This document shows positions 1 to 64,000 of a stretch of DNA of 64,000 nt, piece after piece. Below the pieces are notes generated by a model. That model made no database searches. It was given only the letters and a program-made list of their open reading frames with translations, and had not been told where the DNA came from. Both the position numbers and the translations under genes were made by a program. The first letter of the stretch is position 1. Each line of letters starts with the position of its first letter. This DNA is from an uncultured delta proteobacterium (GTDB taxonomy: Bacteria > Myxococcota_A > Polyangia > Polyangiales > Houyiibacteriaceae): the NCBI GenBank assembly GCA_963699755.1, contig CAVOVB010000003.1, positions 448,001-512,000 of the forward strand, read 5' to 3'.

Positions 1-2
1 GC

Positions 3-3000
3 GAGGAGCAGCTCGCGAATATCGAGCGCGCCGTCGGGTTCTTCGAGCGCGCTGCTCAGGAGCAGCCCGATGATGGGGCCGCGTACGTCGCGCTCGACCG
101 GCTCTTCGCGTCGGTCAACGACTCGGAGCGACTGGCCGATGTGCTCGAGCGACGGCTGGAGCTCGAAGAGGAGGCGGAGGTTCGGGTCGAGGTGGGGATG
201 CGGCTCGCCGAGCTCTACGAGGCTCAACTCGGCCGTCCCGATGCCGCCTGCGATGCCTTACGCGCCGTCGCGGAGGCGGACCCCAAGCATCGCGACGCCT
301 TGCAAGGGTTGAGCAGGCTTTACGAGCGCCAGGGTCAGTGGCCGGAGCTCCTGGAGGTGCTTCAGCGCCGGACCGAAATCGCAGCGCATGAAGCCGAGCG
401 GGTCGAGCTCACCCATCAGCTGGGCAACATCATGGAGCGCGAGCTCGACGACGAGCTGAGCGCGATTTCGGTGTACAGCCAAATTCTTCGAATCGATCCC
501 GGGCACGAGCCCTCGGTCCAAGCGCTGCTTCGAATCACCAAGCTCGCAGACTATCGTGAAGACGCGGCCGCGGCGCTCGAGCCCTTCCTCCGAACGCAGG
601 AGCGCTGGAATGACCTGGCGACGCTGATTCGGCTGCGTGCCGATGCGATGACCGATCCGCAACAGAAGGCGGAGCAGCTGGTCGCGCTGGCGGAGGTGCA
701 CGAGCACGGGCGCAAAGATCCGAACTCCGCGCTCGATGCTTTGCTTCAGTCGATCGGAGAGCGTCCGGAGGACACCGAGATCCTCGACCGGGCCGAGCCT
801 CTGGCCGCGAGCCTTCAGCGATGGTCCGACCTCGTCGAGGTCTTGTTCGCGGAAGCGAGCGCGAGCCTCGATCCTGAGCCGGGCGCCGCTCTCTACGGTC
901 GCGTTGCGCGGATCTGCGAAGACGAGCTCAAGGATTTGAGCAAGGCGATCGACGCCCACGAGCGAGCGCTTTCCTTGCTGGGCGACGATTCTTCGATCCT
1001 CGAGACCCTCGATCGGCTCCTTCAGAAGACCGAGCAATGGGATCGGGTGCATGAGGTCATCTCGCGCCGATTGGATTTGCCGGGCGCCGACCAGCCGACT
1101 CTCCTCTTGCGGCAAGGGCGACTGCGGGCGAGCCACCTCGGCGATTACGAAGGCGCGCTCGGCGCATACGAGAAGGCGATGGCACAGGATCCTGGGCGTG
1201 AAGATACGCTTGCCGCTGTCCGGAGCCTTGTCGAAAAACCACAGGTCGCCCCGAGCGCGCTCGACCTGCTCGAAGCGCACTATCGGAGAGAGGGCAATCT
1301 CGAAGAAGTCGTGCGACTCTATGAGCGCCGGGTCGAGCTTGCGGTGAGCGATGCCGATCGCGTCGCGCTCCTCACCCAAGCGGCTTCGATATGGGAAGGC
1401 GAGCTCGGCCGCCCAGAAAAGGCCTTGAGCGCCCTGCGCGACGCCGTGCGGACCGACCCCCGCGACCTGACGCTCATCGATTCCCTCGAACGTCTCGCGG
1501 AGATGTCGGGGCGCTGGGCCGAGCTCGATGGCTTGGTCGACGAGATCGCCGTACACGGTGACCTCGACCGGCGGGAAATCTACGAGCTGCGCCTGCGGTC
1601 GGCGAGCTGGTACCGCGATCGTTTGTCGGACCCGAGTGCGGCGGAGCGCGCCCTCACTGAGGCGCTCGGGCTCGATCCGGAGCCTCTCGAAGCGCACGCG
1701 CAACGCGTCGACTTGATTCGAGCGCAGGGCCGGCCCGCGGACATGGTCAAGGCGCTCCGCGCCTGGGCAGAAGTCGACCCGAGCACAGATCGGCGCATCG
1801 GCCTCTTGCGAGAGGCTGCAGAGCTCGCGCGTCGGCAGCTTCACGAGCCGGAGCTGGCGGCGGACTGCTATCAAGAGCTGATCGCCATCGAGCGCGATGA
1901 CATCGACGCTCTCCGCGCGCTGACGGAGATCCGCCGGACGCAATCACGATGGAACGAGGTCGTCGGGCTCTTGGAGCGACAGATGGAAATCGTGGCGGGC
2001 GTCGAACGTGCAGAGGTCGCGCAGTCGACCGGACAGGTGTACCGCGACCAGCTGGACGACCCGCGGGCCGCCATTCGTGCCTACGAAATCGCGCTCGAGA
2101 TTGATGAGAACGACACGCGTACGATGGACGCGCTCGAATCGCTCTATCGAGACAACGACCGTCTCGAAGCGCTCCGTGCCTTGCTCGAGCGACGGGCCGA
2201 TTCCGCCATCGGCGAAGAGCGCAGCGCACTGCAGCTGCGGCTCGCGCAGCTCTACGAGCATTCCTTCCGCGACCAGGCTGCCGCCATCGACATGTTCCAG
2301 CAGGTGCTACTGGCGGACCCGAGCAACGAAGTCGCAAGCGCAGACCTAGACCGGCTCTTCGAGGCGAAGGGCGCATGGGATGATCTCATCGCGCTGCTTT
2401 TGTCGAGGGTCGGTCAGGCAAGCGATGAGGAGCAGCGCCGCTTGCTCGAGCGCGTTGCGGACGTGCACCTCAACGAACGGCGGGATGAGGAAGCCGCGAT
2501 CACGATCTACCAGCGCATCAACTCGGACCTCGGCGCCGATGAGCATTCGCTTCGGTCGCTGGCCGGGCTTTATGAGCGTAAGGGAAGCTGGACCCGAGTC
2601 GCCGACGTCCTCGAACGGCTCGCCAGCCGCCTCGACGGTGAAGCCGCCATCGAGATGTCGCACCGGGTCGCGGACCTCTGGGAGCAGGAGGTTGGCGACC
2701 CCGGGCAGGCGGGGAGGTCGCTTCGGGCGACGTACGAGCGATTCCCTCGCGACGCGGAGACGCGCGAGAGGCTCAAGGCGCACTACCAGGCGGGAGGCAA
2801 CTACCCCGCCATGATCGAGGTCATGGACGCCGAGCTCGAGTTCTCGAGCTCGGACGCCGAACGATTGAAGCTCCTGCGGGGAATTTCCGACATCTATCGA
2901 GACGAGCTCGATTCCCCCGGGCAGGCCGCGCTGTATCTCGAACGCGCGGTCGAGCTCGATGGTGCGGATCGGGGCGCGCTCGTGCCACTTTGCGATCTGT

Positions 3001-3449
3001 ACATGGCGGCAGGCCGCCAGAAAGACGCCGTGCCGATCCTGCGTCGCATCGTCGAGAGCTATGGCGGGAAGCGCAGCAAGGAGTTGGCGACCCACCAGCA
3101 CAGGCTCGGCCAGGCTTTGGCTGCGATGGGCGACGCCGCTGGTGCGCTCGCTGCCTACGACGCGGCTTTCAAGATCGACCTCACCAACGTGGCGATCCTT
3201 CGCGACCTCGGAAAGCTCACCCACGGGACCGGCGATCTCGACCGGGCGCAGAAGAGCTTCCGCGCCTTGCTGCTTCAGAAGTTAGAACCCGATTCGGGAA
3301 TTCAGAAGGCCGATGTCTACTACTATCTGGGCGATATCGCGGCGAAGACCGACGACCCACGCAAAGCGATCACCATGCTCGAGAGGGCGCTTGCAGAAGA
3401 TGCCACCCACGCGCAGGCTGCAGAGCTCCTGGCAGAGCTGAAGGGTTGA
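3..3449 (+). CDS. Giant tetratricopeptide-repeat protein (5'-partial)
   Basis: Frame is open from the window start for over 1100 aa of helical TPR-like repeats (e.g. 'A..AY..AL..DP', 'W..L...L.RR'). Typical of myxobacterial giant TPR proteins. Confidence 0.9.
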   Translation, partial: EEQLANIERAVGFFERAAQEQPDDGAAYVALDRLFASVNDSERLADVLERRLELEEEAEVRVEVGMRLAELYEAQLGRPDAACDALRAVAEADPKHRDALQGLSRLYERQGQWPELLEVLQRRTEIAAHEAERVELTHQLGNIMERELDDELSAISVYSQILRIDPGHEPSVQALLRITKLADYREDAAAALEPFLRTQERWNDLATLIRLRADAMTDPQQKAEQLVALAEVHEHGRKDPNSALDALLQSIGERPEDTEILDRAEPLAASLQRWSDLVEVLFAEASASLDPEPGAALYGRVARICEDELKDLSKAIDAHERALSLLGDDSSILETLDRLLQKTEQWDRVHEVISRRLDLPGADQPTLLLRQGRLRASHLGDYEGALGAYEKAMAQDPGREDTLAAVRSLVEKPQVAPSALDLLEAHYRREGNLEEVVRLYERRVELAVSDADRVALLTQAASIWEGELGRPEKALSALRDAVRTDPRDLTLIDSLERLAEMSGRWAELDGLVDEIAVHGDLDRREIYELRLRSASWYRDRLSDPSAAERALTEALGLDPEPLEAHAQRVDLIRAQGRPADMVKALRAWAEVDPSTDRRIGLLREAAELARRQLHEPELAADCYQELIAIERDDIDALRALTEIRRTQSRWNEVVGLLERQMEIVAGVERAEVAQSTGQVYRDQLDDPRAAIRAYEIALEIDENDTRTMDALESLYRDNDRLEALRALLERRADSAIGEERSALQLRLAQLYEHSFRDQAAAIDMFQQVLLADPSNEVASADLDRLFEAKGAWDDLIALLLSRVGQASDEEQRRLLERVADVHLNERRDEEAAITIYQRINSDLGADEHSLRSLAGLYERKGSWTRVADVLERLASRLDGEAAIEMSHRVADLWEQEVGDPGQAGRSLRATYERFPRDAETRERLKAHYQAGGNYPAMIEVMDAELEFSSSDAERLKLLRGISDIYRDELDSPGQAALYLERAVELDGADRGALVPLCDLYMAAGRQKDAVPILRRIVESYGGKRSKELATHQHRLGQALAAMGDAAGALAAYDAAFKIDLTNVAILRDLGKLTHGTGDLDRAQKSFRALLLQKLEPDSGIQKADVYYYLGDIAAKTDDPRKAITMLERALAEDATHAQAAELLAELKG

Positions 3450-3452
3450 ACC

Positions 3453-4331
3453 ATGTCGATAGGCAAGGTCGCGATCGACGGCGAGGTCGTCGATAGGGGC
3501 GAAGCACGCGTGTCGGTCTTCGACCGGGGGTTTCTCTACGGCGACAGCGTGTTCGAAGTGTACCGAACCTACGGCGGGGTGCCGTTTGCAGAGACGGAAC
3601 ACCTGGAGCGGCTCGCCCGTTCAGCCGCCCGCCTGATGATTCCGATGCCGGTGTCGCTCGAGACCCTTTCAGACGAGGTCCGCGCCACCCTCGACGCCGC
3701 AGGCGAGGGCGACTGGTATGTGCGCGTCGTGGTCACGCGTGGCACCGGCCCGTTGAGCTACGACCCCTCGACCGCCAGCGATCCGCTTCGCGTCATCATC
3801 GTGGTCCCGGTTTCGGTGCCTCCGGCCAACTACTACGCACAGGGCGTGGCGGTCGCTCTGCTCGAGGCTTCACGCCCGACCGATGACGCTCGGGCATCGG
3901 GCGCCAAGGCATCGAACTATCTCGCAAACCTCCTCGCCGTTCACGAAGCCAAGCAAAAGGGAGCGCAAGAAGCGCTCATGATCGGGCGCGATGGCCAGAT
4001 CCTCGAAGGCGCGTCGAGCAACATCTTCATCGTGAAGGCCGGCAAGCTGCGAACCCCCGAGCCACAGCCAGGAATCCTCGTCGGCATCACCCGGGCGACG
4101 GTCCTCGCGGCGGCGGCCGAAGCGGGTATCGAGGTTCAAGAGGGAGAGATTCGACCGAACGACCTCTACCTCGCCGATGAGGCCTTCATCACGAGCAGCA
4201 TTCGCGAGGTGATGCCGGTCGTCTCGGCGGACGGTCGAACGATCGGCTCGGGAACGCCTGGCCCTGTGACCAAGCGACTCCACGAAGGCTATTTGAAGGC
4301 CGTCGCCCAGGCCACCGGGGCGGGGGTTTGA
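3453..4331 (+). CDS. PLP-dependent class IV aminotransferase (IlvE/PabC/Dat family)
   Basis: Motifs DRGFLYGDSVFE, HLERL, KASNY (PLP lysine), EGASSNIF, ILVGITR, DEAFITSS. Confidence 0.93.
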   Translation: MSIGKVAIDGEVVDRGEARVSVFDRGFLYGDSVFEVYRTYGGVPFAETEHLERLARSAARLMIPMPVSLETLSDEVRATLDAAGEGDWYVRVVVTRGTGPLSYDPSTASDPLRVIIVVPVSVPPANYYAQGVAVALLEASRPTDDARASGAKASNYLANLLAVHEAKQKGAQEALMIGRDGQILEGASSNIFIVKAGKLRTPEPQPGILVGITRATVLAAAAEAGIEVQEGEIRPNDLYLADEAFITSSIREVMPVVSADGRTIGSGTPGPVTKRLHEGYLKAVAQATGAGV

Positions 4332-4376
4332 CCGCCTGGCTGAGGCGCAGTACAGGCAGGCCCCAGGACGAGTCAA

Positions 4377-4520
4377 ATGTCGGATACAGGTAAGACCAAA
4401 GCACGACGGCGCCGAAAGGTCGCCGCTCAGGGAAAAGACCGGAAGAAGAAGCTCGCGAAGCTCGGGACGACCCCGAAGTTTCCGCTCGATCCGGACAAGG
4501 CCTCCGAGGCCAAGGCCTGA
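4377..4520 (+). CDS. Small basic hypothetical protein (47 aa)
   Basis: Read by hand: MSDTGKTKARRRRKVAAQGKDRKKKLAKLGTTPKFPLDPDKASEAKA*. AGGA upstream, GC-rich third codon positions, fills the intergenic gap. Not in the ORF track. Confidence 0.6.
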   Translation: MSDTGKTKARRRRKVAAQGKDRKKKLAKLGTTPKFPLDPDKASEAKA

Positions 4521-4562
4521 GACCGCTGGCCTTTGGCCGGCGCGGCGCGCAGGTTTGATGGG

Positions 4563-5636
4563 TCAGTGTAGGGTGTGTGATTCGCCGTCGTGCTCGATCA
4601 TCGGGATGCCCGTATCGGTCGATGCTCTCTGCCCGAGGGGGGCGGGGGGTGGCTCGCTCGGTAGGCTGAGCGCTTCAAGCTCTTCGCGGTAAGCCATTTG
4701 CTGAAGCTTCGCGTGGTGGTAGCGCCGCCTTCGGCGGTACGCGAACATCACGAGGATCGCGGCGGCCACCCAGATGGTGGAGCCAGCAAAGAGGGCGGGG
4801 AGGATTCGGTACCTCGTTCGGAGGCTATCTCGCCATTGCCGCTCGAGGCCGACGCGTGTCCATCCATATGCCGTGGCCAAGGCCGTATCGAAGGTCCCAC
4901 CCTCGCGGAGCGCTTGAATCATGCGGTGGAAGCGCCGCTCGTCGTTGTCGGTGCGTCGGAGGAAACCGACCACGTCCGCGCTCTGCGCGTACGCGACGTT
5001 CACCTCGTACGGGCGGTCCGGAAAGCGATTGTCGAGCTCGGAGAGTCTCAACATCGATCGCTGAGCCGCTGCGCGTAGGAGCGACTCCATACGAGGGAGC
5101 AAACGTACCTCGGACTGATGGATGGCGACGCCTTCGTTGAACCAGCGAGGCACCGAATTGCCGAGGACCGCGCGGTAGAGCGCCACGTGTGAGAGCTCGT
5201 GCACGAGAACGACGTCGAGCTCGGGCGGCTCCCAGGTGTCCGGGGCCGACATCGTCAAGAGAATCACGCCCCAGGGAGGATAGGCCACGCCGGTGGCGTA
5301 GTCCGGAGGCGGGTGGCCGATCGGGGCCATCGCCCTCATCTCACGCGGGTTTCGCGCGACGCGAATAATGAGCTCGTCATCGATGGGGACGCCGAAGTCG
5401 TCGACGAGCTCGGCCCAGCGCTGGCTGAAGCGATCGATGAGCTCGTCGACGCGATCCCGTTCCGCCTCGGGGAACGTCCAGGTGACTGACCCAATGCGTT
5501 CGGTCTCGTAGCCCTCGAGGGCGGAGGGCAGCGAGAGCTCGGATGCTTCTTGAGCGAGGGCGCTGACCGAAACGAGCGTCACGGCGATCGCGCATACAAC
5601 TACCCTGAACGAAGTTAGATGGGGTCTATTCTTCAC
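4563..5636 (-). CDS. Peptidase MA-like zinc metalloprotease, membrane anchored
   Basis: Signal peptide, HELSH zincin motif, PRWFNEGVA, C-terminal TM helix followed by a poly-Arg stretch. Confidence 0.85.
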   Translation of the reverse strand: MKNRPHLTSFRVVVCAIAVTLVSVSALAQEASELSLPSALEGYETERIGSVTWTFPEAERDRVDELIDRFSQRWAELVDDFGVPIDDELIIRVARNPREMRAMAPIGHPPPDYATGVAYPPWGVILLTMSAPDTWEPPELDVVLVHELSHVALYRAVLGNSVPRWFNEGVAIHQSEVRLLPRMESLLRAAAQRSMLRLSELDNRFPDRPYEVNVAYAQSADVVGFLRRTDNDERRFHRMIQALREGGTFDTALATAYGWTRVGLERQWRDSLRTRYRILPALFAGSTIWVAAAILVMFAYRRRRRYHHAKLQQMAYREELEALSLPSEPPPAPLGQRASTDTGIPMIEHDGESHTLH

Positions 5637-6375
5637 CGGGTCTGAATCTTAGCAGTGGCGGCCCCGGCTCGTCAGTACGACGTCGATCAATGATGAGGTA
5701 GGTTACACCTCCGGCGAGAAGCAGTCCGGCGACCAAGTACGGCCAGGCCTTCTTCATCCTGCGTTTCGCCCTGGATTCATCGGCTGGCTGCTTTGCCTCG
5801 TTCACTTTTACAGGAGCGGCTGCGGGCGGCGGCGGAGGCGGCTCGGCCCAACGCAGCTGGGCTTGTGCTGCTCGGCTTTTGATGAACTTCAATCGCTGCG
5901 CTGCGCTGCTCTCGTCGAAATTGAGAACGCCTTCGTAGAACTGCGCGGCGCTCACGTCGAAGACCTCGAGGACGATGGCCCCTTCGCGACGAACGAGGAG
6001 TAGGGCATCGGCACCGGCGATGATCCCAATGCGCTTGTACGATGCGAGGTCCTTGCGAGGGTCGAGGCCGAGTCCGCGACGGATGGAGCGCAGGCCCTCG
6101 AGCCCGTCCTCTCCCGTTGCAGGCTCGCCACGCATGGCAGCGCGCAGAGCGGGGTCGGTCGGAGCCCGGAGCCCGGCGAGGGTGGCTTCCGTTTCGATGA
6201 AGGCGGCGGTTTCGCGGAGGGTCTCGTCGGGATCACCAGCGACGACGGTAGCGATCTTGGGAGGGAGCTTGGCTGTGTCCGTGTCAGTGCCAGTGTCCTG
6301 TCCGAGGGCGAGAGTCGGCCAGGCGGTCAGCAGAACGATCAGCGAAAGACAACGCATCGGCGCAACGATAGGCAA
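5626..6375 (-). CDS. Secreted/membrane hypothetical protein
   Basis: N-terminal signal peptide, Pro-rich linker, C-terminal TM helix; overlaps the start of the peptidase gene. Confidence 0.7.
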   Translation of the reverse strand: MPIVAPMRCLSLIVLLTAWPTLALGQDTGTDTDTAKLPPKIATVVAGDPDETLRETAAFIETEATLAGLRAPTDPALRAAMRGEPATGEDGLEGLRSIRRGLGLDPRKDLASYKRIGIIAGADALLLVRREGAIVLEVFDVSAAQFYEGVLNFDESSAAQRLKFIKSRAAQAQLRWAEPPPPPPAAAPVKVNEAKQPADESRAKRRMKKAWPYLVAGLLLAGGVTYLIIDRRRTDEPGPPLLRFRPGEE

Positions 6376-6413
6376 CGCGGCCCATCCGCGCTAGCGTGCA
6401 GCGCGATTTGGCG

Positions 6414-7298
6414 ATGGGTGACAAGCCTCAGCTCATGCATGGTGTCTGCGTCTGCCTTGGGTACGACGGGACGGGGTTTCACGGCTGGCAAGCGCAGCCG
6501 GGTCTTCGGACGGTTCAGGGGATGCTCGAGGAGGCCATCGACGAGATGGGGATCGAGCACGGCGCGGTACGGGGCTGCAGCCGAACCGACGCGGGCGTCC
6601 ATGCGCTCGGCCAGATCGCGAGCTTTGCGGCGGCCATCGAGGTGCCGCCGGACGGTTGGACCAGTGGGCTCAACGCGCGGCTGCCCGAGGACATCGTCGT
6701 TCACGACACGCAGGCCTGCTACCGCCGCTACAATCCGCGCTTCCACGCGGCCCACAAGCGCTACCGCTACCTCGTTCGTTGCGGCCAGCAGCGCGATCCG
6801 TTGATCCGGAGGCAGGCCTGGCAGCTCGGTCCCAAGGGAATGCGGAAGGACGTCGAGCGCCGGGGCGTGTGCATCGAGGACTACCTCGACGTCGAGGCGA
6901 TGAAAGCGGCGGCTGCGCAGTTCGTAGGCACGCACGACTTTCACGCTTTTCGGCAGTCCGGGGACGAGCGTGAAATCGTCGTGCGCGAGATGTTCGAGGT
7001 GAATGTGCTGCCCGAGTGGAACGGGCGCCCCGACCTGATCGCGCTCGAGGTCGTCGGCAACTCGTTTATGAAGAACATGGTTCGGATCATGGCAGGCACC
7101 CTGGTCGACGTCGGACGCGGCTGGCTCTCCGCAGATGACGTGCCCGCCATGCTGCAGCCGGACTCGGATCGCTCCCATGCGGGCCAGACCGCACCGGCCC
7201 ACGGCCTCACGCTGGTCGAGATCGAGCTCGCGCGCTTCGATGGACCGGGGGACGCCTTCGATCGGCCCACCGCGGGCGAGCCGCCAAAGCGGCCTTAG
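6414..7298 (+). CDS. truA: tRNA pseudouridine(38-40) synthase
   Basis: YDGTGFHGWQ, SRTDAGVHA, FVGTHDF, GNSFMKNMVR, TAPAHGLTL motifs. Confidence 0.95.
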   Translation: MGDKPQLMHGVCVCLGYDGTGFHGWQAQPGLRTVQGMLEEAIDEMGIEHGAVRGCSRTDAGVHALGQIASFAAAIEVPPDGWTSGLNARLPEDIVVHDTQACYRRYNPRFHAAHKRYRYLVRCGQQRDPLIRRQAWQLGPKGMRKDVERRGVCIEDYLDVEAMKAAAAQFVGTHDFHAFRQSGDEREIVVREMFEVNVLPEWNGRPDLIALEVVGNSFMKNMVRIMAGTLVDVGRGWLSADDVPAMLQPDSDRSHAGQTAPAHGLTLVEIELARFDGPGDAFDRPTAGEPPKRP

Positions 7299-7996
7299 AA
7301 AGTCAGACCCAGGCCACCGGTGAAGTACAGCTTATCGCCGACCGGCGCCCGGTTGTTCGCGTCCGAGCCGGCCAGCTCGAAGAAGAAGAATGAGCTGTTG
7401 ATGCCGAAGTCCTCGTCGAGCGCATTGGCGCGGCGCGCATTGACGAAGTTGAGCTCGAGGGCGAGCTGGGCCGCCCAACCGAACCCGTGGCTGCGGCCGG
7501 TGCCTTTTCCGGCTCCAACGGTCTCTTTGAAAAAGACGGTATTGTACCCCACCTTGCCGCTGAACACGAACGGCACGGGGGTCCGGCGAGCCAGCGCATC
7601 GATACGCAAGACGACCATTGCGTTGATTGGAAACAGGCTGAACTTGGCACCGTCGCTAGAGGGGACACAAGTCCCCGGCGGCGAGCTCGCGAGACACGCC
7701 GTTCCTTTGTAGCCCGCCCAACCGCCGGCAATTCCGATCCCGATGGGCCCCACGAACGGAATTCGATACAAGAAGAAGTCAAACTCGGGCAGGATGATTG
7801 GCCCGTTCCCAGAGTACACCAAGTCGAACGCCGAGCTTCCCGGGTCGGGGCGATAGGCGCCGATGCCAAGTGAGAGCAGATACCCTTCGGGGCTCCAGCT
7901 CTCCTTCGAGGCGTAGCTCACCTCCTCGGCGCGCGCGCGATCGGGGCTGACCCCGATCATCGTCATGAGGACGAGCGCCGAGGCTAGAGCTTTCAC
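7295..7996 (-). CDS. Outer-membrane beta-barrel protein (MXAN_2562-like)
   Basis: GTG start overlaps the upstream stop; signal peptide; alternating beta-strand pattern; 'LDEDFGINSSFFFFE'; C-terminal GLGLTF. Confidence 0.75.
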   Translation of the reverse strand: MKALASALVLMTMIGVSPDRARAEEVSYASKESWSPEGYLLSLGIGAYRPDPGSSAFDLVYSGNGPIILPEFDFFLYRIPFVGPIGIGIAGGWAGYKGTACLASSPPGTCVPSSDGAKFSLFPINAMVVLRIDALARRTPVPFVFSGKVGYNTVFFKETVGAGKGTGRSHGFGWAAQLALELNFVNARRANALDEDFGINSSFFFFELAGSDANNRAPVGDKLYFTGGLGLTF

Positions 7997-8979
7997 CGAC
8001 GAAGCCTCCAAACGCCGATCGCCGCGAACAGCAGTCCGAGCATCCACGCCGCGGCTCCTGAGGTGCCGCCGATCATCGAAAGAGGCGAAACCGAGCAACC
8101 CGTGCAGGCGCCACTGGCGTCGCAGAACCCAGCGGTCGCGGCCGCCGTGACCATCTTGCCCGCAGACTTCTCGCTTTCGTTGCCATTGCCCGGGACGGCA
8201 GAGGCCTTGTCGACCGCCGTAACGTATAGGTAGGTGCTCTCGTCTTGCTCCAGCTCGAGACCGGTTGCGGTGAACACTTGACTGGTCGCGTTCTGGTCGG
8301 CGGTCACGCCTTCGATCAGAACGGCCGTATCCGGGTCGTCTTCGATGTCGTTGCGATAAAAACGGTAGAGCTGGAGGTCGTCGGTCGGCTGTGGCCAATT
8401 CAATGTGAACGATTCACCAAGGCCCGGGTCGGTGTTTACGGCCGGGGGGGCCGGAGCGGTGACGTCGACTTTGAATTGCGCGACTCCGAACGATTCGGGG
8501 AGTATGTCTTGGGCGCCGGGCGGCTCGTTCCTGAAGCCGTAGAGCTCGTACGGCTGCCCTTCGAGGGCCGTGTTTGCGCAGTTCACCACCTCGTTATCGG
8601 TGAGATCGGCCAACGTCAGGCCCTTGATGAGGTTATTTGCATCTAAGGTCTGAGCCGCTTCCCCGGCCACCGGACTGCAGCGGTTGGAGGTGATATCCGT
8701 ACGATTCTTCTCGAGGTTGCATTCGCTGTTCTGCCCACCCACCCAGAGATACACCTGCCCGACCGCGGTCCCTACGGTTGTGTCGATTCTGAGCTCGAAG
8801 GAGGTTCCAGCGGGGTCCGCGCAGTTCGCCGCGTTGAAGAAGCGGCTATCCTGCGTATCCGAAAGGAACCCCTCGTCGTTGATCGAGACGATGAGGTCTG
8901 AGGCTTGGGCAAATGTCCTTGGGGCGAAGGCCGTGAGGGCCGTGCCGAGCGCCAAGAGAAACATGAATCGGTTGTACAT
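7993..8979 (-). CDS. Cys-containing secreted protein with FN3-like region and MYXO-CTERM-like anchor (MXAN_2561-like)
   Basis: Signal peptide, paired Cys residues, 'YLYVTAVDKA..GNES' FN3-like strand, C-terminal GCSVS + hydrophobic stretch + RLRR. Confidence 0.7.
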   Translation of the reverse strand: MYNRFMFLLALGTALTAFAPRTFAQASDLIVSINDEGFLSDTQDSRFFNAANCADPAGTSFELRIDTTVGTAVGQVYLWVGGQNSECNLEKNRTDITSNRCSPVAGEAAQTLDANNLIKGLTLADLTDNEVVNCANTALEGQPYELYGFRNEPPGAQDILPESFGVAQFKVDVTAPAPPAVNTDPGLGESFTLNWPQPTDDLQLYRFYRNDIEDDPDTAVLIEGVTADQNATSQVFTATGLELEQDESTYLYVTAVDKASAVPGNGNESEKSAGKMVTAAATAGFCDASGACTGCSVSPLSMIGGTSGAAAWMLGLLFAAIGVWRLRR

Positions 8980-9100
8980 GGCTTTGCTGAGCTGCAATCC
9001 CCGGGCCAATGTTCGGCCACGAAAAGCCGTGTATTTTCGGGAAGGCTGCGGACAAACTGACATGTTCCGCCCTCCTTCTACGCCAAGCCCTGACATTTCG

Positions 9101-10111
9101 TCACTTTAATAGAACTTCTTCGGCGATTTGGACGGCGTTGAGCGCGGCGCCTTTGCGGAGGTTGTCCGAGACGACCCACATCTGGATGCCGCCGGGATTT
9201 CCGACATCGGCGCGAATGCGGCCCACGTAAACCGGGTCCTTGCCCGCGGCATCGATCGGCTGCGGGTAGACTCCGTTCACGAAATCGTCGACGACCACGA
9301 CGCCTTCGGCCTGGCTCAGCAGCTCCCGGGCGCGGGCGGCCGTGATCGGCCTGTGGGTTTCGACGGTGACCGCCTCGCTGTGCGCGGTGATGACCGGAAC
9401 GCGGACCGCGGTCGGCGAGACAGCGATGTCAGGGTCTCCGAAGATCTTGCGCGTCTCCGACACCATCTTCAGCTCTTCTTCTTGGTAGCCGGTCTCGGCA
9501 TCGACCTTCCAATGCATCAGAAGATTGCGGCTCAACTGGCCGGAAAGATTGGTCTTGTCGACTTCACCGCCTCTGGCGGTCGCCTGCTCCTGGGCTTCGA
9601 AAGCGGCAACTGCCGTCGCGCCTGAACCGCTGATCGCCTGGTAGGTCGCGACCACGACGCGCTTGAGCCGACCCTCGTCGTGGAGCGGCTTGAGGGCGAC
9701 GACCATCTGGATGGTCGAGCAGTTGGGATTGGCGATGATGCCCTTGGGCCGATTCGCGGCCGCGGCGGCGTTCACCTCGGGCACGACCAGCGGGCACTCC
9801 GGGTCAGCCCGAAACGCCGAGGAGTTGTCGACGACCAGGGCGCCCTTGCTCGCCGCAATGGGCGACCACTCTCGGGAGGTTCCCCCACCGGCCGAGAAGA
9901 GGGCCAGATCGACCCCTTCGAAAACCTCGGGCGAGATCTCGACGACGGTGTGCACGACTCCCTTGAACGTCACGGTCTTCCCGGCGCTCCGAGCCGACGC
10001 CACCGGCACCAGCTCTTGCACTGGAAAGTTGCGCTGCTCGAGCACGCGCAGCATCTCCGCGCCCACCATTCCGGTGGCTCCAACCACCGCAACTTTGAGT
10101 CCCTGAGCCAT
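9101..10111 (-). CDS. asd: Aspartate-semialdehyde dehydrogenase
   Basis: VGATGMVG, VDNSSAFR, IANPNCST, DNLRKGAALNAVQI. Confidence 0.97.
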   Translation of the reverse strand: MAQGLKVAVVGATGMVGAEMLRVLEQRNFPVQELVPVASARSAGKTVTFKGVVHTVVEISPEVFEGVDLALFSAGGGTSREWSPIAASKGALVVDNSSAFRADPECPLVVPEVNAAAAANRPKGIIANPNCSTIQMVVALKPLHDEGRLKRVVVATYQAISGSGATAVAAFEAQEQATARGGEVDKTNLSGQLSRNLLMHWKVDAETGYQEEELKMVSETRKIFGDPDIAVSPTAVRVPVITAHSEAVTVETHRPITAARARELLSQAEGVVVVDDFVNGVYPQPIDAAGKDPVYVGRIRADVGNPGGIQMWVVSDNLRKGAALNAVQIAEEVLLK

Positions 10112-10196
10112 AGGCGACGGCTATAGATGAGCGTCGCAGGCGCGGCAAGCTGGCCCATGAGCGACTCGCGTATCATGTCTTCGGCAAGGAGCATTC

Positions 10197-11687
10197 ATGA
10201 GCATTCATCGATTTATGGTTCTGATCGCCGCGGCCGGCGTCACGGCGTTGTTGGGCACGGCCCGTCTTCAGGCTCAGGCGCCACCTGGCTTCGGGGTCCC
10301 CACGCAGATGCAAGCCGCAGGCGAGGGCGACGACGCTGCGGCCAGAGCGCTTCGGTCGCTCTACGTACCGAACGGGCTGACGTCTGATCAGGCGGTGCAG
10401 CGTGTCCTGGCGATATCGCCCGCGATCCAACGCACCTCGGCGCTGGTGCTGGTCGCGAAAGGTGCGGCGGTGCAAGCGATGTCTGGATTGGTGCCTCGAC
10501 TCGACCTCCAAGGGCGGCACTCCCAGCTGAGCCCGGTGCAGGAGGCAGGCCTCACCACCGGCAGCAGTGCGCCCATCGATGACTTGATCGGCCAGCTTCA
10601 GGATCCGGCCGCGGAGCAGCTCTGGACAGGCCTCACGTCCTACAGATTCCCATCGCTCACCCGGCAAACCGCGTTTGATGCCACGCTCAGCTATTCGTTC
10701 ACCGGCTCGCTCGCCCAGTCCCTGCCCGCCTATCGGGCTGCCAAGGAAAGCAAGGTGGCGGCGCGGTATCAGATCGAAGCCGAAAACAACAACGTCGCGT
10801 TCGACGGCCGTCAGGCCTATTACGAGTATGCGCGGGCCGAAGCGGGGCTTGCAGTCGCCAAGTTCGCACTCGACGCGGCCGTCTCACAGCGCGTGGAGAC
10901 GGAGGCCTTGGTTGCGGCCGGCTCGGCGGCGCGCGTGGACCTCATGCGCGTTCAGGCCCAAGAGGAAGCCGCGCGGGTGGCGGTCGAGCAGGCCAGTCTC
11001 GGTTTGCAGGTGGCCGCGCGTGCGCTCCAAGCGCTGATGCTCACCGACCAGCTACCCTCTCTTGGCGAGGACCTATCCGAGCCCGTGACCGGTATTCCCA
11101 AGGGTACCGAAAAGCAGCTCCAAGCCCGAGCCTACGAGAACCGGCCGGACCTCTTGGCGCTCCGCAAGTACGTCGACGTGAAGCAGCACGAGCTCAGGTC
11201 GGCCAATGGTGGCCGGGCTCCGGACCTCCTCGTGCGCGCGTCAGCGGAGTACGCCAACCCGAACCTCCGCGTGGTGCCGCAGCAGCAGCGCTTCATCGGA
11301 ACCTGGGAGGTGGGCGCTGTCATTCGATGGGCCCCCAACGACACGGTCAACGCGCAGGGGCGCTCGCGACAGCTCCAAGGGGAGCTCGAGCAAGCCTATG
11401 CGGACGTCACGATTCTAGAGCAGCAGGTTCGGGTCGACGTCGCCAGGGGCTATCACGGCATCGAGGCAGCGCAGAAGGCCTTCGAATCGGCGAGGCTCGG
11501 TCTCAACGCTTCGCGCGAAGGCTACCGCGTGACGCGCGAGCAACTCCAGGCCGGCATCGTGAACACGACGACTCTGCTGCAGGCACAGTCTGAGCTGATT
11601 CGTGCGCAGGTCGATGTGGTCGATTCGGCGATTGGGCTGCGCGTCGCCAAGGCGCAGCTCCGGCGTGCGATCGGGGAGATGCCCTGA
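10197..11687 (+). CDS. TolC-family outer membrane protein
   Basis: Signal peptide and two OEP-like helical repeats. Confidence 0.88.
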   Translation: MSIHRFMVLIAAAGVTALLGTARLQAQAPPGFGVPTQMQAAGEGDDAAARALRSLYVPNGLTSDQAVQRVLAISPAIQRTSALVLVAKGAAVQAMSGLVPRLDLQGRHSQLSPVQEAGLTTGSSAPIDDLIGQLQDPAAEQLWTGLTSYRFPSLTRQTAFDATLSYSFTGSLAQSLPAYRAAKESKVAARYQIEAENNNVAFDGRQAYYEYARAEAGLAVAKFALDAAVSQRVETEALVAAGSAARVDLMRVQAQEEAARVAVEQASLGLQVAARALQALMLTDQLPSLGEDLSEPVTGIPKGTEKQLQARAYENRPDLLALRKYVDVKQHELRSANGGRAPDLLVRASAEYANPNLRVVPQQQRFIGTWEVGAVIRWAPNDTVNAQGRSRQLQGELEQAYADVTILEQQVRVDVARGYHGIEAAQKAFESARLGLNASREGYRVTREQLQAGIVNTTTLLQAQSELIRAQVDVVDSAIGLRVAKAQLRRAIGEMP

Positions 11688-11688
11688 G

Positions 11689-12084
11689 GTGCCCGTCGTC
11701 GTTGCTGCGGCCGTGGTCATCCGGGACGGCCGCGTGCTTCTCACGCGCCGCGCCGCAGGGCAGCACCTCGCCGGGATGTGGGAGTTCCCGGGCGGGAAGC
11801 TCGAAGACGGAGAGTCACCTGAAGAAGCGCTGGTGCGCGAGTGCCGCGAGGAATGCGGGATCGACGTCGAGGTAGCCGGGATCCTCGACGTGACCCACCA
11901 TCGATATCCCAAAAAAAACGTGCTCCTGCTCTTCTATCGCTGTGGGCTACGCGCGGGCGAAGTGCGTCATCTGCAGGTTGCCGACCACGCATGGGTCGCG
12001 CCGTCCGAGCTCGACCGCTATCCACTGCCCCCGGCGGATGAGCGAGTGGTCGCGCGGATCCAGGCCCTCGATCTTCGAAGCTGA
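11689..12084 (+). CDS. Nudix hydrolase (MutT/NudG-like)
   Basis: WEFPGGKLEDGESPEEALVRECREE Nudix box; GTG start directly after the TolC stop. Confidence 0.92.
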   Translation: MPVVVAAAVVIRDGRVLLTRRAAGQHLAGMWEFPGGKLEDGESPEEALVRECREECGIDVEVAGILDVTHHRYPKKNVLLLFYRCGLRAGEVRHLQVADHAWVAPSELDRYPLPPADERVVARIQALDLRS

Positions 12085-12085
12085 G

Positions 12086-12607
12086 CTAGAGCCCCCTCGC
12101 CCCCCGGACAACGATGCGCTGCACGAGGGTCCTATCGTCGGGTGGCATGGAGACAGGTTCCGCCAAGATGTGAAGCCGTGCACCCGTAGAGCTAGACGAG
12201 TGCTCAAAAATTACTCCCGTGTCGGTCACGATCGGCGTTCCGAAGACATCGGACAGTTGCCGCATGCTCGGCTTGGCCTCGACGAGTTGGAAGGTGACCT
12301 GGGTCACGCGATCGCGAGGGGTGACGAAGATCACACGATAGCCGTCGTAGTAGATCAAGGCCTGGCTTTTGGTGCGCACTTTGATCGCGCCTTCCATGGC
12401 CGCCGCGACCTGGTCGACCGTAGGCTCGGGTTGCGACATGGCGCGGACCGCAGCGCCCACCTTGGCGAGCGCAGCGTCGTTCCCGTCCTCGCTCGTGCCT
12501 GATGAACGCTGATCGCCGAGATCTTCCAGAGAGTCGCCGCGTGTGCACGCCTCCGAGGTGCAAACGATCGAGAGCACGAGTACGATGAGGCGAGGGTGCT
12601 TGAACAC
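12086..12607 (-). CDS. Putative lipoprotein
   Basis: Hydrophobic N-terminus ending in a Cys (EAC); fills the gap between genes. Confidence 0.6.
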   Translation of the reverse strand: MFKHPRLIVLVLSIVCTSEACTRGDSLEDLGDQRSSGTSEDGNDAALAKVGAAVRAMSQPEPTVDQVAAAMEGAIKVRTKSQALIYYDGYRVIFVTPRDRVTQVTFQLVEAKPSMRQLSDVFGTPIVTDTGVIFEHSSSSTGARLHILAEPVSMPPDDRTLVQRIVVRGARGL

Positions 12608-12674
12608 ATCAGCTCCTGACTGTCGCTTGTACCGCGAAACGGCTCGGAGCCAAAAAGATCGCCGGTTCGTTGCC

Positions 12675-13238
12675 TCAGTGCTTGGTGAGGGCGTCCGTCA
12701 CCGAGCCGCTCGAGCCGGTGTGGATGCGGACCGCAAACGGCTCACGGGCGGTGCCCACTCGCTCGAGTGATGGCGGCGCGCCGAAGAACGCTGTCGAGGC
12801 TTGCTCTAGCGCGGGTTTGTAGGCGTCGTAGGTCGCGTCTTCGTTCGGTGCGTTCAGACGGTCCTGTACCCGGAAGAGCAGCTCGTCCGTTGCAAACTCG
12901 AAACCGAGACTGCTCTCGGCTTCGAGGAGCTGGCACGTTCTGAGGGCGCGCGCGAAAGCGTCGTCGATCCCGGCTTGGAAGTCACCGTCGAAACCGCGCT
13001 TGCGGCTGTAGAGGAGGCCAGGGCGGTTGTCCGCAACGTCGAGATAGTAGTCGGACTCATGACCGATCAGCACCACGCCCGGGCCCTGCGGAACGTGCGC
13101 GTAGTCCGCCACGTCGATCAAGAGCTCGTCGGAGATCTTCTTGTCGCGAATCCATTCGTGGAAAACCGGCACGACCTTCTCCAGCTCGATGTTCCCGGCC
13201 TTGGTGTAGACCTTCACTTGAAACTTCGTTGCTCGCAT
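12675..13238 (-). CDS. Hypothetical protein downstream of the sulfite reductase
   Basis: ATG at 13238 with GAGG RBS; globular sequence including FHEWI..LLIDVADYAHVPQGPGVVLIGHE. Confidence 0.8.
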   Translation of the reverse strand: MRATKFQVKVYTKAGNIELEKVVPVFHEWIRDKKISDELLIDVADYAHVPQGPGVVLIGHESDYYLDVADNRPGLLYSRKRGFDGDFQAGIDDAFARALRTCQLLEAESSLGFEFATDELLFRVQDRLNAPNEDATYDAYKPALEQASTAFFGAPPSLERVGTAREPFAVRIHTGSSGSVTDALTKH

Positions 13239-13243
13239 GGTCC

Positions 13244-15496
13244 TCACTCCGCGGCCGCCGCAGCGGCGGCTGCTGCCTGGCTGAGGCGCTGATAGCAGCC
13301 GTGCGCAGCTTCGAGAAACAACTGCGCTTCGTCGAGCGTTCGGTGTGCGATTTCGTCGTCGGCGTTCCTGAAAGACTGGTCGCCGTGCATCTTCAGAAGG
13401 TACGCGGCGAATTTCCCCTTCGCGAAGGGGTCGTGGAAGAGCGCAGTGTCGTGCAGATGAGACTTGAAGTTCTCCACCACATCGTCCGGATCGTCTTTGA
13501 CTTGAACATCGAGATGGCGAACCAGGGCCTTTGCCGCCGTGACCATGGCCGTGAAGCCGCCGAGTGCTGCAGCCTCGGCCTGCCCGGCTTCGAGGGCGTC
13601 CTGCGCATCGTGGAGCTGCTGCTCCGCTTCTTGAAGGCCGAACTCGACGAAGGGCACGATCTCTCCGGCGCACTCACCGACACCGATGTCGCCGATCGTG
13701 TACTCCCGGGGATTGCCCCAGTCGCTGTAGTAGCTCGGGTCTGCCTCGTACGCGGGCGGCTTCTGAATCGGCGCAAGCAGCTTGCGGAACTCCTTCTTGC
13801 CGACCCGGGCGATGAACGCCTGAAAGCTCTCTTCGCCCTGCCGGTTCGCGAGGTAGTGCTCGGTGATGAGCTCGACCGCTTTCGGGATGTTCTTCGACGG
13901 AACGGCGCCTACGACCAAGCCGTAGCTTTTGGCGTTCTCCGTCCACTGTCCGCCGAGGACGATGTTGAAGTGCGGAACTTTGCGGCCGCCTACCTGCCGG
14001 CTCACGCCGGTGAACCCGATGTCGGCGGCGTGGTGTTGGCCACAGGAGTTGAAGCAGCCACTCGCCTTCATACGAAGCGCTCTGACGGCCGGGTGGAGCT
14101 CGCCTTCGATGACGGTGAGCCGCTTGCGAAGCTCGCCCGTGAGGCCGCGTGACGCGGAGATGCCGAGCTTGCAGGTGTCGGTACCGGGGCAGGACGTCAT
14201 GTCAGTGATCGTGCCTGCGCCAGCAGCCGCCATTTGGAGCGCGACGAGCCCCTCGTAGAAGGCCACCGCATCTGTGCCGCTGAGCCAGCGGAAGGTCAGG
14301 TTCTGCTCGACCGTGCAGCGAATCGAATCCCCGGTGTGCTTTCGCGCGAGATCGGCGAGCGCGCGGCCCTGCGTGGCGGTGAAGTCGCCGAGGGGCAGCT
14401 TCACGATCGCCGAGTAGAAGCCCTCCTGCGCCTGCGGCTTGAGGTTGTGTTCGGCCCAGGCCCGGAACCCAACCGGAGCGTCGCTAGGAATCGGGCCTGG
14501 GTCGCGCACGGGCGTTTCGTCGGTCGCGTGAAGGTCGTCGAGGAACGCCGTCCAGCGTTCGTCCGGGCGGAGCCCTTCGCGCTCCTCGGCCACGAGCTTT
14601 TTGAACTCGTCGATCCCGAGTTTCTGAACCAGGAACTTAATGCGGGCGCGCGCTCGGCTTTGCTTCTCGCCCAGGCGGGCAAAGACGCGGGCGACTGCTT
14701 GGGCAAGCGGAAGAAGCTCCTCTTCGGGGCAGAACTCGGCGAGCACCTTGGCCTGGACCGGCACGGCGCCGAGTCCTCCACCGACGACGACGCGAAAACC
14801 ACGCTTGCCATCGCGGACATGGGCGACGGCACCGAGGTCGTGGAAGGTGACCAGCCCACAGGGATTGTCTTCGCAGCCAGAAAACGCGATTTTGAACTTG
14901 CGTCCGAAGTCCTGGACGTCGGGGTGCCCCAATAGGAACTGCGTGATCGCATTGGCGTAGGGCGTGACGTCGAACGCCTGCGTCGTGCAGATGCCGGCGT
15001 ACTCACAGGCCGTCACGTTACGCACGCTGTTGCCGCAGGCCTCACGGGTGGTGATCCCGACGCTGGCGAGCCGGCGCATCATGTCGGGCGCCTCTTCGAT
15101 GTGAATGAAGTGGAGCTGGATGTCCTGTCGCGTCGTGACGTGCAGGATCGAGTCGGAGTTCTCTTCGGCGAGCTCGCTCATCACCTCGAGCTGTTCGGCG
15201 GTGAGCTTCCCGAACGGGATCTTGATCCGCATCATCCCGGGCGCATCCCAAACCGTGTCCGGCCCTTTGGTCAGGTCACCGCAAGGAAACGCGAGCTTCT
15301 TTTGGCCCGTGCCGTCGTCGCGAAGGCCGTTGTCGTAGCGCTGCCCGTACACGCCTCGGCGAAGCCGGGTCTCCGCGAAGATCTTGTCGTCGAGCTTGCC
15401 CTGCTTCTTGAGCTCGATCTGACCTTCGAAAAGATCTACCTCGCCTGCGAGTTGCTCTGGAATCCGATCACCAAGCTGTTCTTTCCACGAAGTCAT
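13244..15496 (-). CDS. Siroheme nitrite/sulfite reductase with C-terminal extension
   Basis: GVYGQR, TTRQDIQLH, ACGNSVRNV, RKFKIAFSGC, and the siroheme/4Fe-4S Cys motifs CPGTDTCKLG and SGCFNSCGQH. Confidence 0.93.
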   Translation of the reverse strand: MTSWKEQLGDRIPEQLAGEVDLFEGQIELKKQGKLDDKIFAETRLRRGVYGQRYDNGLRDDGTGQKKLAFPCGDLTKGPDTVWDAPGMMRIKIPFGKLTAEQLEVMSELAEENSDSILHVTTRQDIQLHFIHIEEAPDMMRRLASVGITTREACGNSVRNVTACEYAGICTTQAFDVTPYANAITQFLLGHPDVQDFGRKFKIAFSGCEDNPCGLVTFHDLGAVAHVRDGKRGFRVVVGGGLGAVPVQAKVLAEFCPEEELLPLAQAVARVFARLGEKQSRARARIKFLVQKLGIDEFKKLVAEEREGLRPDERWTAFLDDLHATDETPVRDPGPIPSDAPVGFRAWAEHNLKPQAQEGFYSAIVKLPLGDFTATQGRALADLARKHTGDSIRCTVEQNLTFRWLSGTDAVAFYEGLVALQMAAAGAGTITDMTSCPGTDTCKLGISASRGLTGELRKRLTVIEGELHPAVRALRMKASGCFNSCGQHHAADIGFTGVSRQVGGRKVPHFNIVLGGQWTENAKSYGLVVGAVPSKNIPKAVELITEHYLANRQGEESFQAFIARVGKKEFRKLLAPIQKPPAYEADPSYYSDWGNPREYTIGDIGVGECAGEIVPFVEFGLQEAEQQLHDAQDALEAGQAEAAALGGFTAMVTAAKALVRHLDVQVKDDPDDVVENFKSHLHDTALFHDPFAKGKFAAYLLKMHGDQSFRNADDEIAHRTLDEAQLFLEAAHGCYQRLSQAAAAAAAAAE

Positions 15497-15675
15497 GATG
15501 CTCCTGTACCCCGAGCGTCCGAAACGCCGCCGAAGGGGGAACCTCACTATTCCTTAGTTTTCCCCTAGGTCAAGTCAAGAATGGTGATTTCGCAGTAGCC
15601 GGTCCCCTTTTGTGGGTCAAAACGACAAGAAATACACGAGTGATCTAGTAAAGAATTGCCGGCCTCGTCCGTTGC

Positions 15676-15703
15676 TTGCTGAGGTAAGCCTTGCCGCTAT
15701 AGT
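15676..15703 (+). promoter_or_regulatory. Putative sigma70 promoter of the tRNA-Gln/tRNA-Glu operon
   Basis: TTGCTG-N16-TATAGT followed by a GC-rich discriminator, ~40 bp upstream of tRNA-Gln. Confidence 0.55.
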
Positions 15704-15741
15704 GCCGCCGCTGGACACCCCAACTAAGGTGTCGAGACCAT

Positions 15742-15812
15742 TCGGGGATCGTCTAACGGCAGGACTCCAGTTTCTGGCACTGGCTATCTAGGTTCGAATC
15801 CTAGTCCCCGAG
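15742..15812 (+). tRNA. tRNA-Gln(CTG)
   Basis: Acceptor stem TCGGGGA/TCCCCGA, anticodon arm CCAGT-TTCTGGC-ACTGG, T-arm GGTTCGAATCC; no encoded CCA. Confidence 0.95.
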
Positions 15813-15846
15813 CTAGTCCCGTGTTAAAGCGCGAGACCCGAGAATC

Positions 15847-15922
15847 GGCCCCATCGTCTAGTGGTCTAGGACATCGGCCTCTCACGCCGGTAACGCGAGT
15901 TCGAACCTCGCTGGGGTCACCA
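15847..15922 (+). tRNA. tRNA-Glu(CTC)
   Basis: Acceptor stem GGCCCCA/TGGGGTC, anticodon loop CTCTCAC, GTTCGAAC T-loop, encoded CCA. Confidence 0.96.
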
Positions 15923-15963
15923 CAGTTTGAACTTAGATTACCAGTACTTGCAGACACGTCGCC

Positions 15964-16752
15964 TTACTCCGTTGACCTGACGTTGACATGAGGCGGCGAC
16001 GTGGGCTGTAACGACTCGACCAAACGAAGGCGCGCGCCGTCCCCGAGATGGGCGTAGCGGTGCGTGCTCGCCTGCGATCGATGGCCGAGTTGCGCTTGGA
16101 TGATCTTGAGTGAGTGGCCGCGCGTTGCAGCCTGTGACCCGACCGAGTGACGACCAATCTGATGATGACCGATCACTCGAAGGCCGAGCGCCTCTTGCGC
16201 CTTGCGAAGCGGTTTCGCGTGGCTGTTGAGTTGCTTGGCCCACTTGCCCGTCTTTGAAAACAGGAACTCGGGTCCGGAGTATCCCTCGCGTATGTGCCAT
16301 CGAATCGCGTCGGCGGCGTCCTGAGGCAAGGGGAGGGTGAGCACGCGGTTGTTCTTGCGGGGGATCAGCTTGGCCTCGCGTTGGCTGTTGCCTTCTTGCA
16401 CCGCGCGGTCGACGATCAGGTGCGGCGGGATGTCGCGAATCCGATCCTTCGAGATTGCGTACACCTCTCCACGACGCAGGCCGAGCCTCATCGTGAGGTA
16501 GAAGAAAGTGTACCACTGCGGATATCGCTCGATTATCCCATCGAGCAATCGATCCCGTTCGGCCTCCGTGTACCAATCGGGTCGGTACTCCGGAACGGGC
16601 TGTGTAGGCACATAAGGAACGTGCATGAGTTGGCCGCGCTTCCACATGAAGCGGAGCACCGCACGCACGAGAGTCAGATTCTCGTTGATCGTCTTCGGGC
16701 TGAGGTGTTGGGGCATGGAAGCCACCAGCCCATCGAGCGCGACCGTGGTCAC
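15964..16752 (-). pseudogene. Tyrosine recombinase/integrase, N-terminally truncated
   Basis: Catalytic motifs GLRRGE (R), PRKNN (K), HQIGRHS (HxxxR variant), LGH, HRY (Y). An in-frame TAG lies immediately upstream of 16752 and there is no complete N-terminal domain. Converges on tRNA-Glu. Confidence 0.85.
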
Positions 16753-16928
16753 CTAGCACGGTCTGGAGATCGCTCATGAGCATGAGCGCTGAAAGGGCTC
16801 TACAGGCGAGCACGATCGACGCCTCCTGCTCTCGGCGGGGCTCGAGTGTGTTCCGTGCGCATGCGGCCAGCAGCGTGTGATACGGGGTGCAAGTGGTAGG
16901 CTCTGCCCGGATCGGGTAAACATACCGA

Positions 16929-17450
16929 ATGAAATGTCTTTGTTATCTTACGCGGAGACGTTTGCGCATCTCACTGGCCTTCACATGTTTGCTTCTGCTT
17001 TGCGGTTGCGGCGACACCGGCGCCGAGCCCGAAGCGCCCAAGCAGGTCCGGCTTTGTGGCGATCTCGTTGGCGTAGAACCGGTTGAGCCCACCGTGATTG
17101 GCGAGGATGAATACGGTTGCCCGGTCTTTCAGCCCGTGCCCTGCACGCGGCCACGCCACGAGCAAGAGTGGGCTTGCGGTCCCGATTGCCGAACAGCGAC
17201 GGCCTTCGATTCGGAGGGCGATGAATGGGTCATGGGGTGCGCAGGGGGGAGTCGTCCCCTGCCCGTTGGATGCATCGACTTGGAGCCCGACCCTCCACCT
17301 CGATCGCTTTGCGTGGTGGACCCCTTCGAGAGCGACCAGTGGTGGTTCGAAACCAATTGCGCCGTTGCCAACGTCTTCTTCGTTTCCCAGTCCTGTTGGG
17401 CTCCGTGCGACGCCTACACCGAGGAAGCATTGGCCCCGTCCTGCCCGTAG
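16929..17450 (+). CDS. Cys-rich putative lipoprotein (unit 0 cargo)
   Basis: Basic + hydrophobic N-terminus with lipobox-like LCGC; many Cys in the mature region. Confidence 0.7.
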   Translation: MKCLCYLTRRRLRISLAFTCLLLLCGCGDTGAEPEAPKQVRLCGDLVGVEPVEPTVIGEDEYGCPVFQPVPCTRPRHEQEWACGPDCRTATAFDSEGDEWVMGCAGGSRPLPVGCIDLEPDPPPRSLCVVDPFESDQWWFETNCAVANVFFVSQSCWAPCDAYTEEALAPSCP

Positions 17451-17473
17451 AGTTTTCGCGCGATTCCAGTCCC

Positions 17474-17583
17474 TCAACGCCCCGCCTCGAGCGCCTCCCA
17501 ATCTCTAAGAAACCCCACAATCGAGTTCCAACTTGGCGCACTTGGGGTCACCGCCACCACAAAGCCCGGCTTCGGCCGGGCTT
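17474..17583. repeat. Junction R1 (peptide arm + tRNA-Glu core 17543-17552 + hairpin)
   Basis: Minus strand 17551-17474 encodes VTPSAPSWNSIVGFLRDWEALEAGR*; hairpin AAGCCCGGC-TTCG-GCCGGGCTT. Confidence 0.9.
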
Positions 17584-17672
17584 CTTCGGCCCGCGAATTG
17601 CGCAGAGGCTATTACGGGCGTGGGGACTGATGCCGGTAGCTTCTACCCGCCGCACGGCATATCTTCTTAGGG

Positions 17673-18083
17673 ATGGTCGTTGGTTTCCTTCGAGTGACCA
17701 CTCTCGCCTTAGTGCTGATGCTCTTTGCGTGTTCCGATGCGGACAGCGGCCCAAACGTCATGATGAGGATTGAGACGATCACGGGGGATTCGCTGGTCGC
17801 GGAGTATCGAGTCGCCTGTCAAGGAAGCGGCTCCGAATTCCTGGAGGATGGAACATTCGAGCCCTCGGGTATGGGCTCGTCGGCGGATATCATCGGATTT
17901 GGTCAGGTCGTTGACACCATCCTTTGGACCGCCTCGATCACTGCGCCGCCTGGTGAGTGTGCCGTCAGCTATAGGTTGCGGGACTCCAAGGCAGAAGTGA
18001 TCTGCGTAGGTTTCCAGCAGTTCGTTGTCCCAGCGGATGCGCCCCAAGAGGTCTACTACCTCATGGTCTGCGAGCTGTTCTGA
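17673..18083 (+). CDS. Putative lipoprotein (unit 1 cargo)
   Basis: Lipobox LFAC after a hydrophobic stretch; sole gene between R1 and R2. Confidence 0.75.
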   Translation: MVVGFLRVTTLALVLMLFACSDADSGPNVMMRIETITGDSLVAEYRVACQGSGSEFLEDGTFEPSGMGSSADIIGFGQVVDTILWTASITAPPGECAVSYRLRDSKAEVICVGFQQFVVPADAPQEVYYLMVCELF

Positions 18084-18240
18084 AGCTGTGTGTACGAACT
18101 ACGCGAGCCGATGATGTGGCGAGCGCCATCCGGGCATTTGTCCGGGCACACGGCGGCTCCCCAATCGACGGAGTGGAGATCGATTGGTCGCGTTGAGGCG
18201 AGAGGTGGTCGGAGGCGACAACCCGAGACGGCTCAGGCGC

Positions 18241-18355
18241 TCACGCCGCTATCGTCCGCAGCCGCTCCCACTCTTCGATGAAGCCGGAAAATTCGTACCA
18301 ACTTGGCGTACTTGGGGTCACCGCCACCACAAAGCCCGGCTTCGGCCGGGCTTTT
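18241..18355. repeat. Junction R2 (core 18313-18322)
   Basis: Minus strand encodes VTPSTPSWYEFSGFIEEWERLRTIAA*; right arm identical to R1 for ~30 bp (GCCACCACAAAGCCCGGCTTCGGCCGGGCTT). Confidence 0.9.
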
Positions 18356-18382
18356 ATCATGACTCGCCTATTGGTCCTCGCG

Positions 18383-18682
18383 TCAGCGACCCAGCCAATA
18401 ACCAGGGCGCCGCTTCGCGTGCGCCACTGCAATGATTTCGACGGCTGCCGCGTCGATGTCGAAAAACACGACATATGGGAAGCGTTTCAGAAAGTACTTT
18501 CGATATGGACGATCAGCGCGCCAGACCGGACACGCTTCGGGGTTCTCGAGGATGGATTCGAAAGCTCTATCCACGACCGCGACGAACTCGATACCGAGAC
18601 CGCGACGCTTTTGCTCGTACCATATCGCTGCCGACTGAAGCTCGGCTTCAGCTTCCGGCGATACGCGAAGCGTTCGCTTCAT
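18383..18682 (-). CDS. RelE/ParE-family toxin
   Basis: EAEAELQSAAIWYE..GLGIEF, RFPYVVFF, IIAVAHAKRRPGYW signature. Confidence 0.9.
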   Translation of the reverse strand: MKRTLRVSPEAEAELQSAAIWYEQKRRGLGIEFVAVVDRAFESILENPEACPVWRADRPYRKYFLKRFPYVVFFDIDAAAVEIIAVAHAKRRPGYWLGR

Positions 18683-18912
18683 CGCGCAAGCTGGCCGAGA
18701 ACGCGCGCGCGGACTTCACTCCACTCGGGGGCAGGTTCGTCCCTGCCACGAGCGGCTTCCACGCGACGATCGAGCTCCGCCAGCCAGGCAGACTCCCAGT
18801 CGCCATCCGGCGGCCCGTCGACGCTCGCGATGAGCTCTGCGGCGAGCGCCAGCCGCTCGTCCTCGGGCAGGGCGCTGGCTGCTTCGAGAAGCTTTTTGGC
18901 CGCGTCGGTCAT
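18679..18912 (-). CDS. Addiction-module antitoxin (TIGR02574-like)
   Basis: ALPEDERLALAAELIASVD..AWLAELDRR..WSEVRAR; ATGA overlap with the toxin gene. Confidence 0.88.
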   Translation of the reverse strand: MTDAAKKLLEAASALPEDERLALAAELIASVDGPPDGDWESAWLAELDRRVEAARGRDEPAPEWSEVRARVLGQLAR

Positions 18913-19002
18913 CGACGAGATTGTAGCACGGGCGAGATCATGATGTGGTTTCGGCCGGAACCGCCGAAAGTTTCGTATTTTTGAGCCTCGCCGCCGACAA
19001 GA

Positions 19003-19114
19003 TCACGCCGCAAGCCTCCGGAGCCGCTCCCACTCTTCAACGAAAGCGAAGAATTCGTTCCAACTTCGCGTACTTGGGGTCACCGCCATCAGAAGGCCCG
19101 GCTTCGGCCGGGCT
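19003..19114. repeat. Junction R3 (core 19075-19084)
   Basis: Minus strand encodes VTPSTRSWNEFFAFVEEWERLRRLAA*; hairpin GCCCGGC-TTCG-GCCGGGC. Confidence 0.9.
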
Positions 19115-19200
19115 GCTTCTATCGCCGGGCGCAGCCGGGCAGAGCGATTTCATCTTCGAATACCGGGGTGTCGCAGTTGCGAACATGGATCATCTGGGGG

Positions 19201-19824
19201 TTATGGCGCGGACGCGGCGGGAGCACGCTTGCGCAAGCGCGGAAAGAAGGCGCCAGTGTTTCTGCGGTAGGCGCTGTAGGCGTCGCCGAAATGCTCGAGC
19301 ATCATCTTTTCCTCAGAGCGGCTGTAGATCACGATCGCCGGAATCACGTACGCGATCGTGATCACCGCGGCCGCCGAGCTCGCGAAGCCAATCGCCACGC
19401 TTACCCAGATCATGATGGCGAGTAAGTAGATCGGGTGCCGGACGTGGGCGTAGGGACCGTGGGTGATGATCTCCTGGTCGGAAAGGACGTAATGCCCCAC
19501 TGCCACAGTCGGGAACGCGCGAATCGACCACCACAGCAGGGCTAAAGCGCCGAGGGCGAACGCCGTGCCCGCAAAGACTCGAGCAAGCTCCAGAGTCGTC
19601 GGGTCCGCGGGATTCTCGTGTCCGATCCACAGATACAGTGTCACCGCGAACAGCAGCGCCGGCTCTGGATACGCAACGAAATCGGTCCAAGCCGCAGGCG
19701 TCGTGACGGCGCGCTTTCGATAGGAAAGCGTACGACGAAAGAAAACATAGTGGACAACCACCGCGCGCCCCAGGGCGATCAGGGCGATGATGCCGAGGCC
19801 GACGGGATAGAGATCGAGTTGCAT
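19201..19824 (-). CDS. Isoprenylcysteine carboxylmethyltransferase (ICMT/Ste14) family membrane protein
   Basis: Several TM helices, GPYAHVRHPIY, EEKMMLEHFGDAYSAY. Confidence 0.88.
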   Translation of the reverse strand: MQLDLYPVGLGIIALIALGRAVVVHYVFFRRTLSYRKRAVTTPAAWTDFVAYPEPALLFAVTLYLWIGHENPADPTTLELARVFAGTAFALGALALLWWSIRAFPTVAVGHYVLSDQEIITHGPYAHVRHPIYLLAIMIWVSVAIGFASSAAAVITIAYVIPAIVIYSRSEEKMMLEHFGDAYSAYRRNTGAFFPRLRKRAPAASAP

Positions 19825-19835
19825 GGCTACCTCCG

Positions 19836-19892
19836 AAACATGAGGAAATGCTCATGTTTGACAAAACATGAGGGAGGCCTCATGTTTGTCAA
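19836..19892. promoter_or_regulatory. Tandem palindromic TetR operators overlapping divergent promoters
   Basis: AAACATGAG-N6-CTCATGTTT occurs twice (19836-19859, 19864-19887); TTGACA on + at 19858-19863 and on - at 19892-19887. Confidence 0.8.
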
Positions 19893-19908
19893 GGCATAGA
19901 CAACCTCG

Positions 19909-20532
19909 ATGGCAAAAAACGAAGAAATTCGGGCGTTCCCACAGCAGGAGCGCAGCCACAAGCGGTACCTGTCGATCCTGAATGCGGCGGCGGAGGTATT
20001 TGCGGAGCGCGGCGTGGAAGCTGCGACCATGCAGGAGATCGCCGAGCGGGCCGACACTTCAATAGGGTCGGTATACCGGTTCTTCGCCGATAAGCAGGCG
20101 CTCTTTCAGGCGGTTCTCGACCGAGTGGCCGCCAACGAGCGCGAGCTGCTCGAGTCGGTCTTCGCTGACGCTTTTGATGAGTCGATTCCGACTCTGATCG
20201 ATCGCGTCATCGACGTGTACGCGGCATTCAACGCGCAAGAGCCTGGCTGGTATGCGATTTGGCGTCACCTCAACCTCCACGCGGCTTCGGACAAGACCGG
20301 CCACACGCCTCGCGATGAGCAGTTGAGGCGCTTGCTGATGTTGGTCGGCTACTACGCGCCCCATTTGGACGAAGCACGGCGCCAGGTGGTCGCGACGACG
20401 GTCCTCGCGTTGCTGACCAGCATGCTGGCCGCCGCAGAGCGTCAGCCGTCGCCGATGCGAGAGCGCCTGCTCGAAGAAACCAAACGCGTTCTGAGACTGT
20501 ACGCGCAGGATTATCTCGCTGGAGGCACCTAG
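19909..20532 (+). CDS. TetR/AcrR family regulator
   Basis: ILNAAAEVFAERG..TMQEIAERA..SIGSVYRFFADK HTH. Confidence 0.93.
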   Translation: MAKNEEIRAFPQQERSHKRYLSILNAAAEVFAERGVEAATMQEIAERADTSIGSVYRFFADKQALFQAVLDRVAANERELLESVFADAFDESIPTLIDRVIDVYAAFNAQEPGWYAIWRHLNLHAASDKTGHTPRDEQLRRLLMLVGYYAPHLDEARRQVVATTVLALLTSMLAAAERQPSPMRERLLEETKRVLRLYAQDYLAGGT

Positions 20533-20786
20533 ATGATGACCAGGGCGTTCTGCCAGTCTGGCCACAGCAGAGCGAGCGCTCGCGTAAACCAACACACCGA
20601 CCACCAAGAGGATCCCATTCCCCACCGAGAACCAGGCGAAGATCAGCGCGTTGCGTTGTCTTCTTGGTGAGGCAGTCACCATTCAGTTCCCGAATTGCGC
20701 AAATCCAAGCTCTCGTGTCGACTTTCTCGAGAACGAAAGAGCGCATCTGAGCTTGTTGTGAGCGGCGGGATTTCGTTCACGGACTC

Positions 20787-20899
20787 TCACACTACTAGCC
20801 TCTGGAACCCCCTCCACTCGGTGAGGAACCCCACAAAGGAGTTCCAACTCCGCGTCGTTCGGGTCACTCAGAAAGCCCGGTCTTTGGACCGGGCTTTCT
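20787..20899. repeat. Junction R4 (variant core TCGGGTCACT 20859-20868)
   Basis: Minus strand encodes VTRTTRSWNSFVGFLTEWRGFQRLVV*; perfect hairpin AGAAAGCCCGGTC-TTTG-GACCGGGCTTTCT. Confidence 0.85.
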
Positions 20900-21065
20900 T
20901 CGTTGTCTTTTGGTACATCCGACCCGCCCACCCCCGCCCGTAATCCTCCCTGCGCGGTGGTCGCTTCGCTCCACCTTGCCGGCGCATTCGCGCCGGGCTT
21001 CGCCCTTCGGGCTCGCGCTGCCGGGGCGCTTGCCGTCTTCGCCCTGCCGGTGGTGCGGGCGGTTT

Positions 21066-21854
21066 CTAGGGACTTCCCCTCGCGCCAACGTGCTCGGTAG
21101 GCTCGAAGTCATCGATGCGGATGTAGTGCAATCGTCCCGGTCCCACCACGCGGCCGTCTGGCTCTGTCCTCTCTTGTTCGCACATGAGCTCGATGTCTCC
21201 GCCTCCTTGCTCCTGGCGGAAGAAGGACCTGCACGGCACATCCAGCGGAAGGCTCTCGCCGTCTCGAATCACGTAGTCATTACAGCTCGTGCTCGTGTAG
21301 TGAGAGAAGGGCGGAACCTCCAACACTCCCCAGGTCTCATGCGCCCGGGTGCCATCCGCCGCCTCCCACTCGCGAGTCCTAGAGCACTCCAGCGGGTCGC
21401 CGAACAAGGAGAGCTCATCGAAGGATCGAGCCACTGGAACGAGCAACTCTTTGATCAAGCCCCCGGCTTCCACGTGAACCTCGAACTCACTGGGAGCATT
21501 TGGATGGAGGTTCATGAAGTTGTAGCAACGGAGACCATCCAACTCGCCTCCCGCCTCGATACGCCAAGGGGCAGTCACTGTAACCTCACCAGCGACATCG
21601 GTGAGAATCAGGCTCGGGTCATAGTCGGCCCAAGATGCTCGGAGGTTCGCAAGCGCCTCGTCGCCGACAATTGGCGAGGCGTCCAGGTTCGGCGAGGAGA
21701 TGCGAACACTTGTGAGAGCACCATCACCTGCCGTGACGCAGACCATCGTTTCCGTCGCCTCGACGACGACCTCGGGCGGTTTCACATCTTCTCCGCAAGC
21801 AACCAACGAAATGAGGACGAAGGCGAGCACGTTGCTCCGTCGGGGCCGGGCCAT
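21066..21854 (-). CDS. Putative lipoprotein (unit 4 cargo)
   Basis: MARPRRSNVLAFVLISLVAC lipobox. Confidence 0.75.
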   Translation of the reverse strand: MARPRRSNVLAFVLISLVACGEDVKPPEVVVEATETMVCVTAGDGALTSVRISSPNLDASPIVGDEALANLRASWADYDPSLILTDVAGEVTVTAPWRIEAGGELDGLRCYNFMNLHPNAPSEFEVHVEAGGLIKELLVPVARSFDELSLFGDPLECSRTREWEAADGTRAHETWGVLEVPPFSHYTSTSCNDYVIRDGESLPLDVPCRSFFRQEQGGGDIELMCEQERTEPDGRVVGPGRLHYIRIDDFEPTEHVGARGSP

Positions 21855-21969
21855 CGCGAGAGAGTACCATTCGGAGAGTCTGGCCGTCGAGCGTCGCTGA
21901 GACGACTGGAAATCAGCCTGGCTGGCCAATGCAGAACGCCCCCACCACGACCGGCAAGACCTGGGTCCC

Positions 21970-22147
21970 TTAACCGGCGGCTCGCAATGCCGCGTGCCTC
22001 GCGCGCCGGCGAAGCCCCTCCCAATCTGTGAGAAACCGAACAACCGCGTTCCAACTTCGCGTACTTGGGGTCACCAAAAAAACAAGGGATTGTGATTCCG
22101 GTCGGAGTCCCTTGGTGCGTTGTGGCAAATATGTGTCACCCGCGTGC
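21970..22147. repeat. Junction R5 (core 22066-22075)
   Basis: Minus strand encodes VTPSTRSWNAVVRFLTDWEGLRRRARHAALRAAG*; ~70 bp right arm shared with R7. Confidence 0.9.
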
Positions 22148-22150
22148 CGC

Positions 22151-22618
22151 TCACCCATCAGGACCCGCGACCTCTGGCGATTGACCCACCGAGCCTTCCA
22201 GCGTCTCTTTGACGCTGATGAGCGCCAACCCGAACTCCCGTGCATTCCGCCTCGCGGCGATGTGCTCCGCAAGCTTTCCCAGCACGGGAATGGGGACGTT
22301 GTACTTGACCTCGAGCGTCAGTACCGAGCCTTCCTCGTGGGGTTCGACCCCGTATGCAAACGTGCTCTCAATCATGCCGATGGTCTGATGCACCGCGCAT
22401 TTGCCCGGAACGTGCTCGACGACCGTAGCCTCTCCATGAAGGAACAGGCCTGCCATCTTGTAGGTCCACGTCTGCTGCTGGCCGGCGCCGCTCCCGATCA
22501 CATCGGCCACTTCGACCATCCCTGGCAGCCATTCGACCAAGTTCATCGGGTCGTCCACGTACGCAAACACTCGATCCGTGGGCGCATGGATCACGATACT
22601 GTTCTTCCAGGAGATCAT
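22151..22618 (-). CDS. SRPBCC/polyketide cyclase family protein
   Basis: SIVIHAPTDRVFAYVDDPMNLVEW N-terminal signature. Confidence 0.85.
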   Translation of the reverse strand: MISWKNSIVIHAPTDRVFAYVDDPMNLVEWLPGMVEVADVIGSGAGQQQTWTYKMAGLFLHGEATVVEHVPGKCAVHQTIGMIESTFAYGVEPHEEGSVLTLEVKYNVPIPVLGKLAEHIAARRNAREFGLALISVKETLEGSVGQSPEVAGPDG

Positions 22619-22984
22619 GTCAGCCGACTCCCGTTCTAGGGGGTCGCCACCGTATGCAACCACCGGATTCTGTTCATGTCTATACGCAATTCTTTATTCG
22701 TTCGAGGCTTCGGCAGGCCTAGCAGTGCATACGAGAGGTTTCGGGGAAGGATCTAGAAGACAACTCCGATTCTCCGCAATTGGGTCACGCGCCCGGACGT
22801 TCCGTGCGTGTTGTAGCAAAGGCCGGAGTGACGAGGGCCGAAGACCCGAGCTCCCGCTGCCACCATCTTCGTGTTCCTCCGGCGCGCTCCGAGGTGATCA
22901 CCCGAAGGCCGTGGATAGACGTCCGGCACGCGGAGCAGGTGGCCAGCCAAGACGCGCCTGTGAAGTGCGGATAGATTCACTCGA

Positions 22985-23431
22985 TTAGTCTAGCTCAGCA
23001 AGTTTCGCGGCGAGCTGCTTCTTTGCCCAACGTTCTGCCTCGATAGGCTTGGAGAAAAGTTGGTAGGGAAACTTCGGTGGCGAGAGCCAAGTCACGGCGG
23101 TCACGACGCCGCGCAGCCATGGGCTCGGTACGATCAACGCGGAGCCCGCATACCACGGAACGCTGAGTTCTCCGAAACGCTTGAGGTGCTCGGCTAACTC
23201 TTTGCGTTGGATGGCCGGCGCCTTGGTGACGTTGGAGAGATCAATGACCCAGGCCATCGGGTAGCGCGCGCGAATCGCCCAGTCTTCGCGTGCCCGAAGA
23301 GATGCCTTAAGCTCTTCGTTGGTGGCTTCCGAAGGAAAGGTCCATCGGTAGATCGGCATGAGGTCGTTCGAGAACCACGGATGGTCGATCTGGATCTGCT
23401 CCGCAGCAGGCTGACCCTTAGCCCTGTCCAT
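22985..23431 (-). CDS. Hypothetical protein (STAS/SEC14-like, myxobacterial type)
   Basis: 'WVIDLS..AIQRK..ALIVPSPWLRGVVTAVTWL.P..YQLF..EAERWA' pattern. Confidence 0.7.
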   Translation of the reverse strand: MDRAKGQPAAEQIQIDHPWFSNDLMPIYRWTFPSEATNEELKASLRAREDWAIRARYPMAWVIDLSNVTKAPAIQRKELAEHLKRFGELSVPWYAGSALIVPSPWLRGVVTAVTWLSPPKFPYQLFSKPIEAERWAKKQLAAKLAELD

Positions 23432-23495
23432 TCGGACAGGATAGCGCTTAAAACCTCACCCTTCCAAAGTGAAGTGGAACTCGACGCCCATCCTC

Positions 23496-23906
23496 TCAAT
23501 CGGGGCGACGAACGCCCAGCTGGGTCTCGACGCGGTGTTGTCGGTGCAATCGGCGTTCGGCCACGCGAGTCACCCGCTCCAGCACATCGCCTTTGCTGGA
23601 GTCGATCGCCAGCATGAGTCTGGCTGTCGCGACGGCGCGAGCGTCAAAGCCCCTCGCCGAATACAGGTACGCTGCGCGCTCATATGCGCGAAGGGCCTCC
23701 GCCTCGTGTCCGATCCGACGCAACAAGTCCCCCTTGCGGTGCGGCCACCGGGGCTCCTCCGGCTTTCGTTTTTCGATGAGCTCGTAGATGTCGAGCGCTT
23801 CGATCATCCCTCCCTGCTCGAGCGCTCGGTTGAGCTCGGCACAAAGATCTATGGTTTTGCTTTCGCTTCTACGGCTCGTTTTGTTGGGGATCAAATGCTT
23901 CCACAT
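23496..23906 (-). CDS. Short TPR-like protein
   Basis: ALDIYELIE..P..PRW....GDLLRRIG...EAL.AY..AA..Y...GF..RA.A helical repeat. Confidence 0.65.
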   Translation of the reverse strand: MWKHLIPNKTSRRSESKTIDLCAELNRALEQGGMIEALDIYELIEKRKPEEPRWPHRKGDLLRRIGHEAEALRAYERAAYLYSARGFDARAVATARLMLAIDSSKGDVLERVTRVAERRLHRQHRVETQLGVRRPD

Positions 23907-24051
23907 GGGACCGACACAAACAGGGGGATCTTCGAGAGAACACCCTTTCGGGACTAGCGTCCACAAGTAATTCTTCCCTCGGGCTCGGCGCGTCCCGTCT
24001 CACGAGGCGCAAAACACTGCCTGAGTAGCTGAACAGACCTTCAACGTTCAC

Positions 24052-25395
24052 CTAGCCGCGTTTCCAAAGCGCTCCAACTCGCTTGAGAAGACCAGGACGA
24101 CTCGGTCCGATCGTTTCACGCGATTCCAGGTTTTCCGCGATGTCGAGTGTACGCCTCGCACTTTCAGTCATGCCCGCTGCGCCGTACACCCGCGCGAGAG
24201 TGCGCCGGAGCTGGGCATCATCGGGGGCGTTTGCGACGGCCTGCTCGGCGCGGCGACGAGCGTGTTTGAGATCGCCTCCGGATGCGAGCAGTGCTTCGGC
24301 GACCCCATGGGCGGCGCGCGCGTCATCAGGTTGTCCGAGCAAGACCTTTTCCCAGGTCTTCGCCGCAGCTTCCCACATGCCGAGGTTCTCCTCATAGGCG
24401 GCCTGCGCCCGGAACGTTGGCGCAAGGCTCCTGTGCATTTCTTGGCTCACCGTTGCCAAGGCGTTCTCGAGGACACTGCAATCCGAGACGATCGAGCTCG
24501 CCAGGCGGAGCGCATTGGTCGCGCCGACCAAGTTCTCCGCCTCGCGTTCGATGATGGCGCTGCGCACCAGTCCTTCGGCACGCACCCGGCTGGCTCCGCG
24601 GGGCGCGCACTCGCGAAGTGCCGTGACGAGGTAATATTCGGCAATCTTTTCTTCTGGGAGAGCCTTTGGGGCGCTGAGGTCCTCTCCCATGAGAGCGCGC
24701 TTCGATGTGCGTGATGCGGGCGCGGAGGCCTGGGCAGGTGGCGGAACCAGCGAGGCTCGACGGACGCCCTCGGAAAGCGCGTCCTCGATCGCATGCGTCT
24801 CTTGTCGATAGAGCAGGTACTCATCGTAGCTCTGTTTGCGCTCCGGGGTGCGAAGCACCTCATAGGCCGCGGATACGCGTTCGCGAACGCGCCGCGTCCC
24901 GAGTCGCGCCGCCATCCGCGCGGCCAACGTGCCCTCCTCGAGCGCTTGTGCCCGATCGTGACCGCGCTCGATGTCGGCTGGGCTGCAGTCCGCATAGAGA
25001 CCGAGGAGTTGATAGTGCGTGAGTCGTTCGAAGCGCTCGAGGAGCCGGGGGGCGGGGGCACGCATCGAGACGAGGTTCCGTTTCGTGCTCATGCGTGTTC
25101 CAGACAGGCGGCGCCCGGGCTCTTCGGAAGCAGCCGTCGAGTCCACTGGCACCTCGTGGTCCCAATGGATCAAGCCCATCGCGGTCAGGCGGTTGAGGAT
25201 CTCCGTGACCGTCCAGGGGTCGAGACCGCAGACATCGACGATCTCGTGGGCCAGCATGACTCCATCGATCCGCGACAGAACGTAGGCGTCCCGCGAGTCG
25301 AGCGACATGGACCGGAGCTTTTCGGATGCCTGATGTACAAGTCGAGGCGCAGGCGGATGCCGAGGCGCGGCGCTGCTTTTGGTCGCTACCTTCAT
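24052..25395 (-). CDS. J-domain-like + TPR protein
   Basis: THYQLLGL...VSAAYEVLRTPERKQSYD J-like helices without HPD; C-terminal TPRs. Confidence 0.75.
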   Translation of the reverse strand: MKVATKSSAAPRHPPAPRLVHQASEKLRSMSLDSRDAYVLSRIDGVMLAHEIVDVCGLDPWTVTEILNRLTAMGLIHWDHEVPVDSTAASEEPGRRLSGTRMSTKRNLVSMRAPAPRLLERFERLTHYQLLGLYADCSPADIERGHDRAQALEEGTLAARMAARLGTRRVRERVSAAYEVLRTPERKQSYDEYLLYRQETHAIEDALSEGVRRASLVPPPAQASAPASRTSKRALMGEDLSAPKALPEEKIAEYYLVTALRECAPRGASRVRAEGLVRSAIIEREAENLVGATNALRLASSIVSDCSVLENALATVSQEMHRSLAPTFRAQAAYEENLGMWEAAAKTWEKVLLGQPDDARAAHGVAEALLASGGDLKHARRRAEQAVANAPDDAQLRRTLARVYGAAGMTESARRTLDIAENLESRETIGPSRPGLLKRVGALWKRG

Positions 25396-25483
25396 TGGGC
25401 GCGAGATTACGAAAACCCGGGCTGGAAGGCCCAAAAAATGGTCGACTTGGTCTTTTCAGTCAGCTAGTTCGACCATAACGACA

Positions 25484-25776
25484 CTGTCGTTCCTCAAAAC
25501 GTTGTCCGTCTCGAGGTGTGAGCCGCGATGATTGCGAAGGTGACCTAGCGGACGGAGCTCAGACCCTCGCGTGCGTTGCTTACGGCTCGACATGCGCGAG
25601 TCGAGCGCGGCAGCCGCCTTGGCCCAACGCGCAGCTGCGCACCGACTGCGGTGGTCGAAGCTCATCGTGCTGACATCCGAAGCCTGTCCCACTCTTCAAT
25701 GAAAGCGGAAAATTGGTTCCAACTTCGCGTCGTTGGGGTCACCATCAAAGCTCGGCTTCGCCCGTGCTTTTTCTTT
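25484..25776. repeat. Junction R6 (core 25734-25743) with ~260 bp left arm shared with R7
   Basis: Minus strand 25742-25662 encodes VTPTTRSWNQFSAFIEEWDRLRMSAR*; imperfect hairpin + T-run follows. Confidence 0.9.
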
Positions 25777-26122
25777 GGACGTGGTCTCCTCGAATCGAGG
25801 GCAGCGGTTATCGGTCACCCAGGTCAACAGGTTGTGTGACAATCTAACTTCGTGCTCAACCTGGGTCGGATCTTCGGGATCTTCGATCTGCTCGGGTGGA
25901 ATCAGCCCCAGGAGTGGTCTATCACGATGCCGCGGTGCGCTGGCTCGCGGATGTGCGGTGCGCCGTGTTCGCGCCGCGGTGATTCACAGTGCCACGTGAC
26001 GATGCCGTGCGATGCCCTGTCGGCGAACCGCCACGGGCAGCCGGCGTCTGAGTTGTTCCTGGGCTCCGATGGCCAGCGCAGTTCGAGGTCGAGGCCCGAT
26101 GATGGAGGCTCCGGTCACGATG

Positions 26123-26860
26123 CTAATCGTCGTGCCCACGGTGCTTGTCGTCGTGCCCACGGTTGCGGCCGTTGTGCCCACGATGCTCGTCGCCGTGCCC
26201 ACGGTTGTGGCCGTTGTACCCACGGTCGCGGCCGTCGTACCCACGATTGTAGCCGTTGTGCCTACGATTGTGGCCGTTGTGCCCACGGTTGTGGCCGTTG
26301 TGCCCACGGTTCTGACCCGGGTACGTCGTGGGCCGGTGGCGTCCGGAGTGATCGTAGCGATGCCCGTAGTACCCGCCCTGACGATAGTGGTGATATGTTC
26401 GATGCTGAACGGTGGCGCCGTAGGGCCTATAGTGCCCGCGAATGTGGTAGTGGTACCCTCCTGAAAACACCCAACGCGGTGCAACGAAACGGTAGCCGTG
26501 TATCGGGCTCACGTAGTGTCCGCCGATCCACACATAGCGGACCCCGCTCCACCACCAATACCCGCCGACCCAGATGGCTCCGGCGTAGGGGACGCGAGGC
26601 CGGACCTCGAACCTGACCGGCGGAGGTGCTGTTTGAACGATCACCCACGACGGCTCGGGCTCCTCGATGATGATGCTCCTTTCGCCCGCAATCGGCTCGA
26701 CGACGACGTAGGCGTCGGGTTGGTTGATCACGAGACCTTGGCCGAGCGCCGTTTGAGGAACGGAGCCGATGAGCAGCAGCGCCAAGAACGCTAGGGGAAC
26801 ATGGATCTGACCCCGAGGCTTGGCGCAACTGACTGTGGTCGTTTTGTGCAGATTCTTCAT
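26123..26860 (-). CDS. YXWGXW-repeat secreted protein with Gly/His/Asn/Arg-rich tail (probably ends at a premature stop)
   Basis: Signal-like N-terminus, APPP..E.RP..P....WVGGYWWW...YVWIGGHY motif, GHNRGHN repeats. Confidence 0.8.
   Translation of the reverse strand: MKNLHKTTTVSCAKPRGQIHVPLAFLALLLIGSVPQTALGQGLVINQPDAYVVVEPIAGERSIIIEEPEPSWVIVQTAPPPVRFEVRPRVPYAGAIWVGGYWWWSGVRYVWIGGHYVSPIHGYRFVAPRWVFSGGYHYHIRGHYRPYGATVQHRTYHHYRQGGYYGHRYDHSGRHRPTTYPGQNRGHNGHNRGHNGHNRRHNGYNRGYDGRDRGYNGHNRGHGDEHRGHNGRNRGHDDKHRGHDD
26126..26310. repeat. 21-bp coding tandem repeat (~9 units)
   Basis: Unit approximately GTGCCCACGGTTGTGGCCGTT; encodes heptads like NGHNRGH on the minus strand. Confidence 0.85.
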
Positions 26861-27011
26861 GACCTCGCTGAGACGGACCTGAGGGCCCGGTTTATTCAGG
26901 AAGGGTTAATTCGTCTCTCAGGGCCTCAGTTGCCACTCGCTCTTGCAGCACCCGGGGGATCCGGAGTGCCCCGACGCGCCCGGTGGGACGTAGGCCCTGC
27001 CGAGTGTTTTC

Positions 27012-27410
27012 GTGTTTGCCGCCGCAGTGCTGACGGGCGTCCTGATTTGGGGCCTTCGTTTGCTCTCGGACGTGCTGAATCAGCCAACAGGCGCCGACGC
27101 GAAGTCCAAAGTAGTCAGCAGGATGCTCGCTGAAAAACCGATCAAGCAGCAAGGCCCGGCAACGTCGCTAGTGCCGAGTTTCAGCAGGGTCACGGGAGCC
27201 CCGGGTGCCACGGTCATCGGGGCATTCTTCGTGGGAGTGAGCTATTGGGCGTTGTTCGGCCTCTTCTTTGGAAAGAACCTTGGCAACCTCGACAAAGTTG
27301 GGGCGCTTGTCGTTTCGGGCACCGCCTTCTTCGCGCGTTACGCGTTCAATCAGCTACGCGCGGTCTTTAGCCGACCCTCGCGAGCACGGTGCGTGTGGTG
27401 TCGCTGCTAG
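27012..27410 (+). CDS. Small membrane hypothetical protein
   Basis: Three hydrophobic segments; fills the gap between two minus-strand genes. Confidence 0.4.
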   Translation: MFAAAVLTGVLIWGLRLLSDVLNQPTGADAKSKVVSRMLAEKPIKQQGPATSLVPSFSRVTGAPGATVIGAFFVGVSYWALFGLFFGKNLGNLDKVGALVVSGTAFFARYAFNQLRAVFSRPSRARCVWCRC

Positions 27411-28108
27411 TTCCCGAGCACCGACCAGAAAGCCGTTCCGACCCAGATTCGAAAGGCAAAGTCGACATCTGAGGTGCCGTTTCCGATGCCGATGGCGGGG
27501 CCGAGCTCGAACAGAAAAAAAGGTGCCACCTTCGGGGCGGCGTTGATCTCGACACCCATGCGAACCATGAGTGGAATGATCCCCCAAGGGTCCACGTCTC
27601 TTGCGAACATCAGGGTAAACGGAATCGTCGCTCCGGTGACCACGCTGACCCGGTCATGCACGTCGATCGAAACGGGAATCGCAAGCTCGGCGCGCACGCC
27701 ACCCATGACCCGCCGATCAAACCGAAAACCGACAGGAGGCACTCGGCCACGGTCACGGTCGCTACCGCCGACCATGGCACCCGGCGTGAACCGAATCCCA
27801 ACATCGGTTGTGGCCTTGGCATGCTTCCTGTTGTGGATATGCCAGCGGAGCGGAGCGTTGAGAGCAAGACCGACGCTCACATCCGAGAACGCGCCTGACC
27901 AATCCCCGTACAACAGCTCGGCGCCGAGTGCCCAGTCCAGCTTGCCTTGCCCCTTGTTCCACCATTCGTAGAACAGGCTCGGCCAACCGACCCCCGTGTT
28001 GTGCACCATGTCGGACTTCAGCCGCTTCCCTCCAATTGTGGACTGCGGACCCGCAAGTGCGGTGCTCGACATGGCAAGCACCAATACAAAAACGGCAACG
28101 GCTCTCAT
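27407..28108 (-). CDS. Putative outer-membrane beta-barrel protein
   Basis: GGAGG RBS, signal peptide (STALA), alternating hydrophobic strands, aromatic-rich C-terminus. Confidence 0.75.
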   Translation of the reverse strand: MRAVAVFVLVLAMSSTALAGPQSTIGGKRLKSDMVHNTGVGWPSLFYEWWNKGQGKLDWALGAELLYGDWSGAFSDVSVGLALNAPLRWHIHNRKHAKATTDVGIRFTPGAMVGGSDRDRGRVPPVGFRFDRRVMGGVRAELAIPVSIDVHDRVSVVTGATIPFTLMFARDVDPWGIIPLMVRMGVEINAAPKVAPFFLFELGPAIGIGNGTSDVDFAFRIWVGTAFWSVLGN

Positions 28109-28372
28109 TGCACCTCCCTCTCGGCCTCCGGTGACCAGACTCTAAGATCCGGGAAGCTCGAGAGCAAAAGTATCGCGAGGGAGTGCCACCCAAAGTGCCA
28201 CTTCAGGGAGATGAAAGAGATGGTAGGCAACGCTCCTTAGCTCCGTCGGCATCCGAATCGCGTGGTTCTAGTCCCTATGTCGATTTTCTCGCGGACGAAA
28301 GAGGGCGTTTGAACGCACTGTGAGCGGTAGGATTTGTTCCCCCAACGATCTCACGCCACGAGCGTCTGGAGC

Positions 28373-28711
28373 CTGTCGTTCCTCAAGACGTCGTCCAGCG
28401 CGAATTTGGGCTGCGATGATCGCGAAGGTGACCCAGCGGACAGAGCTCGGACCCCTACGTACGCTGCCGATGGCTGGACATGCGGGAGTCGAGCGCGGCA
28501 TCGGCCTCAGCCCGGGGCAGCACGCGCAGCCGAGCATCGACTGCCCTCGCCGAAGCTCATCATGCGGCCATCCGAAGCCTGTCCCACTCTTCAATGAAAG
28601 GGGAAAATCGGTTCCAACTTCGCATCGTTGGGGTCACCAAGAAAAAAAGGGATTCTGATTCCGATCGGAGTCCCTTGGTGCGGTGCGGCAAATACGTGTC
28701 ACCCGCTTGCA
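28373..28711. repeat. Junction R7 (core 28629-28638)
   Basis: Minus strand 28637-28560 encodes VTPTMRSWNRFSPFIEEWDRLRMAA*; left arm like R6, right arm like R5 (hairpin AAGGGATTCTGAT-TCCG-ATCGGAGTCCCTT). Confidence 0.9.
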
Positions 28712-28779
28712 CGCTAGAGCTCGCACCTGTTCAGCTTCGCAACACTTTCGGCGTCCTTCTCCATGGCCTCAACCGCGCA

Positions 28780-29273
28780 TCATTGAAGGTCCCCTTCGGC
28801 AAACATCAAGTGCGCCTGGCAAGCGAGCTTCGAGCCGATGAATGCTGTGTCGCCTGGTAAGAGAACGCAGCCCTGGCTGTGCACCCCACAGCCTCTGGCA
28901 AATCCGGCCGATTCATCCTGCGCCTCGACCAATGTCTTGTTCGGTAGGTCATTGAAGTTCACGCCCGTCACTTCCTCGATCGCGTCGATATCGCCTGCTG
29001 CGCTGCCGCAGCGCTGAACGCGTCGATGGCCGAGAGGTAGATATTCAGCTTGCCACCATACGCGGCATTGAGGCTCGGCCTGCTGAGACTCGTCGCCGTC
29101 GACAGGTCGTCCAACGAGGTCGCGGCATAATCCTGTTTGCGGAAGGACGCCGGCCCCCCAAAGAATGTTGAACAGACGACCGACCGAGTGTGGGGGAGCA
29201 GAAGCGCCCGCAGCCTCGCGGCACTGTCGACGCGTTGATCAGATCTTCTGGAGGTGTACCCGGTGCAGACCAC
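28780..29273 (-). pseudogene. Degraded TetR-family regulator
   Basis: FRKQDYAATSLDDLSTATSLSRPSLNAAYGGK..IYL resembles a TetR HTH; premature stop at 28968 and a scrambled N-terminus. Boundaries approximate. Confidence 0.65.
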
Positions 29274-29433
29274 CCCCCTTCCTTGTGTTGAAATCGTTTC
29301 GCGTGACGCGACAGATTTGCGTTTGCTCCCGCGCTCTTACATGGTCCTTCGTTCGCCGCAGCCGGAATGCCGACCCGTTTCGACGTGGTACATCTCTTGC
29401 AAGCTGCGAGACGCTCGCCCCCCAAGGTGGAGA

Positions 29434-29952
29434 ATGGATCTACACATGCGCATCCTATCGATCGGGTTCTTCGCGTGCTCGTTGTTCGTCGTGTTCCCGG
29501 GAGCTCGTTCGCTGGCGCAGGACTCGAGCGCCGCGCCGCAAGTCCAAGCTGCCCCTGAGCCTCCGCTGTGCGTTAGCGGTCGGCGTGGCTATCGCCCCTA
29601 CGACTACTACGACCTCGAAGAGGCGGAGCAGCGCAGTCGAATCGTCCGGAATGCGCTGATCGGTACCAGTGCGGCGCTTGCCACCGGCATCGTTCTCGCG
29701 GGGATCGGATCGTCGCAATGCAATCACGAGACCCAGTCGGACGGAAGCGACAGTTGGTCGTGCAACACTGCAGGAAACGTCTTGTGGGGGGTCGGCGGGG
29801 CCTTCATCGGACTCGGCACGATCGGGGCGCTCACGACGGGCATCATGCTCGGCGTCCGCAACAAGCAAAAGCGCGAGATCGAGTGGGACCTTCGACGCCG
29901 TTACCGCACCCGTATTCGTTGGGACGAGAGATCGGGCCAGTTCGTGTTCTAG
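29434..29952 (+). CDS. Secreted/membrane hypothetical protein
   Basis: GGAG RBS, signal peptide, two Gly-rich TM segments flanking a Cys pair, C-terminal Phe. Confidence 0.7.
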   Translation: MDLHMRILSIGFFACSLFVVFPGARSLAQDSSAAPQVQAAPEPPLCVSGRRGYRPYDYYDLEEAEQRSRIVRNALIGTSAALATGIVLAGIGSSQCNHETQSDGSDSWSCNTAGNVLWGVGGAFIGLGTIGALTTGIMLGVRNKQKREIEWDLRRRYRTRIRWDERSGQFVF

Positions 29953-29999
29953 CGGAGTCGACCTCATTCAGCGTTCACCTATTGGGAGACCGGGACAAC

Positions 30000-31007
30000 A
30001 TGAACTACTCGGCAGCAGTCAGCGAGACCTGGCGCCATCACGAGCTTGGCAACGCCAGACATGACTACGTGGGCCTGGTGCGGTATGCGACACTTGCCGC
30101 GTCCAGCCACAACACGCAGCCGTGGAAGTTCAAGCTCGAGCCGCGCAGGATTATGATTCGCCCGGACCTCTCACGACGCTGTCCGGAGGTCGATCCGGAT
30201 GATCATCACCTGTATGGAAGCCTGGGTTGTGCCGCCGAGAATTTGTTGCTGGCCGCCCAAGCCGGCGGCCTAGCAGGCCACTATTCCTACCATGCGTCCA
30301 CATCAAGTGTGCAAGTGGACTTCGAAGAGGCGACCCCCTTCCGCTCAGCCTTCTTCGAGGCCATCCCAAGGCGCCAGTGCAGTCGGGCCGACTACGACGG
30401 AAATTCGCTCTCCAATGACCGGCTCCGCCTGCTGGAGGAGGCCGGGCGCGGCGATGGAGTCTCGATCCTGCTTCTCACAGACAGCGCACGGAAAGAGCAG
30501 GTTGCCGAGTATGTCGCAGAGGGCAACACGGCCCAGTTCGGCGATCCTCAATGGGCCGAAGAGATGAGGAAGTGGATCCGTTTCAACGCTCGCAGCGCTG
30601 TGCGTACGGGGGACGGTCTGTACGGCGCGGTGCTGGGTATCCCCAACGTGCCCCGGTGGCTCGGGAAGCTCTTGATGCCCGTTGCGGTGTCGGCAGAGCG
30701 CCAGAACCAAAAGGACCTCAGACACATCCGAAGCTCCGCGGCAATCGCGGTGTTGTTCTCCGAACGCGACGACCAAGAGCACTGGATCGAGGCGGGGCGA
30801 AGCTACGAACGCCTTGCGCTCCAGGCCGCCGCGTTGGATCTGCGCACCGCCTTCATCAACCAGCCCGTCGAAGTTCCCGTTCTCCGCGCGCAGTTTGCCA
30901 GTTTTCTCGGCATCGCAAGTCGACGGCCGGACCTCGTGGTCCGGATCGGTCGAGGTCCTGAGATGCCGCGATCGTTGCGGCGGCCTGTGGAGCAAGTTCT
31001 CGTTTGA
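30000..31007 (+). CDS. Acg-family nitroreductase-like FMN-binding protein
   Basis: ATLAASSHNTQPWKF, DPDDHHLYGSLGCAAENL, WIEAGRSYERLAL, RSLRRPV. Confidence 0.88.
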   Translation: MNYSAAVSETWRHHELGNARHDYVGLVRYATLAASSHNTQPWKFKLEPRRIMIRPDLSRRCPEVDPDDHHLYGSLGCAAENLLLAAQAGGLAGHYSYHASTSSVQVDFEEATPFRSAFFEAIPRRQCSRADYDGNSLSNDRLRLLEEAGRGDGVSILLLTDSARKEQVAEYVAEGNTAQFGDPQWAEEMRKWIRFNARSAVRTGDGLYGAVLGIPNVPRWLGKLLMPVAVSAERQNQKDLRHIRSSAAIAVLFSERDDQEHWIEAGRSYERLALQAAALDLRTAFINQPVEVPVLRAQFASFLGIASRRPDLVVRIGRGPEMPRSLRRPVEQVLV

Positions 31008-31028
31008 GTCCGTTCGAAAGGAGTCCTG

Positions 31029-31550
31029 ATGGCACAGCAGGTCGACGGCGAGTTCGCGGGCCACTTCCTTGAACGTCTGTACGCGGCCGTGAATGCGCAC
31101 GACGCCAACGCCGTGGCCGCGCTCTGCTCAGAAGGCATCGTGTGGGAGGACCCAGCCGCGCCCGAAGCGCTGCACGGACGCGAGGCCGTGTGCCGGTTCC
31201 ACCGCGACATCATGTTCCGAGCAATTCCAGACGTGAAAATCGAGCTCGTCGACGGGCCGTACCTCGCTCTCAACGGCACGAGCGTCGCGGTTCGGTCGCG
31301 CATCAGTGGAACGATGACCGGGCCGCTGACACCGCCAGGCTTTGCGCCAACCGGGGGAGCCATCGAGTTCGAGACGGCGGAGTTCTCGCAGTTCGATGGC
31401 GACTTGCTCGCCCGCCACGCGGTGGTGCTAGACATGCTCGGACTGGCGCGCCAGATCCACGCGGTGCCCAAAGCGGGTAGCTTCGCCGATCGGTTCGGCG
31501 TCTGGCTCCAGCACATCGCCGCGCGCCGAGCACGAAGGCATCGGGCGTGA
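31029..31550 (+). CDS. SnoaL-like/ester cyclase (NTF2 fold) protein
   Basis: AVNAHDA..ALCSEGIVWEDP..GREAV, GTMTGPL..APTG, DMLGLARQ. Confidence 0.85.
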   Translation: MAQQVDGEFAGHFLERLYAAVNAHDANAVAALCSEGIVWEDPAAPEALHGREAVCRFHRDIMFRAIPDVKIELVDGPYLALNGTSVAVRSRISGTMTGPLTPPGFAPTGGAIEFETAEFSQFDGDLLARHAVVLDMLGLARQIHAVPKAGSFADRFGVWLQHIAARRARRHRA

Positions 31551-31604
31551 CGCCGGATCGAGCGACTCAGCTCGGAGAGCCTTCACGCCAAGGGATGAAT
31601 CACG

Positions 31605-32576
31605 ATGCACGCAAGACACTTCTTATGGATTGGGATCGCGGTCGCGGGGGCTTTACTGGCGGGCGGCGCCATCTATGGAGCGTTTTCAGCCGATCTTTCT
31701 GCCGAGCGCGCACGGGTGAACCAAGGAAGTGAGCTTTTTCAGAGCCGCTTTGGCGCGATGGAATACGCCGTGGCCGGAGACAAAGAAGGTCCGCCAGTCC
31801 TCATGGTCCACGGCACCGGTGGCGGCTTCGACCAGGGGCTCGGGGCGTCTGAACCCTTAATCGCTGCGGGTTATCGGATCATCGCACCGTCCCGGTTCGG
31901 CTATCTGCGCTCTGCGTTCCCGCAGGATCCGTCTTCGGAACATCAGGCGGATGCCATCGTAGATCTGATGGATCACCTCAGCATCGATCGCGCTCCGGTG
32001 ATCGGCGTTTCGGCCGGGGCGCTTCCGGCGATTCAGTTTGCGATCCGTCACCCAAACCGCTGTTCGGCGCTTGTGGCGGTTGTTCCCGCCACCTACGTGC
32101 CCGGCCGCGCGCCCGTCCGGCCGAACGCGCTGGGCGCGGCGATCATGGAATACGGGCTGCAATCGGATTTCCTGTTCTGGGCGGGCCTGCAGCTCGCCGA
32201 GGACACGATGATCCGCACACTCTTGGCTACGGACCCGGCGCTTGTGCATCAGGCCGCCTCCGCTGAGCAGGACCGGGCACGCTCCATTCTGCACGACATC
32301 CTGCCGGTAAGTATGCGAAGCAAGGGCCTCCTGAACGATGCCCAACTGGCGGGAACCCCGGCGCCGATGGATCTGGCGGCGATCACCGTGCCCACGCTGG
32401 CGATTTCGCTGCAGGACGACCGGTTCGGCACCTATTCCGCTGCCCGCCATATCGCGGCGTCCGTGACTGGCGCGAAGTTTGTGAGCTACCCAGTTGGCGG
32501 CCACGTCTTCGTCGGCCACGGACCGGAGCTCTTTGAGGAGATCAGCGCATTCCTGTCCGGGGTTCAGGGCAGTTGA
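31605..32576 (+). CDS. Alpha/beta hydrolase
   Basis: HGTGGGFDQG, APSRFGY, nucleophile elbow GVSAG, GGH. Confidence 0.9.
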   Translation: MHARHFLWIGIAVAGALLAGGAIYGAFSADLSAERARVNQGSELFQSRFGAMEYAVAGDKEGPPVLMVHGTGGGFDQGLGASEPLIAAGYRIIAPSRFGYLRSAFPQDPSSEHQADAIVDLMDHLSIDRAPVIGVSAGALPAIQFAIRHPNRCSALVAVVPATYVPGRAPVRPNALGAAIMEYGLQSDFLFWAGLQLAEDTMIRTLLATDPALVHQAASAEQDRARSILHDILPVSMRSKGLLNDAQLAGTPAPMDLAAITVPTLAISLQDDRFGTYSAARHIAASVTGAKFVSYPVGGHVFVGHGPELFEEISAFLSGVQGS

Positions 32577-32612
32577 GTTGGGTCAGGCTCCTGTGGAATT
32601 ATTCGGCCGCTC

Positions 32613-33363
32613 ATGACACCGAGACCCTCACTCGCCGAGCTTTGGGAGTCGACCACGCCGAGTCGCCACACATTCGACCCCAACGGCCTCGCCGGCTTGC
32701 CGGTGGCTGCGCAGCGTTTCCTGCGTCATGCCATTTCCCCCGGGGAGCCCTCTGGCGACGGCCGTGCGGCTCGACATGCACGGCGAGATCAAGCTCAGGC
32801 GATGGCTGCCGTTCAAGGCAGAAGAGATCATCCACCGGGAGCGCGGCATGATTTGGACGGCTACCGTTCGGAGCACCGGCTTGCTGTCCATCCACGGCTA
32901 CGACCGCTTCGTCGACGGCCAGGGCGCGATGTGTTGGAAGCTCCTGAAGATGATTCAAGTCATGCGTGCCTCTGGTCCTGACATCACTCGATCGGCGGCG
33001 GGACGATTCGCAGCGGAGCTGATCTGGTTGCCTTCCGCGCTCGCTCGCAGCGGCTTGTCTTGGTCTGACGAAGGATCCAACGAGGCGGTGGCGCGTATCA
33101 GCCTCCGACCTGAGGACATTGAGCTTCACTTGCACGTCGATGCCACGGGCGAACTTCAACGCGTCCAGCTCTCTAGGTGGGGCAATCCCGACGAAGCAGA
33201 GTATCGCCACGTCAGCTTTGGGGCCATCGTCGAGGAGCGGGGTACCTTCTCAGGTGTTACCATTCCGACCCGGATGCGGGTCGGCTGGTACTTCGGGACG
33301 GAACGGTTCGAGTCGGAGGGCGAGTTCTTCCGAGTCACGATTGACCACGCGACCTGGCGATAG
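32613..33363 (+). pseudogene. DUF6544-like protein with frameshift
   Basis: N-terminus (LPVAAQRFLRHAI) is in one frame and the remainder (LATAVRLDMHGEIKL...GEFFRVTI) in another; switch at TTTCCCCCGGGG near 32734-32745. Confidence 0.7.
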
Positions 33364-33496
33364 CGCACCCCTGAATCCTCACACGACATGCACTCGACCT
33401 GCTTGCGCTCATTCAGCTTCCGAATTGCATGGTTCAACCGCCCCGGCTTCACCGGAGGCTCTATCTGCTCGGCGACCTGCCACCAAGCTATATCGC

Positions 33497-34465
33497 TCAG
33501 ATCGTGATGACGACCTTGCCTTTGGAGTGCCCGGCGCCCACGTATCTGATGGCTTCCGCCGTTTCGCTCAGCGGATAGCGTCGATCGATCGTGGTTGCGA
33601 CCTGGCCGGCTTCGGTGAGCTCGATGATGGTGAGCAGGTCCTGCCGGTTGGGTTTCACGGTCAACATTCCGATGCTCTTGCTGCTTGTGCCGGAGACCCA
33701 TCCTCCAAAGAGCAGCGTCCGCGCGATCTGAGGGACGGACCCTCCGGCCGCCAGATAAGTTCCCCCGTCGCTCAGCGCGCGCTTCCAGGTGTACACCGAG
33801 CGGACTCCCACCACGTCGAGAATCAGGTCGTAACGCCCTCCGCGCTGGGCGAAATCCTCCTGCGTGTAGTCGACGACGTGGTCGGCACCCAGCGCGCGCA
33901 TCCAGTCGAGCTTCTCCGTCTTGTCCACGCCCGTCACTTCCGCTCCGAGTGACTTGGCGAGCTGCACCGCGAAGGAGCCTGCTCCGCCCCCCGCACCGTT
34001 GATGAGAACCTTCTGACCGGACTTCAGCCGCCCTTTGTCGCGGAGCGCCTGAACGGCGATGAAACCCGATTCCGGCAAGCTCGCAGCTTCCTCGAACGTC
34101 AGCCACGCAGGCTTGCGGACCAGCGGTGCGCGCTGCGGTACGCAAACGTACTCGGCGAAGGCGCCCAAACCACACTCGAGAATGTCTCCGAAGACCTCGT
34201 CGTCCATTTCAAACTCCGTGACCTTCCGGCCGACCGCTTCAATTCGTCCTGCAAGGTTGCAACCGAGGATCCGAACCTTGGGTCTCAGGAGCCCAAAATC
34301 GACGAGCCGGACCCAGGCCGGCTTGCCTCGCAGGATTTCCGTGTCGCCTTTGTTGACCGAGGCCGCACGCACCCTCACCAACACTTCATCCTCTGCTGGT
34401 GTCGGTCTCGGGATTTCCTCCACCCGTAGAACGTCGGGCGATCCATACTCGTCGCGGACAACACG
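33497..34465 (-). CDS. NAD(P)-dependent alcohol dehydrogenase/quinone reductase (MDR family), start codon apparently eroded
   Basis: VVRDEYGSPDVL, VLVRVRAASVN, INGAGGGAGSFAVQLAK, LGADHVVDY, KGKVVI. No in-frame start found directly before VVRDEYG. Confidence 0.85.
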   Translation of the reverse strand, partial: RVVRDEYGSPDVLRVEEIPRPTPAEDEVLVRVRAASVNKGDTEILRGKPAWVRLVDFGLLRPKVRILGCNLAGRIEAVGRKVTEFEMDDEVFGDILECGLGAFAEYVCVPQRAPLVRKPAWLTFEEAASLPESGFIAVQALRDKGRLKSGQKVLINGAGGGAGSFAVQLAKSLGAEVTGVDKTEKLDWMRALGADHVVDYTQEDFAQRGGRYDLILDVVGVRSVYTWKRALSDGGTYLAAGGSVPQIARTLLFGGWVSGTSSKSIGMLTVKPNRQDLLTIIELTEAGQVATTIDRRYPLSETAEAIRYVGAGHSKGKVVITI

Positions 34466-34564
34466 CTCACCCGCGACGCGCTTCAGATGACATTCATTCC
34501 AGCGGCCGATGCCGCCGTAGCAATGGCACGCAGCCTCATCGAACTGAAGGTCGTGTAGCGCCCT

Positions 34565-34690
34565 TCAGGCTGTCGCCCTCACTCGACGAAGTGCGTTACA
34601 GTCACGCAGGAGGACAACCGAGGTATTCCGACTTCGCATCCTTGGGGTCACCAGGATCAGAGTCCCCGCCTTGGCCGAGCTTCTTCTTTG
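34565..34690. repeat. Junction R8, degenerate (core 34643-34652)
   Basis: Minus strand encodes VTPRMRSRNTSVVLLRDCNALRRVRATA* (both Trp lost); eroded hairpin + T-run. Confidence 0.75.
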
Positions 34691-34714
34691 CGGGATCTCT
34701 TTTGGGGGTGCGAG

Positions 34715-36202
34715 TCAAACCCGGGCGCGGAGGGCTGCCTCGAGCGCGTCGCACACGGTCTCGAACACCTGAATGCGAGCGCTGCGTTTGTCGTTGGCGG
34801 GAACCAAATGCCACGGTGCCAAATCGGTGCTGGTGCGCGCCACCATCTCCTCCACGGCCGCTTCGTACTGGGGCCACTTCTCGCGATTGCGATGGTCTTC
34901 GGGCGTGAGCTTGTACCGTTTGAAGGGCGTCTGCGCGCGGGCCGAGAAGCGCTCGAGCTGGGTCTCCGGATCGATGTGCATCCAGAACTTGAGGACCGGC
35001 ATGCCGTGCTCTACGAGCTGCTCCTCGAAGTCGTTGATCTCCGCGTAGGCGCGGCGCCACTCGTGCTCCTGCGCCAAGCGCTCGACGCGCTCCACCAGCA
35101 CCCGCCCGTACCAGCTCCGGTCGCAGATCAGCATGCGCCCCGCCGCGGGCAGCCGCCGCCAGAAGCGCCACAGATAGTGGTGCGCCAGCTCCTCGGACGT
35201 CGGCGCGGCCACCGGCATCACCCGATAGTCCTGCACGTCCATGGCGCGGGTCATCCGCCGGATCACGCCTCCCTTGCCGGAGGCGTCCCAACCTTCGAAG
35301 AGCACGGCGCTCCCCACGCCGTGCTCGCGGCAGCGACGGCTGAGCTCCCACAGCCGGCCCTGGAGCTCGCGCAATCGTTCCTTGTATTCCTCGGGCGGTA
35401 GCTCGGAGCCGAGATCGAGGGAAGCGAGGACTCCTGCGTGATTCCGCTGCTTGCCCTGGGCCAGCTCGCCCGTCGCCACCGGGGGTAGCCAAGACGGTTC
35501 GGCGAGGCGCGCGACCAGCGCGTCGCGGATGACGCGAGCGACGACGAGGTTGCGGTGGCGCGCATCGCTGCTCTCCACCAAGTGCCAGGGCGAGGCCGCC
35601 GTGCTGGTCCGCCGCAACAGGGCTTCGATGAGGGGCTTGGCCTCGTCGTAGCGCTCATAGAGCTCTAGATCGATGTCGTCGAGCCGCACGCTATTCGGCG
35701 ACTTCCTGGCCTTCGCCAGTCGCTTGCGGCGCTTGTCCGGTGGCAGATGCAGCCAAATCTTGAGCAGCAGCACGCCGTCGTCTACGAGCGTCTGTTCGAT
35801 ACGGCGCGCATGCTCCAGGCGCTGCGCCGCCTCCTCAGCGTCGCTCTCGCAGGTGAGTCGGTCGGCCAGCAGGCCGAGGCCGTAGCCGCCGGCAAACACA
35901 CCGATTTCGCCCCGCGCCGGCAGGACCTGCCAGTATCGCCAAAAGCGAGGGTAGTGGCGTTCGTACACCCTGCGTCGGCCGAAGAAATGAGCGTCCAAGT
36001 AGCGCGCGTCCATCCACTGGTGCAGGAGGTTCAGCACCTCCCTCAAGGCCTCGCGGTCGTCCCCCGAGAGCACGATCATCACGGGGACATCGCTCGTGCG
36101 CAGCTCGAACTGGGCGTTCAGCAGATCGACCCGCAGCCGCGGCAGGGACTCCTCGTACTCCTCCTTGGAGACCTTCGCTCCCACCTCTGCGACTTCTAGC
36201 AT
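34715..36202 (-). CDS. pap: Polyphosphate:AMP phosphotransferase (two-domain PPK2)
   Basis: Two PPK2 domains; the C-terminal one has FEGWDASGKGG, HYLWRFW, DRSWYGRVLVER, EINDFE. Confidence 0.9.
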   Translation of the reverse strand: MLEVAEVGAKVSKEEYEESLPRLRVDLLNAQFELRTSDVPVMIVLSGDDREALREVLNLLHQWMDARYLDAHFFGRRRVYERHYPRFWRYWQVLPARGEIGVFAGGYGLGLLADRLTCESDAEEAAQRLEHARRIEQTLVDDGVLLLKIWLHLPPDKRRKRLAKARKSPNSVRLDDIDLELYERYDEAKPLIEALLRRTSTAASPWHLVESSDARHRNLVVARVIRDALVARLAEPSWLPPVATGELAQGKQRNHAGVLASLDLGSELPPEEYKERLRELQGRLWELSRRCREHGVGSAVLFEGWDASGKGGVIRRMTRAMDVQDYRVMPVAAPTSEELAHHYLWRFWRRLPAAGRMLICDRSWYGRVLVERVERLAQEHEWRRAYAEINDFEEQLVEHGMPVLKFWMHIDPETQLERFSARAQTPFKRYKLTPEDHRNREKWPQYEAAVEEMVARTSTDLAPWHLVPANDKRSARIQVFETVCDALEAALRARV

Positions 36203-36272
36203 TGCGTTGCGAGCATACACCGAGGTCGCGGCCGGGGTCACCACCGTGAGAGCCTGGGTCAGGTCTTTGTTG

Positions 36273-37874
36273 CTATTCGGTGACGAGCGGCGTGCAACCG
36301 ACGATGCCCAGGTCGCTAGCCGCGTTCTCGTAGCTCAGTAGCCTCCGATCATCTGTCTGGAGCGGGGCATCATAGCCTTCGGCGGACAAGCCCCGTATGT
36401 CGAAGGTGTCGGGGGCATCCCAGTCGGTGCACCAGACCCCATCCGCCTCCAAGAGAGCACTCGTGAATCCACTTTCGCGATCGCCGAGATCGTAGAGAGC
36501 GCCTAGGTCATCCTCTGAGGCTCCGAGTAGACTCGCCACTCCCGTCGTGAAGCCACCGATCCCGTCGCGCCGATTGACCAGCACGATACGACGACAGCCG
36601 ATCGCTCGGAGGACTTGCGCGGGTACCGGATCGGTCCATCCGCCCGCGGATACGCGTCCGTCCGGAAGCCGTACTGCGCGCGAGAGCCCTGGTTCGGCAG
36701 GGGAGCGCGTCAAGATGTCGCGCCATCGTGCGCTGCCGAGCCTGGAGAACTTTGCGCTCTTGGCGTCGGTAAATCTAAATCCGAGAACCAGCTCTGCGAT
36801 GAGCAGATCGATCGACCTTCCCCAATAGCCGAAGCGCACGTCGTTGAAGTCGACGTCGAACGTGATTGGTAGCGCCGCGAAGTAGTTCTCGAGTGCGGTT
36901 TCGAACACCGGAACAGCGTCGCCCTGCAAGACCGAGGTCGTGACGAGCGATCGCATGTATCGACCGATGGGATCGTCGAGTCGGGATCGGTCGCCATCAG
37001 TGCGAGCCGCGCGAAATCGTTCGAACAGCTCCGAGAAAAGCTCGCCGCACGTACTATTCCCAGCGGGTAGGTCCGCAATCTCAGGCCAATCGACGCCGAG
37101 TCCGGCCATCGCGCAGTCGGAGAAAAACGCCTCAAAACCCGACCGATCGAAAGGCGCATACCCGGCGTAGAAGCTGGCGAGTCGATCGACAAGCTCGACG
37201 AAGGCCTCGAAATTGATCAGTCCGGGTCGAACGAAGACGGTCGGATCATCGACCTCGAAGCTGGCCGCGGCGGCAAGGCTGTTGGCGAGATCGGTCGCGT
37301 GAAAGACAGGGTCCGGTGAATTGAGCAAAAGCTCGAAGATCTCCGGATTGATGATCTGCTGCAGCGCGGGATCGCCGAGAATGTCGAGGAGCGCCTCCAC
37401 GCCGGCGAAGGGGTCGGGGCCCTGAAGAAGTGCAAGCACACCCTCCTCTTGAACACCGGCAATCACGTCTGCAAGCGTGATGAAGTCCTCGATGAGCCCT
37501 GCCTCCTGGAGCCCTTGAAGAGACTTGAGGAGCAGGGCGATGCGCGCGCGAGACTCGAGCGGAGCGCACCGCTCGTGGCCACATTGCCTCACGAGTGGAT
37601 TGGCTTGAATGCTTTCAGTCACGAAAATCGTGATGCTGCCGGAGCTTCCACCGGCTGCGGCCGCGATCGGTCCGAACTCTTCGACGATTCGTGCGAGCGA
37701 AGTGAAGTGAGCCCAAAGCCTCGGCCCGTTTCCTCGAATGCCGGCGCAGACCGGGGTCGATGGTCCGAAACCGGACGAAAAGCCGCTCTGTTGGGCTTGC
37801 ACCGCCGGCGCAGCGACGTGGAAGAGCAAAACCGAGGCACCGACGGCTGAAAGGATGGACTTGCACCGAAGCAT
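36273..37874 (-). CDS. Secreted hypothetical protein with patatin-like GxSxG motif
   Basis: Signal peptide, GIRGNG followed by AGGSSGS; start chosen at MLRCKS. Confidence 0.65.
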   Translation of the reverse strand: MLRCKSILSAVGASVLLFHVAAPAVQAQQSGFSSGFGPSTPVCAGIRGNGPRLWAHFTSLARIVEEFGPIAAAAGGSSGSITIFVTESIQANPLVRQCGHERCAPLESRARIALLLKSLQGLQEAGLIEDFITLADVIAGVQEEGVLALLQGPDPFAGVEALLDILGDPALQQIINPEIFELLLNSPDPVFHATDLANSLAAAASFEVDDPTVFVRPGLINFEAFVELVDRLASFYAGYAPFDRSGFEAFFSDCAMAGLGVDWPEIADLPAGNSTCGELFSELFERFRAARTDGDRSRLDDPIGRYMRSLVTTSVLQGDAVPVFETALENYFAALPITFDVDFNDVRFGYWGRSIDLLIAELVLGFRFTDAKSAKFSRLGSARWRDILTRSPAEPGLSRAVRLPDGRVSAGGWTDPVPAQVLRAIGCRRIVLVNRRDGIGGFTTGVASLLGASEDDLGALYDLGDRESGFTSALLEADGVWCTDWDAPDTFDIRGLSAEGYDAPLQTDDRRLLSYENAASDLGIVGCTPLVTE

Positions 37875-37966
37875 GGAGGAGCTCCTCGATGGGAAGGGCG
37901 GAAACGGAGGATGTCGAAACTCGGAGGCTACTCGAAGCGGTCCTGTCATGGCAACGCCTCTTCGCT

Positions 37967-38707
37967 TCACCTTGTCCAGCCGCACCCCCGAGCGAAGTAG
38001 TCCCATCCTGCATCCTCTTGTGCCTGAAACCAAGACGGCCAGAAGTCCCGGGTTCGTCTGACGAAGTCGGCGATTTCGGGGTCTTCGCTCGCGGCGCGCT
38101 GCATCGCCTCGGAGTCGATGTCGATGAGTCCGGTGGCATTGCCCAGACCCGGAAGCTTCGTCGACAAGCGGGGGACGTTGGCACCTTCGGCCCAGCGATC
38201 GCTTGGATCGGAGGTAGGCAACAGTCCTGGTTGGTCGGACCATGCCTCGATGAATGTCATCTCGCCCTGGTCGTTGAACACGAACTCCTCATAGATTGGG
38301 CAGGAGCCAGCTTCGTACTCGAAGGAGACGTAGCAGCGGGCGAAAGGTTGCACGGAGAACGCGCGGCAATCACGCGTGGGGACCGTCGAGGGATCGAAAA
38401 AGAGCGCGATCTCCGTCGTTTCGACCATGTTGTCTCGACCGTACCCCGTCAGCAAGAGCCAGGGCGGCAACTCCCACCTTGCGACGAGCGTCGAATAGTT
38501 GGGAACACCGTTCGGATCGGCACTCGTGTCGAGAGTGTCGAAGTACTTGTTGGCCTGCTGGACGTAGTACTCGGGCGGCTGCTGCGGCCTCAGGGCAGTC
38601 GCCAGCGCATCGGACGAGCGCTCCGAGGACGAGTCCGACCCGCAGGCCATGGCAACCATCGCGAGGATGGTGACCGCAATCGAAAGTGAGATTGGTCGCA
38701 CCGTCAT
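37967..38707 (-). CDS. Putative lipoprotein
   Basis: Hydrophobic N-terminus with AMAC lipobox; AGGA RBS. Confidence 0.75.
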   Translation of the reverse strand: MTVRPISLSIAVTILAMVAMACGSDSSSERSSDALATALRPQQPPEYYVQQANKYFDTLDTSADPNGVPNYSTLVARWELPPWLLLTGYGRDNMVETTEIALFFDPSTVPTRDCRAFSVQPFARCYVSFEYEAGSCPIYEEFVFNDQGEMTFIEAWSDQPGLLPTSDPSDRWAEGANVPRLSTKLPGLGNATGLIDIDSEAMQRAASEDPEIADFVRRTRDFWPSWFQAQEDAGWDYFARGCGWTR

Positions 38708-38860
38708 CGTCCGTTTCCTTCGAACCGTCGCGAACCCGCAGCCCTTGAATCGGTGGCGCCAACCTTACCGAATGGTCTCCGCGCACGCCAGCTGCGGCCA
38801 CGATGTGACCGCGCCGCTTTTCTTGGCGCCTCCGTCGGGGACCGATAACCCCGCCTTGGT

Positions 38861-40164
38861 ATGACTAGGGGGCCGGACAGAGCGATGCGCTTGATGGCTG
38901 TTGCCGTTGTCTCGGTGGGCGCGGTGTTTTTCTGCGCACCCCATTGAGGGGGCGCTCAGGCCGCGCAGCTTGGCAAGCCCTCGGTGGACGGTGTCGAGCC
39001 CAAAACGGAGTTGGTCGACGAGCCGCCGCCCGCGGACCCCACGGATCTCTGTGATGAGGGCGTGCCCGACGAGGCAGCCCAGGCGGAGGAAGGCGTCGCC
39101 GAGGTCGAAAAAAGCAATGGAGGACGTGGAGGAGGAACCCGAAGAGGACCTCCCCGCGGAGTTCACCATCAAGTTTGGCGACACCTACGACTGGATTCGA
39201 CTGACCTCGCGCGAGTGGCTCAAGGCCGAGCTGCACTGGATGCGGGACAAGGACATCGAATTCGACAGCGACAAGCTCGATCTCCTGAATTTCGCATGGA
39301 GCAAGGTCAGCCGGTTTCATTCCCCTCCGATCAACACCTATGTCTTCGAAGGGAAGATCGATGTCGTAGGGCGGGCCGTCATCACGAAGGACAAGGTCAT
39401 CATCGAGATGGCGGACGGCGTCGTGAGCTACCCGAGCGATCAACTCCTGGTGATTCTCGAAGGGGCGAAGAGAGAGCGCAACTGGTAGTCGACTCGGCTG
39501 TTGGCCGGCTTCAGCGGAAATTCAGGTAACATGAATCAGCCCCAGTTGAACCTGCACTGGGATCTGGCGCGCACCGAGCTGCGCACGCGCTCGCAGCGGA
39601 GTTACGACGGGAGCTTTGCGTACGCCAACGGATCTCAGAACGTGAATCGCCACCTCGGAAGCGCTGACGTGACGGTCTACTACTCGCGGCGATTGCTTTT
39701 TTTTCACCGCGAGGGTCGAGTTTCTCAACGACCGGTTTCAAAACCTCGAGCTTCGTGCAACGCCGGCGGCCGGCGTCGGTGTTCACCTCTTTGATACGAA
39801 GAAGGTCGAATGGGATTTGGGAGGGGCGCTTGGCTACCAGTACACTCGATTCTTGAGCACCGCGGCGGGCTTGGAGAATCCAAGAAATGACTGGTTCATT
39901 GGCTTTCGGACCTACGCGGATATCGACTTCACTGACGACGTCGAGCTCATCATGGAGTGGACCAGCAACGTGGTTTATACCAAGATCGGGCTTACCAACC
40001 ACGTCGGTAGCACGAAGTTCAGCGTCGAGATCACCGACATCTTCGACCTCGAAATGACATTCAAGTTCTTCCGAACCGAACGACCGCCACCGCGAGCCGA
40101 TGGCACAGTCCCCAAAAGAAACGACTACCAGCTAATCGTCGGCCTCGCCCTCGAGATCGGCTAG
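38861..40164 (+). pseudogene. DUF481-like outer-membrane beta-barrel, disrupted
   Basis: DWIRLTSREWLKAEL N-domain, in-frame TAG at 39486-39488, frameshifts near 39000-39100 and 39700-39800, C-terminal strand DYQLIVGLALEIG. Confidence 0.75.
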
Positions 40165-40185
40165 ACTTCCCCCGTGCCGGGCCGA

Positions 40186-40779
40186 ATGCTCCCTCGCCAG
40201 TTCTATGCACGCGACGCCCTCGACGTCGCACGCGATCTCCTCGGCCAAGAGCTCTGGCACGAGGGCGTCGGTCTCCGCATCACCGAGGTCGAGGCCTATC
40301 GCTACCCCGATGACAGCGCCAATCACTGCCGGGCAGGCCTCACGGAGCGGAATGCGCCTATGTGGGGTCCGCCGGGGCACGCTTACGTGTATTTGTGTTA
40401 CGGCATTCATCAGATGCTGAATCTCGTAACCAATTGCGTCGGGGAGGGCGCCGCCGTTTTGATCCGCTCCTGCGAGCCCATCGCGGGGCAGCGCACGATT
40501 CGACGCCGTCGCGGTGGCAAGGACGGCCCGGTGCTGCTTACCGGGCCAGGCAAGGTCGGTCAGGCCTTGGGCCTCGACGCGAGCTTCAGTGGCCAGCCTC
40601 TCTATCGCCGCGGCGGGCTCGAAGTGCGGGAAGGCGAGCGCGCAACTGAGATCATCGTCGGCTCGCGGATCGGCATCGGCTACGCAGAGCCCGAGCATCA
40701 GCGCGCCGAGTGGCGTTTGGCGATCGCGGGCTCGCCCTGGGTGAGCCATGCGCGTGACCTTCGAGGCGCGCCGCGATGA
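40186..40779 (+). CDS. mpg: DNA-3-methyladenine glycosylase (AAG/MPG family)
   Basis: VARDLLG, ITEVEAY, GHAYVYLCYG, AVLIR, GPGK, RIGI. Confidence 0.93.
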   Translation: MLPRQFYARDALDVARDLLGQELWHEGVGLRITEVEAYRYPDDSANHCRAGLTERNAPMWGPPGHAYVYLCYGIHQMLNLVTNCVGEGAAVLIRSCEPIAGQRTIRRRRGGKDGPVLLTGPGKVGQALGLDASFSGQPLYRRGGLEVREGERATEIIVGSRIGIGYAEPEHQRAEWRLAIAGSPWVSHARDLRGAPR

Positions 40780-41177
40780 GCCCGCTGACCACCAGCTCGA
40801 GCGCAGAAACCAGCGGCATCTTGGTCGAGGTGCAGAGCTTCTACCTCGAAGAACGGTCCCACCCAGCGCAGCGACGCTTCGTCTTCGCCTACACCATCAC
40901 GATCACCAACAACGGGCGCGACACCGTCCAGCTTCGAACGCGCCACTGGATCATCAGCGATGGCCACGGCGATATAGATGAGGTGAAAGGCCCCGGCGTC
41001 GTGGGTGAGCAGCCGGTGCTCAGGCCGGGGGAAAGCTTCCGCTACAGCAGCGGCGCGGTGCTACCCACCGAGCGAGGCACGATGCACGGCACCTATCAGA
41101 TGTATCGCGCGAACGGCTCTCAATTCGACGCCGAGATCGCACCCTTCCTTCTAGAGCGGCCGTACTCGCTGAACTAG
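40776..41177 (+). CDS. apaG: ApaG protein
   Basis: FAYTITITN, QLRTRHWII, GPGVVGEQP, GTMHGTY. Confidence 0.95.
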   Translation: MSPLTTSSSAETSGILVEVQSFYLEERSHPAQRRFVFAYTITITNNGRDTVQLRTRHWIISDGHGDIDEVKGPGVVGEQPVLRPGESFRYSSGAVLPTERGTMHGTYQMYRANGSQFDAEIAPFLLERPYSLN

Positions 41178-41674
41178 TTGCCGCTATCCCAGGCGGTTTT
41201 GATCGCCTTGTAGGTTTCGATGCCGCTTGGGCTGAGGTCTAGGGCGCCTTCGCCGATCAGGTGTTGATGGATGTCCTTCGGATCGGTCTTCCAACCTTTG
41301 GGCACCTCGAGCTTCACGTTCACCGGGACGCCGCCGAGGAGGCCTTGCTCCTCCATCGTCCAGAGCGCCTCGGCCGCGAGGAACTGCCCGGCGATTTTTC
41401 GGAACTCAGGTTTGAGATGGCTCGCCAGAGGGAAGACGTCGTAAAGACCTACCGCGTCCCCGGGCACGGCAAGCGGCTGGCGGAGAGCCTTGAACACCGG
41501 CGCGGCAATTGGAAGCTCGACCAGCTCGAGCCCCGCGATTTCTTGACCCCGACTTGCGTTCAACGAACGTTCGTAGGCGTCCCCGTGGCTGCGGCTGATT
41601 TCGGCAGGGCGTGCCGAGCTGTCTAGAAGCACCGTAATCACGAGATACGGGCGTGGGTCTCGCTCATCGTTCAT
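41174..41674 (-). CDS. Hypothetical protein
   Basis: ATG at 41674; globular composition; fills the gap between apaG and the YrdC-family gene. Confidence 0.7.
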   Translation of the reverse strand: MNDERDPRPYLVITVLLDSSARPAEISRSHGDAYERSLNASRGQEIAGLELVELPIAAPVFKALRQPLAVPGDAVGLYDVFPLASHLKPEFRKIAGQFLAAEALWTMEEQGLLGGVPVNVKLEVPKGWKTDPKDIHQHLIGEGALDLSPSGIETYKAIKTAWDSGN

Positions 41675-41767
41675 TGGCGGGCGACTAGTTAGCGCATTTG
41701 CGACGGCTTGGGTAGTGCTCGTCGCCTTGACCCCTGCTCGGCCCGTCGCTACCTGGAGCGGCGCCAG

Positions 41768-42367
41768 ATGCGCATCGAGATTCACCCCACGCACCCGCAG
41801 CCCCGACGGATCCAACAAGCGGTGGAAGTTCTCCGGCGTGGCGGGGTGATCGTGTATCCGACCGGCACTGTCTACGGGCTCGGCTGCGACATCCATCAGA
41901 AGAAGGCCATCGAACGCATCTATCAGATTCGGCAGCTCAAGAAGGACCACCCCCTGAGCTTCATGTGCCCGGACCTGAGCAATATCGCCCGATACGCGCA
42001 CGTCGACGATTTCGCCTACCGGATCATGAAGCGCCTCGTGCCGGGGCCGTATACCTTTGTGCTTCAGGCCAGCCGTGAGGTACCGAAGCTTCTGGTGCGC
42101 AAACAGAAGACCGTCGGGATTCGCGTGCCCGACGACAAAATCGCGCTGGCGCTCCTAAACGAGCTTGGAAGCCCGATCGTCTCGAGCTCCGCCAGCATCG
42201 GCGGCCAGATTCTCAACGACCCGGACGAGTTGAGCGCACGGTTCTCGCATGTCGATGTCGTCATCGATGGCGGCTGGGGCGGCATCGAGCCCTCGACCGT
42301 GATCGACCTCAGTGGCGACGAGGCCCAGGTCTTGCGCCAAGGCGCCGGGCCGGTCGACCTCCTCTAA
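41768..42367 (+). CDS. Sua5/YciO/YrdC family protein
   Basis: GGVIVYPTGTVYGLGC, PGPYTFVL, TVGIRVP, PSTVIDL; GGAG RBS. Confidence 0.92.
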   Translation: MRIEIHPTHPQPRRIQQAVEVLRRGGVIVYPTGTVYGLGCDIHQKKAIERIYQIRQLKKDHPLSFMCPDLSNIARYAHVDDFAYRIMKRLVPGPYTFVLQASREVPKLLVRKQKTVGIRVPDDKIALALLNELGSPIVSSSASIGGQILNDPDELSARFSHVDVVIDGGWGGIEPSTVIDLSGDEAQVLRQGAGPVDLL

Positions 42368-42919
42368 CTAGGTCCGAATTGCGGTGTCGCGCGCTTCCGC
42401 GATGAGGCTCCGGAGAAGCTTCGTCCATTCCCTATATCGCGGAGCTTCACGCATCTGTTCGACGAGACGGTCCGCCGTCCAATCGTCGCGACCCTTGTAC
42501 TGCTTCACCGCTGCCCAGTTGGCGAGGTGCTGATCCCACTGCTCCGCGGTCCAAGAGCCCACTTCACCCGAGCTGAAAATGAAGAGATGATCGTGTGCGA
42601 GATCGGCGCCGGCGATCCAAAGGCCGGTGTTGGAAATGAAAGGTCCGAGCGACCGGATGATGAGTTTGCGCTCAGCACCACGCCCCAACGGTTCGAGGGC
42701 GCGATCGAACTGCTCCCAGCTTCGCGTCAGGGTCCGGACCCGTTCTTCGGAGATGGGCATGTGCGGCTTGAACGCGCCCGGCGCCACACGGGCGTCGTGA
42801 TCGTTGTGGATACGAACGCCGTGCCTCTCTTCGGCCTCGCGATACGCCTGGAGAGCCACTTCACGTGACGCCTCGCCGTCGAGGTGACTGAGGAAGGAGG
42901 CGATGAGGGGGCGAGTCAA
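42368..42919 (-). CDS. Hypothetical protein
   Basis: 183-aa ORF directly downstream of coaBC on the same strand. Confidence 0.65.
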   Translation of the reverse strand: MTRPLIASFLSHLDGEASREVALQAYREAEERHGVRIHNDHDARVAPGAFKPHMPISEERVRTLTRSWEQFDRALEPLGRGAERKLIIRSLGPFISNTGLWIAGADLAHDHLFIFSSGEVGSWTAEQWDQHLANWAAVKQYKGRDDWTADRLVEQMREAPRYREWTKLLRSLIAEARDTAIRT

Positions 42920-42931
42920 TGTCCGTTCCAG

Positions 42932-44164
42932 TCAGTTGGGGGCTCCCCGCTCGGCCTCGTGTCGAGACTTCCGCGAGGGGTTCTTCAACAGCGTTCGCAC
43001 GCGGTCGAGGATCTGATCCGCTAGGGCGCGCTTGCTCATCTCGGGGAGCGGGGTGGCGGACGTCTCATCGACGAGCGTCGCGCGGTTGCTGTTCCCACCA
43101 AGCCCCGCGGCCGCTTCGTTGGCGACGATCAGGTCGGCAGCCTTTCGCTCGAGCTTGTTTCGCGCCGCTTGCTCGAGGTTCTCGGTTTCGAGGGCGAACC
43201 CGACCAAGACGAGAGGTCGTTGAACCCGCTTGGCGCCGACGTCAGCCAGGATGTCTGGGTTACGCACCAGCTCGAGCTTCAAGCCGCCGCCCTTCTTGAT
43301 CTTCTGCGTAGCGCGTTGCGCCGGGCGATAATCGGCGACCGCTGCGGCCATGATGGCGACGTCGAATCGATCGAAGCGGGACATCACGGCCGCGTGCATC
43401 TCCTCGGCGGAGCGCACGCGAACGACCTCCGCACCAGACGGGACGGGCAGCTCCACGGGCCCGCTCACGATCGTGACCTCGGCTCCGCGGCGAAGCGCCT
43501 GGGCGGCAATCGCGTAGCCCATGCGCCCGCTCGAACGGTTTCCGAGAAAGCGAACGGGGTCGAGGTCTTCATGGGTGGGGCCGGCGGTGATCAAGACGCG
43601 GACGCCCTCGAGATCATTCAAGTGCGTCAGGTGGGACTCGAGCGCTTCGGCGATGTCCTCGGGCTCCATCATACGGCCTTCGCCCAGCTCTCCATTGGCG
43701 AGCGGGCCGGTCACTGGGCCGAGGATGATGGCGCCGCGCTCAGTGAGCGACCGGACGTTTGACTGGGTGGCTGCGTGCGACCACATGCGCTGGTGCATCG
43801 CCGGTGCGAAAAAGACATCGCCGCGGGCGCAGGCCAAGGTCGCGAGGACCACATCGTTGGCTTGTCCGATGGCTGCGCGCGCCATGAGGTTCATCGTGGC
43901 CGGAGCAATGACGATGGCGTCGGCCCAGTCGCCGAGCTCGACGTGCACCTCACCGGCGTAGTCTTCGGCCCAGAGGTCGGTCACCGCTGGCTTTCCGGTC
44001 AAGCCCGCAAATGTAATCGGCCCTACAAACCGGCGGGACGCATCGGTCATCACCACCCGAACTTCGGCGCCGCGTCGCATGAGCTCACGAACGAGCCCCA
44101 CCGCCTTGAAGGCGGCGATTCCGCCTCCCAAGCCGACGACGATGTGCTTTCCCTGAAGGGACAT
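42932..44164 (-). CDS. coaBC: Bifunctional phosphopantothenoylcysteine decarboxylase/synthase
   Basis: GGIAAFKA, APAMHQRM, ITAGPT.E.LDPVRFLGNRSSGRMG, AAVADY, VGFALET. Confidence 0.96.
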   Translation of the reverse strand: MSLQGKHIVVGLGGGIAAFKAVGLVRELMRRGAEVRVVMTDASRRFVGPITFAGLTGKPAVTDLWAEDYAGEVHVELGDWADAIVIAPATMNLMARAAIGQANDVVLATLACARGDVFFAPAMHQRMWSHAATQSNVRSLTERGAIILGPVTGPLANGELGEGRMMEPEDIAEALESHLTHLNDLEGVRVLITAGPTHEDLDPVRFLGNRSSGRMGYAIAAQALRRGAEVTIVSGPVELPVPSGAEVVRVRSAEEMHAAVMSRFDRFDVAIMAAAVADYRPAQRATQKIKKGGGLKLELVRNPDILADVGAKRVQRPLVLVGFALETENLEQAARNKLERKAADLIVANEAAAGLGGNSNRATLVDETSATPLPEMSKRALADQILDRVRTLLKNPSRKSRHEAERGAPN

Positions 44165-44258
44165 CTTCGGAGCAGTCTAGCAGGGGTGGACCTGTTTGGG
44201 CGGCCCATCTGTGGCTTTCCGGACTGAACGGAAGAGGGGTGCTGCGCAGCTCGAAAGC

Positions 44259-45512
44259 TCAGTGAATCGGCACGCCAGGGGCCGGGAACTGGTCGCAGAG
44301 CTCTTTGATCTCGCCGGCCACGCGCGAGATGAGCGCTTCGTTCTCCACGTCGTCCACGACGTCAGCCATCCAGTTGCCCAGGCGCTTCATCTCATCGGCG
44401 CCCATGCCCCGGCTGGTGATCGCCGGCGTGCCGAGGCGAATGCCACTCGGGTCGAAGGGCTTGCGGGTGTCGAATGGTACCGAGTTGTAGTTGGCCACCA
44501 TGCCAGCGCGGTCGAGGGCTTGTGCAGCCACCTTGCCTGGCACGTCCTTGCCGGTAAGGTCGATCAAGATCAGGTGATTGTCGCTCCCGCCAGTCACGAG
44601 GTCGAAGCCCCGCGAGAGCAACGCGTCCGCGAGCACGCGGGAGTTGTCGACGATCGCCCGGGCGTAGGTCTTGAACTCTTCGGTCATCGCCAGCTTGGCC
44701 GCGATGGCGATGCCAGCGGTCGTTCCGTTGTGCGGCCCACCCTGAAGGCCGGGGAAAACGGCGCGGTCGATCGCCTTCTTGTGCTCGTCGTTGCAGAGGA
44801 TCATGCCGCCCCGTGGGCCGCGAAACGTCTTGTGCGTCGTGCTGCTGATCACCTCGGCATATCCGACCGGGGAAGGGTGCGCGCCGCCAGCGACGAGCCC
44901 GGAGATGTGGGCGATGTCGGCCACGAGAATCGCCCCGACCTCTTGCGCAATCTCAGCGAACCTTCCGAAGTCGACCATTCGCGGGTACGCCGTCGCCCCA
45001 CAGAAGAGGAGCTTCGGCTTGTGCTCTCGCGCGAGGGACGCCACCTGGTCGAAATCGATGAGATGGTCTTCGCGCCGCACGCCGTACTGAATGGCGTTGA
45101 AATACTTGCCGGAAATCGAGACCTTCCAGCCGTGGGTGAGGTGGCCGCCGCTCGGCAGCCCCATGCCCATGATCGTGTCGCCCGGGTCGCAGAACGCGAA
45201 GTAGACGGCTAGGTTCGCAGGCGAGCCGGAGTAGGGCTGCACGTTCGCGTGGTCTACGCCGAACAGCGCCTTGAGGCGCTCAATCGCGAGCGTCTCGACG
45301 GCGTCGATGTTCTGTTGGCCTTCGTAGTAGCGCTTGCCGGCGTACCCCTCGGAATACTTGTTGTTGAGGACGCTGCCACAGGCCTCCATGACGGCGGTGC
45401 TCGCGTAATTCTCGCTCGGAATGAGCCGGAGCTTTTGGTGCTGGCGCCGCTCTTCATCGGCGATGCACTGGGCGATTTCGGGGTCTGCTTCCTGCAGCGG
45501 TAGGTCGGCCAT
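44259..45512 (-). CDS. glyA: Serine hydroxymethyltransferase
   Basis: LIPSENY, NKYSEGY, NVQPYSGS, GGHLTHG, TTHKTFRGPRGG, SGIRLGT. Confidence 0.97.
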   Translation of the reverse strand: MADLPLQEADPEIAQCIADEERRQHQKLRLIPSENYASTAVMEACGSVLNNKYSEGYAGKRYYEGQQNIDAVETLAIERLKALFGVDHANVQPYSGSPANLAVYFAFCDPGDTIMGMGLPSGGHLTHGWKVSISGKYFNAIQYGVRREDHLIDFDQVASLAREHKPKLLFCGATAYPRMVDFGRFAEIAQEVGAILVADIAHISGLVAGGAHPSPVGYAEVISSTTHKTFRGPRGGMILCNDEHKKAIDRAVFPGLQGGPHNGTTAGIAIAAKLAMTEEFKTYARAIVDNSRVLADALLSRGFDLVTGGSDNHLILIDLTGKDVPGKVAAQALDRAGMVANYNSVPFDTRKPFDPSGIRLGTPAITSRGMGADEMKRLGNWMADVVDDVENEALISRVAGEIKELCDQFPAPGVPIH

Positions 45513-45580
45513 GTTTGCTCCGTGTTGTCCTCTAAGCGGGGCCTTAGCACGTTTGTCCTATCGGTGTTATTCGGACTGCC

Positions 45581-47062
45581 GTGAGCGAGTATTTTCCGAG
45601 CCCTGAAGAGTTCGAACACCTCGGCCAGGGCGCCACGGTGGTTCCCGTGTACCGCGAGGTCATCGCCGATCGGCTCACACCTGTTCTTGCGCACGCCACC
45701 CTGGGCCAAGACGCTGGCAGCTATCTGCTCGAGAGCGTCGTCGGCGGCGAAAAGTGGGCACGCTACAGTTTCGTCGGCTTTGCACCCGAGCTGATCGTGC
45801 GGGGCGTCGCGGACAAGTTCGAACGTGTCCAGGACGGCGACGTGCACGAAGAGCTCGACGTGGACCCCTGGCAGCGGCTCCGCGAAACGCTCGCCGAATG
45901 GAAGCCACCCGAGGTCGATTGGCTTCCACGATTTTGGGGCGGTGCAGTTGGTTACGTGAGCTACGATTCGGTGCGAACCTTCGAGCCGACGGTCGGCGCG
46001 CCGCTCGAGCGCGACGACGACTGGGAGTTCTGCTTTGCAATCGGCGGGACGGTTCTGGTCTTCGACAACGTGCGTGGCACCTTACGCGTCGTCGTGCCCG
46101 CGCGCGGAGACGGTGACGCCAAGGTCGCCTATGAGCAGGCCGTCGCTCGAATCGAGGCAACGCTTGCAGCGCTCGACCATCCGATTCTGCCGCGCCGATT
46201 GCATCCGCCGAGCTCGATCGGCGAGCTGGAGCTTCCGGCGTCGTCTTTTGATCGTCCGGGCTTCTGCGCAGCGGTCGAGAAGGCCAAGGAGCACATCCGC
46301 GCCGGCGACATCTTTCAAGTCGTCCTCTCGCAACGCTTCAGAGTACCGCTCGGCGACACCGACGTCTTCGACGTCTACCGCGCCATGCGGATCATCAACC
46401 CGAGCCCGTACATGTACTTCCTTCGCTTGCCCGATCGCATCGTTGCGGGTGCGAGCCCCGAGACCCTCGTCCGCCTTGAAGACGATCAGGTTCACGTGCG
46501 CCCGATCGCAGGAACCCGACATCGCGGCCGCACCGAGGACGAGGACCGCGAAATCGAGGAAGACCTCCTCGCCGATCCCAAGGAGCGCGCGGAGCACATC
46601 ATGCTCGTTGACCTTGGCCGGAACGACGTCGGCCGGATCAGCCGGCCAGGCACCGTCCGCGTGACCGATCGAATGGTCGTTGAGCGCTACTCCCACGTCA
46701 TGCACATCGTTTCCAATGTCGTCGGCGACCTAGCCCCCGGCCGCGACGCCCTCGACGTACTCCGCGCCACCTTTCCCGCCGGCACGCTGAGCGGCGCACC
46801 GAAGGTACGCGCCATGCAGATCATCGAAGAGCTCGAGCCCGAACGCCGCGGCGTGTACGGCGGCGCCGTCGGCTACATCGGCTTTGACGGCAACATGGAC
46901 GTAGCCATCGCCATCCGGACCATCGTCGCACACCAAAACGAAATGTGGCTCCAAGCCGGCGCCGGCATCGTGGAAGCGAGCGACCCGGACAAAGAGTACG
47001 AAGAGACCGTCAACAAAGCACGGGCAGGGCTCGTTGCGGTGAAGGCGGGCCAGACGGCGTAG
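45581..47062 (+). CDS. trpE: Anthranilate synthase component I
   Basis: LLESVVGGEKWARYS, AGDIFQVVLS, NPSPYM, PIAGT, EHIMLVDLGRND, GAPKVRAM. Confidence 0.95.
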   Translation: MSEYFPSPEEFEHLGQGATVVPVYREVIADRLTPVLAHATLGQDAGSYLLESVVGGEKWARYSFVGFAPELIVRGVADKFERVQDGDVHEELDVDPWQRLRETLAEWKPPEVDWLPRFWGGAVGYVSYDSVRTFEPTVGAPLERDDDWEFCFAIGGTVLVFDNVRGTLRVVVPARGDGDAKVAYEQAVARIEATLAALDHPILPRRLHPPSSIGELELPASSFDRPGFCAAVEKAKEHIRAGDIFQVVLSQRFRVPLGDTDVFDVYRAMRIINPSPYMYFLRLPDRIVAGASPETLVRLEDDQVHVRPIAGTRHRGRTEDEDREIEEDLLADPKERAEHIMLVDLGRNDVGRISRPGTVRVTDRMVVERYSHVMHIVSNVVGDLAPGRDALDVLRATFPAGTLSGAPKVRAMQIIEELEPERRGVYGGAVGYIGFDGNMDVAIAIRTIVAHQNEMWLQAGAGIVEASDPDKEYEETVNKARAGLVAVKAGQTA

Positions 47063-47150
47063 AACTCAGTCCGCGGCGAGGCTTGGGCGGCGGTCCCTGC
47101 TCGGAAGCGCATCTGGCCAACTCGCTGCCGCGTTGCGCGGGGGGTCTGCT

Positions 47151-47363
47151 CTAGGTGCTTGGCCCTGAGGGTTTGTCTCCCTCACCCGGGCAGTAGGTGC
47201 TTGGCCCTGAGGGCTTGTCTCCCTCACCCGGGCAGTAGGTGCTTGGCTCTGAGGGCTTGTCTCCCTCACCAGGGCAGTATGCAGATGCCTCAGCGCTTCC
47301 GACAGCCGCGAATGCGAAGACGGCAGCGAGAGCGAGGGCGCGAATCAAGGTTTGTCTGGGCAT
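47151..47363 (-). CDS. Small secreted peptide with three YCPGEGDKPSxPST repeats
   Basis: Signal peptide (..SAEASA) followed by three 14-aa units. Confidence 0.7.
   Translation of the reverse strand: MPRQTLIRALALAAVFAFAAVGSAEASAYCPGEGDKPSEPSTYCPGEGDKPSGPSTYCPGEGDKPSGPST
47152..47277. repeat. 42-bp tandem repeat x3
   Basis: Units start at 47152, 47194 and 47236 (TAGGTGCTTGGCCCTGAGGG..TCTCCCTCACCCGGGCAG). Confidence 0.9.
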
Positions 47364-47554
47364 GGGTAAAAGCTAGAGCCCTCCGCCGAGATGCACAAGC
47401 GGCATCCGGATTTGATCCTGGGCAATGCTGGGGGTTCGTCGTTTTGCGGCGCCGCAGGTCCGTTTGGGGAGCCCGGAGCTCAGGACGACATCCGAAACAA
47501 GACCCGAACCCCCAAAACGAAGAAACCCGGCAGCTGCAAACTACCGGGAATCAT

Positions 47555-47631
<77 letters not shown>

Positions 47632-47766
47632 AATTCCCTCAGAGCATCACCCTAGGAGTCCGGCCTTGTAGCCTGGGGGGTCAGGGCTGTCAAAGACCTG
47701 ATGTTTCAATCCATTTCGCCCGAGTCCGGGAGGCTTCTCCTATGCATTGGCACTGGCCTCCGGTCC

Positions 47767-48810
47767 TCAGATCGCCTGCGTGTTCCAGGTCGGGCGTGGG
47801 ACGCGGCGATGGCAGAGCTCATCGATGGCTCGGGGAACGACCTCGGAAGCGGGCGGCATGGCGCGGATGCGCGCGGCGAGCGCGCCGCGTGGCTTGTCGA
47901 ATTCGGCTTCGAAGCGTCGAATGACTCCGGGGGTGCAGCGATCGACTTGGGCTGCGATGCCAATGCCGGCAGCTTCCACCAGGCGTGCGTTCATTTCGTG
48001 CTCCCCGTCGTTTTCGGGGTGAAGCGCGAGCATGGGAATGCCGAGCATTGCGCACTCGGCGGGCAAATGATTACCGGCCGACCCGACTACTGCGCGACAG
48101 CGACTGAGCGCTTCGCCGAACGCGACGACGTCGGGCGAAAAAAGCTCGACCCCTGGCGGCGCGCTCCGCGGCTGACCGAAGAGCAGCACGCGGTGGCCGC
48201 GGCGAGCGAGTTGCTCGAGCGCGAGCGTTCCGTTGCCGTCGCGGAAGTAGGCGAGGATGAAGTCTTCGCGCGCACGCAGCGAGTCGGTTTCGCTGCGCAG
48301 GTCTGGGCGTGCCACGTAGGTGCCCTCAGTTCTTGGCTCCACCGGTGCAAAGTGGACGGCCACCCGCCGGCGCGCCGGCCAAGAGGAGCTCGCCACATTG
48401 GCGACTTCGCGCAGGTGTCTGTGAAAGGACAAGGCTGCCGGCAGACGCGTGTGACGCAGAACCAGACCGTGTCCCACCGCAACCACGGGGATTCCGAGTG
48501 ACTTCGCCGCGTTCACCGAAGGGCCGTCGCCGTCACTGACGACGAGATCTGGCGGCCAGCGACGAAAGCGTTCTCGGTCAGCCCGAAACCGGAGGGTAAA
48601 CGAGCGGAACATCCCCTCACCAGGCATGCAGGGCGGGATGGGCTGGACGCAGGGGAGGTCGTAGAGGGTGTTCCAGGCCTCGCCGGCGCAGAAAACCCGG
48701 GCTTCGTAGCTCCCGCCCAGAGCCTCCATGACGGCCCTCGTCCGTATCGCGTGACCCTTGCCTCGACCGTGCACGAAATATGCGATGCGAATCATGATGT
48801 CTGTCCACAC
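47767..48810 (-). CDS. GT-B glycosyltransferase (MJ1255/GT28-like)
   Basis: YFVHGRGKGHAIR, DLVVSD, VVGSAG..L.AE...LGIPML, EHEMNA. Confidence 0.85.
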   Translation of the reverse strand: MWTDIMIRIAYFVHGRGKGHAIRTRAVMEALGGSYEARVFCAGEAWNTLYDLPCVQPIPPCMPGEGMFRSFTLRFRADRERFRRWPPDLVVSDGDGPSVNAAKSLGIPVVAVGHGLVLRHTRLPAALSFHRHLREVANVASSSWPARRRVAVHFAPVEPRTEGTYVARPDLRSETDSLRAREDFILAYFRDGNGTLALEQLARRGHRVLLFGQPRSAPPGVELFSPDVVAFGEALSRCRAVVGSAGNHLPAECAMLGIPMLALHPENDGEHEMNARLVEAAGIGIAAQVDRCTPGVIRRFEAEFDKPRGALAARIRAMPPASEVVPRAIDELCHRRVPRPTWNTQAI

Positions 48811-49112
48811 GTACGACTGGCCGGCGGCTTCGTGACGCCCGGATCCCGCCGGAGGCTAAGTCGACGACAAGACTACAAAATTCCTGTTTGGAGGACGGAG
48901 CCTGCAGGGTTGGCCCGGTTTTCGCAAGGAGAGATGGCGGAGCGGGAGAATGTCTCCGAAAAGCCAGGGAAGGAGCCCAGAATCATGGCCAAAACGGCTG
49001 CGAGTCTGGGTTGATGTGAGGGGTTGTAGTCATCGGACGACAGCTTTTTTCACAGTGTGTGAATCTGGTTCACGGTTGACAGTCTCATCGGTGAGACAGA
49101 TGGAGGGCCTCG

Positions 49113-50498
49113 ATGTACTCGCATGAGCGACAGTGGCTACGGAAACTAGCGATTCTCAATGATTACGTACGGATCCCGTACGCAAACGGCTCGTCTTATG
49201 CTTCGCAGTTCCTGTATAGGGAAATGTCGGCCCGTGGCCACGAGGTCACGATCGTCGGCCCTGATGATCCCAACGCGCAGCCGAGCGAGCTGCCGCCGCG
49301 TCACATTTCGCTGCCAAGCATCCCGCTTCGCAACCACCCCGGCTTCTACCTCGCGATGCCGTCCCGGTCTTCGCTCGAGGCCCTCAAGGATGCCAACTTC
49401 GACATGCTGCTCGCCCAGAGTCCGAGCGGCTTGCTCTACGCCGGCGGCTGGCTTCGTCAGCAGCACGGGGTTCCGCTGGTTTGTGTCAACACGGTTCACA
49501 TGCCGAGCGTGTACAACGTCGTCCTTCCGGACGCGCTCCATCAGGTGGCCACGGTCAACCGCCTCTTCGAAGAGCGGGTCATGCCCTGGGTCGAATCGAA
49601 TACGACCGACGCCTACAACGCCGGTGACGCACTCGTCTGTCTGAGCCCCGGCCTCAAGCGCTACTGGCAAGAGCGTGGCGTAGAGGTTCCGATCCACGTG
49701 ATTCCGCGCGCCATCGAAAAGCGCATCTTCGACCAGACCGGCCAGGACGATCCCTTTGCACCCGAGACCAAGTCCGGCGCCCGGCTCCTCGTCGTCTGCC
49801 GTCATGCACGCGAGAAGGAAGTCGATCGCTTGCTTCGGATCTTCGCGCGGTACGTGTACCCACGCATTGAAGGCGCCACGCTCACCCTCGTCGGTGACGG
49901 GCCCGAGAGCGAGGCGCTCAAGGAGCTCGCGAAGGAGCTCGGCATCGACCACCGAACTTACTTCGTGGGCGAGCAGTCGCTTCTGCGGATGCCAGCCTGG
50001 TTCCGTCACGCTGACCTCTTCGTCTACACCTCCCTTTCGGAGACCTACGGGCAGGTCATCAGCGAGGCGCTCTGGTGCGGCCTCCCGGTCGTCGCGATGG
50101 ACGATGGGATGGGCGTCGCCGGCCAGGTGACCGACGGTGAAGACGGCTTCCTGATCGATCCCAGAGCCGAGGACGCAGACCGCCAGTTCGGCGGCTACGT
50201 CGAGCTGCTGCTCAGCAAGGCCACGCTTCGCCGCCAAATGTCGGAGCAGGCAACGCGAAACGCCAAGGATCGCTCCGACCCCGAGGCTTGTGTCCAGCGC
50301 TATCTCGAGGTCTTCGAGGTCGCCAAAGACCACGCCAAGCGCCATCCGGGCGGTTCGCAGCTCATCGCGTACCGAAGCCTTGCCCGCTGGGCCGGGATGC
50401 ACTCGACAGTGGCCGCGATGGGCCTGATGCGGAAGCCTGTCGAGCTCAACCGCAACCACGCGCCGACCGGCACCTGGACGTTCTCCGCGGCGTCGTGA
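49113..50498 (+). CDS. GT4 family glycosyltransferase
   Basis: GGAGG RBS, CRHAREK, LVGDGP, DLFVYTSLSETYGQVISEA. Confidence 0.9.
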   Translation: MYSHERQWLRKLAILNDYVRIPYANGSSYASQFLYREMSARGHEVTIVGPDDPNAQPSELPPRHISLPSIPLRNHPGFYLAMPSRSSLEALKDANFDMLLAQSPSGLLYAGGWLRQQHGVPLVCVNTVHMPSVYNVVLPDALHQVATVNRLFEERVMPWVESNTTDAYNAGDALVCLSPGLKRYWQERGVEVPIHVIPRAIEKRIFDQTGQDDPFAPETKSGARLLVVCRHAREKEVDRLLRIFARYVYPRIEGATLTLVGDGPESEALKELAKELGIDHRTYFVGEQSLLRMPAWFRHADLFVYTSLSETYGQVISEALWCGLPVVAMDDGMGVAGQVTDGEDGFLIDPRAEDADRQFGGYVELLLSKATLRRQMSEQATRNAKDRSDPEACVQRYLEVFEVAKDHAKRHPGGSQLIAYRSLARWAGMHSTVAAMGLMRKPVELNRNHAPTGTWTFSAAS

Positions 50499-50510
50499 CG
50501 GAAAGCACGA

Positions 50511-53500
50511 TCACTCGGCCGTCAGCAGCTCGACCTCCGCATCCGAAGGCGTGATGGGCTCGGGCGGGGGCATCGTCGGCCGGCCGCGCAGGCGCGCCCC
50601 GAAGTTACTTCCGAGGCGCTGCGCATCTTCGAGGATGATGTAGGCGCAGGGCACGATGAGCAGCATGATCATCGTGGCCGCCAACACACCGAAGCCGAGC
50701 GATACGGCCATCGGTACGAGGAAGCGCGCCTGTACCGAGGTCTCGAGAATCATTGGCGCGAGGCCGAAGAACGTCGTGAGCGACGTCAATAGAATCGGAC
50801 GGAAGCGTCGAGCGGCGCCTGCGACGACCGCTTCCCAGGTGCTCATTCCGTCTTCACGGAAGCGGTTGATCGCGTCGATGAGGATCAGCGAGTCATTGAC
50901 GACGACGCCGGAGAGCGCGACCAGGCCCATCATGCTCATCAGGCTCAGCGAGAAGCCCATCACGACGTGACCCCAAACGGCGCCGACCATCCCGAACGGA
51001 ATCGCCGACATCACGAGGATCGGTTGCGTGTAGCTGCGGAACACGACCGCGAGCATCGAAAACATGACGATCAAAGCCAGGATGAAACCAAGGCCGAGGG
51101 CACCCATGGTCTCGGCCTGCCGCTCCTGCTCACCACCGAGACTGTATGAGAGGCCGGGGATGTCGGCGAGCAGCTGCGGGAGCTCGCGCTGAACGATCTG
51201 CGCGTTGATGTCGTTGGCGTTGGCGTCTTCGTCGGCGACGTCGGCGGTGACGCTGATGTTGCGGCGTCCGTCGGTCCGCTTGATGACCGTGTAGGCCTGT
51301 CCCCTCTTGACCACCGCGGCCTGCGAGAGAGGCATCTCGCCGCCCACGGGCGTGCGAATAATCAGCTCTTCCACGTTGTAGAGAGATTGCCGCTCGTCGA
51401 GGGGCAAGCGGACGTAGACCCGAACCTCGTCACGACCGCGCTGCTGACGAACGGCCTCCGCGCCAAAGAACGCGGCGCGGACCTGCCGCGCGAGCTCGAA
51501 CTCGGTCATGCCTTGCGCCAAGGCGGCGTCCGTGAGCCGGAAGTCGAGCTGATCCTTGCCTTTGGTGACGCCGCTGTCGATGTCGCGAAGGCCGCTGTAC
51601 GCGGAGATCTCGGTCGCCAGCCGCTCGGCGGCGGCTTCGAGGGTGGGCACGTCGTCGTGGATCAGCTGCACCTCGATCGGTTTGCCCGGCTCGACGCCGA
51701 CCTCGAATGAAAAGGTGAGCGAATCCGCCCCGGGGATTTCGCCGATCCCGTCGCGCCAACGCTGGACGAACCGCTGGGTGGTCAGCTCGCGGTCGCCGGC
51801 GTCGATGAGGTACATCATCACGGTGGCGTAGTGGCTTCCCTCGGTCAAAAGGGAGCCCTCCGGGCTCGCCTCGAGCGCGCTCATTGCGCCCACTTCCTCG
51901 TACAGGCCTCGGGACATCGTGGGGCCCTCGGACGCTGCGTCCTGCTCGTCGACGATCGATTGGGCGACCGCGGCGATCCCGTCGGCGATTCGCTCGGTCT
52001 CCGGGAACGGGGTGCCCACCGGCATCTTCAGGTGCGCCGTGATCAGGTCGCCCTCGACCTTGGGCAGAAAGGTGAAGGGGATCCGACCGGCCACGTATCC
52101 AAGCGTGCCGATCAAGAGCGCGACGCCCGTTGCGATGGTGAAGTAGCGCCACCGAAGCGCCCTGTTCAAGATCGGAAGGTAGGTGTGCTGGATGTGGTGC
52201 TGGAGGCGGTGCGGCATGTCGATCTTCGAGACGAGGCGCATGAACCAGAGGTAGGGCGAGAGTACGACCCTGAGCCACCAGGGCATCGTGTGCGAGAGGT
52301 GGGCCGGCAAGATGAGGAGCGATTCGACGAGGGAGATCATCAGGACCGCAATGACGACGATCGGGACGACGCGGAAGAACTTCCCCATGGGCCCAGGGAC
52401 CATGAGCATCGGCGCGAACGCCACGCAGCTGGTGAGAATCGCGAAGATCACCGGTTGGGCGACCTCTTTGGCGCCCGCGATTGCGGCTTCGAGCCGCCCC
52501 TTGCCGTCCATCCGCTGCTTGTAGATCGATTCCCCGACGACAATGGCGTCGTCGACGACCATGCCGAGCGTGATGATGAACGCAAAGAGCGAGATCATGT
52601 TGATCGAGATGTCGGTCACCGGGAAGAAGAGCAGGGAACCTGCGAACGAGATTGGAATGCCGAGCGTCACCCAAAATGCCAACCGCGCTTCGAGAAACAA
52701 TCCAAGCGTCAGAAGAACCAGGAGCAAACCGATGCGAGCATTGCGGACGAGCAGCGAGAGCCGCCCCTCGTACATCTCGGCCGTGTCGAACCAGTTCGCC
52801 GCGTAGAGGCCTTCGGGCAAGGTCTCTTGAAGCTCGGCGACGTACTCTTTGGCGGCAGCCGAGACGGTCAGCGGGGTCTCTGAACCGACGCGGAAGACGT
52901 TGATCATCACGGCCGGTTTGCCGTTGTAGGTCGCCTCTTTGTCGATTTCCCGGAAGCCGTCGCGCACGGTGGCGATGTCGCGGACGCGCACCTGCGAGCC
53001 ATCGGGTTGGCTGAGCAGAATGATGTTGCCGAACTCGTTGCCGCGGTCACGCCGCTCGGTCGTGCGCAGCAGGACTTCGCCCGCCGTCGTCTTCACGCCG
53101 CCCCCGGGGAGCTCGACCGAGGCGGCGCGGACACGCGCTGCGACCTCATCGAGGGTCAATCCGTGCTTTCGAAGCTCGGCTTGCGGAACTTCGATGCTGA
53201 TTTCGAGGGGGCGAATCCCCGAGAGCTCCACGTAGGTGATGCGCGGGTCTTGGAGCAGTGTTCGACGGCTGTTTTCTGCCACGGACCGCAGCGTGGATTC
53301 GTCGACGTCGCCATAGAGAACGATCGAGATGACCTGCTGCCGGTTCGAAAGAAGGCTGACGGTTGGGCGCTCCACGTCCTCGGGAAACGAGGTGATGCGA
53401 TCGATGGCGCTCTTTACGTCGTTGAGCGCCCGGTCTTTGTCGGTGTTGAGCAGGAGCTCGACCAAGGTGCTCGCCTGCCCCTCCATCGCTGAGGAAGTGA

Positions 53501-53777
53501 CCTTCTTGACACCATCGATGCCCCGCACCGCTTCTTCGACCGCAAGGACGACCGCTTGCTCGACTTCCGCAGGGCTCGCGCCGGGATAGATGACGCCAAT
53601 CGAGACGACATCGAGCTCGACCTCCGGAAACACTTCCTGCTTGATGCCGGACGCGAAGGTGACGATGCCTCCGACGATGAGGATCAGCATCAAGACGTTG
53701 GCCGCGACGGAGTTCTTCGCGGCCCAGGCGATGACACCGCGCTCCTTGTCTGGATCGAAGTGGTTGGCGTCGGTCAT
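50511..53777 (-). CDS. RND efflux permease (AcrB/AcrD/AcrF family)
   Basis: 1088 aa; GMVVDDAIVVGE, GVVVNDSLIL, RFRPILLTSLTT. Confidence 0.95.
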   Translation of the reverse strand: MTDANHFDPDKERGVIAWAAKNSVAANVLMLILIVGGIVTFASGIKQEVFPEVELDVVSIGVIYPGASPAEVEQAVVLAVEEAVRGIDGVKKVTSSAMEGQASTLVELLLNTDKDRALNDVKSAIDRITSFPEDVERPTVSLLSNRQQVISIVLYGDVDESTLRSVAENSRRTLLQDPRITYVELSGIRPLEISIEVPQAELRKHGLTLDEVAARVRAASVELPGGGVKTTAGEVLLRTTERRDRGNEFGNIILLSQPDGSQVRVRDIATVRDGFREIDKEATYNGKPAVMINVFRVGSETPLTVSAAAKEYVAELQETLPEGLYAANWFDTAEMYEGRLSLLVRNARIGLLLVLLTLGLFLEARLAFWVTLGIPISFAGSLLFFPVTDISINMISLFAFIITLGMVVDDAIVVGESIYKQRMDGKGRLEAAIAGAKEVAQPVIFAILTSCVAFAPMLMVPGPMGKFFRVVPIVVIAVLMISLVESLLILPAHLSHTMPWWLRVVLSPYLWFMRLVSKIDMPHRLQHHIQHTYLPILNRALRWRYFTIATGVALLIGTLGYVAGRIPFTFLPKVEGDLITAHLKMPVGTPFPETERIADGIAAVAQSIVDEQDAASEGPTMSRGLYEEVGAMSALEASPEGSLLTEGSHYATVMMYLIDAGDRELTTQRFVQRWRDGIGEIPGADSLTFSFEVGVEPGKPIEVQLIHDDVPTLEAAAERLATEISAYSGLRDIDSGVTKGKDQLDFRLTDAALAQGMTEFELARQVRAAFFGAEAVRQQRGRDEVRVYVRLPLDERQSLYNVEELIIRTPVGGEMPLSQAAVVKRGQAYTVIKRTDGRRNISVTADVADEDANANDINAQIVQRELPQLLADIPGLSYSLGGEQERQAETMGALGLGFILALIVMFSMLAVVFRSYTQPILVMSAIPFGMVGAVWGHVVMGFSLSLMSMMGLVALSGVVVNDSLILIDAINRFREDGMSTWEAVVAGAARRFRPILLTSLTTFFGLAPMILETSVQARFLVPMAVSLGFGVLAATMIMLLIVPCAYIILEDAQRLGSNFGARLRGRPTMPPPEPITPSDAEVELLTAE

Positions 53778-55027
53778 GGGGTGACTCGGGCAGCGGGCAT
53801 GCTCGGCTTGCTGGGCGCAGCCTTGGGGTTCTCCGCCAGTGTTCGCAGGAGCATGTTGGGCACCGGGGTGGGGATACGGCTGGTGACGACGCGCTCGTTG
53901 GCTTCCAAGCCGTCGGTGACGAGCACCGCGTCCGGTTCGGTCCAGGCGATTTGAACGTCGCGAATCTCGAGCTCGTCTTGGTCGTTCATCACGTACACGC
54001 TTCGCCCGTTTCTCAGCGCGACCCGAGGGACGCGGATGGCGTCGTCGATCGGTTGCGCGCCAACCTCGACGTCCACGAACGAGCCCAGCAGCAAGGGCAG
54101 GTCACCGGGCTTCCCGAGGGGGTCTTCGATGCGGACCAGGATGCGCGCCATCGCCCCGCCTGGATCGAGGTCGGGAAGCTGCCGGATCACTTCGCCTCTA
54201 CGTACGATGGTCTCTTGGCCGACGCGCTGGATGATCTTCGTTTCGGAGCCAGGGGTGTCGTCCAGGCGGGCTCGGACGGTTCGCAAAGCCGCGACCGGGA
54301 CCGACACCTGCACGTGGTACTCGTCGGTGCCAACCAGCCGCGCGACCGTGGACTGCGGGCTGATGAGTTGGCCGGTGTCGACACTCTCGGCGACCACCAT
54401 CGCGTTGAACGGCGCGCGAAGGATGGTGCGCGTCAAATCGAGCTCTGCCTTTTTGAGCGCGCTCTGTGCGGCCTTGAGCGCCAGCCTGGTCGATTCGAGC
54501 TGCGGCTCCCGCTGGGCAAGGGCGCGCTGCTCCTCGGAGACATCCATCTCGCCAAAAGAGCTCCACTCGCGCTTGGCCACTTCACCACGACGCCTCTCGA
54601 GCGCGAGGTCGAGCTTGGCGCGGTTGACCTGGGAGCGATAGGACTCGGCCGCGAGCTCGTAGTCGCGTGGGTCGATCTTGACGATGGGCTGTCCTTCCTT
54701 GAACCGACCTCCTGCGACGAGCTCGGGGCTCTGCCAGACGACGCGCCCGCCGAGCTCCGGCTGAAGCACGATTTCTCGGGCGGGCACGACGGTGCCCTTG
54801 GCGTGAAGGTCGACTTCGTGCCGCCCGCTGCTGATCTGAATCACATCCACCAGGGTGCCTTCGAGCACCTTCTCGGCGCGCGGAGGCTCCGGCTTGGTGA
54901 TCACCAGAACATATGCCGCTATAGCCGCGGCGACGAGCACGCCGATCGACAGAGTCCATTTCAGGCGCCGCTCGCTTCGCTTACCCATCTTCGGGCTCTC
55001 CAAATTCTTCCGGCCATGCGCCACCAA
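53774..55027 (-). CDS. RND periplasmic adaptor (membrane fusion protein)
   Basis: N-terminal TM helix, lipoyl half-motifs, LTRTILRAPFNA. The true start may be the internal Met near 54988. Confidence 0.9.
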   Translation of the reverse strand: MVAHGRKNLESPKMGKRSERRLKWTLSIGVLVAAAIAAYVLVITKPEPPRAEKVLEGTLVDVIQISSGRHEVDLHAKGTVVPAREIVLQPELGGRVVWQSPELVAGGRFKEGQPIVKIDPRDYELAAESYRSQVNRAKLDLALERRRGEVAKREWSSFGEMDVSEEQRALAQREPQLESTRLALKAAQSALKKAELDLTRTILRAPFNAMVVAESVDTGQLISPQSTVARLVGTDEYHVQVSVPVAALRTVRARLDDTPGSETKIIQRVGQETIVRRGEVIRQLPDLDPGGAMARILVRIEDPLGKPGDLPLLLGSFVDVEVGAQPIDDAIRVPRVALRNGRSVYVMNDQDELEIRDVQIAWTEPDAVLVTDGLEANERVVTSRIPTPVPNMLLRTLAENPKAAPSKPSMPAARVTP

Positions 55028-56483
55028 GCGCTCGATAGAGCTGGACGCGATAGGAAACCAGTTGTCGGCGCGCCGCGACGAGCTGAAGCTCGGAGATCTG
55101 CCGGGTCGCGAGCGCCGTCAGGACGGGCAGGAAGTCGCTGAGGCCGGCTCGGTAGCGATCGCGGGTGGCTTCGAGCGTGATGTTCGCCAAGCGGAACTCC
55201 TCTTCGAGGAACTGAATGCGGAGGCGCTCTTGACGCTCGAGGACGAGCGAGCTCTCGACTTCGATCAAGCCGGTGAGAATCGTCTCGGCGTACAGCTCCA
55301 AGGCCTGGTCCACCAGGGCGCGCTGCGCACCGATCTGCGATCTGCCGGCGATGCCGTCGAACAGCGGCACGGCGAAGCTTGCGCCCGCGTTCCAGGTGAA
55401 GCCTTTGGCCGTGATTGCAGGCGTTGTTTCACCTGGGGCACCGCCGAAAGCGCCTGTGGAGGTGATCTTGGATCTGAGCCAGGTGTAGGAGGGGGTGAAA
55501 TCGATGACAACCTGGGGGAGCCGCGCGCCAATTGCGGCGGCGACCCGGCGATCCTGCGCTTCGACTCGCTTCTGGACAGCGCGGATGTCCGGGCGGGCAT
55601 TCAGCAACGAGGCGGGGACCTCAATGGTCGGCGTCGGACCGATCTCGGGCAGTGTTTTGCCGTCCACGGGAAACTCGCGACCAGGAGCCTCGCCCAAGAG
55701 CACCGAAAGCCGTTGATCGGTGAGCTCAGTCAAGGAATCCGCCACGGTAAGGAGCGCGCGTTGGCTGGCCACGCGCTGCCGTTGTTGGTGCACGTCGACC
55801 GCGGAGTTGAGACCCTCTCGGTAGCGAAGCTCGACCAGCTCGAGGAACTTCAGGTCCGTGTTCAGCTGCTCGGTGACCACGGCGTTTTCGATCCGCGCGT
55901 TGATCGAATCAAACCAGGCCTCGGCCACTTCGGCCGAAATAGCGATCGCGAGGGCCTCTTGATCGAGGCGGGCGGCCTCCGCGTCGAGCTTGGCCCCTTG
56001 GTGCTCTCGCGCGCGGCGCGCGAAGAGATCGACCTCGTACGATACCGGGAGCGACCCACTCGCGTCTAGCGATGTCGTCTCAGCGAACGGCGTAATGTTC
56101 TTGGCCGCGTTGAACGAGCCAACCGCGCCGATCTGAGGCATGCGCGCGGCGCGAACCTGGTTGGCGACGTACTTCGCTTGCTGCACCCTCGCCCAGCCGG
56201 CACGTACGCTCTGGTTTCGGCGAAGCGCTTCTTCGACGAGCGCCGTCAGCGTAGGGTCACCCATCTGCCGCCACCAGCGCACATCGCGGATGACCTCGGC
56301 CTTGGTCGTCGTCTCCATCTTGGGCAGGGCTTCAGTGTCCGGCTCCGAAGCCGGAGGGACCTCGGCTCCCTCCGTGTACCTGTCTGGTACGTCGAGGGGG
56401 GGCGGAATGTCGGTCTGCTTCTTGTAGTTGCAGCCCGCAGCTAGCGTTGACGCCGACAAGATCAGAATCAGAGCACGCATCAT
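54981..56483 (-). CDS. Outer-membrane efflux lipoprotein (NodT/TolC family)
   Basis: Lipobox AAGC, WW..GDP.L..LV, YEVDLF, RPDIRA, LYRALGGAW. Confidence 0.93.
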   Translation of the reverse strand: MMRALILILSASTLAAGCNYKKQTDIPPPLDVPDRYTEGAEVPPASEPDTEALPKMETTTKAEVIRDVRWWRQMGDPTLTALVEEALRRNQSVRAGWARVQQAKYVANQVRAARMPQIGAVGSFNAAKNITPFAETTSLDASGSLPVSYEVDLFARRAREHQGAKLDAEAARLDQEALAIAISAEVAEAWFDSINARIENAVVTEQLNTDLKFLELVELRYREGLNSAVDVHQQRQRVASQRALLTVADSLTELTDQRLSVLLGEAPGREFPVDGKTLPEIGPTPTIEVPASLLNARPDIRAVQKRVEAQDRRVAAAIGARLPQVVIDFTPSYTWLRSKITSTGAFGGAPGETTPAITAKGFTWNAGASFAVPLFDGIAGRSQIGAQRALVDQALELYAETILTGLIEVESSLVLERQERLRIQFLEEEFRLANITLEATRDRYRAGLSDFLPVLTALATRQISELQLVAARRQLVSYRVQLYRALGGAWPEEFGEPEDG

Positions 56484-57130
56484 GAAGTTCCTTCACTCGA
56501 AAGGGCCCGCACCATCGCGTCCAGGTGTAGAGGCACCAGCTCATCTAAATCTACGGGAGCGGGAATTCGCTGCGCCATTGCTTCTTTGTTGAGCCCGACC
56601 AAGATGATGCCCAAGAAGCTTGTCCAAAGCTGCATGGCTTGTGGCAGCGGGGCGATGTCTGCTCGGACGCTTCCGTCGGCCTGGCCGCGTTGAAGCGATG
56701 CGACCACGAGCGACAGGAGCTGTCCGACCCGCCCGCGGTAAGTCTGAAACGCCTCGGTCGAATCATCCATGCGCTCGCCCGCGCTGAGCCACGCGAGCGC
56801 GAAGCGGAAGTGGTGTGGGTTCGCTTGGGTGTGCTCATAATAGGCCTGGAAGAGGGCAAGGACGGCATCGAGACCCGTCTCGGAATTGCTGACTGCGTTT
56901 TCGATGAATGGAGTGAAAGCGTCGATCAGCCGAGTGGCCACCGCAGCGCAAAGGGCGTCTTTATTCTCGAAGTAGAGATACAGCGTCCCCTTGCTGAGCT
57001 CCGCCGCATCGGCAACGGCATCCATCCGAACTCCGAAGTACCCCTCCGCCGCGATGAGCTCCTGCGCCGCATCGAGAATCGCCTCCCGACGAGCCGTTCG
57101 CTCCCGCTCCCTGCGTGCCGCTACAGCCAA
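56480..57130 (-). CDS. TetR/AcrR family regulator
   Basis: RREAILDAA..MDAVADAAELSKGTLYLYFENK. Confidence 0.93.
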   Translation of the reverse strand: MAVAARRERERTARREAILDAAQELIAAEGYFGVRMDAVADAAELSKGTLYLYFENKDALCAAVATRLIDAFTPFIENAVSNSETGLDAVLALFQAYYEHTQANPHHFRFALAWLSAGERMDDSTEAFQTYRGRVGQLLSLVVASLQRGQADGSVRADIAPLPQAMQLWTSFLGIILVGLNKEAMAQRIPAPVDLDELVPLHLDAMVRALSSEGTS

Positions 57131-57149
57131 TCCCTGCTCTCCAGTGAGC

Positions 57150-57270
57150 TGACCGACAGTCAGTCACTGACTACTGGTTAGCAAATCTAGGGCCGCAAGT
57201 CGCAGCTTCCAGTGGAAAAATGCTTCAAGGGCTTGGTTCTTTGGAGCCAATAAGTGACTAGAAAGTCACT
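57150..57270. promoter_or_regulatory. Putative TetR operators upstream of the efflux operon
   Basis: Palindromes AGTCAGT-C-ACTGACT (57158-57172) and AGTGACT-AGAA-AGTCACT (57253-57270) share TGACT/AGTCA half-sites. Confidence 0.55.
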
Positions 57271-57335
57271 CTAAGACCAGCCCTCCCCGCCGGGGGAGAA
57301 GCCCCGTGGAGACACAGCGCGTCGTCTCTACGGGG

Positions 57336-57408
57336 TGGGAGATCTCGGATTCGAACCGAGGACCGTCGCCGTGTAAAGACGCTGCGCTAACCACTGCGCC
57401 AATCTCCC
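57336..57408 (-). tRNA. tRNA-Val(TAC)
   Basis: GGGAGAT/ATCTCCC acceptor stem, TGGCGCAGTGGTTAGCGCA D-arm, loop TTTACAC, GGTTCGAATCC; no encoded CCA. Confidence 0.92.
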
Positions 57409-57482
57409 CAATCTTGTCGAAGAGCGAGCTTTTAGCACGCCTGGCAAAGATCGCAGCGATTTAGAGAGGTGGCCGCGGTCCG

Positions 57483-59987
<2,505 letters not shown>

Positions 59988-60035
59988 CAGTCTACTCTGC
60001 TCCGCACGCGGCGGGGATGGATGGAGGGGGCCGCA

Positions 60036-61295
60036 CTAGGCGAGCTCCGCCTCTTCCTTTTCGTAGACGATCAGCGGCTTCTCGCCGGAGACGATGACTT
60101 CCTCGCTGACGGCGACCTCGCGGATGTCTGCCTGGGAAGGGACTTCGTACATGATGTCGAGCATCGACTTCTCCATGATGGCGCGAAGGCCTCGAGCGCC
60201 GGCGTTTCTCTTCAGAGCCTCGCGTGCGACGGCATGGAGCGCACCCTGAGCGAACTTGAGCTTGACACCGTCCATCTCGAAGAGCTTCTGGTACTGCTTG
60301 ACCAGGGCGTTCTTGGGCTTGGTCAGGATGTCCACCAGCGCTTCTTCATTGAGCTCGTGCAAGGTAGCGATGACCGGCAAACGACCGATGAATTCGGGAA
60401 TCAGCCCTGCCCGCAGCAAGTCCTCGGGCTCGACGCGCTCCAGAAGCTCGCCGATTTTTTTGTCCTTGCGCGATGGAATGTCCGCGCCGAAGCCTAGCTT
60501 TCGCTCGCCGATGCGCCGCTCGATGACGTCGTCGAGGCCGACGAAGGCGCCACCGCAAATGAACAGGATGTTTCCCGTATCGATTTGGAGGAAGTCTTGT
60601 TGCGGGTGCTTACGTCCACCCTTTGGAGGCACGTTGGCGACAGTGCCTTCTATGATCTTCAACAGAGCTTGCTGCACGCCTTCGCCGCTGACGTCGCGGG
60701 TGATCGACGGATTGTCGCCCTTGCGTGCAATCTTGTCGATCTCATCGATGTACACGATGCCGCGCTGCGCGCGTTCGACGTCGTGGTCGGCGTTTTGCAG
60801 AAGCTGGACGATGATGTTCTCGACATCTTCCCCTACGTAGCCGGCTTCGGTCAGAGTCGTCGCGTCGGCAATCGCAAACGGCACGTTCAGAATCCGCGCG
60901 AGCGTCTGGGCGAGGAGGGTTTTGCCCGAACCGGTCGGACCAAGCAAAAGGATGTTGGACTTCTGAAGCTCGACATCATCGGAGTTGATTTTCGAATCGA
61001 TGCGCTTGTAGTGATTGTGGACCGCAACCGAGAGGATCTTCTTCGCGCGCTCTTGCCCAATGACATACTCATCGAGGATGTCTTTGATCTCGGCGGGCTT
61101 TGGAAGGGGCGTCGAGGTCGTGAGTGATTCCTCGCGCTCAACCTCCTCTGCGATGATGTCGTTACAGAGCCCGATGCATTCGTCACAAATGTAGACCGTC
61201 GGCCCCGCGATGAGCTTCTTCACTTCTTTCTGAGACTTCCCACAGAAGGAGCATTGAAGATTGCCGTGCCCATCATCTCGTCTGCGATCCACCAT
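60036..61295 (-). CDS. clpX: ATP-dependent Clp protease ATP-binding subunit
   Basis: CSFCGK zinc finger, [28 protein letters not shown]. Confidence 0.98.
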
Positions 61296-61377
61296 ATACC
61301 TGCTTCGGAGAGTCTAGCCTCCTGCCTCTTTCACGGCAAGGACTAGACCGCGCGCGTTCGCAGTGTTTTCCGAGGTC

Positions 61378-61989
61378 TTAGACTTCGAGCTTCGGCTTGA
61401 TCACCTCGTCGATGAGCCCGTACTCTTTGGCCTCTTCGGCGGACAGATAGCGATCGCGTTCGGTGTCTTCCTTAATACGCTCGGTGGTCTGGCCTGTATG
61501 CTTGGCCAGGATCGTGTTCATTTGTTCACGAAGTTTCAGAATCTCTCGCGCATGGATTTCGATGTCGGTCGCCTGACCGCGAATCCCACCGAGCGGCTGA
61601 TGAATCATGATGCGGCTATTGGGTAGGCACTTGCGCAATCCAGTCGTGCCAGAGGCGAGAATCCAGGCAGCCATCGATGCGGCCTGGCCCAGGCAGACCG
61701 TCGAGACCGGTGATCGAACGTACTGCATCGTGTCGTAAATCGCGAGCCCCGCTGTAATCGAGCCACCGGGGCTGTTGATGTACAAGGTGATCTCCTTGTC
61801 GGGGTCGTCGCTCTCCAAGAAGAGCATTTGGGCGATGATCCCGTTGGCGACGTCGTCGTTGACCTCGGTCCCGAGAAAGATGATCCGATCCTTGAGCAGG
61901 CGGCTGAAGATGTCCCATTGGCGTTCGCCGCGATGTGTCGTCTCCACGACCCAAGGCATGTACATCTGTGCGGTCGTCGGCTCGCTCAT
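61378..61989 (-). CDS. clpP: Clp protease proteolytic subunit
   Basis: [37 protein letters not shown]. Confidence 0.97.
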
Positions 61990-63332
61990 TGCTCCTCCCC
62001 TTCGTCTTCTTCAGTCGGCTCGGCCTTTTCGATTTCAGGCGCGACTTCGGGCTCGGGTCGCTCCCCTTCGATGATTTTGGCACGCTTGGTGAGGAGCGCC
62101 ATCACCTTCTCTTCGAGGAGCTGGGATTCGAGCTGGTCGCGCTGGGCTTCTTGAAAGTCTGCGCGGACTTTGGCGATGTGCTTCCCGGTCCGCTCGGCGA
62201 TCTCCTCGAACTTCGCATCCAGGTCGGCCTCGGTGACCTCGATGCCTTCCTGACGGGCCAGCGACCCGAGCAGGATGCCCGCTTGCACGCGGCGGCGTGC
62301 ACGCTCTTCGATCCCCGAGAAAAAGTCCGCGCCTGGGGCGCCTTGCTGCCCAGCCATCTGCATGAACTGAGCCATTTCGTACATCATCATCTGCTGCTGC
62401 TGCTGCACCATCGACGGCGGAACCGGAATCTCGTTGTGTTCGATCAAGCTGTCGATGAGCTGGTCCTTGAGGCGGGCTTCGCTTTGCTGCTTGGCGTTGT
62501 TCTCGAGTCCCTCTCGAATCTTGAGGCGTAGCTCGAGCAGTGTTTCGTAGTCGCCGCAGTCTTTGGCGAACTCGTCATCGAGCTCGGGCAGGAGCTTTTC
62601 GTGAAGCTGCTTGGCCTTGATAGCGAACTGGGCGGTCTTGCCCCGGAGGTCCGGGTTTGGGTGGTCTTCCTCGAACGCGACGTCAATGGTCTTCTCTTGG
62701 TCGGGCAGCATTCCGACAAGCCCATCTTTGAGGGCAGGCAGAAGGTGCTCGTCGTTGATCTCGACCTGGCGGTCTTTTGCGCCGAGCTCGTCTTTCGTCT
62801 CGTCGTCGACCGAGACTGAATAGTCGATGGTGATCAGGTCGCCTTCCCTCGCCCCGCGCATCGGGTCGGGGGTTTGAATGGCCGCGTGCTGGTTGCGGAG
62901 CCCTTCTACTTCGGCGTCGATGTCTTGGTTCGGAATCTCGATCGGCGACCGCCAGGCTTCGAGCTCATCGATCGCGACCTTGTCGATCTTCGGTCGGACC
63001 TCGACCTTTGCCTTGAACGTGAGCGGCTTGCCCTTCTCGAGCTCCGGCGCCTCGTCCATCTGAGGCTGGGCCACGATGTGGAGCTCGTGCTCCTGTACCG
63101 CATGCATCAAACCCTGCTCGACCAAGGTGCCGGTCACCTGAGCAGCGGCCTCGCGGCCGTACATCTGCTTGAGCACATCCCTCGGCACCTTGCCCGGACG
63201 GAAGCCGCGAACGCGGGCGGTCTTGCCGATCTCTTTGTAGGTGTCATTGAGGTCCTTCTGGACGCGGTCCCACGGCACTTCGACCGTGACCTCCACAAGG
63301 ACGGGGCTGATCTCACGAATTTCAGATTGCAT
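61986..63332 (-). CDS. tig: Trigger factor
   Basis: GFRPGKVP ribosome-binding loop, [10 protein letters not shown]; canonical tig-clpP-clpX-lon order. Confidence 0.95.
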
Positions 63333-63385
63333 TGGGTTTTTGGCGGCTAGACAGGCGCGGTTCGTACAGCCGCGGCGCAGAGCCG

Positions 63386-63835
63386 TCAAGGTGCAGGCGC
63401 AGAGGCGGCTTTCTCGCGGTGGAGCTCCACCAGCTCGATGCCGAGGGCCTGTGACACCTCGAATATGCGCTCGTCTCGGTAGAACTCTTCGAAGATGATC
63501 CGCTTGATCCCGACGTTGCAGATCGCCTTGAAGCAGTTCCAGCATGGGGACGCGGTGACGTAGATCGCGGCGCCGTCGATGCGAGAGCCGTTTTTGGCGG
63601 CCTGGATAATCGCGTTGACCTCCGCGTGGATGGTCCGCACACAGTGGCCGTCGACCATCATGTGGCCGACCTCATCGCAATGGGGCAGGCCACGGACCGA
63701 GCCGTTGTAGCCGGTGGAAAGGATTGTCTTGTCGCGGACGATGACCGAGCCGACGTGCTTGCGGGGGCAGGTCGAACGCCTGGCCACCACCACCGCGATA
63801 TCCATGAAGTATTCGTCCCAGGAGGCGCGTCCCAT
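63386..63835 (-). CDS. dCMP deaminase family protein (ComEB-like)
   Basis: WDEYFM, RSTC, STGYNG, HAEVNA, PCWNC. Confidence 0.92.
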   Translation of the reverse strand: MGRASWDEYFMDIAVVVARRSTCPRKHVGSVIVRDKTILSTGYNGSVRGLPHCDEVGHMMVDGHCVRTIHAEVNAIIQAAKNGSRIDGAAIYVTASPCWNCFKAICNVGIKRIIFEEFYRDERIFEVSQALGIELVELHREKAASAPAP

Positions 63836-64000
63836 CGGCCGTTCCTAGCTTGGGGCGTCCCGAGCGACAACCTCAATAGACGAGGCTCGGACGGGACTTT
63901 GGAGGTGCTGGCTCATCCCTAAGGGCGCGTGCGAAGGCGGCGAAGTCGGTCCGAACGGCCCGATGGAGACGGTGCGGCAAGCCTCTCACGATGAGGACGG

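Follow-up and report, generated by a model that had tools for sequence, protein, structure and literature searches.

When analyzing a 64,000-nucleotide stretch of DNA from an uncultured delta proteobacterium (the window), we found eight related junctions, R1 to R8, all in one orientation behind a tRNA gene. They are probably the attachment (att) junctions of tandem cassettes, mostly integrase-less, that accreted at the 3' end of tRNA-Glu(CUC); the short antisense reading frame (micro-ORF) at each junction would then be the antisense of a tRNA relic, and the arm in which it lies would be kept mainly as DNA. The array is anchored by a plus-strand tRNA pair, tRNA-Gln(CUG) (15742..15813; ARAGORN and Rfam tRNA) and tRNA-Glu(CUC) (15847..15922; ARAGORN), and spans 15923..34651 (no strand assigned) with eight core-bounded cassettes of 0.76 to 6 kb. 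Each junction consists of a conserved left arm of about 85 nt, a core of 10 to 11 nt, and a GC-rich hairpin with which the following cassette begins. The core is identical to the last bases of tRNA-Glu (TGGGGTCACC[A]); these last 10 to 11 nt (TGGGGTCACCA, about 15912-15922) are common to all eight repeats. The original prediction of recombination junctions, linked to a recombinase and to the 3' end of tRNA-Glu, is supported.

All eight micro-ORFs are on the minus strand. The arm of R1 (17474..17551) holds 25 codons and a stop, with its core at 17542-17552 followed by a GC-rich hairpin at about 17559-17587 on the plus strand. R2 (18241..18321), R3 (19003..19083), and R4 (20787..20867) each hold 26 codons and a stop. 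R2 and R3 are followed by type A hairpins (about 18329-18357 and 19091-19119), and the hairpin of R4 (20870-20899) is the only one of the eight found to be terminator-like in a consensus scan. R5 (21970..22074; repeat family D7) has a 34-codon ORF and a type B right flank from 22082 to about 22147. R6 (25662..25742; repeat families D2, D6, and D13) has 26 codons, and its arm resembles that of R7 as far as about 25484. R7 (28560..28637) has 25 codons and a type B right flank from 28645 to about 28710. The window's last copy, R8 (34565..34651), has the most diverged arm and a 28-codon ORF. A 26-nt motif, TTCCAACTTCGCGTNNTTGGGGTCAC, occurs eight times in the window with up to 3 mismatches permitted, always on the plus strand, versus 0.00 copies expected from 100 shuffles; a ninth copy lies at the extreme end of another contig (C11) of the same genome.

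Minus-strand translation from each GTG (17551, 18321, 19083, 20867, 22074, 25742, 28637, and 34651) gave the eight predicted antisense peptides letter for letter. W8, F14, and W18 are retained in seven of them, R8 being the exception; the eight arms align gapless across 94 nt, and six of the reading frames end at codon 26 or 27 (R5 ends at codon 35, R8 at 29). The peptides had been called conserved despite divergent DNA, which is fair given a mean pairwise difference of 0.32 to 0.40 per codon position among the arms. Those differences (0.34/0.32/0.40 at positions 1/2/3) show little contrast, and therefore the eight arms alone show no protein-level selection.

Judging from its alignment, the arm represents a diverged tRNA-Glu copy that begins at the anticodon loop, extends to the CCA end, and contains two insertions (37 and 5 nt) that total 42 nt, or 14 codons (14 × 3). 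In a global alignment with tRNA-Glu, the subfamily-2 consensus scored 39.9 against 16.6 ± 3.9 for 300 shuffled controls (maximum, 33.6; z = 6.0), and the subfamily-1 consensus reached z = 3.9. The GTG of the micro-ORF corresponds to the acceptor/CCA end, SWN to the T-loop (AGTTGGAAC versus GGTTCGAAC), and the TGA falls in the anticodon-loop motif. The genuine tRNA-Glu read antisense gives VTPARFELALPA and a stop, as had been predicted and as follows from the window sequence; this 12-codon ORF is in the same register as the micro-ORF. Start, SWN, stop, and register are thus shared because the arm is a tRNA-Glu copy with a 14 × 3 nt insert. No conserved RNA fold was found in the arms on either strand, with only 4 to 5 invariant pairs.

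Next to the tRNA lies a tyrosine integrase remnant of 262 aa (15964..16752, minus strand; Pfam PF00589, E = 1.9e-11), whose stop is 42 nt from the tRNA end. It is 5' truncated: relatives of 354 aa have 92 further residues at the N terminus, and in-frame stops lie upstream of the remnant, which is 96% identical to residues 93-354 of one such relative (P0001). In metagenome contig L080, with an integrase 97% identical, the order is an HTH_17 excisionase-like gene, the full-length 354-aa integrase, 42 nt, core, and arm. We found 243 relatives of the integrase, which their sources label as Polyangiales or Myxococcota; the 120 listed were mostly about 354 to 360 aa long. At 18 of 30 paralogue loci, a tRNA-Leu, -Pro, -Met, or -Glu gene lies beside the integrase. 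The associated enzyme family is that of tRNA-3'-end-targeting tyrosine integrases. No intact resident integrase of the Glu type was found in the 55 genus genomes searched.

It had been proposed that the integrase gene contains attP and that the peptide forms an exchangeable C-terminal tail of the recombinase, which might be a large serine recombinase. In myxophage Mx8 (intP/attP) and in SSV1 (int), attP does lie inside the integrase gene, and as in those systems the integrase gene here adjoins the att core and reads in its direction, ending only 42 nt away. The tails of its relatives also vary after a shared ...PPHVN(V/L/A)(R/V)ST, one of the 12 read (P0044) differing already after PPH. However, the integrase has its own stop ahead of the core, both beside the tRNA in the window and beside an arm in L080 and the related genome G026; its frame is not that of the micro-ORF, which is closed by a TAA five codons before the GTG. 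Since 42 nt separate the end of the integrase from the core and its frame is a different one, the peptide is not its tail, and because the core lies outside the integrase ORF, unlike in Mx8 and SSV1, integration leaves the protein unchanged. All 12 full-length relatives read end in ...PPHV/G..., none with VTPxxxSWN, and no predicted protein of 27-88 or 89-2000 aa in a 5.8-billion-cluster collection carries the motif. The serine type fails as well: the Pfam Phage_integrase domain is of the tyrosine-recombinase type, and no resolvase or serine-recombinase domain was found in the 36 ORFs scanned. We regard the tail proposal as extremely improbable.

We investigated the cargo by a Pfam scan of 36 ORFs. 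The cassette with the integrase remnant also carries a lipoprotein-like ORF (16929-17450, plus strand), and a second such ORF follows at 17673-18083 (plus strand); in both, the signal peptide/lipobox was read by eye. A ParE toxin with its antitoxin lies at 18383-18912 on the minus strand. The remaining cargo includes a PEMT-type methyltransferase (minus) and a TetR protein (plus), SRPBCC and TPR proteins (minus), nitroreductase-like, SnoaL, alpha/beta hydrolase, and DUF6920 proteins (plus), and a zinc alcohol dehydrogenase (minus).

The junctions bear traces of rearrangement. Left arms group as {R6, R7, C11}, {R2, R3}, and {R1, R4, R5} but right flanks as {R1-R3} and {R5, R7, C11}, and these differing groupings indicate that arms and flanks reassort independently. 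Window positions 15908-19085 are 99.75% identical to G026 across 3,178 nt, and a core marks each end of the identity; in the window this block adjoins the tRNA, in G026 another arm, and its right edge (19085) is R3. In metagenome run X1, a 954-nt contig without mismatches joins 17539 to 18310 with 44 shared letters at the joint, which means an exact loss of the R1-R2 cassette, while run X2 retains it. Homologous recombination over the 44-nt identity could account for this loss as an alternative to integrase action. Further contigs link one arm with the right flank of another junction, e.g., 25733 to 18313 with 10 shared letters. Breakpoints are located in the core both between genomes and between metagenome contigs.

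Of 36 further genomes from the genus, 23 contain the motif, with up to 20 copies in one genome, whereas none of 24 genomes from other genera of the order does. A peptide HMM matched 39 of 54 other genomes of the genus and none of 33 from the family's other genera, with a single weak match among 213 others. In G011, G023, G026, G036, and G014, the arrays lie beside the tRNA-Gln/Glu pair, with a nitrite/sulfite reductase gene on its far side. For some arrays of relatives (G023 contig C14), no tRNA was found within the 60 kb examined. In two genomes without a peptide-model match, the tRNA is followed directly by a hairpin, of type A in G066 and of type B in G003.

The other reading of the peptide, that the antisense of a tRNA-derived att arm encodes a separately translated product, roughly 25 aa long and forming an acidic amphipathic helix whose face reads FxxxWxxL, is possible but doubtful. 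Here the proposed protein-level selection, which the eight arms do not show, gained a modest coding-like signal from the 112 to 124 copies of the genus. In the micro-ORF frame, pN/pS of 112 copies is 0.67 for codons 2-25 and 0.63 for codons 10-25, the lowest of the six frames, and substitutions preserve amino acid character better than column-shuffled controls do (BLOSUM z = 2.9, versus 1.9 for the antisense frame with the same wobble position). Changes along a minimum-spanning tree number 218/200/344 at positions 1/2/3 of codons 10-25, a third-position excess matched by 93 of 20,000 random thirds of columns, and several codons keep an invariant middle T between variable first and third bases. 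Among 124 unique copies, 112 have the GTG start and 88 stop after 25 or 26 codons. The alignment stays gapless over deeply diverged subfamilies (QFSAFIEEW versus SVVGFLTDW), with no RNA structure to explain the conservation. Yet a functional protein would be expected to show stronger constraint than a pN/pS near 0.65, and the largest subfamily (20 copies) is aperiodic (23/29/35, reached by 5,609 of 20,000 permutations). Of the 88 stops after 25 or 26 codons, 86 are TGA, the pattern expected of a conserved DNA motif, and tRNA-derived sequence is the source of the start, SWN, and stop alike. A Shine-Dalgarno-like motif precedes only 7 of 112 copies, with the GTG directly behind the hairpin, and no promoter-like site was found in the arms by consensus scan. 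No predicted protein carries the motif in the 5.8-billion-cluster collection (27-88 and 89-2000 aa), and no Pfam family matches below E = 0.18. The modest three-base periodicity in the inserted 14 codons is compatible with translation but does not establish it.

If real, such a peptide could be a recombination or excision-state accessory factor. It might be cotranscribed behind xis-int in the L080 layout and silent behind an array hairpin, and since its start codon lies in the crossover core, recombination swaps the sequence upstream. This logic would require a recombination-dependent effect. In lambda sib retroregulation, an RNA hairpin on the att side away from int has an effect set by its recombination neighbors, and so does the short ORF-11 inside the recombination site attI1 of class 1 integrons, which lies upstream of the cassette genes and on their strand. 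In contrast to sib, the arm here has no conserved hairpin, and in contrast to ORF-11, in at least three cassettes the arm-proximal gene is on the strand opposite to the micro-ORF.

The antisense frame sharing the wobble position scores nearly as well (pN/pS, 0.70 to 0.77; stop-free in 109 to 110 of 112 copies), which weighs against the peptide and also speaks for a constraint on the plus strand, either an ORF (MKAENWFQLRVVGVT..., through the core) or an element resembling a tRNA 3' end on transcripts of the cargo. In the RNAalifold prediction, TCCCA pairs with TGGGG in an acceptor-stem-like manner, and a T-loop-like GGTTCCAAC is present. However, that frame has no defined end and continues into variable hairpins, its BLOSUM z is the lower one, the predicted stem is invariant, T-arm pairing is lost, and neither ARAGORN nor Rfam detects a tRNA in the arms, making a plus-strand explanation very unlikely.

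We therefore return to att junctions of accreted cassettes as the preferred reading. An integrase from rare integrase-bearing elements would act in trans and recombine core with core, which would insert, delete, and shuffle cassettes. The arm would be retained chiefly as a P arm with putative binding sites. Candidate sites read by eye are the 9-mers AGTTGGAAC and GAGTGGGAC, 30 bp apart, and these two account for both invariant Trp codons.

A close parallel is the tycheposon-built islands of Prochlorococcus. There, tyrosine-recombinase elements enter tRNA genes, with a partial tRNA copy remaining on either side, each new integration at the same site displaces older elements deeper into the island, and the islands hold fragmented integrases, scattered partial tRNAs, and cargo as 'plug-in' cassettes (10.1101/2020.12.28.424599). 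The array shares with the islands, as described there, the tRNA-site tyrosine recombinase, partial tRNA copies, an integrase fragment, and cassette cargo. It differs from that description in that most units are 0.76 to 3 kb without integrase or replication genes, that an arm of about 85 nt is conserved with only 10 to 11 nt still matching the tRNA, that the arm has a 42-nt insertion and an open antisense frame, and that the host is a sediment lineage.

Cis-mobilizable elements (CIMEs) of the ICESt1/ICESt3 family, where tandem accretion proceeds by site-specific recombination, are flanked by att sites, lack recombination genes of their own, and sit in tandem with, and depend on, an integrase-bearing relative sharing the att site. 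The units here are likewise att flanked and would depend on an integrase-bearing relative. To our knowledge, those CIMEs are few, large, and next to a resident ICE, and we know of no long array of them, whereas here a genome has at most about 20 small cassettes and no intact cognate integrase was found in 55 genus genomes.

Integrons and CALINs combine IntI, attI, and attC cassette arrays. As in integrons, small promiscuous cassettes, a toxin-antitoxin pair among them, are stacked in one orientation with a recombination site each, their order and content vary among relatives, their functions are mostly unassigned, and a tyrosine recombinase gene sits at one end, its transcription directed away from the cassettes. 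It is nevertheless very improbable that this array is a canonical chromosomal integron or CALIN, with attC repeats recombined as folded single strands by IntI. The best hit of the integron-integrase model in the genome reaches 88.7 bits against a cutoff of 265, and the arms lack the conserved imperfect-palindrome fold of attC. The sites instead copy a tRNA 3' end, where this integrase family is located. Their enzyme is probably an integrase of the phage type that has an arm-binding-type N terminus and an excisionase-like partner.

Between 17.5 and 34.7 kb of the window there are eight direct repeats (R1 to R8) in a single orientation. Reading the minus strand from the GTG codons at 17551, 18321, 19083, 20867, 22074, 25742, 28637, and 34651 reproduced letter for letter the eight peptides of the original prediction. 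With as many as 3 mismatches allowed, a 26-nt motif common to the eight arms was found eight times, where 0.00 occurrences were expected; the repeats are real and far beyond chance. Each junction has a left arm, then a 10- to 11-nt core, TGGGGTCACC(A), which is the end of tRNA-Glu, and then a GC-rich hairpin on the right. As TGGGGTCACC is common to tRNA-Glu and all eight repeats, direct repeats of the tRNA 3' end bound each unit. A ninth arm copy, of the R6/R7 type and with a hairpin flank of type B, is cut off by the end of another contig of the same genome (C11, 93730 to 93787), so the assembly probably breaks there in a further array or a collapsed repeat. The contamination listed for this genome is 9%. 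In the largest arm subfamily (25484 to 25742 and 28373 to 28637 in the window and 45 copies in relatives), conservation continues for about 250 nt past the micro-ORF at about 60 to 70% per column; this stretch has short palindromes (CTCGAC...GTCGAG, CGCGATCATCGCG) and keeps no open frame.

The array adjoins the genes for tRNA-Gln and tRNA-Glu(CUC) (15742 to 15922). Next to them, on the minus strand, is a 262-aa tyrosine integrase ORF (15967 to 16752; PF00589, E = 1.9e-11), which reads toward tRNA-Glu and ends 42 nt past it. The cargo comprises two lipoprotein-like ORFs, a ParE toxin/antitoxin pair, a PEMT-type methyltransferase gene (minus strand) with a divergent TetR gene (plus strand), genes for SRPBCC and TPR proteins, and nitroreductase-like, SnoaL, hydrolase, DUF6920, and alcohol dehydrogenase genes. 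The ParE/antitoxin cassette (18255 to 19112) is the most widely shared cassette seen: at least seven other genomes have a homologue in their arrays, 82 to 88% identical over 600 to 870 nt, and one of the genus genomes, G026, has a second copy. The 84-nt gap between the methyltransferase and TetR genes holds two tandem 28-nt units (19836 to 19891), each an inverted repeat (AAACATGAG...CTCATGTTT), which look like candidate paired TetR operators. At least nine tandem 21-nt units (26086 to 26345), encoding a 7-residue repeat, lie within a minus-strand ORF (26123 to 26860) whose match to the CDI lipoprotein BcpO model is weak (29.9 bits against a cutoff of 80). A gene caller based on GC3 missed too many known genes and was excluded from the assignment of cassette gene orientation. 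In a search for the distal boundary of the array by synteny, PPK2 and the next gene were unmatched in the 24 loci fetched.

Comparisons between genomes and with metagenome contigs bore out the earlier idea that these are recombination junctions, with core-bounded exchange and a copied tRNA 3' end. Arm types assort independently of right-flank types: R6 and R7 have the same arm and different flanks, and a common flank occurs in R5, R7, and the C11 copy, which do not all have the same arm. A block of three cassettes (15908 to 19085) is 99.75% identical to G026 over 3178 nt, stopping at cores at both ends; it adjoins the tRNA in the window and another arm in G026. A 954-nt contig from one metagenome run joins 17539 to 18310 with 0 mismatches, which is the exact absence of one cassette, and this cassette is retained in a second run. 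In further metagenome contigs, one arm is joined via the core to the right flank of another junction, as in a joint between 25733 and 18313 where 10 letters are shared. The breakpoints of gain, loss, and reordering are thus at the repeats, and both integrase action and homologous recombination across the repeats fit them. If the arm and core form an att site, recombination junctions would fall in TGGGGTCACCA.

We investigated the distribution of the arms with a DNA motif and with a peptide model. Of 36 other genus genomes, 23 carried the DNA motif; it was absent from all 24 genomes that represented other genera of the order, and the copy number went up to 20 in one genome. The peptide model, built from 69 copies and run over 301 genomes in six frames, matched 39 of 54 other genus genomes and none of 33 from other genera of the family, with one weak match among 213 others. 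In five genomes (G011, G023, G026, G036, and G014), the arrays have the same setting, beside this tRNA-Gln/Glu pair and its upstream reductase gene. G023 has a second array of about ten arms on contig C14 (1 to 60000, loci L035 to L037), with no tRNA gene within the fetched 60 kb, so arrays can also lie away from the tRNA-Glu locus. In two genomes with no copy by the peptide model, the tRNA is followed directly by a hairpin, of type A in G066 and type B in G003, and in G008 an integrase 3' flank comes after the tRNA. The cassettes therefore open with what elsewhere directly follows the tRNA. From this, we infer that an inserted cassette must provide a terminator for the tRNA operon; only one of the eight hairpins passed a simple terminator scan. 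Members across one sediment-dwelling bacterial genus carry the array, which is polymorphic in natural populations.

The window thus has a tyrosine recombinase of the phage integrase family at a tRNA 3' end, in a 5'-truncated copy. The 262-aa ORF is 96% identical to residues 93 to 354 of a 354-aa metagenomic integrase (P0001), and in-frame stops upstream mark it as a 5'-truncated remnant. Where the 5' end of the integrase and an excisionase gene would be expected, the sequence (16753 to 16928) matches neither. The truncation point, residue 93, is the same in G026, which indicates that the truncated integrase travels as a cassette. The Glu-type integrase is truncated in both of these genomes and present only as a C-terminal fragment in G010 and G031; an intact one was found in none of the 55 genus genomes searched. 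Among the matches listed, the family is common in metagenome-assembled genomes labeled at source as Polyangiales, Myxococcota, or Deltaproteobacteria, and at 18 of 30 genus loci with paralogues, a tRNA-Leu(UAA), tRNA-Pro(UGG), tRNA-Met, or tRNA-Glu gene adjoins the integrase. The complete arrangement was seen on a metagenome contig, L080, in the order HTH_17 (excisionase-type) ORF, full 354-aa integrase (97% identical), 42 nt, core, and an arm that contains an open frame of 39 codons. L080 represents an autonomous element in its attP form or else a tandem junction; under either reading, it ties arm and enzyme together. A definite enzyme family can thereby be named for the array: a tyrosine integrase that has an HTH_17 partner. 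Elsewhere in the same genome (contig C3, 17994 to 19049), a paralogue that shares 61% identity with P0001 is encoded at full length in a 376-aa open frame, with no tRNA gene called beside it. A sequence of about 85 nt after this gene recurs twice within 29 kb (C3, about 17868, 40180, and 46766). We considered this region (about 17.9 to 46.8 kb) as the site of a micro-ORF analogue and rejected it, as the three repeats keep the integrase-side flank and not the arm.

The peptide had been proposed as the detachable C-terminal tail of a recombinase, possibly a large serine recombinase, with attP inside the integrase gene as in Mx8 and SSV1. The sequences contradict each part of this proposal. The integrase stops 42 nt short of the core in both the window and L080, which places the core outside the ORF, and in G026 the integrase match ends 43 nt ahead of the next arm match. 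The integrase and micro-ORF are in different frames, and five codons upstream of the GTG, a TAA ends the frame of the micro-ORF. Eleven of the 12 full-length relatives read end in ...PPHVN(V/L/A)(R/V)ST, after which comes a short tail that varies, whereas the other (P0044) diverges after PPH; VTPxxxSWN is found in none of the 12. Pfam searches detected no resolvase or recombinase domain among the 36 ORFs of 13247 to 38243. An origin as the integrase N terminus was considered as well and rejected; it had been suggested because some type A flanks read MAVTP..RSW and the integrase reads MAVRKLARSW. There was no match beyond this, and the codon families differ (AGA TCA TGG versus CGA AGT TGG). As for a longer ancestral gene, the longest open extension of an arm-like copy is 93 aa and unconserved, and the single 113-codon read-through is a weak match that is not an arm. 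A predicted complex of the integrase with the peptide, from the 39-aa L080 arm ORF and the integrase alignment, scored below the mark and counts neither way.

The arm can instead be traced to the tRNA itself. When aligned with tRNA-Glu, the consensus of arm subfamily 2 matches at CTCACGCCG (anticodon loop and stem), at CGAGTTCCAACTTCGC against CGAGTTCGAACCTCGC (T arm), and then at TGGGGTCACC, the matches being separated by insertions of 37 and 5 nt. The alignment score is 39.9, compared with 16.6 ± 3.9 for 300 shuffles (maximum, 33.6; z = 6.0); subfamily 1 gave a z of 3.9. The alignment thus shows the arm to be a worn copy of the 3' part of the tRNA with 42 (14 × 3) extra bases. Such a worn copy accounts for the common GTG start, the SWN at the T-loop relic, the TGA at the anticodon-loop relic, and the register of the tRNA's own VTPARFELALPA and stop. 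Both invariant Trp codons sit in similar 9-mers, AGTTGGAAC and GAGTGGGAC, which are 30 bp apart and as sequences would suit arm-type binding sites. The evidence best supports an att arm that derives from the tRNA and is kept mainly as DNA, within an integron-like array of cassettes operated by a tyrosine integrase of the phage type.

The alternative is that the antisense frame is conserved because it is translated, as the original prediction held in pointing to protein-level selection. In the eight arms alone, codon positions 1, 2, and 3 differ almost equally (0.34/0.32/0.40), so this claim needed more copies. We collected 152 arm copies (124 unique sequences over 90 nt); 112 are at least 60% like the consensus and were used for pN/pS, with 12 dropped. 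A GTG start is present in 112 of the 124, and a stop comes after 25 or 26 codons in 88, earlier in 7, and not within 40 codons in 8. In the frame read from this GTG, pN/pS is 0.67 for codons 2 to 25 and 0.63 for codons 10 to 25, the lowest of the six frames (others, 0.70 to 1.28), but the antisense frame sharing its wobble position gave 0.77 and 0.70, respectively, and a value near 0.65 is weak as a sign of coding. BLOSUM conservativeness against 300 column shuffles gave a z of 2.9 for the same frame, 1.9 for the antisense frame that has the same wobble position, and values below zero for the others. Along a minimum spanning tree, changes in codons 10 to 25 number 218/200/344 at positions 1, 2, and 3; with site heterogeneity respected, this third-position share was reached in 93 of 20,000 permutations, and that for codons 1 to 25 in 682 of 20,000. 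Period 3 is the second strongest Fourier term, and several codons have an invariant middle T with variable positions 1 and 3. The largest subfamily (20 copies), on the other hand, has no periodicity (23/29/35, reached by 5,609 of 20,000 trials). Because the copies are mutually related, all of these coding statistics overstate independence. Of the claim of protein-level selection, a modest signal in the 112 copies stood; the eight arms alone and the largest subfamily do not carry it.

Signals for expression were sought around the frame. TGA is the stop in 86 of the 88 copies with a 25- to 26-codon frame, which we counted against coding. Only 7 of 112 copies have a Shine-Dalgarno-like motif, whereas 49 of 112 have an in-frame start at codon −2; the GTG lies directly behind the hairpin. 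No promoter-like site was detected in the arms, and RNAalifold of 44 arms found no conserved fold on either strand (4 to 5 invariant pairs, no long hairpin). The protein search returned no predicted protein that carries the motif. The natural 50-aa ORF of the window that contains the peptide had no match among proteins of 89 to 2000 aa (three candidates, none scored) or 27 to 88 aa, which is weak evidence of absence, as the search was word based. A Pfam search with four of the peptides gave a single match, at chance level (E = 0.18). The rarity of Shine-Dalgarno-like motifs, the position of the GTG, and the lack of a promoter-like site, a conserved fold, a motif-bearing protein, and a Pfam family were likewise counted against coding. 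One metatranscriptome library, consisting of contigs without strand information that may contain DNA, covers parts of the array.

Judged from these sequence features, a translated micropeptide is possible but unlikely. About equally unlikely is a micro-gene arisen from the antisense of a tRNA fragment, encoding an acidic amphipathic FxxxWxxL peptide of about 25 aa, with its start codon in the crossover core and its expression rewired by recombination. Expression would then be on behind the xis-int genes of an integrase-bearing element and off behind an array hairpin, and the peptide would serve to signal or govern the state of recombination. If true, this might be a component, so far undescribed, of the integron-like capture of genes at tRNA ends. 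If the frame is translated, it would be a rare example of a gene born de novo from the antisense of a tRNA, and of a gene whose start sits in a recombination crossover site. If the frame is untranslated, the arm is a warning case of a relic tRNA with an in-frame insertion mimicking a conserved peptide.

Read as a cassette array built on tRNA-derived att arms, the locus can be placed among known systems. It works like an integron in having short, mostly integrase-less cassettes, with up to about 20 of them in one genome, but it fails on the features that define membership. The best hit to the IntI-type integrase model (TIGR02249) in the whole genome had 88.7 bits against a cutoff of 265, and RNAalifold of 44 arms, on each strand and without DNA energy parameters, revealed no attC imperfect palindromes with paired R''/R' and L''/L' boxes. 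Accretion is also known with integrase-less cis-mobilizable elements (CIMEs), and CIME-type accretion is close to the array. The closest match is to tRNA-gene islands built by repeated tyrosine recombinase integration, the tycheposons, in which elements are described as integrating repeatedly at tRNA genes and leaving remnants and partial tRNAs (10.1101/2020.12.28.424599). From such islands and from accretion, the array differs in the number and smallness of its integrase-less cassettes. It also differs from known cases in its long conserved arm, of which 10 to 11 nt alone still equal the tRNA, and in the in-frame 42-nt insertion and open antisense frame. Tandem islands at tRNA genes are already known; this array behaves as an integron made of phage integrase parts, in which the conserved arm of each cassette derives from the tRNA itself.
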